NCBI GenBank assembly: GCA_000934665.2
Contig: JYFJ02002779.1
Span: 1-51,004 of the forward strand
DNA from: Catajapyx aquilonaris
Taxonomy: Eukaryota
DNA length: 51,004 bases
Direction: 5' to 3'
The translations under genes were made by a program, and so were the position numbers. Shown here in pieces: positions 1 to 51,004 of this stretch; positions within the stretch are counted from its first letter, which is position 1; every line of letters begins with the position of its first letter. Under the pieces are notes generated by a model. The model saw nothing but the letters and a program-made list of their open reading frames with translations, searched no databases and was not told the origin of the DNA.

Positions 1-799
1 AACCATCATACTAACTTGCACTCATATTTCGCGGTCGTATGCAACCGTATCTCGCTACCGTAAACAACGCAGTGTTGCCACTGCCTCACTCCAGTGGCGC
101 AAGGTGACGTCACTGGACCATTTTCGGATCGTTTTTCCGCAATACAAATTGAAAGAGCACGGTGAGGTAGGGTTTTCTTTTTGCGGTTGCGATCAGTATA
201 TAAGTCCCGACATATTCCACATTAAATTTTAAAATTCTCATTTGCTTATCATTTTTTTGAGGACTATTGAAAATTCTGCCATAAGGGCCCATGTTAAATC
301 GCGAACTTCTGAGCCCTCCAGTTCGCTAATTTGCACGGTGACGTGTATTTTTCTTTGCGCCATTGATAAGAGGACACAAAACTGCGTAACATATGTTTTT
401 TTCATAAAATTCTCATTGAGTGACTCTAGCTTCATTTCCACCTTAAGAGTTGGCCGGTATTACCTGGCGATGTTATAGCCGAATCGTCACGCAACGAAAA
501 CATAAATTTCCGCTTTCAATGTGGCTGTAGCCTACTATGCACTACTAGACTACATACCGATTAATGAAATCTGTCACAAATGCAATATTGGCTCACCCGA
601 AAATTATGCAGGACCAAAATATCCGAAATTTCCTTCTGCCGTCTCCTTTGTGCATACCTGGAAAACAATATTTTCCCACCGAGGCGAGGGTCCAAGAAAT
701 GGTCTGTTATACCGGAGGTGAGGTGAAAATGAGTATGTTACATCAGGAGTGCAAATTCACAGTGCCTAATGGAAGCATGCCGGGACGGCCTTTATAACC

Positions 800-842
800 A
801 AGTATGTTATATCCGAGGCTGTTATATCCGGATTCAACTGTA
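800..842. mobile_element. Probable right end of a Tc1/pogo(Tigger)-type DNA transposon or MITE
   Basis: gttatatccgaggctgttatatccggattcaactg|TA. The reverse complement CAGTTGAATCCGGATATAAC resembles pogo/Tigger TIRs and is followed by TA. Partner end not found in the window. Confidence 0.4.
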
Positions 843-849
843 ATAAGTA

Positions 850-1340
850 CAATCAAGAGCTAATCGTTCACTTCAGAGAAGCAGGGTAACATTTCCCTAA
901 CAATATGGCGAGGTGTAAATAGGAATTGACATTGCTAGGCGATGGAATCGCGAACAAATGAAGTATTTGACGTAAAAAAATCATAACTTCAATCCTGCAG
1001 CAGGTGGAAGTGCGAGGTTTTGAACATAAATCCGCACCATCCTACTGCGCATTCGGCCCTTTGATGAAGAAACCAAATCCCGAATAGTTATTGAGCAAAT
1101 AAATAGAAACGTCTTTTTCATTTTTTTGCGGCGTTTTGAAGAGGAATTGAGTTTAGCTGTAAATGGTAGGAATGCACTTCACGACGGTGGGGATCTGTGT
1201 GCAAAATTTGGAAGCTCTACCTACAGCAGAACTTGAGTTAGGGCGAATAAAAAAAGCGTAACAACAAGAAGAAGATGTTGAAGAAATTCATTGTTGAAAT
1301 CTATGCTACGGTCTTACTAAGGGGCTATCGCCCCTTAAAT
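850..1340 (+). mobile_element. Helentron/DINE-1(HINE)-like non-autonomous element
   Basis: 3' hairpin aaggggc-tatc-gcccctt (1319-1336) followed by aaa, preceded by a caaaatttggaagctctacc...cttgag core and a GAA/CAA low-complexity stretch, as in DINE-1/HINE elements. 5' boundary uncertain. Confidence 0.4.
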
Positions 1341-1476
1341 GTTTTTAAAATGCACAGAATGTTTGCCGATTAAAAATCCTAGACAAAAATAAGGCTATTC
1401 ATTTACAGCAGCCCAATGCTAATATAAAATAATATAAAAATATAAAAAGCTTGACACATCACATTAAATAACTTAC

Positions 1477-1615
1477 CCTCTACTTTGAGCACCAGCAATG
1501 CACAGTCTCAGCACAAGCGCCTGCAACAAATAATAATATTTCCGTATTTTTGTGACAGGCCCGTGTAAGACATCGATCTTACCACAAATACATAGTATAA
1601 AACTGATTCTCCCAT
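1477..1615 (-). CDS. Peritrophin/CBM14 family copy 0: signal-peptide exons 1-2 only
   Basis: Exon1 1615-1583 MGESVLYYVFV|gtaag; exon2 1520-1477 ALVLRLCIAGAQSR(G)|gtaagt. Closely similar to 10210-10074. Exons 3-4 not found in 1-1476, so they are outside the window or lost. Confidence 0.7.
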
Positions 1616-1649
1616 TTTCAAAGCTTTCCACAAAGTGAGACCTCAATAT

Positions 1650-1710
1650 GAGACTGGATGCGCAAAAGCAGCACTATAAATACAGTGTCGCCATAGTCGA
1701 TAAGATATCA
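1650..1710 (-). promoter_or_regulatory. Putative core promoter of copy 0 (TATA-like box, Inr-like motif, GATA sites)
   Basis: Minus-strand TATTTATA (~1682-1675), CCAGTC about 20-25 nt downstream, and cgataagatatc at 1698-1709. A homologous block occurs at 10250-10300. Confidence 0.45.
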
Positions 1711-1921
1711 ATAATGATCATTAGGCCGGGTTTCATCATTGAGGTCCCTTGGTAAGACTTACGGGATAAAGACAGTAATCACTTTTGCAATCTTTCCGCT
1801 TTTGATTTAGAGACCTGAAGGGCGGAATGATCAAAAACACACTTGAGTGATTTCGAAATACACAATTGTTTGAATTTTGAGTATTGCGTGCGTAGACCTT
1901 TATGGGGTAAATTATTCTCAA

Positions 1922-2137
1922 CTAGGGCATCCGTAGCCAACAATTGGCAAAACGTACAATGAGGAAGACAATGGGAATCCAACTTTCCCCCTGGCCTGAT
2001 GATTTAGTGGAGTCGCCAGGAGGTGGCAGCACTCACCAAGGCCCCGCCTCCGTCTCCGCCCTACCCACCGGTGCGTTCCAGACAGAGAGCATGACAGAGA
2101 GTGAAAAAATTGGGCGATTATTATAGGGGGAACTAGG
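1922..2137 (-). mobile_element. Mini non-autonomous Helitron (~216 bp), same family as 4099-6464
   Basis: Minus-strand 5' end cctagttccccctataataatcgcc resembles tctattccccctataataatagcc (4099). 3' end gccaattgttggc-tacggatgccCTAG|t resembles gccaaattttggc-tacgggtccgCTAG|t (6464). Also shares attcccattgtc..cctcatt and the ggtggcagcactc motif. Confidence 0.8.
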
Positions 2138-2389
2138 TCTTCATTTGGGTCCCAAATGGCGAGTGTATTGGTTGACATATTTATTTGACCTATTCCTCTC
2201 CCCTTGCTTATACCCACAGAGCGTAATAACTATAACCGCTATACATATGTGTAGCCTATATATTTTTCGTTTTCTCCAGGAAGCTGTAAATTTACTAAAA
2301 TTTGCTGATATAATCCTTTAAAATCACTAGTGAGGATGGGGTTTTCCTACTGGACTGTCCACCTCTCTCTCTTACCCGGCTCTTACCTT

Positions 2390-2390
<1 letters not shown>

Positions 2391-2451
<61 letters not shown>
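2391..2451. repeat. (TTTA)n microsatellite
   Basis: Direct reading, about 15 units. Confidence 0.95.
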
Positions 2452-2457
<6 letters not shown>

Positions 2458-2789
2458 CGGTATATATTTTTCTCGCCAGCTTGTTTTCATTCCTTACATA
2501 TTGTATAGAATATTCTCTCGCTGGCCTAAAAAGCTAATGCGTAAAAGAATTATCGTGAAATCAGCTTACGTATTAATACTTATATTAATACTCATATTGC
2601 GAAGTGTGGTAAGTAATTCATTGTTTACTCAAACCACTCAACTCTGTGCTTTGTTCCGATTTTCCTTATTAGATAACCGGAAGAAGGTCGACTTGAAATG
2701 TCACCTGTAACATCTGCGCAATGACACACAATATCTTTTGAACTTATTGATTGTTCCGAAACAAAAACGAAATGTCAAGGAAGGCACAA

Positions 2790-2864
2790 TAGTCATTTTA
2801 CTGCCCTGAACGGATTATGTTTGATCCCGTTCTACCATGTGTCTGGGTCAAACAAGATGAAAAC
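2790..2864 (+). pseudogene. Remnant of a CBM14 exon 3, paralogous to 22099-22159 and cut by the long-TIR element
   Basis: Translates as CPERIMFDPVLPCVWVKQDEN versus CPEGMMFDPVLRVCVEEDEL. DNA tgccctgaa..atgtttgatcccgttctac aligns with tgtcctgaa..atgtttgatccagtactac. In-frame stop just upstream. Confidence 0.6.
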
Positions 2865-4273
2865 GGGCAATTCCACGTGAACGTGATCACCTTTTGCACG
2901 AAAAAATTGGCCCGTCGATTAAGAGATTATATGTTTAGGTCCAGGTCATGTTAAAACCTTTCCCACAAGGATTTGGTCCGCTGATGCGTGGTTGCCTATC
3001 TACAGGCGCTAATTGCACTTGGATCACAGTTAGAGTCGCCCCTTATTACATTTACATGACAACGTAAATGCATGATGTAATACATGTTTCATGTGTGAAA
3101 TTGTCTCCTCTTTCCGACAGAAATAGTCACTTTCCGATAGCTGTGCAAATTCATGTCAAAATGCGACATTTTTGCAAACAAATGACATTTTCAAAAAAGA
3201 GCCAAAGTCAAATGTCATCACATTGATACATTAATATCAAAATACACCTCACAGTGTCCTCTATCAGTGGTATAAACGGAATTTTGGAATAAGAAATGGT
3301 TACGGAGCTATAGGTATACTGACGTGGAGCGCTGCGCTAGTGGGCACGCCCGCAGAATGAAAAGGAGCGGCCCACCTAGGTCCGTCTTCATGTCTCAGGT
3401 AGTGTACGCTTGTCCTTTGTGTTTAATTCACTTAATCATATATTTAATGTAGTTATAGTTTTAATATATCTAGAAATATAGTTCCAAATAAAGGTCCGCT
3501 ACTGGGCAATTCCACGTGAACGTGATCACCTTTTGCACGAAAATATTTAACCATCGATAAGTGTCAAAGTGTGAGGAGATATGTTTAGGTCCAGGTTAGA
3601 ACCTTTCGCATAAGGATTTGGTCCGCTGACGCGTGGTTGCCTCTCTACAGGCGTAAATTGTACTTGGATCACATTTACACGACAATGTAAATGCTTGATG
3701 TGATACAAGTTTCATATGTGAAGTTGTCTCCTCTTTTCGATAAAAATGCTAACTTCCTGACAGATGTGCAGATTCATGGCAAAAAGTGAGAATTTTGCAA
3801 ACAAATGAAATTTTCGAAACGAGAGCCAAAGTTAAATGCCATCAGTCATCACATTGATATCAAAAAAAAAAAAAATCATAGTGTCCTCTATCAGCCATAC
3901 AAACGGAATTTTGGCATACGCAAGGGTTACGGAGCTATAATCACTGACGTGGAGGGGTGCAGGAGTGCAATATATTCCATTATAGTGAAAGCAAGGGGCC
4001 CGTATGGAGCCGCAAGAAATATCGTACAGGTCTCAACAGTGAACATTCATTTGGACTGTGACTAGGAACGAATAGAAGACTGGACATAAAAATAAAAATC
4101 TATTCCCCCTATAATAATAGCCTTGTCTTAAACACGCCACCATCTGGAACGCCACCACGGCCTGAAGAAATTATTGCCGTGACCCAAAGGTGGCAGCACT
4201 CCCTTGGCAGCCAAGCCAAGCCAGCCAAGGGAGTGCTGCCACCTGTGGGTCACGGCAATAATTCATCTGGCCG

Positions 4274-4691
4274 ACCGAAGCAGCAGTAGCTGAGGGGATT
4301 TGGTATCCGGCTGCAAATCGGGAGGTCCAGGGATCAAATCCCCAGGCCGGCAACTCTGACCGTGGTTTTCTGTGGTTTCCCACGGTCACCCCAGGTGAAT
4401 ACCGGAGTTGTTTCCTAATCGTAGGCCACAGCCGCTTCCTGCCTTTCCTATCCCTGTCCCCTACTGGAGGAGGTGCGGCGTTTGTGGGAGGTCTCTGACC
4501 CGCATCTAGAGGGTCGTCTTGTCAACCTAGCCCTCTGAGGGACTGCACACGACCTCCACCATGAGACATTGCACTTGCACCACTGTCCCCCCCCCCCTCC
4601 ATCCCAGCACTGGAGAGTCAGAAAATGGTGGAAAAATCTCCCCCCTACATAGGCCAGAAGGCCTCAAGGGTGTACTTTAAAAAATAATAAT
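4274..4691 (+). mobile_element. tRNA-derived SINE inserted in the Helitron
   Basis: 17-bp TSD aataattcatctggccg (4257-4273 and 4692-4708), A-box-like tagctgagggg, B-box-like ggatcaaatcc, (TAA)n tail. The body motif ggttttctgtggtttccc...caggtgaataccgg...ggccacagccgcttcct recalls insect Lm1/Talua-type SINE bodies (from memory, unverified). Confidence 0.85.
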
Positions 4692-4958
4692 AATAATTCA
4701 TCTGGCCGCCTTTTCCCCTTCCCGCCAAAAGTCCTAACTGCCACCTATTTCCTTTCCCGCCAATACAGGCCCCGGGTGAGTGCTGCCACCTTCTCATCAG
4801 GCCGGGGGTAGGGGGCGGCGGGTTGTGGGGTGGGTCAGTGGCCCACACACTCACTTCTCACTGCGCAGTGGAGAGTATGGTCGCTTTATTTCTGTCTGTG
4901 GTCAGTACCTTACGTCCTCACAACCTGCTCAGTGCCTCATATCCTCACAACCCGCACA

Positions 4959-6317
4959 ATGGACGAGGAGGAGGAGGATCCCATTGCTAGAAAGCGTCGG
5001 ATGGCTAAGGCACGCAAGGCTAGATGGCTAGCAAAGCAAAGTCAGGAGTCCCTGGACAGAATTCGTCAGGCAGACGCTGCAGCTCATCGCTTAGCACGCC
5101 ATCCTCTAACCCAATCCATTCCCGACGAAGCTATTCATTTTCTGGAGGCCCGAGTAGTTCCACACTTCTGCGGACCGTTGATTGTCATTTGCCACTTCTG
5201 TAAGTCCCGCAACTTTCTTACTGAACTTCCTTCTGATGGTAAATTCACAACTTGCTGCCGCAAAGGAAAAGTCCGATTAGAGACACCTCGAGATGATCAC
5301 GGGAATCTCCTGCCTTATCCTTTTTTCCTGCTTGACTTGATGTCCAATCCTGACAATCCTGATTATAGGAACTTCCGTGACAACATTCGCTCATACAATA
5401 GTGCTGTGTCGTTTGCGTCCATGGGAGCCAAAGTGGTTGATTTCAGTGGTGCCGGACCTTACGTCTTCAAAGTCCATGGTCAGATTTTCCACCGCACGAG
5501 TCACGTTCAACCAGTTCATGGCTTAGCTCCTCAGTATGCTCAACTCTACGTCATCGACAGTTCACAAGCTACGGAAATGCGAGTTCATCATCCCGCCAAT
5601 GAACAATGCCTCTCACGTGTTCTGGATCAGATCGACCGCTTCTTCAGGCTCCATAATCGACTCTCTGACACGTATCGCATGCTTCGGGAAGTTGAAGCTC
5701 AGGCAATTCTGCAAGCCAACGTGGCAGGTCTAGATCTTCCTGTGGTAAACCTGGTCTTCCGACGAGACCGTCATTCCGAGCAGCGCCACTATAACGATCC
5801 GACAGCCAATGAAATCGCAATGGTCTTTGTCAACAGCAATGGCGAACCTCCTTTCGAACGTGATATTCAGGTCTATCCCTTGAATCCGGTTGATCCGGAC
5901 CATGCAGCCGAAATAGTGTCGGAATGCAATCGCGGTCATGTCGTTTTCTTGCCCCGAATTACCTTAGCTCCCAGTGACATCAATATGCCTTTTGTTCTCA
6001 AACGCCGCCAGTTTCCTATCATTCCAGCTTATGCCATGACGATCAACAAGTCGCAGGGCCAGACCTTTGAGCACGTGGGCATTTACCTGGATGAACCTGT
6101 CTTCTCACATATGTGGCACTGTATGTGGCTGTATGTGGCACTGTCCCGGTCTCGCAACCCAAGTCAGGTCAAAGTATTCACTACTCAACTGCTCAACAAG
6201 GAACATTGCTCTCCAACAACAGAGTCTTTACACAGAATGTTGTATATCGCGAGGTTTTATGAAAAAGACTTTTCTCATGTCCGACTCAAGAAGTATAGCC
6301 TACAGTATGTCCACTGA
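4959..6317 (+). pseudogene. Helitron RepHel remnant: N-terminal Zn-finger region fused in frame to the PIF1 helicase C-terminus
   Basis: N-terminal RepHel motifs CHFC..CCRKGKV, IRSYNSAVSFAS, FKVHGQIFHR, AQLYVID, YNDPT. C-terminal PIF1 motifs LPRI..RRQFP..AYAMTINKSQGQT..VFSH..LYVALSR. The HUH Rep domain and Walker A/B are absent. Confidence 0.88.
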
Positions 6318-8249
6318 TTCAATGCCACTAAATTTTTCAACCCAGTCTTACGACCAGATATACGCTATTTCTTAGTTGTCACTCCGAGAGGCCTCTCATC
6401 CCATTTTTTCATTCCCATTGTCCTCATTGCAGGTTTTGCCAAATTTTGGCTACGGGTCCGCTAGTTGTAAATAATTATAGCATATTTTAACACACACTTT
6501 ACACTGGTGAAAATTGAAACTTGGTTGAACATGACAAGGGCATTTTCATTTATTCTTACTATTCTATGGTAAAATTTTTTGGAACTATATTTTTAAGTGA
6601 ATTAAACACAAAAGACAAGCGTACATTACCTGAGACATGAAGACGGACCTAGGTGGGCCGCTCATTTTCATTCAGCGGCGTGGCCACTAGCGCAGCGCTC
6701 CACGTTAGTACCTATAGCTCCGTAACCATTTCGTATTCCAAAATTCCGTTTATACCACTGATAGAGGACACTGTGAGGTGTATTTTGATATCAATGTGAT
6801 GACATTTGACTTGGGCTCTTTTTTGAAAATGTCATTTGTTTTCAAAAATGTCGCATTTTGACATGAATTTGCACAGCTATCGGAAAGCGACTATTTTTGT
6901 CGGAAAGAGGAGACAATTTCACACATGAAACATGTATTACATCATGCATTTACGTTGTCATGTAAATGTAATAGGGGGGCGCCTCTAACTGTGATCCCAG
7001 TGCAATTAGCGCCTTAGATAGGCAACCACCCATCAGCGGACCAAATACTTGTGGGAAAGGTCTTAACATGACCTGGACCTAAACATATCTCACACTCATC
7101 GACGGGCAAATTTTTTCGTGCAAAAGGTGATCACGTTCACGTGGAATTGCCCAAGTGTGGTTATGAGAAGTGATAATAACGTTCATTATTTTGCAGTTAA
7201 AATTTAGAGATAGGCTTAGAGTATTTTCAATCCGGCGCGGCGGATCGAAAGGGCCCACTGTATAGACTTACTCAGCATAAAAACAGCAATATTAGAACTG
7301 ACAATGGAAAATATTGGAACCAATACAATGGCATTATAATTTTTCTACATCCATATGTCGCTCAATATACTGTAAGCATCTTCAAAACCTTTGCAGACTT
7401 TTTCTTCAATGCTGTAAGAAAATCAATGTCACAGGTGAGGCAATAAAGGAATTCAAAATGTAGTCAAGAGTGTACTACACTGCGATTTTGATAAGACGTG
7501 ATTTGTCCAATAATTAATATACGGTAAGGACTGAGAAATTCCTCGCTGACTGTGTGTGTCACAGAATTATACGTAGTATATCTGGATGTATTTGTATGCG
7601 GGTGGTACAGATCATAATGTTAAAGTTTCGCTATAAGTGCATATGAAATGACAATAAAATAACATAACGAATAACTGATTAGAAACGTCTGAGTAGCCCA
7701 TTTTGACCAAAAAGGTCACGGTTATAATCGTCGCACTTTCTCACGTACTAATCCAATCATAACAATAAGAGTATCTGTTACACCGTACATCGCACTTGAA
7801 AATTCCGTATATTTCGCTTTATAAATAGACCCAAATGATAACAAACCTCAAAATTTCTTTTACGTCGCATTGATGGTGTAAAACTGTATTGTTGTCGTTG
7901 TTGTTGTTGTTGTTGAACAGGTTTGATTCAGTACTAAACAGTCAGTTATATTCACTTTATTAGCCATACAATTTGACAAAAACATTGCCATAAATAGCTT
8001 TTATCCACAAGGGACACAAAAATATGCGTACATGAAAAGTAGAGAACTACACGTTTTGTATTGAGGCTTGTGTGGTTGGACACTGTCCCTTGCAACATGT
8101 TGGTCCTCCGCAGAATATGTGACCAGGAAGGCACGTTTTAATTTCCTTGACGTAATGTCCTCCAACGGGAACTCACGCGATGTTCTTGTTGCTACATGGT
8201 GCGATTGGAAAGTAGTAGGGTGCTTTACAGACGAATGGTGTGGTGGAAA

Positions 8250-10210
8250 TTATGGGTTATGGACTTGTGGAATAGTCGTTTCATCAGCAGCAGTCGAGTC
8301 AGTGATAGTTGGGATGGTAAATGGCTCTGTACTCGGCGTAGAATATGTAGACGTACTGAACCCACTGGAACACATTGGAACATTGCTCGGGTCATCACAT
8401 TTTCCATTTGCATCATCGAACACCAGGCCGTTGGGACACGTAGCGACTTCGGGTATGCTGCCCTTATATTTGCACACAAAATATTTTGAGCAGTCGTCTA
8501 CGTTTCTTACTGTGACAACACCGTCACCGCACATGTTTTTACAAGCGGCTACATTTTCCATTATTTCGCACATCATGCCAACAACTGAGCATCAAAAGCA
8601 TAACCATCAGGACATTTGCTTACACTGATCAACTCTTTCGTGTCCGAACAGGTATACCCAATTGTTGGACATATATTTGCGCCTGGATACACATTCCAAG
8701 CAGAGGGTTTAAAGCAGTGAACTCCAGATTCAGCCAATGGTGTCAGGCATGTGTCAGCATCAAGACCACTTAAATCGTCGGGTCCAGCAACACTTACGCA
8801 CTTTCCACCAGCATTAGAACTGTCCTCTTTGAAATATCCACTTTTGCAACTTTTCATGACTGGTGTAAGAGCGTCTTTATAATATATCGACACCTGACAT
8901 GTGTAATACAGCATGCAATCTCTAGGGTACGCTTTCTTTATATTTGAAGCAGGTGATCCATCACATAATCCAGTTGCTGGTGTAGGCTTGCAGGAGGCTT
9001 CATCGGGTAAGTCTTCATCACATATCTTCGTAGCTGGATTAAATGCTTTATCGTTGTTACAGGTTTTGGGATGATCAATCAGACTGGAATCGCATTCGTG
9101 GTACATTTTACAGTCGTATGGATCGGGAAATCTACCCTCTTCGCCACATTGATATGGAACGCAGTTCGGTACATCAAATCTGCATCTTGCTTCTGGAGCA
9201 GTTGAATTGTCGCAGAACTTATTAGGTGAGCATGAACTATTCATCCAAGTGTCAGTAGCTGGGTTACATATTTTCACCTTACTGCAATCAATACACACTA
9301 TTTGTTCTGTATCAGGATCGCAACTTTCATCTGTCAGTCCAGAAATCACTCTGAGATACACGTTCGGATCAGGGTCTGGGCTACACGGCACCTAAAATAT
9401 GGGAATAAAGATCATAAATAACATTAGTCAATAGGGTACCTGTAGTAGGCTACTGTTTGTGAAAAATTTCTCATCATAGTTTGTTGTAGGCGTACAGTAC
9501 CAAAGTCTATATATGAACGTGTGCCTTTCCGCACTGTAACATATAGACAGGCTATCACTGATTCATATTTCAGTGTGTTGATTAATCTCAGCGTCATCAA
9601 GACGTTACAACAAAACGAAAGTTTATTTCATGAGCATACACTAAAAATTAATACAGGCTGCCCCAAACATTATTTCAAGGTTACTAAATTAGCAACAGTT
9701 CACAAAAGCTATGTACCTTCGGATCTTCTGGGTAACACAAATTCAATGTTGGATTAAAAACTTCTCCGTCAAGCATGTGCGTATCACAATCTCTGCTTTT
9801 CCCATGACTTGCACGCACTTGTAGAAATGGCGACAGTCGTCTGGATGCGGGTATAAAGTTCCCAATTCACATTTATCTCCGCCTTCCTGCCAGATCATTC
9901 CAATCCTGTTCAAATAAACATTTTCAATTAGAAATGTTTTTGAAATGTACATAAATGTTTGCAGATTAGAAACGTTTGAGGCAAATAGGCTGTTATGATT
10001 GACACTCGAACGTTTACAGCAGTCCAGTGCCAATATAAAATAGAGAAAAAACAACACTTATTAAATGACTTACTCACTACTATAAGCCCTGGCAATGAAC
10101 AAGCTCAGCACAAACGCCTGGAACAAAGTAAGATTTCAGTATTTTGTGACAGCGTTATGGAAATACATCTATCTTACCACAAATGCATGGTATAAAACTG
10201 ACTCCCCCAT
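8250..10210 (-). pseudogene. Peritrophin-like multi-CBM14 gene copy 1 (frameshifted: pseudogene or assembly errors)
   Basis: Exons 10210-10178, 10117-10074, 9905-9717, 9391-8250. 1-nt deletion in exon 3 at ~9771 (TGC TT GAC GGA, versus C-L-E-G in paralogs) and at ~8585. Has CBM14 motifs (PHPDDCRHFYKC, FPDPYDCKMYHEC, CPNGLVFDDANGKCD) and a Thr/Ser tail. Confidence 0.8.
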
Positions 10211-11429
10211 TTTGAATCAAAACTTTCCACGAAGAGATTCCTCAATATGAAGCTGGATGTGCGAAAGGAGTACTATAAGTAGTGTAGATAAGATATCAAT
10301 TATCATCATGAGGAGAGGTTTCGACATTGAGAATTACATGATCCTAGGATAACAGTGGTAGGAAATGAAGCTTAATCACTGTGGCAATCTTTCCCCTTAT
10401 GTTTCGAAGATCTGAAATGCAAAATTGCAAATCAATCAATGGCACATTTGAGTTGTTTATAAATACGACGTACAGTAGTGATGCAACAGTATGCATCATC
10501 AGTTCATCAGGATGTTTTGGTAAAATGGCTGATAAAGATATAGTAATGAGAAGTGACAAGAGCCTTCACTTTACTCTTGGAATTCCCAATTATGACACTG
10601 AGGTATTTTTTAAGAAAACAAGATTGGCAAATCACGTCCGAGTTATTAGAATACTTTTTCTTATTCTTTCAAGTATGAAACTTGTGAGTAATTTTTTCCC
10701 AAAGAATGTAGACCTACCATCGACGAAGTAAGTCAAGTTTAATCGTTCTAATTTTACAAATTGTTACCAAAGATTACAGTAGAACTCATATTACTTTTAC
10801 GTACAGTTTACTGAGAGTTAACCCGGAAAACCGGAAGTTGACCGTGACACGTATTTTCGCGCCTAATCTGAATATGAAACCCGTTTGTCGCTATTTGTTG
10901 CGGTTTCGGCCCTGATACATGACTTATTGTACTTACCGCAGCTGAAAACGACGTCGATGACACTTCACGAAACGACGAAAAAAGTCCCACAATAATTATC
11001 TTCTTCTAACCTCCAAGCTTGGATATACAGTGTTCCTTCGAGTGCTGCATTGGCAATTTATAATTATGTAACAATAATATATATTATTCTTATTATTCTA
11101 CTGATACAACCAAGTAGCCTTACACATGTAGAAAAAGAGTCGGAAGATAAATTGGTGCAGAACATGGGAAGTTGTTTCTTCTCAATACATGTGCTGTTTA
11201 AAAAGAGACCAATAATTATGGAGAACGGTCATATCAATAATTCTGTGTGGTATTTCCTATTGCAATGCAAGCTTATTTTCATCAAATAAGCTTCTCTTTA
11301 TTTCCGTAGCTTTAATGGTCATAATGTTAACCCCTTTGACACTCCAGTTTTGCGAAAGAGATTGTATCATAACAAATATGGGGGAACGCAATGGCAAACA
11401 TATCTAGGCTCAAATTATAGCTGATCAAA

Positions 11430-13246
11430 TTATGGGATGGTTGCTTTTTTGATCGGTGTCTGTGCTGGTGTAAGTGACGTATTCGTTGAGTTGGTGGTTT
11501 TGCTGGGAAAGATGGTGAAAGTTGGTCTGTTGGTTGTAGACAACTCCGTGGGAGTCGTGTATCCATTTATACAACGTGGAACGTTCATTACGTCATCGCA
11601 TTCCTCTATGGCATCATTGAACACCAAGCCATCGGGGCATGTATGGACTTCAGGCACGCTAATATTAGAGTGGCACACAAAATATTTCGAGCAATTATCC
11701 ACGTTCCTCGATAGGTTTCCTTTAATGTAGCTGCAATATTTTTGGCAGGACGGAACATCTTCAATATTTTGGCACACATCCGAGATGTTTTCGGCATTGA
11801 AAGCGTAACCATCATCGCAAGGAAAGACATACGACACCTCTAATGAGGCGGAGCAAGCATATCCTACTGTTGGGCATACATTTTTGTCTGGATAGACTTG
11901 CCAACCTTCTTCAAAACAGCGCCAACCAGAATCTGCCAATTGAATTTTGCAAGCATCGTCCGGCGGTGTTTGTGTCATGTTTAGGTCCACACATGATCCG
12001 TTATTTCTAGCACTTGTAGGAATAAAAAACTGACCAGTGCCGCAGCTTCTCATGGCTGGCAAAATCATTTCTGGGTACTTATCGGAAAAGTCGCACGAAC
12101 CATATTGCAAACAATCACCAGATATATCAAGTTTGCTGTCCAGTGATGGACAGTTTGTGGAAAAAATGGGCGCTTCACATTCTTTTGGATTAGCAGGCAT
12201 CGGCCTATCACACGTCTGAGTTCCAGGGTTGTACGCTTTGCCATTGTCACATCCTGTGAGAAAATCGTGCAGATCATTGTCACATATGTGGTACACTGTA
12301 CAGTCGTTTGGATCTGGAAATATACCCGCCTCGCCACACTGGAAGGGTACGCAGCTCGGAACATCTTCTGTACATTGCTGTGGAGTCGTGAAATTGTTGC
12401 AGAATTTATCACCTGGACAAGAACCGTAATACCAAATGTCAGTTACGGGGCTGCAGAATGTATAAATGGTGCAATTGAGGCACAGAGATTGTAGTCCTAG
12501 AGAAGTGTTGCACTCTACTTCCTTCTTGTTAGAGATGACTTTGAAGTACCTGCTTGGGTTTGCGTCAGGCTGACATCGCTCCTACAAATAGTGCATGAAG
12601 GGTAAGAATGATTGTAATTGCAACTATCTATTATCAGGTGTACGTAGCCTAATATGCAATACAGGCCTATCACCGAGTTATTAAATATATATAATTATTA
12701 GTGATCCATGGTCTTTTTCGATAGCAAATACAGGGTACAGTATAAGCTAGAATGTGCAACAAAGACCTACCATTGGATCCTCAGGATGACATGTGTTCAG
12801 CCTGGGATCAAAAATATCTCCTCCGAAGCATGTGCGTAGCTCAAGTTCTGGTTTTCCCATTCTGTCTGCGCACTTGTAGAATTGGTGACAGTCATCTGGA
12901 TGAGGGTACACCTTTCCCAGTTCACATCCATCAGCAGTTTCCTCCCACTTGTCGTGCCGTATGCTGCAGAGTGACATTTTCAGTTAACGAACTACGTAGG
13001 CCCCTACGTCGAAAATATTATTGTCGAAATTGTCGAAAAGTTCGACAAAATTATTCCGGGCAGTATAAATTGTAACCGAATAAAGAGGAATAAATATTTT
13101 TAACTTACTCTTCACTATTAACACAAGAAACCGACATGGCCACCAGTACCTACAATAGAAAAAGCTCCACTATTGCTTGGCCAAAATATGAGAAAAAAAT
13201 GTTTCATTACCAGCATAATAACAATGTCAAAAACTGTCTCTCCCAT
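11430..13246 (-). CDS. Secreted peritrophin-like multi-CBM14 protein copy 2 (~473 aa, intact)
   Basis: Exons 13246-13211, 13149-13109, 12963-12771, 12581-11430, all GT-AG, phases 0/2/0, open frame. Signal peptide MGETVFDIVIMLVLVAMSVSCVNS, CBM14 repeats and a Thr-rich tail. Confidence 0.9.
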
Positions 13247-14733
13247 TTTGATGTAACTCTTGATTCGCAGCAAAACTTAGACTTCACCTTGTATATCAGA
13301 AAGCGACACTAAGGTCTCTGAATAATATAGCCCACGAGATAAAATGAAATCAGTTAACTCAATTTGCACTTCGGACGAAGGAAAAACGACATTAAAAATG
13401 AAGTGCTGCCCTATACGAGATATGGGCATAATAATCGATTATCTGAATCAATCGGTTGTGTATCCTACATGATGGTCAACAAATTAATAAGGAAAAGTGA
13501 AAGTTCATCTCCAACATGAAGAAATACCTTTGGCAAAGGTGTTACTTCATATTGGAGATGAACTTCCACTTTTCCTTGTTCGATCTTCCTTGTGCCAGTA
13601 ATTATCTTGATACACAATCTCAACCGATAATTGAATTAGACGCACAAGGAAGTTCACGACTATATATTGATAACTCTAATAATTTTCTACTGATTCAAGT
13701 ATCTCCCCTCCCCCTCCCTCTAATTCAGTTTCTTCCATTCGTCAAACGTGATAAATGTGCCGCAGATTTAAAATGTTAAACCTCGCCTTCAATTACTAAA
13801 AGTTAATAATTGATTATACCACAAACTATCTGGCAGGTAATAAGGAAGAATACTTATCTTCTTCCTTTCCATGTGGAGTATTACCCGTCTGTCATAGATA
13901 TTAAAACTATACCTTTAATATCTATGCCGTCTGTACAGTATTCCACTCTCTGATCAGCCCATTCATTTATAAAAGATTTCGTTACCCTCCTTGTGATTGA
14001 GTATTACCGCCAAGAGGTGGAATCTTTTCGGCAATGTCATAATGAGGTCAAGTGCAAACTATGATGCAACGTGCCCAAACGTGTACCTAATAAATTACAC
14101 CTGAATTTAAATGGTGAATGCAGCCAATCGTGATGCTTCTCGGGCATGTAATGCATGTATTTTCACGATGGCTTAAACAGTGATCTTTTTGAGATCATAC
14201 CTTGATTACAGTACGTATACTATTCTTGGGTCCTTCACATAAATTTTGAGATATTCGCACACCATATCGCATAACAAATACTACCCGTAAATAGTGGACT
14301 ATAACATTATTGTGCATCATGAGACAATATATTTCTGTGAAATTTGTTGACTAATAATAAGTAATAGGATCGATTTAATATTGGTAGTGTCAGTCATAAT
14401 GTGAGACGAATAGAACAATATGTTCAAAAAATAAGGTCATAAATTTTTATTTCCACTTATACAGTACAATCCAGTCATATCGTTTTATACATAAAATATA
14501 TATTAGTGTGTTCTCAGCGAATCAGCAGACTGTATTTTTATCATCACTATACTACCGTATTACTATCATTAAAATTATTAACCATGAGGACTAAAAGACC
14601 TAATTTCCACATCATATATCAGGAGATTACAAGAGTCGACAAAATATTTTACCCGCTGCAGAACGCCCATTCTTTTAATCATAATAATTTTTCCCGTTCG
14701 TTAATGTACATTTTGTATTGCTGCAATTCTGTG

Positions 14734-16387
14734 CTATGGTGTACACACACTTGTGGGGAAGGCAGTGGTGGTGGATTCAGGGGAATGTGGCTGTGTACTT
14801 GGTGCATAAGTCGTGCGTCCATCCTCACATCGTGGTACATTTGTAACGTCATCACACAGCCCAGTGGCGTCATTGAACACTAATCCACCGGGACAGGTCC
14901 TGACTTCGGGTAAGCTGGTAGGAAATTCGCAAACAAAATATTCCGTGCAATTATCTACGTTTCTCGTTTTGTATGGCCGACTGTTGTTGCAATACTTTGG
15001 ACAAATCTGGTTGAAATTCAAGCACGTTTTGGAGTCATCTTCATCAAAAGCGTAACCATCTTGGCAACGGTAAACGCTGATTATTTCTAACCTCTCCGAG
15101 CAGGCATATCCTACTGTTGGGCACACATTTTTGTCTGGATATACTTGCCAACCTTGTGCAAAACATCGCCATCCGGCATCAGCCAATTGGATTTTACAAG
15201 CACCGTCCGGCGGTGTTTGCGAAACGTTTAGGCCTACACACGACCCATTGTTGGCAATACCTGGATGAAAAAACTCGCCAATGTTACAACTTCTCATGAC
15301 AGGTACAACAGTTTGAGTGAAATATCTGGACGGTTCGCATGTAAAATACTGCAAACAGTTGCCAGGTATACCACCCTTTGCCTGTAAATCTGATGATGAA
15401 GAGCAGCCTACAGTTGTCCTTTTACATGTGACTTCATCTGGCAATACAGCGTCACACACCTGAGTACCAGGATTGTACGCTTTGCCATTGTCACATTTAA
15501 GTGGAAGATCATTCAAAAAAACATCGCATATGTGGTACACTCTACAATCATGTGGATCTGGAAATATGCCCACTTCGCCACACTGATATGGTACACAGCT
15601 AGGAACATCTATCTCACATTTTTGAGGATTAGCGGAATTGTCGCAAAGTTTTCCGCTCGGGCACGAGTCATAGCTCCAAGTGTCAGTCACGGGGTTGCAA
15701 AATTTAAAGTTGGTGCAATTGAGACACATCGATTGTATTCCTAAAGAAGTGTTGCATTCTTCATCCGTCAAGCCAGACATCACACTTAGGTATAGGCTCG
15801 GGTTTGGGTCAGGCTGACATGGCCTCTACAATGAGCGCAAACGTTTAAAAATTAAAATTACACTTCATGTTCAATATTAACCATCTCAATATACTGCAAG
15901 AGAATAAAATTTTAGGGATGCAAAAATCGTATACCTTTGGATCCTGTGGATAACATAGCTTCAACTCGGAATTGAAGACATCTTCGAGGCATGTACGTAG
16001 CTCAAGCTCTGCCTTTTCAGATATATTTACGCACTTGTAGAATTGGTGACAGTCTTCTGGATGAGGGTACACCTTTCCCAATTCACATCCATCACCTGCT
16101 TTCTCCCAGCTCATACCAGTTCTGCGGAGTGTAGCATTTTAATAAAAATACTTAACTATTAAAACCAGTGAAATACAGTATAATGATTGTAGCAGTTTGA
16201 TGCAGAGCAAATTTGAATACATCTATGCTTCGCTTGTCATTAAAAACTTACGCTTCACTGTGATTACTGGTGAGGCACGTGATCGCCAACACCTGCGGTA
16301 GACAAGGATCCTAAATTGTATGATCACATTATGATAAAGTGTATTATTATTTACCACTATTAATGAGTTGATCATTCTCTGTCCCAT
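14734..16387 (-). CDS. Secreted peritrophin-like multi-CBM14 protein copy 3 (~450 aa, intact)
   Basis: Exons 16387-16355, 16292-16252, 16121-15935, 15825-14734. Signal peptide MGQRMINSLIVVLAITCLTS. Motifs PHPEDCHQFYKC and CPGGLVFNDATGLCD. Confidence 0.9.
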
Positions 16388-16737
16388 TCTTGATGCAGCT
16401 CTTTCCTCAAAGCAACACTTCTGCCTCCTCTCGTTAATATCCTAGAGCAACTCTTAAGTTTTAGGCTGCCGATAACGTTGACAGCGAGATAAAATAGGCC
16501 TAATCAATTAATTTGATATGTTGTTGGGACGCATCAACAGGAAAACGCTTTTTAACAATAATTATCAATGTCTGTAGGGTGAAATCATCATGTGTCACGA
16601 ATTCAGATTTAGAAGATAGGCTACTGAAATTTCATACATTTTTTGTTATTTATTCGGAGTTACATTGTTGATTATGTTGACGTCAATAGTCTATTAGGTT
16701 TATTTCCGCGTTGATTGGCTTAATGGCGTGATGGTAT

Positions 16738-18409
16738 TCACTGGAGTGGTGGAAAATTATGGAAGCTTGGGTGTGTGGTGGTGGGCGAGGTGGGCGGGGA
16801 GGTGGGTGAGGTGGCAGGGGAGCTGGGTATTTCTTGGGTCGTTGTTGTGTGTTCATTTACACATCGTGGAACATTAATTAGGTCATCACATTCTTCCTTT
16901 GCATCATTAAATACCTGGCCATTTGGACAAGTACGGACCTCGGGCAAGCTGGTTGGAAATTTGCATACAAAATATTCCGTGCAAACGTCTACATTCCTCG
17001 ATTTGTATGACTTAATGTAACTGCAATATTGTTTGCAAGATGGGACATTTGCAAATTTGTCGCATTTCGAGGGATCTTGGTCATGCACAGCATAACCGTC
17101 AGAGCAGATTGAAACATTTACCAAATGCAACTCGTAGGAGCATCTATAGCCTACTGTTCTACTTATATTTGAATCTCCGTAAGCTTGCCAAGCGTCACGT
17201 GTCAAACAGTGACATCCAGAATCGGCCATTTTTACTCTACACGCATTGTCGCTTAAAGGTGCAACGTGTAAGTCCGTACACGAGTTATATCCGGAACTAT
17301 CGTCAGGAAAATATGTGCCAAATTGACAACTTCTCATGATTGGTATTAAGGCTTTCGGATAGTGCGTAGAAGTTTCACATTTGACATAATGCAAGCAATC
17401 GCCAGTTACATCGGGCGTTCAAAAAGGGACAGTTTGTAAGAATGGACTTCATCGGGCAACACCCCGTCACACTGCTGAGTTCCTGCGTTGTACGATTTTC
17501 CATTGTCACATGGTAAGTGATTATAATGCAGGTCGTCGTCGCATACGTAGTACGAACTGCAGTCATATGATGGGTCGGGAAACACACCCACTTCGCCACA
17601 CTGGAAGGGTATGCATCTCTGGACATTACCTGCAGGCACGCATCTCTGGGGATCAGAAGTATTGTCGCAAAGCTTGTCACTTGGGCATGAACCGTAAGTC
17701 CAAGTGTCAGTTACGGGATTGCAGTATTTTAAACTGGTGCAATTGAGACACGCAGATTGTAATCCCGCAGAAAAATCGCACTCTTCATCCGTGATGTCAG
17801 CCGAGTACAGGCTTGGGTTTGGCTCAGAATGACATGCCTCCTAAAATTGCACAAAAGCAAAATATGCAACAATAAATTATAATAATTGTATGACCGGCAT
17901 TTACAATTGCTAGAGTATTATTAACCTTGCTGGTCAGTGCAAAAACATACCTTTGGATCTTCAGGTTGGCATATATTCAATTTGGGATTGAAAATATGTC
18001 CCTCTAAGCATGTACGCAGCTCGAGTTCTGGTTTTCCATTTCTTTCTAGGCACTTGTAGAATTGGTGACAGTCATTTGGTTGCGGGTACACTTTTCCCAG
18101 TTCACACCAGTCAACAACTTTCTCCCAGTCTACACCAGGTTTGCTATAGCAGAGTAATATGTTCAAAGTGAGGGAAATATTAATTCGTCCAGAGCTGCGA
18201 TTGAAACGCACAACAAATATACAGACAAACATGAAATGTTTGGTTAATTAAATTTAGAACTTACCTTCCAGTTTGCGCACATATAACGCTCACGATCACC
18301 AGTACCTGTAGTAGAGAGAAATCACGGAGAATGTTTGGCGTAATTTTGACGAATAAAATGTAACTATCATTACCAGCACAAAATCCGAGAAGAAATATTT
18401 GCCTCCCAT
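16738..18409 (-). pseudogene. Peritrophin-like multi-CBM14 gene copy 4 (probable pseudogene)
   Basis: Exons 18409-18374, 18305-18265, 18143-17951, 17840-16738. A deletion/frameshift at ~17410-17445 gives a stop at 17406. A conserved Cys is lost (SNISRTVGY versus KNVCPTVGY). Confidence 0.8.
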
Positions 18410-18886
18410 GCTGAATCGGCTATTTTCACAGAGGCGAAGCTTCTACCAAGACTTTACAAGATTCAGAGCCATGTTCTTCAGATACAGAGTCCGATATGAG
18501 ATTAAAATAATCAGTTCACTGCAGTTCACGGTGACATAAAAACACACATGGCGTATCAATATTAATCGGGCCGTTATTTCACGTTTCTGCTTATTAGGGT
18601 ATATCACACTTATTCACAATACAGTTATACGCAAACAACGTGGAATAATGGCCTGTATCACATACTGAGCTTTGATATTTATGCCAAGTTCACACTTGCA
18701 GTTTCAAATGTGGTTGTAAATGCCATATCTGGCAGTATAGAATCTCTGTCACTTTATTTTACTAGGAGAGTACATTTTGGTATTTCATCATTATTTAATA
18801 GTGTCTGCAAAACTGGAAATATAAAAAAGGCCTGTTGCAGTGTCCTATTGAAGTGGTATGGTCTTCACTATGGTGGTGCATAATAA

Positions 18887-19076
18887 GCCTTCCTGTCGTG
18901 CAGCTTTTTCCCGTGCAACATTTTTCGGGCCCGACCGGTGCGTATTTTTGGGACCGCACAGGATTTTCCCGCCCAACCGGTGCACATTCGCATGGACCGC
19001 CGCGCATTCTGCGCGGAAAGCGCCCAAGATTTGAGCGTACAATTATTTTCCTTTTTGAGCGCCATAGGTGCGGGGT
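18887..19076. mobile_element. GC-rich inserted fragment (MITE-like) in the 3' end of copy 5
   Basis: Abrupt GC/CpG-rich ~190-bp segment starting taa|gccttcctgtcgtgcagc. It is absent from paralog tails and supplies the last codons and stop of copy 5. Confidence 0.45.
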
Positions 19077-21044
19077 TTGAGGGTCGATGTAGTCGTTTTC
19101 ATTGTTGTAGTGTATTCATTTACACACGGTGGAACATTCCTTACGTCATCACATTCGCCTATGGCATCATTGAACACTAGGTTTGGGGGGCACGTCTTGA
19201 CTTCAGGTAGACTGTCAGGAAATTCGCAGAAAAAGTACTTCGAACAATCATCTGGGTTTCGCGACTTGTACGGACGGCCATTATCACAATACCGTTGGCA
19301 AGCCTTGATTTCTCCATATTTTCTGCACAATGCGTCCAATGCGTCAAACGCGTAACCATTCGGGCAAATTAAGATAAAGATCACCTCTAACGTATTGGAG
19401 CAGACATAACCGGTTGTTGGGCATGCATCTGGGTCTGGGTAAGTTTGCCAACTATTTTCTTTCAAGCATCGCGATCCAGAATCAAACATTTGTATTTCAC
19501 AAGAAATGTCTCGTACTGCTTGTGCACCAACGTAGACGCACGACCCATTGTTTCCCTTGTCTCCTGGAAGGAAAAACTCACCACTTTTGCAACTTCTTAT
19601 GACTGGTACAACGACTTGTGGGAACTGCCGAGAAGGTTCACAAGAGGCATAATGCAAACAATCGCCAATTACAGGCAAGGATACGTTCAATGAAGGACAC
19701 CTTGCAACAATTGGTTCTTTACAAAAGACTTCGTATGGCAATGGTAAATCACATGTTTCAGTTCCGGGATTGTATGCCTTACCATTGTCACATTTTTGGG
19801 GGAAATCATTCAGATTTCCATCGCAAATGTGGGACACTCTACAATCATATGGATCGGGAAATATCCCCGGTTCGCCACACTGGAAGGGCAGACATCTCCG
19901 GACATTTCCTGCTGGCACACACACTTGGGGAGATGCAGAATTGTCGCAATACTTTCCATGCGGACACGAGCCGTAAGTCCAAGTATCGGTAACGGGACTG
20001 CAATATTTTGAAATCGTGCAATTGAGACACTCAGATTGCAATCCCGCTGAAGGATCGCATTCTTCATCCGTCATGTCAGAGATCACTCGGAAGTGCACGC
20101 TCGGATCAGGATCAGGCTGACAGGATTCCTAAAAAAATGTAAATTATTGTCCATTGCCCCAAAAACTCATTACATTAAACGTGAACGAGCAGAAGACCAA
20201 GAAGAAAATGTGAGCATATATGTAATATGGCTACTTGATACCCGTATATCTTTCACCTTTCTCATTCCATCATAACTAAAAATATTAGTGCCCTAAGTGC
20301 ATATTAGTCCATGAGTCCTACAGATTCCTACTCTCACCTGTCATCTGTTTTCTTCTGTCCGTATCATTATGGAACACTCTGGGTGTGTCAAAAAACATAC
20401 CTTTACATTCTCTGGATAACATAAATTCAATTGTGAATTGAAAACATCTCCTTCGAGGCATCTACGTAGCTCAAGTTCCGGTTTTCCACTTCTATTTGTG
20501 CACTTGTAGAATTGGTGACAGTCTTCTGGGTGAGAGTATAACTTTCCCAATTCACATAAATCACCGGCAACTTTCTCCCGGTTCACCGAGGTTCTGCAGA
20601 GAGTCGCATTTGTAATTAAGCATTAGCAAAAATACGGTATAGGAGCGTTTTTGAGGGAACTTAATTTTTTGTTGTGAAATGAGGCGTTAATCTGGAAAAA
20701 CACGAACTACGGCACTTGCGCAAAGGTTTGTCCATACTCAACATAATTGCAATGTAATTGTGGACATTACGGCCATAGAAATGTGTCCGATTTTCACGCG
20801 ATTTCTGCAGCCATGTTATTCAAATGGACGTTTCGAAAGCGTCGTTTTCCACTCACTTCAACTGGTCGTAAACATAATCTTATTATTAATATAATTCTCT
20901 CTCAAACTTACGCTACACTCTGAGCGCAGAAAAGCCATATTCCTGCCAGCACCTGTAACAGAAAATGCTCCAAAATTGTTTGATGAAACTGTGACAAAAT
21001 GTAATAATTACCACGATGTATGAGTTGATAATATATCTGCCCAT
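19043..21044 (-). CDS. Secreted peritrophin-like multi-CBM14 protein copy 5 (~450 aa, intact)
   Basis: Exons 21044-21012, 20952-20912, 20593-20401, 20128-19043. Signal peptide MGRYIINSYIVVLAGIWLFCAQS and CBM14 repeats. Confidence 0.9.
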
Positions 21045-21811
21045 TCTTGATAGAACTCTATCCTCAAGTCTCTACGTCTAATTCTCCTTGCTTTATGACC
21101 GAGCACAACTCTAGCTTATGTTGTGTCGATAACGTGTGACAGATGAGATAACAAGCAGCAAGAAGTGGGAAGCAAAAATGACAGCAAATATAAATTTTAC
21201 AGGTTCTTTAAAGAAATCGTGAATACAATTAAAGAAAAAAATATAGAGTGGCTTTGCTGCCAACTTATTTTCAAACAGTTAGAACTATACAGTATGCAGC
21301 CAATACTGTATATTACTAATTTAACGAGAGTGGTCACATATTGCATAACTTTGATGGTACGGTATTTCATCACATCTCTTATGTCGTCGTTCAGTATTTT
21401 TCTACAACAGGAATAACGGTATCTCCAAATGCGCAATATCAATTGAAGATAAAACGAGGTATGTACTGGTCGCGATATAACCTTGAAACAGCCTAATAAT
21501 AGCGACAGCAGCTCTATACTTTTGACTCGTAAGCTACTATGGCGGGTTCTGTGTTAAGATGAACACAAGATTTCCAAAAGAGGATGTTTCTAACGAGTGT
21601 CACGTCAGAGATGTTCCCAAAATTAATGAAATAGTTCGGGAGGTATTCTTCTCATGGGTGGCCTTGACCCTCAATTCTCCTAGAAATAAGCGCTATTACA
21701 CAGATAATGCATCAGAGGTGATATGAACCAATATCGCACACTGGATGTGCAGCATCTATCCCTCACCTGTTCTCATCTTAAATAATAATCATTAGTGTTG
21801 CAGAAAGCAAG

Positions 21812-24800
21812 ATGGGCGTCTCGACGTGGATTACTGCTTTTGTGGTATGAAATCTCTGTTCTCAATTCAACGTCGCGCGATAGTAATTCTGCTCTTTCTC
21901 CAGGTCCTTGGCATATGCTACTCCGTTCCGACAGCAGGGTATTGTTATGCTAGCCTTAACAAGTAGTAGGGATAGTGGTAATGTTTCTGTACATTTCAGA
22001 ATTAAAGTTAACAAATATGATGACTTGATGGCATCCACCTTAAGCTCTGATCCTGAAGACTGTCACTCATTCTACACACACGCCAAAGAACTCATATCCT
22101 GTCCTGAAGGCATGATGTTTGATCCAGTACTACGTGTCTGCGTTGAGGAGGATGAACTGGTATGCATGCATGATGTGATCTTGTCGCAATATGTTGTCTT
22201 TAAAGACAATCTACTCGCCTCAGTTCATTACGTTCCTACTGGTAGGAATTAGAAGTCAATAATTATATTGTATTTTTTTTTTCATTACCCCACTTAGGGA
22301 GCTACCTACTCCTATGGGGGGGGGGGGTGGATTACCACCATCGGGATTNATTTGTTGGAGCTAGTTAAGAAGATCTTATTAGTTACTCCAAGGGCAGGTA
22401 GGAGGGGATGTGCAGATGTGCAAAGTGCATGTGCACTGTCGTTGAGTGGTCATTTTGTGAACTCCCCCGGGTGGATTAGTCTTTAGGAAATTTCCACCCG
22501 AAATGAAGCCAGAGATGGCCCAACTCCGCACGGATAAAAGTGGGAACCCCGGGTGGGGATTGAACCCGGGACCTTCATATCCGTGGGCGCGCGCGTTACC
22601 GCGGCGCCACTTCATCTCCCTAATATATTATAATATTATGAATATTCATTATTTTACCAGGTACATAATATCCGAACCTTTTCCACAAAAGTGGCTGAAA
22701 TATCACCTGGTAAAAATGATTCAATAATGATTTAAGCCGATATTTAACATTCCATGCATGGGTATATTCAAAATATTATTTGAGAGAGAATTACTTGTGT
22801 TGGGTGCAGCTGTAATTATTAGCAAGACTTCAGTATAAACAGCTACAATAATCTTGACATGAAAAATGTAGTACAATATTATTAGCATAAGCATAAATGT
22901 CATCAAACATTGCATGATCTGAAAGGGCACGTTTGTTTCACGATGGACGATTGATATACGCTTACTGTCGTTCTTAGTAGAAGAAAACCTGTTGCAAAAG
23001 TAAAATCTGTAGCTTTCCTAATGTGTTACAAAAGTACAAAAATAATTTTTGGAAAGTTGTGATTTTTCACTTTTTGAAGTTGTGACCTCAGAGGTCAAAG
23101 GTTACCTTCTATGCCGATTACATAATCAGAACACAGACTGCCTCGTTACGCTTTGCTTTAATGATCAAGGTAGGATTACAGCACTTGTTACAGCTCACCT
23201 CAGGGGAGACGACCCCCCAAGCGTCCGCCCTACTTGGCTGCCTACACTCGACTCCCTCCTCCCTCTCCCCCGCCTCTCCCCTCCCCGCCGCCGGCAAGTG
23301 GTGCCTCTCTCGGCGCGGCGGGGAAGAGCAAAGCGGGCAGTACAATTCTGTCACAAAGTCTGATGTTGCTACACACAGGGCGTACTCCGAAAGTATTCAA
23401 CCATGTTTACGTATTACAGCTTCCAGTATACCGTTATGTTATTCATTGCTGAATGGATTCATTGATTGCCAAAGCGCAGGCTCTCCAAGTGCTGAACCAA
23501 GAACTAATAATAATTGCAACCAGTTTCAATATATGGTAATCCGGGGAGGCGGAGTGGTGCTGCGGTAACGAACGCGCCCACGGATGTTAGGACCCCGGAT
23601 TCGATGTTTCGATCCCAAGTCCGGGCATTCCCCCCTTCATCTCGTGCAGAGTTGCGGTCGCCTCTGCCTTCGTCTCTGGTGGGATTCCTGGATACTAATC
23701 ACCCGGGGGAGTTCACAAAATTGACAAAAATTAATGACATTGCACTGCACCTTGCACATCCCCTCCCATCCGCCCTGCCCGTGGACCCGGGCGCTTAGTA
23801 CAAAGGTTCCGATGTACAATGTACTCGTAAAAACAATCTCAATAAAGGTCCGTGCGATATACCCCATGGGGAGGGGGGTGAAAGCACTACCCACGATTAC
23901 AGTAAAACCTCTCTATGTTGGACACCGATGGTTCCATTTAAAATGTCCAACATAGGGAGGTGTCCAACTTATTAGGATTTCAGCCTTAAAGGAATGGTTC
24001 AGTGATTTTGTATGTTGGGCTTCAGAGATCAAGGAAGACTCCCTGATTCCAAAATGTGGTCAGTTTTGGAATCTGACGCCGCGTAAACAAATGCCGTTAG
24101 GTGAAAGTCCATATCCGCTACTGTATTCGATACGGTAAGCGTACAGCCAGCGCTTCCCGCGGAAATGCCGGTACCCTGCCACCACTGTGGCCAATGAGAT
24201 TGGCTTAGTCTCGGAGCCCATTTTTTTCATCTTTTCACGGGACACGGGTTCCCTCTAGCCACAAGAGTGAAAGCTTCGACCACTGCATCGAAGCTTCCAG
24301 TCTTGTGGCTAGAGGGAACCCGTGTTCGGCGCTGATTAAAAAAAAAATCAACTTTGACTTTAAATTTTACGCTTATGGTGCATTTGCCAACAAAACGGAT
24401 CGGATATTTCAAATCAGGGAGTCGTGTTTGATTTTTGGAGCTCAACATGCAAAATCACTGAACCCTTCCTTTAAGGGTTTCATATGCATCACAGTAATGT
24501 AGAGTACCGTACAATTCAAAGTACTGTACAGTATTCATCCAGTATCAACTTTTTTATTTATTTTTATTTATTTATTTATTTTACCCCGTGATACAACTCC
24601 AAGTCGTTATAGGGGGTGGCATACCACCATCAGTTTTCCAGTGTTTCGCAACTTTTCTTCTCTCTCCGGTGCAAGGAATGAAGGACATTGGGTAAGCGTA
24701 AGGATATGGATTTTTCGGGAGGGGGACATGGGTGCAGGTGCAATGTCTCAAGTTTGAGCAGTCCCCCAGGAGGTTAGGTTGCCAGACGCATCCAAGGTGC

Positions 24801-25302
24801 GCGTCAGAGACCACCTCCCGACGCAGGTGAAAGGAAGTTCCCCAGGCGGGGATCGAACCTGGGAAATTTCACTCAGCAAGCCGAGACGTTACCATCTCGG
24901 CCACCACACCTCCCCACCAGTATCAACTTCCAATGCATGTTTATGGACCTTATGGTATTTATTTATTTTCGGTACAGTCTACAGTTCTACACATACAATT
25001 CCTGCAACTGGCCTACTTTTCTGGTTTAAAAAATCGATAACAAGTGACTTTTAAATTTACCACCCTCTACTTAATTAGCGAAATTTCAATTGTCTCTCGG
25101 ACAGCAAAAATTTGGCCAATCTTGCAGCGCTAAAATGTCTCAATCATGCTTCACAAAATGTATTCAGACCTCAGCATGGTTCCATTTTGAGGAAAAATGA
25201 AAATGCACATATAGCTTAAATGTGAAAATAGTGCATATTTACATACACTGTATGTATGTGTTCAGTGTTCGTGTATAATTGTTTTATCATGTTTTTCATA
25301 TC

Positions 25303-25354
<52 letters not shown>

Positions 25355-27050
25355 TGGGTATGGGCGTACCCCTATTGGGGTTTTGCCTGGACCTTTATTA
25401 TTAATCAGCAGTACAGCTGGATCATATTTATCACGCCCGGGCCCACGGGCAGGAAGGGATGACAGGAGGGGATGTGCAAGTGCAGTGCCTTGTCCGCATG
25501 TGGCCGTTTTGTGAGCTCCCCCGGGTGGTTTAGTCTGTAGGAAATACCACCCGAGACGAAGTCAGAGACGACACTTTACTCTGCACGAGATGAAGGGGGT
25601 GTCCCCGGGCCGGGATCGAACCCGGGACCTTAACATCCGTGGGCGCGAACGTTACCGTTGCGCCACTTCGCCTCCCCTCTGTTTTTCATATCATTCTAAC
25701 TTCATCAAATTCTCTGCGTGTATACCTGACCAGTCACCGGAGAATACATTGTCATCGGTCAAACGAAATGGCTTGGTGCTACGTCACCTGCCATTTCTGG
25801 CTACCCCTCCATGGGGCAATGCCGTGATGTTTGTATGTAAGTTATGTACATATGTAACTGTGAAAATGCACTGTCCTCGGTACTGTCCGTGTCTAACGTA
25901 AGAGAAAAAAGTGTCCAACTTCCAGATAGAGGTGCCCAACTTAGCAACATTGCAAGGAATTGGCTTTTTGAAGGTTCCAAAAATATTATCATCATCATCA
26001 TCATCATCATCATTATTATTATATGGTAATCTATGCCGATGTCACTTCTTCCAGGACCCGTGCAACCCAAAGCCTGGAGACAGGATATGGAATGTTCATG
26101 CTCCAAACCCACCATGTACCACCTCTGCAGATGTGGGACACCCAATCTGCGCAAATTGCAGTTATGTTGGTGTTTGCCTTCCGTCTGGGCCTAGTAGTTT
26201 TGCCTATCAGTATTACGAGTGCATTGATGGGCAGTCCTGCAATGAACAGTCAAAACCTCCATCATGCCAAGACTACGTTCCACAATGCCAGGATAATCCA
26301 TTCCAATGCGGAGGAGACGGGATGTATCCGGACACCCACGACTGTTCGGTCTACCACACTTGCAAGGACAAGAATGACACGATTGGCACCTGCAGTGGCA
26401 CCGCATTTAATCCAGGATCGCAGCTCTGCGACGCACCTAAGAATCCCAAAACTTGCAATGTGCCAATTGCTATATGTGACAAGCTGACTCCCTCTACTCT
26501 TAGGCTAAAAATCACAGGAGACTGTCTCGGATATTACATGTGTACTCCAAATACATTCACTAACAAAACACGTCTAGCAGGCACCTACTTCAGTTGCCCT
26601 GATGGTCAGGCTTTTATTGAAAACACCTCCGATAAAACAAAAAGCGCATGTAGTGACGATATGTCAAAGGTGAAGGACCCTCAATGCCTAGCACAGCTTG
26701 CAGACACAGGAGTAGTTTGCTTCAAGGCAGGAGTTAACACAAGACCAGGTAACCAGTGTCCTACAAAAGCCTACTACTGCAGTTTTGATTATAAAACGCT
26801 TGTGAATATTACCTGCCCCGATGGACAAAGCGTCTATAATGGAGCTTGTTACGATTTTACAAGCGTACCAGGTTGCAAAAACATTTGCGAAAATGGCGAA
26901 ACAATGGTGCAGAATCCAGATGATTGTACCACTTACTTCAAGTGTGACAGTGCATTTGATTTGCCGAAGGTCACCAAATGTGGTGGCACAAAAGCCTTCA
27001 ATAATGAAACTAAAACATGTGAATATAATGTGCCCCGTTGTCACACCTAA
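21812..27050 (+). CDS. Secreted peritrophin-like multi-CBM14 protein, divergent plus-strand copy (~407 aa)
   Basis: Exons 21812-21844, 21904-21938, 22000-22159, 26055-27050, phases 0/2/0. Signal peptide MGVSTWITAFVVLGICYS. First CBM14 is degenerate, there is no Thr-rich tail, intron 3 is 3.9 kb and TE-filled, AATAAA near 27228. Confidence 0.85.
22273..22620 (-). mobile_element. tRNA-derived SINE (family of 23543 and 25303)
   Basis: Minus-strand head gtggcgccgcggtaac...gggttcaatccc, shared body (cccgggggagttcacaaaa, ttgcacatc), A-rich tail. Confidence 0.75.
23543..23895 (+). mobile_element. tRNA-derived SINE
   Basis: ggggaggcggagtggtgctgcggtaacg...ttcgatccc head. Body is homologous to the reverse complement of 25303-25679. 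Confidence 0.8.
23900..23985. mobile_element. Left end of a Tc1/pogo-type MITE, interrupted by the TTAA element
   Basis: TA|CAGTAAAACCTCTCTATGTTGGACACC...gtccaacatagggagg, a terminal palindromic arrangement typical of pogo-like MITE ends. Confidence 0.5.
23990..24470. mobile_element. TTAA-flanked MITE (Kolobok-like), 481 bp
   Basis: TTAA|AGGAATGGTTCAGTGATTTTG...CAAAATCACTGAACCCTTCCT|TTAA, ~60-bp imperfect TIRs, internal hairpin at 24242-24325. Confidence 0.85.
24552..24916 (-). mobile_element. tRNA-derived SINE (second family)
   Basis: 13-bp TSD ccagtatcaactt (24539-24551, 24917-24929), A-box TGGCCGAGATGG, B-box GGTTCGATCCC, (TAAA)n tail. Confidence 0.88.
25303..25679 (-). mobile_element. 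tRNA-derived SINE with (ATT)n tail
   Basis: 13-bp TSD tgtttttcatatc (25290-25302, 25680-25692), A-box TGGCGCAACGG, B-box GGTTCGATCCC. The tail is the (AAT)n run at 25303-25353. Confidence 0.9.
25988..26013. repeat. (ATC)n microsatellite in intron 3
   Basis: Direct reading. Confidence 0.9.
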
Positions 27051-27852
27051 CCTGTATCATTGTATATTTTTAGTCTTAATAAGTTTTAGCAAAAGCAGTG
27101 AAAATGTACATTTTACGGTACAGGTATTCCGTGCCATAATTTAAAATATTAAAATAGTTTCCTGCATATAGAAAAGAAAAAAACAATGATTGTGAGGTGG
27201 TTAGCATAATACATGTTTTTTTACCCTAATAAAATATAATTTCTGATATTAATTCTTAATCTCTTTATTTACATACAACGGAACATTCAAGTGGAGAAAA
27301 TTCCAGGGCTATGATCTCGACATAAATGTTCCTTTCACTCACACCCTTAGTACATTAGTACATGTTATTTTCATTCGAGGCTTTTACCTGAACTGTTGAA
27401 TTTTGAACAGTCTGGTCTGCCACTTAGGTAAAATATCTCAAAGGGATATAACATGGTGACAACTGCTTGCGGTAACGAAGTAATAAGGCGCAAGACAACT
27501 GGAAATAATCTGCCGTTTATTTTTCTCTGCGAATTAGTAGACTACAGATTAGACATACTTATGTTCAGAGTTATGTTGTTACCAACCGTTCCCTGATTGG
27601 TGTCGCGTCGCCATGGTCACAGGGGACGGTCCATCATTGTTGACTCCTTCGCAACAAACAATAGAAAATAAACAGAAAAAGCCATCAATTCGATTTGTTC
27701 GTCATCGTTGTCGTCTCATATCGTTCTCGTTCCGGAAGGGAATAACCGTCATATTATTATCATTAGTTCTTTTGTATTGAAAAGTTATAAGGTTAGTTAT
27801 GTTCAAATAGATTACTTTCCCTTGCCTTATTACACCTTAGAGGAAGATTCAA

Positions 27853-27979
27853 GCTCGATTGCACCAACGAAATTACCGATTCGATAGCTCCTAACAGATC
27901 GTTAGCACACTTTAAAAGTGCTCCTAACGATCCATTAGGAGCTGTCGGACCGGTAATTATTCGGTTGGTGCAATCGGGC
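27853..27979. mobile_element. Palindromic MITE (PIF/Harbinger-like termini), ~127 bp
   Basis: gctcgattgcaccaac...gttggtgcaatcgggc. The whole element folds into an imperfect hairpin (tagctcctaa/ttaggagctg, gatcgttag/ctaacgatc). Confidence 0.7.
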
Positions 27980-29485
27980 ATTAGGACCGCTTCTTTCCTA
28001 TTATCCTATTGAATCGTTCCGTAATCAGTGAAATGTATACGTAGTTCTTACACTTGTAAAAACCTATGCAGGCTATTCCTAATTAATTCTCCAATTAGCC
28101 GCAGGACGTAATGCTAATCAACTAGTAGTTTTAAAGGTACTATGACCCTCGCCATTGTCCGGGTACGAGACGGCTCATATTATCAGTGACAATGACGTGT
28201 AAAATTCCGCCAATTTGTGACATTTTTATCCTGGCAGGAAGTTCTGGGTAGGAAGCTGCACCACACCGGAAGTAGACAGCTAAGGAAACTCTGTTCCCCC
28301 CTTCTAAGGCAGCCGCCTTCACATCCTATTATAGGTTTAGACAGCAAGGAAGGTTGTCTCAGTTTACTGGACATCGCTGTAGAGAATGGACGACACGGAT
28401 AAGTCTACCACCATGGCTACTGTTGAAGGCAAGCTTCATTTTCTTGTGGTTGGAATAATACTGTAATATTAATAATACGCTCGTACTATACTAAGCAGTA
28501 TCACTGCTGTAGGGATGGCAAATAAATTGTACGGTACAGTACGGTATAGTCCACATACTGTACTGATTTTCACTGAAGTAGCACACTCGCCATCTAGCGT
28601 GCAAGATTAGGAAGCTGAGTCTGTAGCGCACACTAGCGATAGGTTAAGAAACCTTCCCGCGAAAATTATAGTACTGTATGCAGTACATGTACCGGTACTA
28701 ATATGCATGGAGTCATGCGATGCATATATTTCCCACCCTATAATCAGTATGACAAAAAAAGCACCAATGACGATTAAGAGGTGGGGGTTACTTATGGGAG
28801 TTAGTGACAGCAGATATAAATTCATTCAACGTTACAAATCTTGACCTATCCAACCTCCGCTTTACATAACATTGTCCGCATCAAGTTTCCTAATCTCGAC
28901 CTTTTAATTTCGAAAACGCGCGAGCCTGTCACTCAAAAGTGACTCTCAGTCACGCCTTCGTCACCCATCGTGACACACCCTACAAAGGTCACACGACCCT
29001 CACAATTCGCACCAAACACTAACCAAAACACCTATTACGCAACCAAGTTATTCCAAAATATAGGTCACCAGGTCCGATATTGATCGTCTCCATGCGCATA
29101 CCGCGACCTCATTTTTCCTGTCGTAAACACCAAGACATGCTTCTATTAATAAAATAGTACATATTCAGCCTCATAATGTCGTTAAAAAAAATTCCAATCA
29201 TACTTCCTCACACTTCCTTAAGATTATGGCTGAGACCGGTTTTAGGATTAAACTAGTGAGTAAGCTCGAAGGAGAGAGGCTTTTGTCCCAGATATAAACA
29301 AAACGTGAAACAAACAAGGAGAAAGCCAGATAGGTTGGGGAGGGTTAGTATAAGAAGAGTGAGTCGATCGAAGTGGTGGCGCCAAACGGGCCTCACAGTC
29401 AGTGCAGTCCGGACCATCCACTCGAAAGGGTCATACCTGGTACGCTCCTTCATTTTTTTGCATTTTTCGTATACTATCAGAAGAG

Positions 29486-32400
29486 ATGCCGGCTGATGAG
29501 GAACTGAGTGCGGTACTGAACAGAAGACAGGCAATTAACGAGGCTTTGGAGGATGGGAAGGATGTACGGCCTAAATGGAAGGTGTTCAATCCGTACACTG
29601 AATTCAACGAGTTGTCCAGGAAGGAGATTAAGGAGTATGAGAAGACGTTTAAGAAGTGAGTATGGCCGAAAGTGATAGTTGCGTAATTGGGTTGTCAATC
29701 AAACTGACCTCATTCGTTGCATTGTTTGTTGGATTTCCCACAATTTAATTCATTTCGAATGCTTCCGATTAAACATTGACATGCTAAAGGTCATTTCTAC
29801 TACAAACAGTGCCAAGAAAATGTCCCCTGCTTTGCTTCTTTTAAAAGACACCCCCAGTGCCGACTTTCCTTTTTTTTTGTAACTTAATAGTCGTGCTGGG
29901 GGGCTGGATTCCAAAGTCCAACAATAGGTATGCGGGTCGTCAAAAAATAAAATACGTATAAAAAAAAAGGAAGCTAACGACAGGATAATACTTCAAGGTC
30001 CTACAATGTTTACTTACACTGCGACATTTCCGACAGGTATAAACAGTACAATTTGCGATAATGGTCACTCCAGTATGACTCAAACGCTGAATCACTAAGT
30101 ACTTCCTGGTGACTTATTTCGAGCAGTCTTATCAAAAAAAAGTGAGTCAACTTTTTTGCCTATTTGCATCCCCCCCAAAAAATGTGCTAAAAACGACAAT
30201 AACACTTTCTCGCCTCAAACAATGAGGGGACACGGCTGTCAATTTGGGTAATTAGCACTTTTGTCTCGGGAAATATGCAAATTTTTGGGCGAAGAAAGTG
30301 ACCGCCATTTTTAATCCGAATCAAACGTGATGTGCATTCAACCTCAATTTTTTTTTTTGTAGTGTCCCTGTGTCCTTCCGACTGCACAGATGTGGCTATA
30401 ATTAGCAGCGTCTTTATTGACTAAATGGTTGATCCAGTTCGTGAGAGCTTGGTTGTAATTACAAGCCCACTTGAGCAGGTTCCGGACCGTCTAATGCGAG
30501 AAGAATGCCCACCGGAAGATAGTTGTTTTTCTCACGCAAAACACACCTTGAGACGACAGACATAATTATGACAGGTCGATGACACCGATTATACTATACA
30601 TATGCAAAACTTGGGCATTTTTGCCCTTGAATGTACAGCCAAAAATTTGGGTTGAATCTTTTAGATGAAATTAAATTAAATAAGAGAAAATGTGTCATTA
30701 CGGATATTAGCTAATTAGGACCGGTTGTACGCAAATTAAAGAGAAAATTGCCGATTATGTATAGTGAATTCTTCTATTCATAACCGGATATTTTGCTTTC
30801 ATACAAATGACCTTTTAAAAGCCCATTCATACAGCCACTTTATTTTTCATTTTCGTTCAATTAATTTTTTTCAATTTAAAAACTAGCTTCTAGAGGACGT
30901 TTCAATAATATATAAACGTCCAATGTACGTCACCGGAATCGATTTTGCCACCATCTTTTCGCAGAGATCTCTAAAAATATATCCTTCGCAAAAACAGGTT
31001 CTGGCAGTCTAAATTGGGTTTTCTACACTTCCGGTGGTTGCCACAAAATTTTGCTCTCGCAGAAACTTTTTATGTTGAGGTAGAGCCAAAAATATTGAGT
31101 GTGAAGGACCTTGGTTCGATATGTGCGGAAAAAAAAGTGCCGGCGAATACCAGTAACCATTTGACCTGATTTTCCCGGGGCTGGCTGCTGAGGGAGGAAG
31201 CATCCGAGTGAACCTTGACCCAGAACTGGAATCGACTTGATCTGGTGGATGGCGGAAAACGCGCAATTTTCACACCCGAAAAAGGGCGATCACACACACA
31301 CTGAAACAAACGGCTGGGTAAACAGAGCCTGGAATTGGGGTCAATTTTTTTTGGAGGCGGCTGTCCAAGCCCCCCAAAAAATGACCTTTGAGTTACAGAC
31401 CTTCACCCCTAAATTTCGACAGAAGTCTGCGAAATTTGCATATTACAACGACCCAATATGTTTTTTGGCACAATCGTAGGCACAACAATACGGAAACGGG
31501 TTGTACAGGTTTGGCAAAATTTTCTACCAACCCCATCAATTTGGTGTCCTCGATTTTTCCTAGCGAATACGGCTTTCGGATGTGGACAAGTATTGCAAAA
31601 ATATTTTTTATGGAGGTCACTGCGGCATAATGGTCATGCTAACAAATCTGGGATTGGTTGTGGTTGAATGCCAAGGGCTGGCAATATTCATGTGCATGCG
31701 TCACATTGCGGTATGTGGATATGTGCAACTTGTAACTAGGAGAGCAGTATTGATAGGCATGTTTGTAGTAAAACTTGTCACAGGGCATGAACAGTGTGAG
31801 ATGACTACATAGTACCCTGCTGGATAGTATGAATAAAATTTTTCCTCAATTTTAATTCATGCAGCCGGGCTATGTCCGTTGAGTAGCTTTCTATGTAGCC
31901 AAACGCAGCCTGATGAGCTCACTGAACTGTCATAAACTGGTGTGAACTGTACTTTATATTCCGTTGCACTACCAATCTCAGTGGCATCATACTCCAAGAT
32001 TGGATAAATGCTTAATGACCACATGATGTGTAAACCAAGCTTTACAGCTGGCCATATCTTGCAGGAACAATTATCTGGTTTTTTTCAACTTGGAGTGACT
32101 CACCCCTTTTGTGCCTTGCAGATACGATGTGAAGAAGGATGGATTCCTAGATCTGGAAGAGTTGAAGCGGATGATGGAGGCACTGGGGGCTCCGCAGACT
32201 CATCTGGGCTTGAAGGCGATGATCAAAGATGTGGATGAGGATCATGATGGAAAGATCAGCTTCAGGGAGGTAAGCCGGCCTGTCAATAAATGGGGAAAGA
32301 AGCAGTTAAAACGTTTGATTGGATCTGGGAAGACTTTTACGTGCCGCATATATCATCCCCAGAAGGGGGAAAGTTTCATTTAAAAATTTAATTACCTCCC

Positions 32401-33449
32401 CCACTATTTTAGGCCAATTTCCTCACTTCGTTTTAAACGGCACTTCCTATATCAGGGAAGCAGGACACTTGCTGAAAACAAGTTGCTTTTCCCTTGGCCC
32501 ACCTGGGCAGAATGAGAGGGTTTGATTTCACTTGTCCTTGCAGAGAAAGCAAATGACATGTCAAATTGTCCCTTCCCATCCCGAAAGGCAATTCACACTC
32601 TGCGGTTGGGCCAGGGTCATCAGTAAGGTCCTCCAGTCACATTTTATGCCACACATGCCTTTCCTTTCGAGGCACACAAAACAATCTACAAACCAGTCTT
32701 CCTTCAGGAACTACTGTAGTAAAATGTAACTTAATACCAGGTCAAACTCCCAATAAAAAGGACACCTACCAGTCCTGCTCTAGACCTTGAATGTGGAGTT
32801 ATGCAAAGTTTCCCATTCAACCTACTGTTATCATTCATCAAATGTGTTACTACAAATAAATGTGACAACACCAACTTGGGTGGAATGAGGCTGTACTGAG
32901 CAAAATACATCACGCAATCCACATCTCATAGTGCATAATGTTAATTCCGAGTAGACAAAAATAAACAACGCACATAAATTCTTGCAATGCAGTGACGCAA
33001 CAAATAATATGATAAAACTAATCTTAATGGTTAATGACTTCCCCCACATAATCTACAACATGATTATGAGTTTTTAATGTGTACTAAATTTCCCAGTTCC
33101 TGCTGATATATCGGAGGGCCAGGGCTGGCGAGCTGGAAAACAACAGTGGTCTGCAGCAATTGGCTGCTCTGACAGAAGTGGATGTGGAGCAAGTTGGAGT
33201 CGGGGGAGCCAAGGATTTTTTTGAAGCCAAGGTACATAGTCTGGGGCATACGCTAGCAAAATAAACTGCGGACATACTCATGTCACGACCTCTTTCCAGA
33301 TTGAGAAGCTGAAAATAACCAGCCAATATGAGGAAGAAATCCGTCGTGAGCAAGAGGAAAAGAAGCAGGAGGAAATGGATAAGAAGCAGAGGAAACTGGA
33401 ATTCAAAGAAAAGGCCAAGCTCTTCGAGAACGGAGCTCAGGCATACTGA
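29486..33449 (+). CDS. EFHD2: EF-hand domain-containing protein D2 homolog (swiprosin-1), 200 aa
   Basis: Exons 29486-29655, 32122-32269, 33097-33231, 33300-33449, GT-AG and in frame. Motifs VFNPYTEF, two EF-hands (DVKKDGFLDLEE, DEDHDGKISFRE), APQTHLGLKAMI, EVDVEQVGVGGAKDFFEAK and a C-terminal coiled coil. Confidence 0.95.
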
Positions 33450-35721
33450 AAAGTACTACCCCTATTGCTTCCGTGGACATACTTGTGCCTTAATTAATCA
33501 TTGTCTAGTTAGAGTAAGTGACTTTTTGTGTGTAGGTATAGCTCTACTTAAAGTGATGGATGTTTCAACACTGGTTTTATATGTTGCTCCTACGAAAATC
33601 ATTTTTTTATTTATTGCATTAACATTTGTACGCACTATGTAACATGGAATTCAAGTGACAAAAGGTAGTACCTGAACTTTAATGGTGGATGGGCTGTACT
33701 TTCTGAGAAGGCATATATTTTAATTCTGGCATTACAAGTGTGTGTGTGTGTAACAGTGGACCTAGTCATAATACTCCCAATTGTAAGACCAACAAAACAT
33801 ATTTTCTCCTTCCTCCTTTTGCGAAGAAGTGCTACCATTTCTTGTGCTTCTCACTACTCGGTAGGCTCAATGGTAAACAATATTTTAAAACATTATTTTG
33901 GATGATCAGAAGTGTATATTTTGTGGTGATGAGCTGTGAAAAGTGTGATAAGACATATCTGGAGTTTGCAATGTGATAATAATTAGGCCTCTCTTATAAT
34001 GTGATTAAGCCTTGTAATATTTCTGATAAAACAAATGGCAATAATTACATGATGGCCCAAAAATAACCACAAAATTAATGTTTACGTAATGCAGCATTCA
34101 TAGTGCAGATCTGAATGAAAATGAAGAACAGTTTTGTACCTCAGGAGGATGTAAATCTGCAATTGGCCTCCAAAAACAGTTTAAAAAAATTTTCATACCT
34201 TAAAAAGTGGCAGCCTTGCTGGATTTGCAGTGTTGCTGATGCGCTACCTGAAAGGATAAAAATTATTACTTGTAGAACAATCTGTCCCATGTTCTTTTGT
34301 CTAGGCATGTAGAAAATGAACCTACCTTAGAATGAAGCAATAAATGATGTCGTTAATAGAGTGGTTTCATTAAAACTATAATCTTTCTAAAACATTTCTT
34401 TATTTGCAACATATAGTACAAGTGATGCAGTAAGTACTCCAAAACGGACAGACCACTGGCACCGGTATCGCAACTCCATTAAATTCAGAATTAGTAACCA
34501 CTCAAAAAGGCAGAGCACTTACTGCTGGCTTATTTACAAACCCGACCATGATATGATGGCAAAAAGAGGATTTCAGACGCAACAATCTTGGTATGGCAAC
34601 AAAACGATGCAAACTGATTTTTTGTTACTCCTTACAAACCATTGGAATGCACTAACCTACTGGAATGACTACCCCAAACATGAACACAGTAGTTTATTCT
34701 CTTTTTTTTCTTTATTCTTAATGAAATGGAGATAAGCCAACTGCTTTTTCCTGTTCTCGTAGAGGTGAGGTATTACAATATAATATATTTTTAAACGCTG
34801 TGAGCCAAAAAGTGGACAATATTAAGCACCACTTCATTTTGAACCATTCCAACTTGCTTTTCTGAGCTCGGGGATTCCGTTTAGAAACTACAAGGCACGT
34901 AAAGCATCTAGAAACGTTTTACAAAAAGCTTACAAATGGAGGTCAAAGGAAGTATTTCAATTGTGAGCTCCGACATTTCCTTTCAGCAGCAATCTTGATT
35001 TGGAATGTCGCTTTCAAAATTCAAACATTCAGAAGAATGACAAAATGAGCAGAAAAAATACAAACAAATTTTAAAGAGACAATTTTCTTTGACCTCACCC
35101 CTACCCTTCGAGTGATCTCAAGCGCAGCTATGAGTACAAGGCAGAAAAATTCACGCTGCTCGAATCTGCAGTGAGTTATTTACAAACAACTAAGAAACCT
35201 GCTCTGGACACATCATTTCAGTCTTAACTTTTTTTCCTTTTTTTTTCAACTCACCTACTGTACAAAAAATGCCTGTTACCCAACCCCATTTTTTTTTACA
35301 ATTCCCTACCCTGAGTCTCTACAATTCAACAGGCATTTTTTTCAATACAAAATGTGCTGCACTATACAACCCATTTACAAAACTCAGGTCTCAACCTTCC
35401 ACGTGTGTGTGTTTTTTTTTTGTTGTTTCAATCAGTCGGGGGAAACTTTTTACACTATTGACAATAATCTCTTTGATTCTGCAAACTGGAAACATCTCTT
35501 AACTTAGTTGGCAATTTTCAAAGATATACTGCAAAATCACCGGGTCCTCTTTCAAATTCAGTGCAATTATCAATCACTTGCTGCACTCACTGGACACCAC
35601 AGATGTCACAAATTGCAGCTGCCAAACCAACTCTTCGGCATGTTCAGAAAAACCAAAACAAAAAAGCTTGACTAGCCACGATCAGTGGAATCCTTAGATT
35701 TTTGTCATGCCCTGATCATGT

Positions 35722-38700
35722 TCAGTCCTCTTCATCCCTGTTCTGGTGTCTGACTGACTGCAGATGACGCTGCTCTGCGTAGTAGCTCTCTTCCTGATAG
35801 CCACTGTCCCTGGAGGTATAGGTGGTGAGCATGTACACAACAGCCTCGTACGTGCTCATCATGATGGCGGTGTTGGGTATCTGCCTGATGAGCTGGGTGG
35901 TCAGCCCACGGTACAGCCCCCTGTAGCCTTCTTCCCTCAACACGGTGGACAAGGTCTGCCAGAAACCCTTGTACTTGTTCCCCTCTTCTCTGAGGCGGGT
36001 ACGAGCAACCTCTGCACACATAAAGGGCAATAATTAGGCTATGAGCAGATATGTAATGTGTTTTGTTTAATGAGATGCATCTCATAATCATTTCTTTGAT
36101 ACTAAAGGTTAAGGGCGCCAGGCCGCACCTCCAGCAAGACGCCCGCATTACCGGTACAAAGAGAACGCTGAACCTACAACTCAGCCAAACTTCACTCGTG
36201 AGTTGGAAAAATCGCGTAGGTATCCGGCGCCCTTAACACATGTAACCCATGCTAAATCACACATATTTGAGTACGAAGCCTTCAGTTTTCTCCAAGTCAC
36301 TTAAAAAATGACAGCTCATTGGGGCTTCCTACTTATCAGTCACTACTTCCTATTAGAAGTGACAAATAAAAACTTTCGCTGTGAAATTTCTCTATGGAGG
36401 GCAGTACGACATTTCAAAAACACCAATCATGTCTGCATGTCAACAAAGTAAGCAATAGTGATGGAATAGGCGACTAGAAAGAGTGCAAAACTGGTAGTGA
36501 AAGTGCAAAAATGTTTTATGTTGTTGATATTGCCTAAAGAAATACTTGCGTCCTGCTGTTTAGCAAGTGTGTGTGACACAAAATTTGCAAAACAGGTTTA
36601 ACTGCCTTAAAGACTGGGACATCAAGGAGCAACTGCCGCACTCGCTTTCCAGCAGTCACATGGCAGTCAATCAAAGGCTGACGTGATACGTGCAAATAAA
36701 AATTTGCAAATGCCCAATAATACAGAAAATGCATGAACAATGCAGTTTCATTTCTCAGTAGTAGTATGCTTTTAATTCTGTAAATGTATTATTGACACTA
36801 TTGTCGTCATTGTGAAGTCATAGGCACCTGACAGGGTCCTGCAAATGGGCTTCATCCTCACTCTGGACCATGGATATTTGACCTGCTCTGATCATAGGGC
36901 AAACTTTACTGTGCTAGTTGGTAGGAAGCCAACTTCTAACTGGTTGTATCAGTACTATAATTTCCTCAAACATAATTATGTATACGCCTGTGACATCACA
37001 AGTTTTCCAGGCAACTCATTGGACACCCTCATGATGGTTCATCATCCCATTTTTGGCCTCCCCTGTACTTCAGTTCCTTTCATCAGTGATAAAGAATGAC
37101 AACAAAATAGCTTGTGGTGACATTTAATTGCTATGAATCAGAGTCACCACAAACCCCTCAAGATAGCCAATATCTCCTTGGTCATACACACAGGGTGCTG
37201 CTCTGGCCAAGTTGATGATCCAGAGCTGGATCAGGAGAAGAGTTCATGATTACTCACACCTGGGTGATGTAAACAGAGTGAGTGTATGAAGTGATAAAAG
37301 GAGACCCAAACCATGTGCTGACTCTTAGGGAAGTTTGAATGCAAAGCAAGACTTACTCATTAAGCTATGTTTGTACATCCCTTCCCCTCTTTGGAGAATC
37401 AACTTGGACAGAGAAACACCTCAGTATACCATACAGTATAATGGAATTCATGTGCTTAATTTATCTGACAGGTTATAGTACCATTCAGTATTTAAACGAA
37501 GCTTGCTCTTATTTAAAAAAGCCAGTGGATAGCATGCAAGTTCATGCTGACCAAGTGTCTCTGTTTAGAAAAATTATACACAAGGGAGTGATCAAGTCAT
37601 ACTGACCATGAGGGTAGGCAAGTGTGGAGGCCACTGTCTTGGAGACTGCCCCGGCAAACATGAATTCAAAGAAGTCCCTGGACGACTTGTGATCCCCATT
37701 TCCATTGGTCCTCCTCGTCCTGTACTCCTGCAGCTTCGCTTTTATGGCCTCGTATATCACAAAGTGGACCACCGTCTCCGAGATGCCGTAGTATGATGCA
37801 GTGATTCCCTTGTAGAAACCAACAACACCCTGCAAATAGTAATACATTGCATTAGTAATCGATTTCATCAGCAGAACTGGAATTTTACTTTTCATTCTCT
37901 GCTGAAAGTCTTTACCCCTTGCTGGTAGATCCTCTTGACACACTGAAGGGTGGACAGTTTCTTCCCGGCATGTTCCTGGTCAAGCTGAAGCCTGGTCTTC
38001 ACAAACCAGATGGGGTTTGTCAGGGTGCACGCCACAAAGCCTGAGGAGATAAGAGAGCACATTAGGGTCCATATGCCACAGACTAAATATCGCCCAAGAA
38101 CAAAAACAGGAGTCGCATTGAGGGCAAGATAAATAAAACTATTTATTTTTGGACCACAAGAGGAAGCAGAGAATATCAAAATATATTCTTTCAACAGGCT
38201 TCCCTTTTCTCTGTGCATTACAACTCTATTCATCCTGTGTTCTGGATGTAATAAATAAGTCATAAGCCACTAGTTCTTTACTGAAATAAGATACTGACAT
38301 ATTTCTTCAGCAGTCATTTACAAAGAATTGTGAATGAGAGACAACTCATCTAATGACAAGATTTGCTCCACTGAAGATAGTGTTGGGGCAAGGTTTAGAG
38401 TGAAGTGGTTGTTAGTAATAGTTTCCAAGTGTTGATAACATCTGCTAGACCTTCTGTGGTGCAAACACTCTGAATATGTAACAGTTCGTAGAAAAATAAC
38501 ACCGCTCATTTTTACAGCACGTCAAACACCGAAATAATGCAGCAATCCTCCCGAAACTTTAAAAAAAAAATTTTCAGTATCACCTGCCTGGTGTTTTGCT
38601 CACTCTCTGAAAAATGACATGCCGCACACCTGAATTAGGACGTAAATTTACGGCTCTCTAAATCCACACACTTGCAGCATCAGTGTAACATCTGCCCTGA

Positions 38701-41700
38701 ATGATGCAACAATTTCTGAAACTCCGCTTGACATCCTATTTATTGCGCACCATGATTCAGTTCAACCCCATGAATCCCAAATGGCCCAGAATCACGCTCC
38801 AACTGCATGATAGAATCCGCACATCTCATTCTCATCCCATACATAGTTAATTGCGACCCCACCAGTACCGTCAGGTCTAATTAGTTCCACCAGTCCGCGA
38901 CCTTGCCACGATTATTCAATTGCCTCCTAACTTGAAAATCCGGACCACACCAACTCTTGTTATTTACCGTACCCAGATCTACTTTTATACCACCCCAGCT
39001 CAAGTACCTGGCCCCCAGCCAGGGTGTGCCCTATCGGTGCATACGTGACAACCTATTCTTCACGTGCATTCACAAGAAGTGCTCAGGCCAAGTCTCGCCA
39101 ATTTATCCCTCTTTGAAAATAGTTGGTGCAAGAAATAAATAGGATATTAGCCTCCAAGCAATGGGACAGCAACCCCCTTTGCTTTAAAAAGGTTGATTCA
39201 TCGTTTAAAAACAGACTGTAAATACTTAGGGGTAATTGCCCCTATTTACGCGTTAAACAGGTTTCTCGCACGTTCTTTCAAGACGGCAACTGGTGGCAAA
39301 AGGTGTGTCTCAGCAGGCCGAAAATAAATGCACCTGACGTCAATTATTATGGAAAAAAATCCAATATTACGCAACACAGCCATTAGATCGTTGACTTCCT
39401 GCCACGTTTCTGTCAGAGCTTACTTATTATTACAGCCAAAACTGTCCACCCAATCACATTCCTTAATATGTCACCGCCAAATCTGGAGACCGAAAAAAAA
39501 AATCGCACATCAGTGACCTAGCACAACGCAGATTTTCGCGAACAACGCAACTCCTGTCACTCTTCCAACTCGTACCAAACACGGCATATAAATTGAGCCG
39601 AATTGTTCAACCCAGCAACTATATTCGCCAGTTAAATAGGTGCAATTGCGCACACATGTTTTCTGCGTGACTTACATTCGCCCGCCCCAACTTCCTGATG
39701 CGAAATACGTAATGGATGTCATGGGCACCAAAATGACCTCCTTGGCCAACTGATTAGATCCAGTTCTCTCCCGACTTTCTTTGAAAATTCGCACTGCACT
39801 ATATTTAATCGACCATACCCGCGACCTATGGATTACTGGACCCTATACCGCTGTTGTTTGTTGCACATTTCTTCAACAACAATTCCGCAATGCAAATTCA
39901 GTAAATCTTCGATGCGTTACATAACCTCCCAACTATATATGCAGTGTCACTGCAAAATATTAGCCATCGGCATAAATTACGTCTTATTACCGGGATCAAG
40001 GTGACTTTTTCACGTACCGATGCTATTATTTTTAAACCCAAGTTGCATCGGAGTCCACGTTGTCCGCCGATCCGAAAAACCCTGGGCATCGTCCCAATAA
40101 GTTCGGCGGCATTTCCAAACACATAAACACACAAAGTTCCTTTAACCACCCGCATACCGGCCCCGGTCAATCACACAACAACACAGGATGTAAACATTTA
40201 ATGCGATCTAAAAAATCCAATGTACGGGTACAACAACTGTAGCGGAAATTACACATACCGCAATTTCACTGACCCCGCACGTTTTTTATTATTATTAATA
40301 TACACCTCTGATGCAGATAAAGTACGTGCGTATACAGGTCATCGGCCTGGTCCTGTGCCTATAAATATTTTTCCTTGACACATGCCGAACATGAACTTCA
40401 CAATCTTTTTGTATCATCTGCGTCACTTCAAACTCATCTCAAAATATAACGCGGCGGCCGATATCCGCATATAACACGCACAAAAAAAAAAATGTGTTTT
40501 TTATACACGGCTGGAAAATGACCCACAAGTGATGACATCGCACCTTTAATAACCTCCTGTCGGATCTCTAACGAGTTCTTAATGATGTTGACACTTTCAT
40601 GGCTGGCTTGAGACGGATGCGAAATATTCGTCCTTGAACTTTCGCAAAACCAGAATAAATTTTCCTTTCCCATTGGCTATTCCTAGAAATGTGAATCGAT
40701 TCCTCGTCGCCATTATATCAGGGCGAGATGTATCCATGTAATTAAGGAAAATATTCGCAACATGCAATGGACCACGCAAATGTCATCAGCCTGGCAAAAA
40801 TAGCTCCAGACCTGAACCTTCCCCAAGTGCGGCAATGTGCAAATGCGATTACAGCATCTCTCATGACACAGTATTTATCCAAGAACCGGTGGTAAACTAA
40901 TAAGACTTCACAGGTTTCGCTGTGCCAGAGGCTCAAAGTGTGCAATCTACTCTTTTTTTTCTGCAAACGACCTTGTCCTGCTAAAGGTCTGTCAAATGAC
41001 TGGCCTTGGGGTGCGAATAATAATTGCAGGGCTGCTTAAAATAAACTTCTAGTCTGACCACGTTTTAGGCACAAAAAGTTGCAAGGAGGTCCTGGGTTGA
41101 CGCTTGGCCTTGACGATTAGGATGGGTGCAAAAATTGCAAGTTTGAAGATGTTCTTTGCATTGATGCCGTAACGTATGTAATCCAATCGGGGATGGGCGA
41201 TAACGTATGATAAAACACCCGCTTTCCACAGTCATGCTACTTGTAGGCGCCAGAAATAAACGTACGGCTGATTACACATATATGTTGCGCCATGAAGCAT
41301 GACCACTGACAAAGAGTACGGATCTGAATGATTGTCATGATGCGACTGACCTGCCGATGCGGCTGAGAAGATGTGGACGATGGGACTGTCGGGCGTTAGC
41401 ACCGAGTTGAAGAAGGCCTTGGCTTTGGAGTAGGAACTGAAGTAGATGGCCCTCGATGGGGCCACTCCGATCAGGTTGGGACCCAGGCCCTTGAAAAGTG
41501 CAGTGGGACCTTCCTTTTCGATGATGTACCTGCATGTAACAATAGAGAGCATGAACTTAGACGATGATCGTAGACGTGGTAACACAATGTTGCTGGACAT
41601 GTGCTTTTTGTCAAAAAAACATGGGGGGATATGGGGAGGGGAAATGCAATCAAAGTTGCCCAAGGTCAATGGAATGGAGCCAATGGCTAGTGGCCAAAAT

Positions 41701-43228
41701 GCTGGCGGAAATCAGCAGCTTTTACTTTCCCCTGATTTTTACTTATGCAGCAAAACTGGATTGGTGCAGAGAACACGTGTACAAACATCCATAAATCATT
41801 TTGTCACGAAATCCCCCCAAAATAGATTTTAAGTATGCCCTGCATGAAGTTGATTTATGATCAGTACATCATGCACGTACACTTGAAACTCATGTGTACG
41901 TTCAATCATGAAGTGTTCAAAGTACATGTCACCCAAAAACACTCAGAACAAGTGACATAACCTAGGCCTCGCAGCCTTGTGCTTCATTCAAAATGCGTTT
42001 ACCATTGATAAAATGTGCAGTCACTGCTTCAGAAGGCTGCATTACACATCAAACAAAGGTTGTTAACATGCCAATCAAGGCCACACACAACAATGTTCAT
42101 AACAATCTCACAATGCGGTTCGCATATATTGAGAACGTGTAACAATTTTTTTCTAGAATAACCCCAAAGTGTCCTCAGGCAGCCTTGGGATCATCATCTA
42201 CACATTTATCTTGCCCCCGACCAGACTTCATAGGTCTCCGGGTGTCAAACACAGTAAATCCAGTTAGAACCAGATTTTCTGAATCGAATCAAACATTCCT
42301 GCTCTTTGCCACTTGACCCAAAGCACCCTTCCTTTGACTCCCAGCATTTTTATTTTTCTTTTGGAAACTGAACACGTCTTGGCTCGTACTGGATTCCAAG
42401 CTGACCCTCGGGTCAAGTTGCCATCAAGCTCATAAAAAGTTGCAATAATTGCCCTTCCCAATGCTCCACATATAAGACCTGATTAAAACTGATGCCCACC
42501 TCAAGCACTTCATGACTCCCATGTTGCTTGGACGACCACCAGGCATAGGACCCGAATCTGCAATTGTGAAAAGATGCGCCGCCTTGCAGGAACTGCACGT
42601 GCTGAACCTCAACCTCTGCTCGCGTCTCGGGCTGCCATTGGACACACCTGAGTTCCCCTCGGACAGTAGCGTCTTCCCATTAGTCTTCAGATGGTTCGTG
42701 AAGTGCGCATAAGACGACTGGAGCCTGGTCTTGACCACCTCTAACGGGCAGGTTGCAATTGCGCCTGCGGTTCCGCCGACCCTTTAAGAACAAAATATTA
42801 ATTAGTGACCCCGACTTGGTTTGATTAGGAAGGAGCCGAAGTAACTTTCTGGCTTGCTGTACAGCAAGGGGTTAGTCACTTGATACTAGTGTACGATGGA
42901 CTTGACTTCAGCGAGACTTTAACCGGACTTCCGTCTCATTGTACAACGGACTTCACCGACTTCAACTAGACTTCAGTCTTGGTGTGCAACGGGCTTTATG
43001 GACATCACGTAGACTTCAGTCTCAGTATACAATGGACTTCACGGCCTTCAGTCGGTGCCCTCTTCTGTCTCAGTGTACAACGGAATTCACCCGGACCCAC
43101 ATAAGTGACAAACCCCTCGCTGCACATGCCAATTGCACCTTAACGACATGCTCATATGCAGCCTAATAAAGTGTGTTCTCAACTCACCCTCCGGCGACCA
43201 GGTGTATGAAGGTATCCTTCTGCGACAT
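35722..43228 (-). CDS. SLC25A36: Mitochondrial pyrimidine nucleotide carrier SLC25A36/SLC25A33 (Rim2 homolog), ~379 aa
   Basis: Exons 43228-43188, 42781-42500, 41529-41351, 38040-37916, 37829-37607, 36011-35722. N-terminus [14 protein letters not shown]; carrier signatures [31 protein letters not shown]; also [17 protein letters not shown] and [10 protein letters not shown]. Confidence 0.95.
36113..36232. mobile_element. Short TTAA-flanked MITE (120 bp)
   Basis: TTAA|GGGCGCC...GGCGCCC|TTAA, GC-rich island in the last intron of SLC25A36. Confidence 0.55.
42885..43097. repeat. Degenerate ~42-bp tandem repeat in SLC25A36 intron 1
   Basis: About 5 units of gtctcagtgtacaacggacttcac...gacttca. 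Confidence 0.75.
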
Positions 43229-43479
43229 GGCTTGATCCTTCTCCTGACGACCCTTTCACATCACTGTCACGCTGCAATAGGGTCCACTCAAAGTCTTCCC
43301 CCGTCTCTCCTCCCCTGCCCTCCCTTCGCTAAAATGAGTGGGATCCGTGCCAACTATTCCCCCGCCCCGTTCCAATCGAACGCGGATCCCCCTGATAACA
43401 ACAAGCGAGCCCTTCCCCCGATTAACCAAGAGAGAGAGGCCAACCCCAGGCAGAGAAATTATTAAAGCCGACCTGTGCA

Positions 43480-43630
43480 CTACCTGCGACTATAAGTAGA
43501 GGGGTCTAGGGTTCGAACCCCTTGTGCCCTACCACCACCCACCCTCCTCCTCCCCTGCCATGAGAGTGGCACGTGAACCGGGGACGCTCATTGGCCCGGG
43601 ACTGTTCTATCCTCGACACTCATTGGCTGG
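43480..43630 (-). promoter_or_regulatory. Putative SLC25A36 promoter elements
   Basis: Two CCAAT boxes (attgg at 43590 and 43622) and a CACGTG E-box (43570-43575) in a GC-richer stretch upstream of exon 1. Confidence 0.4.
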
Positions 43631-44712
43631 TTTCCAGGTCGTGCCTTTTGTTTACGTGCGGGGTCAGATGCGAGGTTGTTTCAGGTAGATAACAACCAGT
43701 TACAAAACGACGGGGTTTTTTTAATCGGGAGTTGGTTTTAGTAGAGGTGGGTTAATGCTTAGAACGGGTTTAATGCGGGTTTAGTAACTGGCTGGTTTAG
43801 AGAGTGGGGTGCGTCCAATTTCGGATGGGCACTGCGCGTTGAAGGGTGTAGGGTGCTATTTGGACGCATGGCGCGGGGTTTAGTTGTTGCGTTTGTTGCA
43901 GATATGCTAGTTACACGAACTGTGCAGCATAATCTGGTTGAAACATAGAGTCGGGCATACAGGGTGGTGCACTTCCCAACGGTTCAAAAGTTTGTGGTTG
44001 AGTAAAACGGATTTTTGTTGGCTCAATTCACTATCTTCAAACAATGAGCAATAAGTGTTGCTAAACTGATCACACCATGTGCCCCACTATCTGTACCCGT
44101 GATCTGTGCACAATACTGTACTAGTGTACTCACAGGCAGTTAAATGGAGTTCAGTTGGTTGGTCAGTTGGCTCCTAGAGGGTAGCAGGAGTATGCCTCAG
44201 AGAAGCAAGATATGGATCGTGATAGCGGGGTAGGGTAATCAACTTAATAATAAAACGTGTAGCAATTGGCTAGTGTTATTTTAGGATTCGGTCAACTATC
44301 ATCTAATTGTTCACTTGTTGTTGTTTTTTGAGGGAGGAAAAATAGAAAGCAACAAAGGTTAACTGATGATATCTGGCTAAGAAGATAAAAGGAAGGAGAG
44401 TGGGAGGGACTGGGAGGGAGTTTTTTTTTTAAAGCCAGGATATGTAATATCTTCTTTGGTCTGTCTCCTATCCCGCGAAGATCTGTCCGGCTTCAGTGAC
44501 CCTGTACCACTAGTCAAACTAGCTATTACTCAAGCGTATAGCTCTCGGGGTCGTCGGAGCAAGCGTTCTTTTGATTGCTGCTAAGAGTGATAACTCTTCC
44601 AAAGTGACTGCTTCAAACAGCATCAAGTGAAAAAATTGCTAACAAAAACTTATGTACTTATCTTGGAGCACTATGTATAATACTGAACATCAGTTCTACA
44701 CATAAAATAGTT

Positions 44713-44713
44713 C

Positions 44714-44744
<31 letters not shown>

Positions 44745-44746
44745 GC

Positions 44747-44792
<46 letters not shown>
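44713..44792. repeat. (CAA)n microsatellite
   Basis: About 26 units with one CAG interruption. Confidence 0.95.
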
Positions 44793-46280
44793 CCATCACG
44801 ACATTTCCCTATAAGGGGTAGTCAGCGATGACGGGAACCACAAGCTAACCAAAACTATGAACTAAATTTAAAATGGTAAAAGTCAGCCTATAAACCACCC
44901 ATATAACCCCCCCCCCCCTTCCCATCTCAGAAAAATAGTTCAAAATATCATAAATGAGCTGTAGGTAATCATATGCACTGTAAGTAGCCTATACACACTG
45001 TACAGCAGTACAAGTACACACCAGATTACTAGATAATAATACTCTGTGTAAACAAAGTTGGTAGGCCTAGTATGATTCAATAATATTAAAAGTACTTTCG
45101 CCCTGACGTAATGTAAAAAATAATAATGACGTGTTAGAAATATTACCCTTGTTATTTAATATTATTCCCATTATTGGACATGATAACTTTATCGTGTTTA
45201 TAAACATTTATAATTTTGTCTGACGACAACAGCTATACTTACATACCATGTGGATAAATCAGTCTTTATAACCAAAATAATTGTCGGCAATTCCCAAAGC
45301 TTGTCAGAGATTGTAGAGCACGTGAATAATATTGAATGATCTTTGAGATCCGTCAAAGAAAGAATGACATTTTCTGTGTTATGTCATGTCGCAAACTGAT
45401 TTAAATCCGGGAAGTCTTATATAATTACTACAATGGCATGTACTGCAAAGAAACATGGATGAGACAGGTGTGATGTAAAAAAAACGGAACTGTAAGTGCT
45501 GCGGTAACTAATCTGCAGAGAGTCGTCCTTTAAAAAAAGAAAGCCTGTTATAGACAATATACCATGCATATCTTCTGGGGTGCAAAGATCAGTAAATCTC
45601 ATTACTTGTATCAAGTGGGACAAACAAGAAATTGATGTCTTTCCCCACGTCATTTTCTGCTAACAATAACTTATCGATGCAAATTATGTGTCAGAGTTTA
45701 TTTTGGAATGACGCTTATGTCGTATACTTGTATTCCACTGATCACTGATAAAGTTCAGAAAATATTCGCGAGTTCATACACATCATAAGTAAAACGCATC
45801 CTATTTTTAAACATTGATAACTGATAATTTTATTATAGAGGGTGGTGTTCTGTACAGTATCGCCCAGCAAGTCATTAGATCAAGAGCTTATGCCTTATGG
45901 GTTATGGATTTTAAAGCAATTGTAATTTTGCAGTGACGTGATCTATGTGCGTAAATCCAAAGTAATGGCCAACTCAATCTCTTTTGGAATGGAAGACACC
46001 AAGATGATGTATTCATCCCACATGCAATAAATTATTTCATCCTAACAATGTAGGGCACTGATACAAAATTATCATTCTTTACAATACAATCTTCGTGCCA
46101 AAAAAAACAGTGGCTTGGGAACAACTGGGATATGCGACAGATAGAACTGAATGCTCTGAGGCACCCGGCACATGATAAGGCATGTCCTGGTCACCTATAT
46201 TACAATGAAGAGATTGCTTCCTGTCTCACTAGCATAAGAACTGCTCAGGAGGCCACTTAAATACCGTACCGTGTCCAGAA

Positions 46281-47761
46281 ATGGAGAGTGTACTTTTTCT
46301 ATTCATGTCCGTATTGTTGGTCAGTACTTGTGTTCTTGCCCTTTAGTTGTACAGCGAGTAACAATTGGTTCGATTTTTACAGGTAGACGCCCACATTGTG
46401 CAAAATCCAAGCCATCCAGGACCATTCTCAAGGTATTGGCACAATTTTTAAGAACATGCCATCCAGAATGCAGTTAACAATACTTGTTTCAGCTCTCTCT
46501 GCAAGAATGTGGGGATCAATCGACACCCGACTAACTGCCACAAATTCGTCGTTTGCACACTAACCGGCAACAAGACGTTCGATGTGAAAGAAGGCAGCTG
46601 TCCGGAAGGAATTTACTCCGAGACTCTCCGCTCTTGTGTCCCTGAAAGTGACGTAAGTACGCATATTCTTCATTGTATAGATAACAAAACTGACTTATGA
46701 TACATCCAAACATCCAGAAACTGCAGTGCAAAGAGTGGCCTCTTGCTCTGTCCGTGAAAGCACCGCCGCAGACCACGGGAAAGGACCAGTGTGCCGAAAT
46801 TGGTATGACCTGTTCCAGCGACTGCAAGAGCATCCGGATGTGTTACCGAGGCACAGACAACCATCTGAAGGCGTACAACGTGTCCTGCGGAAACTTCTTC
46901 TGCAAAGATGGCTCCTGCAGCTACGAGTATCCGCCTCTCCTGTGCCAGACGACTGGAACCAAGAGGGACTCGAAGACGTCGTACTTCCAATGTGGGATCG
47001 AGGGAACCTTCCCGGACTACCGAGACTGCCGGATGTACCACATATGCAACAAGACACTGCACAACGTAGAGATGACCTGCCCTCCGGAGAAGATGTACAA
47101 CCCAAGATCCGAGAAGTGCGACTTGGACTACGATGAGGAAGAGTGTTTGCCCAGCATCCTCCAGAAACCATGCAGCGGAGAAAACAGCTGCGGGTTCCGT
47201 CCTTACAACCGGTTTTGCAGCCTGTTCTACTACTGCCAGCCTAGCAGGAACAACCCGTACAACATTGTACCGGTGCTGTACAAGTGCCCGAAAGGAGAAG
47301 GATTTGACCCCACCAGAGGGATATGCGACATAATTCCTCTTGGTCAAGAGTGCGCCGAGTTGTCCGTTTGTCAGAAGAAGGGTTTCGTCCAGAGACAGTC
47401 GCTGAAATGCACCAGTCGGTACGAGTTCTGCTATCCGGATATCGACAGGGCAAAGGTCTTCACTTCGCTGGAGTTGCAGTGCAACAATGGGCATATCTAC
47501 GACTCGGAGAATGAGCGATGCGCGCACATCAACAGTGTGAAGCACTGCAGGCCCAACTGCAAGGACAAGGCGCCTGGGTTCCACCGGATTCTGGGAGACT
47601 GCTCTGCGTACTATGTGTGTGTGAACAAGAGGGATCAGCCCATCTCTTATTTGTGTCCGAAGGGATTGGTGTTTAATGTGGAGATAGAGCAGTGTGATTT
47701 TGTAGAAAATGTGCCGTACTGCGTCAGGCCGCCTCACAGCTCGTCCATCACTCTCCATTAA
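46281..47761 (+). CDS. Secreted peritrophin-like multi-CBM14 protein (~430 aa, intact, divergent member)
   Basis: Exons 46281-46319, 46383-46432, 46493-46652, 46718-47761, phases 0/2/0. Signal peptide MESVLFLFMSVLLVDA. Motifs HPTNCHKFVVC, FPDYRDCRMYHIC, CPKGLVFNVEIEQCD. Confidence 0.9.
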
Positions 47762-48153
47762 TCTTGATGTAATGTACTGTAACAATACACGCTTAAAAAT
47801 AATTTTCAACAACTGCATTCATAATAATATTATTACCTCAACAATACATTTCCAGTGTGGCAAGAGGGGTACATACATAAGGGAAAATTGCTGTTCTCTC
47901 GACATCTATATAACCAAGACAATATCGCAATTAATTTTATGATCCACCATCAAGTTGTGAGCAATAGCCGCTCATCAGTAATACTTGGGTGTAGCCATGT
48001 AGGCCTATTGCAAGACAGATCGTTTGGGTTTGGGTGGGAATGCAAGTTATCTAAATTGTGGGGGCTTAAATTGATATCTTGGGCAATGTCGCACTTTTTT
48101 AACGCGTTGTAAACGTTCTTATCCTGGAGCTGAAATGCAAAGGGATAGAGTTT

Positions 48154-48161
48154 TATATAAA
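48154..48161 (+). promoter_or_regulatory. TATA box of the last CBM14 gene
   Basis: TATATAAA, 56 nt upstream of ATG 48210. Confidence 0.5.
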
Positions 48162-48209
48162 TGAGTCCCAGACTTGAAAAATTCAAGAGGAGCCGGACTT
48201 TGATTCAAA

Positions 48210-50062
48210 ATGTCCTTCTCATCGTCTCTTGCGATCATGGTAAGAACTCTCATGAATTTCTTGTTATAAAGTCAGTATAGTGGTTGACTACTATTTCTTG
48301 ATGTCTATTTCAGACATGTGTAGCTGTAATTTCAGCTACAACTGGGCAGACAACTACTAAAGGATACAGGTAAATGCGCATATATTTCCTTGCGCATATA
48401 GCCTATACTGTAGGTGATTTGCATGACAACTTTCTCAATGCTGTATTACTTTGTAATTCAGCTATGCATGTCCATATGTCGGCTTGTTTGCACACCCTGA
48501 GGACTGCCACAAGTTTTACTACTGCTCTGAGACTGACGACGAAGACTTGGTAGCAGAAGAAATGCACTGCCCGGAAGGAATGTTTTCAAAAGGAAGAAGG
48601 ACGTGCGTGCAGGAAGGAAAGGTCAGTTTCAGATGTGTGTTCTGAGATAGGTTTATATATAGACATTTCAACCGAACCGTATTAATTGTAATTTTCTTCA
48701 GGTGCAGACGTGCAGTGCCAAGAAGCCCTGATGTTGATGGCTCCTCGATCTCTAACATCCCAGTATGGAAGTGTCTTTTGTTCTGACGATTGCACCAAAG
48801 TATTATATCGTATAATCACCCCTGATGGTGACGTAATTAGTAACACTGAAATCATGTGATACAGCTCATTCAGAATATTGCATATTAGGTAGTTGCAAAT
48901 CTGTAAGAAACCCAAACAAATGCAAAACTGATATGTATGCGTGTGTACCAGACGGCCCCTTCCTCAATTTTCCTGACTCAAAATACTGCGGAGGATACTT
49001 TGTGTGTTCTCCGATGGATACACGACCAGCATATTTTAATTGCACAGATCTTACAGGTGATAATTCGCTCATTTTCAATCCAGATGATTGGGACATGATT
49101 GGGCCTTGCACATTAAATTACACTGATGACAACTGCCGCACTACAAATCTCCCTGAAAACGTTTGCCAGAATGGAGTGTCTGGTCCCCACCCTGTGGAGA
49201 ATTTCTGTGAATATTTTTACTACTGTGAACCGTCGAAAAATCCAGATATCTTTCAAGTGACAATGTATCATTGCGATACGGGTCAAGGGTTTAGTCCCTC
49301 TTCTAAAAAATGCATTCCATTAAGCCAAATTCCAGAATGTTCTTCTGAAAGCCGTAACTGCGTAACTGAAGGATATTTTCAGGAGAAAGAGGATAATTGC
49401 ACCGGAAATTATTACGTTTGCTTATCAGCTCCATCAGGAAACTTGATACAAACTCGGGCAACATGTAAAAATAGCATGATTTTTGATAGTGTTTCAAAAA
49501 AGTGCAAAACATCTGTAAGTTACTGTCCCTCATTGGCCTCATGCACTGGCAAACCCAACGGTTTTTATCCCTCTGGAAGTGAATATTCACGAAAGTACTA
49601 CATATGCATCAAAGGTAAGATGTATAATAATAATAATTAATCAGCAATGAGAAAGCATGCAAGAGGGACGTTCATAAAGTACGTACCATCGCATCGCCTT
49701 GAAGGAAAAGAGAAACTTGCAATTTGAACAGTTTCTCTCTTTTCCTAGTTCAACGCGATGGTACGAACTGTATGAACCGATATGAACGCCCTTCGAATAT
49801 GATCCTGCTACATAAAATTTCGACTTGCGTGAAAATGTCCCCTCGTGTAATGACGAGTTTGTAACAGATGTTCCGATTAATCCTACATTATTTTAAGTAG
49901 GAAAGTATCCTGTACCTGGCCTTTCGAAGTGCAATTTGATTCATTAGCCTACCGTATACTACATTGGCGTAAGTGGACAAATTACAGATAGGTCAGGTTG
50001 TAACCTGTCCAGCTGGTAGAATTTACGATCCTGCGAGATACTTCTGCGTACTTGGTAGATAG
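48210..50062 (+). pseudogene. Peritrophin-like multi-CBM14 pseudogene
   Basis: Exons 48210-48239, 48314-48369 and 48462-48621 are intact. Exon 4 (~48702 onward) has a frameshift near 48845, an open stretch to 49640, an AAT-rich insertion, a MITE, then stop-interrupted CBM14 remnants (YDPAT*NFDLRENVPSC, TCPAGRIYDPARYFC). Confidence 0.8.
49664..49792. mobile_element. Palindromic MITE inserted in a CBM14 domain of the pseudogene
   Basis: agggacgttcata..cgtaccatcgc..ggaaaagagaaact pairs with agtttctctcttttcc..gcgatggtacg..tatgaacgccct. Confidence 0.75.
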
Positions 50063-50321
50063 GTTCCAAAATATCGGTATTACCGGATTGGGAATGATTA
50101 AGTAGAGATAGTTTACAAGCTTACAATTTTTAGCAGACCTCAGGGTTAAATTTTGCATTTAAGCTGGTCTATTTCACACTCTTGTAACCAGTGTATCATG
50201 CTGAAATAAAGTTTTCATTGCATTGAATTTTACTTCCTGTTATTTCATGTAATATTCCTCGCTTTCGTTTTCATCTAATATTTGTCCGAGATTGGCATTC
50301 AGAAATTTCATCATAACTGTA

Positions 50322-51004
50322 CAGAGTGAGCAAGAAGTCCCTGTACCCCTGCCGTATTTAGTCAACTGAGCCTATTTCTGTGGATTTTTTCCGTAGGTTG
50401 GCAACACTGTACCTTCACCCTTCATATTAGCAGATCATTCAATCGAAGTGAAGAAAACCAGTCACACCAGAATGGCAGACACACACCCTTAAGTGTCGGT
50501 TAGTTTGGGTGTTTTACATATCCTCAATCAAACCACTCAAGATTGTCCAACTTCAATATACGTGTATGACTGTATCAATTGAAACTAACAATTAGGAGGG
50601 ACTGACAGGTGTCAGTTTATGGCTCAAATGACTGACGCATGGCAGGTTTTTAACATTTTTTACTAAGACTAAACTATATGACCACTTCCTGCAGATACGT
50701 GCCTAAAGCCATTATTAAAGCCTACAACATAGTATGTATACTGTACCTTGTGCGTAGCCTAAATGAATTACAGTATGTGCCCTGATTCTATGGGGGTTTT
50801 TACCTTACAGTTACATAAGGAGATTGTTAGTTATGGAGCTATTGAAATAAATTGTAGTACTGTACAATTTAAAAATCGCCCGTTTTGAATCGGCCATATC
50901 TCGGCTGTGTTGTAGTGTGGTAAGTAACAAGCACTTGAGATGTAATAATCACTGAGATGTATTAATCACTACTTGATACACTTGGATATTGGCGGAGGGA
51001 TGTG
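50322..51004. mobile_element. Possible Tc1/mariner-derived non-autonomous sequence
   Basis: TA|CAGAGTGAGCAAGAAGTCCCTGTACCC resembles Tc1-type TIR starts, and ggccatatctcggc occurs near 50895. No partner TIR seen. Confidence 0.3.

Follow-up and report, generated by a model that had tools for sequence, protein, structure and literature searches.

The window analysed here, the whole 51,004-nucleotide stretch of contig JYFJ02002779.1 from Catajapyx aquilonaris, contained nine tandem gene units. The initial annotation had described these units with their start codons, a signal peptide spread over two exons and intron phases 0-2-0, and all of this was reproduced by computation. A start codon was found at each of the nine coordinates given, a phase-0 GT donor followed 30-39 nt after the ATG in all nine units, and exon 2 was 35-56 nt long and ended in phase 2 with a GTAAGT-like donor, again in nine out of nine; signal-peptide coding was split across these two tiny exons in every unit. 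Exon 3 (160-193 nt) bore five Cys of the first CBM14, the last Cys of which formed the start of exon 4, and it ended in phase 0 in units B, C, D, E, G and H. The placement of the first CBM14 in exon 3 of eight units held for the exon boundaries and required two corrections as to content: exon 3 of F followed the same plan but displayed only three Cys, and exon 3 of A (189 nt), bounded as in the other units, carried a 2-nt insertion near 9770.

Junction prediction relied solely on GT/AG sites, on the reading frame and on conservation between paralogues, and "intact" refers to an open reading frame, nothing more. Spliced frames free of stops, together with frame-switch mapping, returned the five intact (B, C, E, F and G), three disrupted (A, D and H) and one partial unit (U0) counted previously.

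U0, 1477..1615, minus strand: partial unit with ATG, donors and acceptor; exon 1 1583-1615, exon 2 1477-1520
A, 8250..10210, minus strand: pseudogene; exons 10178-10210, 10074-10117, 9717-9905, 8250-9391
B, 11430..13246, minus strand: intact ORF, 473 aa; exons 13211-13246, 13109-13149, 12771-12963, 11430-12581; phases 0-2-0
C, 14734..16387, minus strand: intact ORF, 450 aa; exons 16355-16387, 16252-16292, 15935-16121, 14734-15825
D, 16738..18409, minus strand: pseudogene; exons 18374-18409, 18265-18305, 17951-18143, 16738-17840
E, 19043..21044, minus strand: intact ORF, 450 aa; exons 21012-21044, 20912-20952, 20401-20593, 19043-20128
F, 21812..27050, plus strand: open frame, 408 aa; exons 21812-21844, 21904-21938, 22000-22162, 26055-27050
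G, 46281..47761, plus strand: intact ORF, 430 aa; exons 46281-46319, 46383-46432, 46493-46652, 46718-47761
H, 48210..50062, plus strand: pseudogene; exons 48210-48239, 48314-48369, 48462-48621, exon 4 from 48702 or 48716

All nine N-termini were hydrophobic, with Kyte-Doolittle maxima of 2.7-3.7 over 10 aa, from which signal peptides were inferred. Paralogues shared 65-81 % nucleotide identity in exons, while most introns gave no match. No additional copy within the window came up when the five intact proteins were used as tblastn queries; the sole other match, of 60 nt at 2802-2861 on the plus strand (E 0.068), was taken as chance.

Neither exon 3 of U0 nor a CBM14 match was found in positions 1-1476, and its exons 3 and 4 lie outside the window. 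Its 5' flank, exons 1-2 and introns (1337-1819) were 70 % identical over 519 nt to the corresponding part of A (9932-10416). A could be read through only with two frame switches, the first in exon 3 and the second in exon 4 (near 8575-8590). Exon 4 of D contained two frame switches at about 17400-17450, and in its module 4 a conserved Cys was replaced by Ser. In H, the frame of exon 4 switched near 48840 and the last CBM14 was interrupted by in-frame stops at 49783 and 49813; the 8-Cys module had Arg at one Cys position, and decayed CBM14-like remnants extended to about 50062. For exon 4 of G, an alternative acceptor at 46727 is possible. Unit F had no tail, kept four of the six Cys of its first CBM14 and possessed a repeat-filled third intron of 3.9 kb, which carries a single N at 22349. 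Read from the sequence, its two halves would belong to one transcript; given the degenerate first CBM14 and the long intron, F may be decaying or split.

Modules of the encoded proteins

The proteins displayed the layout proposed initially: a signal peptide, a CBM14, an 8-Cys module, four CBM14 or CBM14-like modules and an optional Thr/Pro tail. Of the six modules in each, three were canonical CBM14 and two were CBM14-like, with six Cys but diverged; the remaining one was the 8-Cys module. Copy B served as reference:

12771..12963, minus strand: exon 3, first CBM14 with five of its six Cys; Pfam CBM_14 35.5 bits
12351..12572, minus strand: 8-Cys module, C-x9-C-x2-C-x5-C-x11-C-x5-C-x8-C-x6-C
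12177..12350, minus strand: module 2, canonical CBM14; Pfam 37.2 bits
11949..12176, minus strand: module 3, six-Cys CBM14-like; hhalign against module 5 86.6 %, E 4.5e-6
11745..11948, minus strand: module 4, six-Cys CBM14-like; hhalign against module 5 93.5 %, E 2.2e-7
11571..11744, minus strand: module 5, canonical CBM14; Pfam 45.7 bits
11433-11570, minus strand: tail of 46 aa, S/T/P fraction 0.52

The sixth Cys of the first CBM14 of B was residue 3 of exon 4. A search with Pfam CBM_14 (PF01607), for which the gathering cut-off is 22.1 bits, placed all ten exon-4 ORF pieces above that cut-off (27.4-79.2 bits): 33.4 and 44.8 bits for the two ORFs of A, 60.3 for B, 51.6 for C, 27.4 and 29.1 for D, 61.1 for E, 43 for F, 79.2 over four stretches for G, and 42.6 for ORF 48837-49640 of H. 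Two of three exon-3 ORFs exceeded the cut-off (A, at 18.1 bits, fell below), as did four out of four exon-3 translations, among them those of F (24.5 bits) and H (31.9 bits). The six-Cys register, C-x11..13-C-x5-C-x10..13-C-x12-C-x8-C, had conserved spacings in B, C, E, F and G, and in nearly all modules the five-residue loop between C2 and C3 contained an aromatic residue (F, W or Y). NxS/T sites numbered 3-11 per protein, and the S/T/P fractions of the tails ranged from 0.38 to 0.57.

Only three of the five six-Cys modules of B passed the Pfam cut-off. Module 4 remained beneath it (12.4 bits, E 0.18) and module 3 had no Pfam match; both aligned with module 5 by hhalign, for which module 2 served as positive control (94.5 %). 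The AF2 model of module 3 (pLDDT 73.2) had as its seven best Foldseek matches chitin-binding-domain structures, among them Avr4, the Blo t 12 CBD and EHEP (probability 0.41-0.92, TM 0.47-0.53), although none of its 373 matches reached E<=0.001. How many chitin-binding sites each protein has is uncertain, since module 3 and the 8-Cys module lack a Pfam match and module 4 scores below the cut-off.

The 8-Cys module spanned 54 residues from first to last Cys and matched no Pfam family. Its AF2 model was all-beta (pLDDT 72.8) and none of 263 Foldseek matches reached E<=0.001; the module is weakly CBM14-like. It is under constraint, with dN/dS of 0.16-0.22. All eight Cys of the B module aligned with insect homologues; in a 14-row alignment seven Cys were invariant and the eighth was conserved in at least 90 %, and a 20-row alignment gave a similar picture. 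Proteins outside the training set of the HMM, P0028, P0096 (three copies), P0116 (two) and P0119 (two), scored 48.8-64 bits. Eight-Cys types also occur in dipteran peritrophins, as peritrophin-B and as modified peritrophin-A with 6+2 Cys, the latter in Anopheles (PMC4013664, PMC5776124), and are likened to the present module by Cys count. Peritrophin-B domains comprise 81-88 residues according to the available text of PMC5776124, and the module found here is set apart from them by its length.

Relatives in other insects

A profile search retrieved 1750 proteins at E<=1e-3, of which the colinear ones were insect proteins. Relatives with solved structures were chitinase CBM14 domains, squid chitin-binding beak protein 3 and EHEP. 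The closest architecture was that of Schistocerca LOC126457178 (P0102, 469 aa), with signal peptide, CBM14, 8-Cys module, CBM14, CBM14-like module, CBM14, Thr/Pro linker and CBM14. It and its orthologues (XP_049949219.1 and others, 469-475 aa) displayed the module order of the window copies: the signal peptide begins MG..., the eight Cys of the 8-Cys module all aligned, and a Cys-depleted CBM14-like module preceded further CBM14s and a Thr/Pro-rich stretch. In the tree this protein grouped with the window copies (support 63/86). It differed by a linker of ~30 aa between the first CBM14 and the 8-Cys module, by having two modules past module 3 instead of three, by its internal Thr/Pro stretch and by isoforms implying extra introns where the window copies have a single exon 4. 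Its cluster of 16 members comprised one LOC per species, each with at most three isoforms.

A block of 8-Cys module with alignable Cys directly followed by a canonical CBM14 was also present in Anabrus, Bacillus rossius, Timema, Lamprigera and Abscondita, and with the CBM14-like module added it was encountered in Orthoptera, Phasmatodea and fireflies. Bacillus rossius XP_063230448.1 (P0077), with signal peptide, 8-Cys module, CBM14 and CBM14-like module, was colinear with the window proteins, as were Anabrus simplex XP_066998209.1 (P0141) and Schistocerca LOC126187473 (P0145). Unlike the window copies, these three had no CBM14 before the 8-Cys module, were 228-335 aa long and lacked the second Cys of module 3.

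The architecture is therefore not specific to the lineage, as the initial annotation had supposed. One-to-one orthologues already described with this architecture, which it had named as counter-evidence, were found halfway: the same architecture exists elsewhere, but relatives were annotated solely as "uncharacterized", "hypothetical" or, for P0077, "peritrophin-48-like".

HoCBP76 of Holotrichia has seven peritrophin-A domains of register CX13-17CX5CX9CX12CX7C, and its chitin binding and midgut localisation were shown experimentally (PMC4013664). Like other insect PMPs it is a secreted chain of six-Cys peritrophin-A/CBM14 domains with a register close to that of the window copies, which in contrast are known here from sequence alone; an 8-Cys module is not mentioned in the available part of its description (PMC4013664).

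Proposed function and site

The genes in the window very probably form a tandem array evolving by birth and death and encode secreted, multivalent, peritrophin-type chitin cross-linkers. Each protein would consist of a signal peptide and six disulfide-knotted beta modules, often with a short Thr/Pro-rich tail that is probably glycosylated. Each CBM14-type module would offer aromatic side chains for stacking on N-acetylglucosamine. As one chain carries several modules, the protein would be multivalent and could thus cross-link and coat the chitin fibrils of an extracellular matrix. Judged by family membership alone, chitin would be the ligand, and the same analogy tentatively points to the peritrophic matrix of the midgut as the likeliest site, followed by cuticle or tracheal lining. 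Multi-CBD ChtBD2 genes of Bombyx (PMPs) are expressed mainly in midgut, and some PMP-class genes outside it, so domain count alone does not fix the tissue, as far as the available data of PMC7379184 extend.

That expression outside the midgut would also suit chitin-matrix proteins of cuticle, tracheae or other epidermal sites, functional analogues of CPAPs that organise chitin laminae rather than gut matrix. Such an assignment is considered rather unlikely. CBM14 as building block and a secretion signal are common to both, and in Bombyx the ChtBD2-bearing CPAP genes show expression in integument and head (PMC7379184); CPAP1 proteins contain one ChtBD2 domain and CPAP3 proteins three (PMC3504105, PMC13001012). 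The window proteins fit neither class, with at least three domains per protein above the Pfam cut-off instead of the single one of CPAP1, and with five six-Cys modules and an 8-Cys module instead of exactly three ChtBD2. Many diverged tandem paralogues with pseudogenes also look unlike CPAP3/obstructor genes, which are generally kept as one-to-one orthologues across insects.

Divergence, selection and family history

The alignment of the five intact copies contained 44 Cys-bearing columns, 24 of which had Cys in all five, while merely 22 of 260 ungapped non-Cys columns were invariant and pairwise non-Cys identity was just 19-53 %; the reported contrast between kept Cys spacing and diverged inter-Cys residues was borne out. 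When B, C and E were compared pairwise, dN/dS was 0.29-0.33 (NG86) or 0.37-0.52 (YN00) and dS was 0.7-1.2, as is characteristic of copies that are old and evolve under relaxed purifying selection; the seven pairs including F or G were saturated. Per module, dN/dS ranged from 0.06 to 0.53 and was always below 1. In the tree, A-E formed a younger group and F and G stood on long branches. These values do not bear out the fast diversification assumed at first. The observation of secreted multi-CBM14 genes on one exon plan was confirmed, secretion being predicted from the hydrophobic N-termini, and its interpretation was partly supported.

Copy-number turnover with pseudogenes, low non-Cys identity and the higher dN/dS of modules 1, 3 and 4 (0.23-0.53) would be expected of secreted defence or interaction lectins directed at fungal, parasite or egg chitin, or shielding the animal's own, whose paralogues are diversified by antagonistic selection. 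Such a role appears improbable: no module or gene pair reached a dN/dS of 1, the dS values denote old copies and not rapid turnover, and the Pfam search of ORFs and modules revealed no immune-type domain. It is hardly credible that the array is mostly a graveyard of untranscribed relics with B, C, E, F and G as recent chance survivors, for although disruptions affect three of the eight units seen in full, and although the first module of F is degenerate and one of its introns invaded by repeats, five frames of 408-473 codons persisted open at dS of about 1, dN/dS was below 0.55 in all modules and copies shared, pairwise, 25-32 of 33-37 Cys columns, which is not a pattern of neutral decay.

The array comprised tandem paralogues of unequal age, with three of the nine units broken and one cut by the window edge, and this coexistence of intact copies and pseudogenes fits birth-and-death evolution, as proposed initially. 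A comparable lineage-level gain and loss of peritrophin-type genes is described for Tetraopes beetles, in which the peritrophin-1-like family expanded with omega of 0.23-0.38 on duplicated branches, similar to the 0.29-0.52 obtained here; that family is another subfamily, and positive selection is reported on one branch there (available text of PMC13001012).

The array of putative chitin cross-linkers would have grown through local duplications of old date (dS about 1 among A-E), with purifying selection holding Cys and module cores while surface residues drift and some copies decay to pseudogenes. The fresh feature of this otherwise ordinary gene family is its conserved 8-Cys module, which carries no name in the domain library.

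Gene models and protein modules

The CBM14 (peritrophin-like) genes formed nine units, U0 and A to E on the minus strand and F to H on the plus strand, and all nine start codons were found where the initial annotation had placed them. The signal peptide was described there as split over two tiny exons, and predicted exons 1 and 2 were present in every unit: a phase-0 GT donor was located 30-39 nt past each ATG, and the best-scoring second exon (35-56 nt) was preceded by a pyrimidine-rich AG and ended in phase 2 at a GTAAGT-like donor. Together these exons code for 22-29 residues with a hydrophobic core (maximal Kyte-Doolittle mean of 2.7-3.7 over 10 residues), a profile typical of a signal peptide. 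Exon 3 (187-193 nt in B to E, 160 nt in G and H) started in phase 2, ended in phase 0 and carried five cysteines of a CBM14, the sixth being encountered within the short opening stretch of exon 4. Nucleotide identity between paralogues was 65-81 % in exons while most introns displayed no match, which independently supports the predicted exon models.

Spliced frames of B (473 codons), C (450), E (450), F (408) and G (430) were free of stops, whereas A, D and H were disrupted and only the first two exons of U0 were contained in the window. This frame analysis agreed with the initial count: five copies intact, three disrupted, one partial. Exon-4 nucleotide alignments were only 60-69 % identical and generated dozens of spurious indels, which is why pseudogenes were called from frame switches required between ORFs rather than from alignment indels. 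Unit A displayed two extra bases near 9770 in exon 3 (9717-9905) and another frame switch near 8575-8590. Unit D displayed two frame switches at most ~50 nt apart, near 17400-17450, and a serine in module 4 in place of the cysteine of its paralogues. In H, exon 4 had no clean start (acceptor 48702 meets a stop and acceptor 48716 is open only to 48857); a frame switch was located near 48840, an arginine occupied a cysteine position of the eight-cysteine (8-Cys) module, and stops at 49783 and 49813 fell within the last CBM14. Searching the window by tblastn with all five intact proteins revealed no additional locus, and one extra match (2802-2861, 60 nt, E 0.068) was taken as chance. Gene units, exon plan and architecture were confirmed as initially described, with splice junctions predicted from sequence.

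Exon 4 of B contained 33 cysteines with spacings that recurred almost unchanged in C, E and F; those of G were similar. According to these cysteines, the modules were ordered as signal peptide, CBM14-1 (exon 3 and the first cysteine of exon 4), 8-Cys module, CBM14-2, the six-cysteine modules M3 and M4, CBM14-5 and a Ser/Thr/Pro-rich tail 2-46 residues long (fraction of these residues 0.38-0.57). The CBM14 assignment held in Pfam, where CBM14-1 (35.5 bits), CBM14-2 (37.2) and CBM14-5 (45.7) passed the CBM_14 cut-off; M4 scored below it (12.4 bits, E 0.18) and M3 matched no Pfam family. When profiles of the five paralogues were compared with CBM14-5 using hhalign, values of 94.5 %, 93.5 % and 86.6 % were obtained for CBM14-2 (positive control), M4 and M3, respectively. 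The AlphaFold model of M3 (pLDDT 73.2) displayed five strands, and its first seven Foldseek matches were all chitin-binding-domain structures (probability 0.41-0.92, TM 0.47-0.53), with none of the 373 matches at E<=0.001. The structures behind the top matches were Avr4 (6bn0, 4z4a), the chitin-binding domain of Blo t 12 (2mfk) and EHEP (8in6), which we take to be CBM14 members. M3 and M4 were accepted as diverged CBM14 modules. Nearly every module displayed aromatic residues in the C2-C3 loop; passages of PMC4013664 describe an aromatic at the same position as conserved in peritrophin-A domains. Module 3 of G (47147-47353) contained seven cysteines instead of six, which makes the cysteine count of the mature protein odd (39); this protein may carry a free thiol or form an intermolecular disulfide.

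Relatives and the eight-cysteine module

With exon 4 of B as query, a word-indexed protein search of 600 candidates yielded no match at E<=0.001, the family having diverged too far to share 5-mers. In the ESM Atlas the only matches were generic CBM14 clusters of arthropods, which scored 0.85-0.88 and so fell short of the lead threshold of 0.9. Exhaustive HMMER with a five-paralogue profile gathered 1750 proteins at E<=1e-3, of which 40 reached E<=1e-30; the majority were very long multi-CBM14 proteins that scored through repeat summation. Colinear relatives with a source name were all from insects, and the window was accordingly taken to come from an arthropod, probably an insect. Schistocerca LOC126457178 (P0102) and its orthologues, found in five Schistocerca species and annotated as "uncharacterized" (469-475 aa), were ordered as signal peptide, CBM14, linker, 8-Cys module, CBM14, M3-like module, CBM14, Thr/Pro stretch and CBM14. 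The 8-Cys module came first among the modules in shorter proteins of Schistocerca (LOC126187473), Anabrus simplex and Bacillus rossius ("peritrophin-48-like"). Multiple copies of the 8-Cys block were present in Timema tahoe, Lamprigera yunnana and Abscondita terminalis. Judging from protein isoforms, the Schistocerca genes would have introns within the region that forms the single exon 4 in the window, as well as an exon boundary inside or just past the signal peptide. The architecture, initially assigned to a system inferred to be lineage-specific, was found to be common to at least three insect orders (Orthoptera, Phasmatodea and Coleoptera), as its colinear relatives in Schistocerca, Bacillus, Timema and fireflies indicate; it bears only automatic annotation names. 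CPAP1 and CPAP3 were rejected as the family by domain count (five six-cysteine modules plus the 8-Cys module).

The 8-Cys module displayed the pattern C-x9-C-x2-C-x5-C-x11-C-x5-C-x8-C-x6-C, and in a 14-row alignment seven of its eight cysteines were invariant, the eighth being kept in at least 90 % of rows. It matched no Pfam family, either in the window proteins or in eight homologues. An identity with the published peritrophin-B domain was rejected, since the module spans 54 residues and a length of 81-88 is stated in a passage of PMC5776124. The predicted model was all-beta (pLDDT 72.8 overall, 77-87 in the core). None of its 263 Foldseek matches reached E<=0.001; chitin-binding-domain structures made up nine of the best 34 of these 263 rows (TM 0.38-0.45), which offers a lead only. 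In hhalign, a five-row profile of the module reached 20.9 % against CBM14-5, and a 20-row profile that included the insect homologues reached 51.8 % (E 1.5e-4) against a 25-row CBM14 profile, with cysteines 3, 4, 5 and 7 of the module aligned to Cys2 to Cys5 of CBM14. This alignment is suggestive of kinship, though not proof, and the module is somewhat more likely than not a CBM14 scaffold with one extra cysteine pair. Under this reading, the disulfides would be paired as in CBM14, with a further bridge joining the second and sixth cysteines.

Among B, C and E, the dN/dS of the module was 0.16-0.22, as low as that of CBM14-2 and CBM14-5 (0.06-0.30) and below that of CBM14-1, M3 and M4 (0.23-0.53), which marks it as a constrained part of the protein and not a linker. 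A keyword-based search of open-access text found no account of this architecture or of the 8-Cys module. These elements could be joined, tentatively, into one reading. The module would be an undescribed domain of several insect orders, derived from CBM14 by gain of a fourth disulfide and in every case fused ahead of two others, a canonical CBM14 and a CBM14-like module depleted of cysteines; the three modules would define an unnamed and functionally untouched peritrophin-like family, with members in Orthoptera, Phasmatodea and Coleoptera at the least, that was expanded here to nine or more copies beside the Rim2 carrier gene. Were this so, the strong constraint seen in the dN/dS of the 8-Cys module would suggest that it has a specific role, such as contact with a distinct partner (a glycan or a protein), and is not inter-domain filler.

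Layout and history of the array

The window had a G+C content of ~40 %. Units U0 to E were arranged head-to-tail on the minus strand, the starts of A to E being spaced by 2.0-3.1 kb. E and F formed a head-to-head pair whose ATGs were 768 bp apart (21044-21812), and may have a bidirectional control region in common. Other elements of the window were as follows.

35725-42780, minus strand: Rim2/SLC25A36 mitochondrial pyrimidine-carrier gene, five exons, found by tblastn
42499-42780, 41349-41549, 37919-38062, 37608-37841 and 35803-36012, minus strand: tblastn segments of Rim2
4812-6317, plus strand: ORF of 501 codons with PIF1/UvrD-like helicase C-terminal matches (UvrD_C_2, 33 bits)
2865-3445 and 6583-7152: 580-bp inverted repeats around the helicase ORF, 93 % identical
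3504-3960: third copy of this repeat, 76 % identity
22163-26054: intron 3 of F, 3.9 kb, with the only N of the window (22349)
22387-22620, 23543-23793 and 25434-25677: three copies of a ~240-bp repeat in intron 3 of F, mixed orientation, 73-77 % identity
~25970-26010: simple-sequence run close upstream of exon 4 of F

Rim2 divided the CBM14 array, F being placed upstream of it and G and H downstream. In a protein search its last exon was 65-85 % identical to many pancrustacean proteins, with no match above 85 %, and a few annelid and mollusc proteins scored similarly across the conserved core. Two S. americana proteins, P0215 and P0165, one being Rim2 and the other the family homologue LOC124595237, were encoded on the same chromosome-scale record of 1,132,376,849 bp, a weak hint that the linkage may be old. 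The region between U0 and A (2865-7152) is probably a transposable element, such as a Helitron-like helicase fragment or similar.

A tree was built from 20 rows covering the 8-Cys and CBM14-2 region, seven of them from the window; it omitted H, whose 8-Cys region is frameshifted, U0, which lacks the region, near-identical members of the Schistocerca cluster and domain matches below 40 bits. Units A to E formed a group (support 73/69) that included the pairs A and C (86/88) and D and E (80/73), F and G were on very long branches, and the window rows fell with Schistocerca P0102 on one side of a branch (63/86). Deep nodes were not resolved, seven of the 17 inner branches being open. Forcing the seven window rows together cost 0.04 log-likelihood units (p-AU 0.47), so that monophyly, or a lineage-specific origin of the whole array, was neither shown nor rejected.

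Pairwise dN/dS among B, C and E was 0.29-0.33 (NG86) or 0.37-0.52 (YN00) with dS of 0.7-1.2, while it was undefined for the seven pairs with F or G, whose dS was saturated. B, C and E duplicated long ago and have evolved under relaxed purifying selection, and nothing in these values demonstrates the fast diversification initially inferred, or an adaptive one.

The 5' ends displayed pairings of their own. U0 and A were 70 % identical over 519 nt (1337-1819 against 9932-10416), a stretch that takes in the two small introns as well as ~200 nt of sequence preceding the ATG, and are sister copies at the 5' end; C and E were paired likewise (16244-16410 against 20904-21067, 71 %). Set against the A and C and D and E pairs of the tree, these matches hint at recombination or gene conversion among copies. 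Exon 3 was compared separately at the following positions.

12771-12963, minus strand: exon 3 of B
15935-16121, minus strand: exon 3 of C
20401-20593, minus strand: exon 3 of E

Its dS (0.42-0.66) was about half that of exon-4 modules (0.79-3.4), and nucleotide identity was 74-81 % in exon 3 against 65-70 % in exon 4. Both differences could stem from gene conversion at exon 3 or from additional constraint on it.

Predicted function and meaning of the locus

The proteins would be secreted and multivalent. Each CBM14-type module would form a small disulfide-locked beta unit with exposed aromatic residues binding chitin, the five or six modules of a chain could bridge adjacent chitin fibrils. O-glycosylation of the Thr/Pro tail is likely. 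Multivalent chitin-bridging is the established model for peritrophins. According to passages of PMC7379184, the ChtBD2 genes of Bombyx that have several domains and are assigned to the PMPs are expressed mainly in the midgut, though not in every case. On this ground the peritrophic matrix was ranked first as the site of these proteins, at slightly less than even odds. Cuticle or trachea came second, and the defence role came third. From the initial interpretation, the peritrophin-like tandem family was retained, while lineage-specific architecture and fast diversification were not.

Peritrophin-type proteins govern the porosity and strength of the gut chitin barrier and of the cuticle, which makes them relevant to pest control and to the passage of pathogens across the gut. 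The locus is a well-resolved example of in-place multiplication and decay of such genes and, aside from the 8-Cys module, is an ordinary gene-family cluster. That module, conserved in several insect orders and nameless in domain libraries, is the sole element that might merit more work, and the question it raises, whether it binds chitin or something else, is directly testable.

Follow-up and report, generated by a model that had tools for sequence, protein, structure and literature searches.

The canonical CBM14 domain (peritrophin-A, ChtBD2; PF01607) is a unit of about 55 residues that is arranged in tandem in secreted arthropod proteins. Its six cysteines follow the register C-x13-20-C-x5-6-C-x9-19-C-x10-14-C-x4-14-C (PMC8035744) and are paired C1-C3, C2-C6 and C4-C5 (PMC10619976). 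Among its described relatives, the closest precedent for the module that is the subject of this study is the 'putative CBD' set of insects, which includes Pp3put, Ll3put, CfPL1put, Ae45put, Ae51put, Ae52put, and Cq16put (PMC3597473). Pp3put is derived from PpPer3 of Phlebotomus papatasi, and its relatives are found in Lutzomyia, Aedes, Culex, and Ctenocephalides (PMC3597473). Published in 2013, these domains are eight-cysteine peritrophin-A variants that lack the aromatics and are missed by domain tools, and neo-functionalisation has been suggested for them (PMC3597473).

Additional cysteines are also found in other CBM14 and peritrophin domains. The fungal protein Avr4 is a CBM14 domain with eight cysteines and four disulfides, i.e., with an added disulfide, as proposed below for the module (PMC6128652), and PfAvr4-2, which has ten cysteines, is described as binding pectin, a changed ligand (PMC8104879). 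The mPAD of the Anopheles gambiae proteins AgAper25a and AgAper29 has two additional cysteines, as does the module, and is likened to it here by count only (PMC5776124). Peritrophin-B also contains eight cysteines, but extends over 81-88 residues (PMC5776124).

In this study, we analyzed a stretch of 51,004 nt from Catajapyx aquilonaris (contig JYFJ02002779.1, assembly GCA_000934665.2), referred to as the window, in which an earlier note had described an eight-cysteine module recurring in several genes. A scan of the six-frame translation with a loose regular expression for the eight-Cys register gave seven matches in the window, compared with none (mean 0, maximum 0) in 100 shuffles of it. 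Copy 3, located at 15595-15756 on the minus strand (positions of modules are given from the first to the last Cys), has exactly the spacing claimed for it, C-x9-C-x2-C-x5-C-x11-C-x5-C-x8-C-x6-C, and the six further copies were all recovered with their claimed spacings. On the minus strand, they are copy 1 (9161-9322; 8,2,5,11,5,9,6), copy 2 (12351-12512; 9,2,5,11,5,8,6), copy 4 (17613-17780; 9,2,5,11,5,8,8), and copy 5 (19892-20059; 9,2,5,11,5,8,8); on the plus strand, they are the copy of a gene near 26 kb (26115-26288; 10,2,5,14,5,8,6) and a divergent copy of a gene near 46 kb (46790-46945; 6,3,5,14,4,4,8). In addition, a half module with the last four cysteines only (4,8,6) was recognized by eye at the start of the large exon of the eighth gene (48879-48944, plus strand).

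From the first to the last Cys, the module spans 52-58 residues, a length that led us to reject an identity with peritrophin-B. All eight Cys columns are invariant in a MAFFT alignment of the six closer copies, whereas the 46-kb copy, which retains the eight cysteines in the same order, has different loops and aligns poorly to the others. The L-N-C-T sequon that had been called conserved is only partly so: N-C-T/S is present in five of the seven copies, but it is replaced by D-C-S in the 9-kb copy (copy 1) and by D-C-K in the 46-kb copy.

About eight genes of the window form a family whose proteins carry the module as their second domain. A tandem array of five occupies 8.2-20.8 kb of the minus strand, and three others are on the plus strand (about 22-27, 46.4-47.8, and 48.4-49.6 kb). 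The gene of copy 3 has four coding exons on the minus strand, which sum in frame to 450 codons, and the boundaries between them are given by contigs of X5, a public sequencing run whose kind is not on record. Exon 1 (16353-16387) contains the start codon and the beginning of a hydrophobic N-terminus, its end being set by a contig joint; exon 2 (16252-16290) consists of 39 bases delimited by the joints of 16121 with 16252 and of 16290 with 16353; and exon 3 (15935-16121), joined from 15935 to 15825, encodes CBM14 domain 1 (Pfam CBM_14, E 2.4e-05), the sixth Cys of which is encoded in the next exon. The last coding exon (14734-15825) encodes the module, four CBM14 domains, and an S/T/P-rich tail, and ends with the stop codon. 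Its minus-strand stretch 14737-15825 is a single open frame of 363 codons, and an X5 contig extends past the stop to 14479, within the 3' UTR.

The X5 contigs skip the stretches 15826-15934, 16122-16251, 16291-16352, and 12581-12769, which have CT..AC ends on the plus strand, equivalent to GT..AG for genes on the minus strand, and a spliced X5 contig spans copy 2. A contig of the DNA run X1, on the other hand, is continuous across 13322-16060. As the X5 contigs are spliced and the X1 contig is unbroken, the genes are transcribed and spliced. For copies 1, 4, and 5, the parts without contig cover were left out of the evidence. The gene of copy 4 contains a frame break 3' of the module, and one Cys of its domain 2 is lost; in the gene of copy 1, the frame is broken at about 8583, a site at which two bases are missing from one X1 contig.

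The order within the protein is a signal-like segment, a CBM14 domain, the module, four CBM14 domains, and the S/T/P-rich tail, and no linkers separate consecutive domains in the copy 3 protein. The family's N-terminus, which is hydrophobic as judged by eye, resembles a signal peptide, and the proteins would be secreted. In copy 3, domain 2 (15424-15582) begins four residues past the last Cys of the module. It is followed by the divergent domains 3 (15196-15405) and 4 (15001-15165), which hhalign aligns to canonical CBM14 with probabilities of 92% and 95%, respectively, and by the canonical domain 5 (14827-14991), which is the best Pfam stretch and serves below as a fold control; all four are on the minus strand. 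Pfam CBM_14 matches were obtained in all large exons, with E values of 1e-13 to 2.6e-22 in the complete ones. Together with the hhalign results for the two middle regions, these matches show that the module sits within a tandem CBM14 array. The insect Pp3put-like domains are likewise part of secreted peritrophins with a mucin-like region (PMC3597473).

In contrast to canonical CBM14, the module has eight cysteines and no Pfam match. None of the seven isolated modules reached the cut-off of any Pfam family, and CBM_14 was absent from their rows even at E<=10 (gathering score 22.1 bits), whereas CBM_14 is recognized in the domains that flank them in the same exons. A match to a named domain family, which would have spoken against the earlier note, was thus not obtained in Pfam for any of the seven copies. 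Two sub-threshold rows, Dickkopf_N (E 0.0089) and AWS (E 0.096), were rejected as identities, as they fall far below the cut-offs and occur in one or two of the seven copies.

The search with a profile made from the copies, which the note had proposed, was also carried out. Against 1.84 billion representative proteins, the HMMER profile gave one marginal match (P0001; E 6.2e-4), a hypothetical protein of the chytrid Blyttiomyces sp. JEL0837 with three repeats of seven or eight cysteines, and no insect protein at E<=0.001. The relation of the chytrid protein to the module is weak: the two align in hhalign with a probability of 3.4% (P 0.013), and Pfam finds in it only CBM_19 at E 2. A sequence search of the PDB with the module profile gave no matches at E<=10. 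Word-index protein searches gave no match among the 8 candidates for residues 1-110 of the copy 3 exon or among the 428 candidates for the whole exon. With the profile of five paralogous exons, the sole match among 1,172 candidates (P0002) was an ordinary protein with two CBM14 domains and without the module. The ESM Atlas provided leads only, in the form of arthropod CBM14 clusters at 0.76-0.88.

When the module was compared directly with the 13 CBM14 domains of the window, hhalign gave a weak match (probability 18%, P 0.0013, 41 columns) in which C3, C4, C5, C7, and C8 of the module correspond to canonical C2 to C6. In the same alignment C6 takes the place of the Y/F in the G-K-A-Y / G-L-V-F motif, and an ungapped extension of the alignment sets C2 on the Pro three residues ahead of canonical C2. 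At this 18% probability, the register agrees with the one proposed previously, in which one Cys is at the conserved aromatic position and SMCLNC is set against the P-x-D-C motif. When C2 and C6 are ignored, the canonical spacings become 12,5,11,14,6 in copy 3 and 13,5,14,14,6 in the 26-kb copy, so that the module fits the published six-Cys register except for the first spacing of the tandem copies, which, at 11-12, is slightly below the lower limit of 13.

The predicted fold points in the same direction and is the stronger evidence. The AlphaFold2 model of the copy 3 module, which was built on a seven-sequence alignment from a single genome, has a pLDDT of 87.4 and a pTM of 0.66 (81.7-87.4 for the pLDDT of the five models), and contains strands at 11-13, 18-23, 28-33, 39-41, and 48-50 in a 3+2 order. 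The model of the control, domain 5 of the same protein (pLDDT 84.0), has strands at 9-12, 19-23, 31-34, 39-42, and 47-50. In a comparison with 48,161 PDB representative chains, the module model matched 22 at Z>=2, and the top five were all CBM14: EHEP (8in3_A; Z 6.3, rmsd 2.6 over 54 of 58 residues; control Z 8.3), Avr4 (4z4a; 5.3, control 6.3), Der p 23 (4zce; 4.8, control 6.5), a second Avr4 entry (6bn0; 4.7, control 6.7), and the chitotriosidase CBM14 (6so0; 4.1, control 4.9). Further down were Blo t 12 (2mfk; 3.7, control 5.1), Der f 23 (5zjl; 3.2, control 3.5), and tachycitin (1dqc; 2.9, control 5.0), a CBM14-fold protein with ten cysteines.

The control retrieves the same eight CBM14 entries at Z 8.3 to 3.5, values that the module approaches to within 0.3 to 2.1, and the unrelated chains 7t6a and 7p4l trail the CBM14 entries in both lists. 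According to the caution of the structure tool, a Z below 8 may reflect a common arrangement alone. A Foldseek search of the PDB with the module model gave no match at E<=0.001, and its weak rows are crowded by CBM14 entries (best E 0.7-3.9, TM 0.44-0.52). The check by AlphaFold2 and Foldseek that had been suggested gave no Foldseek match at this threshold, but CBM14 entries make up the five best structural alignments. The claim of a CBM14-type domain with two added cysteines is nevertheless in agreement with the predicted fold, as calibrated by the control CBM14 domain. With canonical CBM14 (PF01607; 8in3, 4zce, 6so0, 2mfk, 1dqc), the module shares the predicted 3+2 fold and six cysteines in register.

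These results bear on the question of whether the module could be an unrelated small disulfide-rich domain that has been inserted between two CBM14 domains and resembles them in topology only. Such an origin would account for the silence of Pfam CBM_14, with Dickkopf_N and AWS as the best sub-threshold rows in one copy only, for the hhalign probability of 18% and the empty Foldseek result at E<=0.001, and for a sole database match that is a chytrid protein without CBM14 annotation. However, CBM14 entries hold the top five places among 48,161 structural comparisons, a true CBM14 domain from the same protein yields the same list, six cysteines keep the canonical register, and the module shares one exon with four CBM14 domains and has no linker to the next one. 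As the Dickkopf_N and AWS scores are also far too low and confined to one or two of seven copies, we consider an unrelated origin very improbable.

The model and the searches instead favor a reading of the module as a CBM14-fold domain that has drifted beyond the reach of the family profile, to which we assign a probability of about 0.75. The confidence is held at this level because few sequences stand behind the model and a Z near 6 is indecisive alone. The same value applies to the explanation as a whole, in which the module would be a strongly diverged CBM14 (peritrophin-A, ChtBD2) domain and the second of six CBM14-type beads in proteins that are secreted, peritrophin-like, and mucin-tailed and that form a lineage-specific family. 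The module would have retained the distorted beta-sandwich of 3+2 strands together with the six canonical cysteines, with C1-C4, C3-C8, and C5-C7 presumably paired by analogy with canonical CBM14. Two cysteines would have been gained, C2 at the end of strand 1 and C6 in strand 4, at the aromatic site of C-P-x-G-L-x-F/Y.

The positions of these two cysteines are consistent between the models and the alignment. C6 lies inside strand 4 of the module model, six residues past the preceding Cys, just as the Phe of domain 5 lies inside strand 4 of the control model, six residues past canonical C4, and the hhalign register agrees. In all seven copies, the strand-4 aromatic is replaced by Cys in the sequence. 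C2 ends strand 1 of the model, at a place where the neighboring domains have Pro or Val. Compared with canonical CBM14, the module therefore has cysteines in place of the strand-4 aromatic and the pre-C2 Pro. If the six aligned cysteines keep the canonical pairs, C2 and C6 have only each other as partners, and a disulfide between them would staple the two sheets together, providing a covalent link in place of a hydrophobic core contact. An alternative pairing is conceivable, since C6 is located opposite C7 in the hairpin of strands 4 and 5.

The proposed disulfide differs from that of the fungal effectors. In CfAvr4, the extra Cys50-Cys56 pair belongs to a local N-terminal loop before canonical C2 and is described as touching chitin (PMC6128652), whereas the extra cysteines of the module are 26 residues apart in the model, on strands 1 and 4 and thus in different sheets. 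As they are not located in a short loop before canonical C2, an Avr4-type identity was rejected.

What the replaced aromatic does in canonical domains is a separate matter. For chitotriosidase and Avr4, the numbering assumed here for the strand-4 Phe and the matching Trp, respectively, fits the printed numbers. In the structure of Avr4 with chitohexaose, described as the sole complex of a CBM14 domain with chitin, the ligand is contacted by Lys49, Cys50, Met51, Pro53, Lys99, Trp100, Cys101, Asp102, and Tyr103 (PMC6128652). The list of exposed aromatics given for human chitotriosidase (CHIT1) comprises six of the seven and omits the strand-4 Phe (PMC4844120). Because the position is absent from both the Avr4 contacts and the chitotriosidase list, the replaced strand-4 aromatic is probably buried in the core rather than in contact with chitin. 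This does not support the view of the earlier note that a chitin-contact aromatic had been lost, a view that would be a weak premise for the suggested role of the module in protein-protein binding or cross-linking. The insect study predicts that the strand-4 aromatic position binds chitin, but this is a prediction only (PMC3597473).

If the replaced residue is probably a core residue, the module may still be a fully working chitin-binding CBM14 domain that has merely been stabilized and binds as well as its neighbors. The predicted model retains the CBM14 fold, and aromatics remain on two strands: the W-x-Y pair of strand 3 is present in the five tandem copies, and strand-2 aromatics (F, and Y or F before C4) are found in four of six copies. 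Phe437 and Phe446, which are exposed in CHIT1, are on the same strands 2 and 3 (PMC4844120). Moreover, the canonical neighbors are also mostly devoid of an aromatic two residues past canonical C5, so that the module is not obviously worse equipped in this respect; it has an aromatic two residues past Cys 7 in two of seven copies and none before Cys 7.

Other sites argue against full binding. Pro451, Leu454, and Trp465 are named as the key residues of chitotriosidase (PMC6128652). By the hhalign mapping, which is itself a weak match, the module has Lys at the equivalent of CHIT1 Leu454 in five of seven copies, and the positions matching CHIT1 Trp465 and CfAvr4 Trp100 and Tyr103 are mostly non-aromatic. 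Furthermore, EHEP and Der p 23 are described as CBM14-fold proteins without chitin binding (PMC10619976), and recombinant PpPer3, which carries an eight-Cys variant, did not bind chitin, although its authors allow for other causes (PMC3597473). We therefore regard a merely stabilized, fully functional binder as a serious possibility, but one that we would bet against. To judge from the residues at these sites, chitin binding of any strength by the module would be only slightly better placed, its absence being somewhat easier to reconcile with the sequence.

The comparison with the insect domains raises the question of descent. The Pp3put-like domains resemble the module, as far as their published description goes, in combining a peritrophin-A register with two extra cysteines, in escaping recognition by domain tools, and in missing the aromatics (PMC3597473). 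The idea of an eight-Cys CBM14 derivative, which the earlier note had put forward, was anticipated by these variants. It may be asked whether the module belongs to the same old subfamily, an arthropod-wide CBM14 branch without chitin binding, rather than being a local invention. Pp3put has the pattern C-x10-C-x5-C-x11-C-x14-C-x10-C with extra cysteines in the C1-C2 and C4-C5 intervals, is not found by standard tools, and is without the conserved aromatics (PMC3597473); the module, with 12,5,11,14,6, shares the unusual 11 and 14 and has its extra cysteines in the same two intervals.

On the other hand, the profile search of 1.84 billion representatives found no insect protein at E<=0.001, a threshold that a distant relative may miss, and the insect domain is N-terminal (PMC3597473) whereas the module is the second domain. 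The second extra Cys also seems, from the text description, to be nearer to canonical C5 in the insects: in Pp3put it is in column 53 and the aromatic in column 48, whereas that of the module is at the aromatic position itself (PMC3597473). Common membership in such a subfamily is therefore unlikely in our view. Less likely still, and offered as a speculation, is the wider proposal that the module and the Pp3put-like domains form one old arthropod-wide CBM14 branch in which a disulfide took the place of a buried Pro/aromatic contact and another ligand that of chitin. If so, the ligand would be a protein, a glycan, or a polyphenol, and the branch, having no model in the domain libraries, would have been missed in every peritrophin census. 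We regard the module as a lineage-specific variant of a known domain and not as a new kind of domain.

The divergence of the module is not accompanied by relaxed constraint. Pairwise dN/dS values, taken only where they could be estimated, as dS is 0.8 or more, near saturation, and often not estimable, are 0.12-0.42 for the module, 0.14-0.46 for domain 2, and 0.10-0.22 for domain 5. The high dS indicates that the paralogues are old and that the ratios are rough. Purifying selection keeps the module about as strongly as its CBM14 neighbors. Most likely, it would provide a multivalent matrix protein with a rigid unit that resists proteases.

The gain from these results is incremental, as similar eight-Cys variants had been described earlier. 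Nevertheless, with its proposed disulfide, the module would be a clean natural case in which a disulfide replaces a core contact within a very small fold. It also illustrates that a CBM14-fold domain can drift past the reach of profiles while selection persists. Counts of chitin-binding domains in the arthropod gut and cuticle rest on Pfam or SMART matches, and because the module is missed by profiles, proteins of this type carry more beads than are annotated.

Copy 4 of the family (16741-17840, minus strand) is likely a pseudogene; its reading frame is broken near 17409-17440, after CBM14 domain 2 and before domain 3, and the sixth cysteine of the former has been lost. Copy 1 (8253-9391, minus strand) is likewise read in two frames, which are split at about 8583. 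Exactly at this break, two bases are absent from one contig (depth 22.5 of 52.2) of the DNA sequencing run X1, and their absence would unite both frames. Therefore, the break in copy 1 may represent one allele of a polymorphism. The eighth family member (48457-49637, plus strand) may be truncated or decaying. Of the eight-cysteine module, its large exon has just the final four cysteines at its start (48879-48944), and its frame is terminated by a run of asparagines near the end of the window.

In addition to these genes, an isolated CBM14-like exon is located at 21887-22249 on the plus strand, about 4 kb upstream of the large exon of the 26-kb gene. Its Pfam score of 22.4 bits is just at the cut-off, and the third canonical cysteine is absent. 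The DNA between the two exons is GC-rich and repeat-like and contains a single N (22349).

Other features were also identified in the window. A 501-codon open frame at 4812-6314 (plus strand), where the GC content climbs to 0.52, matches the helicase C-terminal family UvrD_C_2 (E 5.6e-08). On the basis of this match and the rise in GC, the frame appears to be a PIF1/Helitron-type helicase fragment and is probably mobile DNA. A mitochondrial carrier (Mito_carr) gene, with exons at 37895-38269 and 42433-42783 on the minus strand, separates the two groups of CBM14 genes.

The single marginal database match of the module profile, P0001, is a hypothetical protein from the chytrid Blyttiomyces sp. 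JEL0837 (NCBI KAJ3333081.1), in which the unit C-x10-C-x3-C-x3-C-x9-C-x5-C-x8-C is present three times. This unit and the module have the stretch W-x-Y-x-x-C-P-x-G-x-x-C-x8-C in common. In a Pfam search, P0001 was assigned to no family (CBM_19 at E 2), and its repeat may constitute an unnamed fungal cysteine module.
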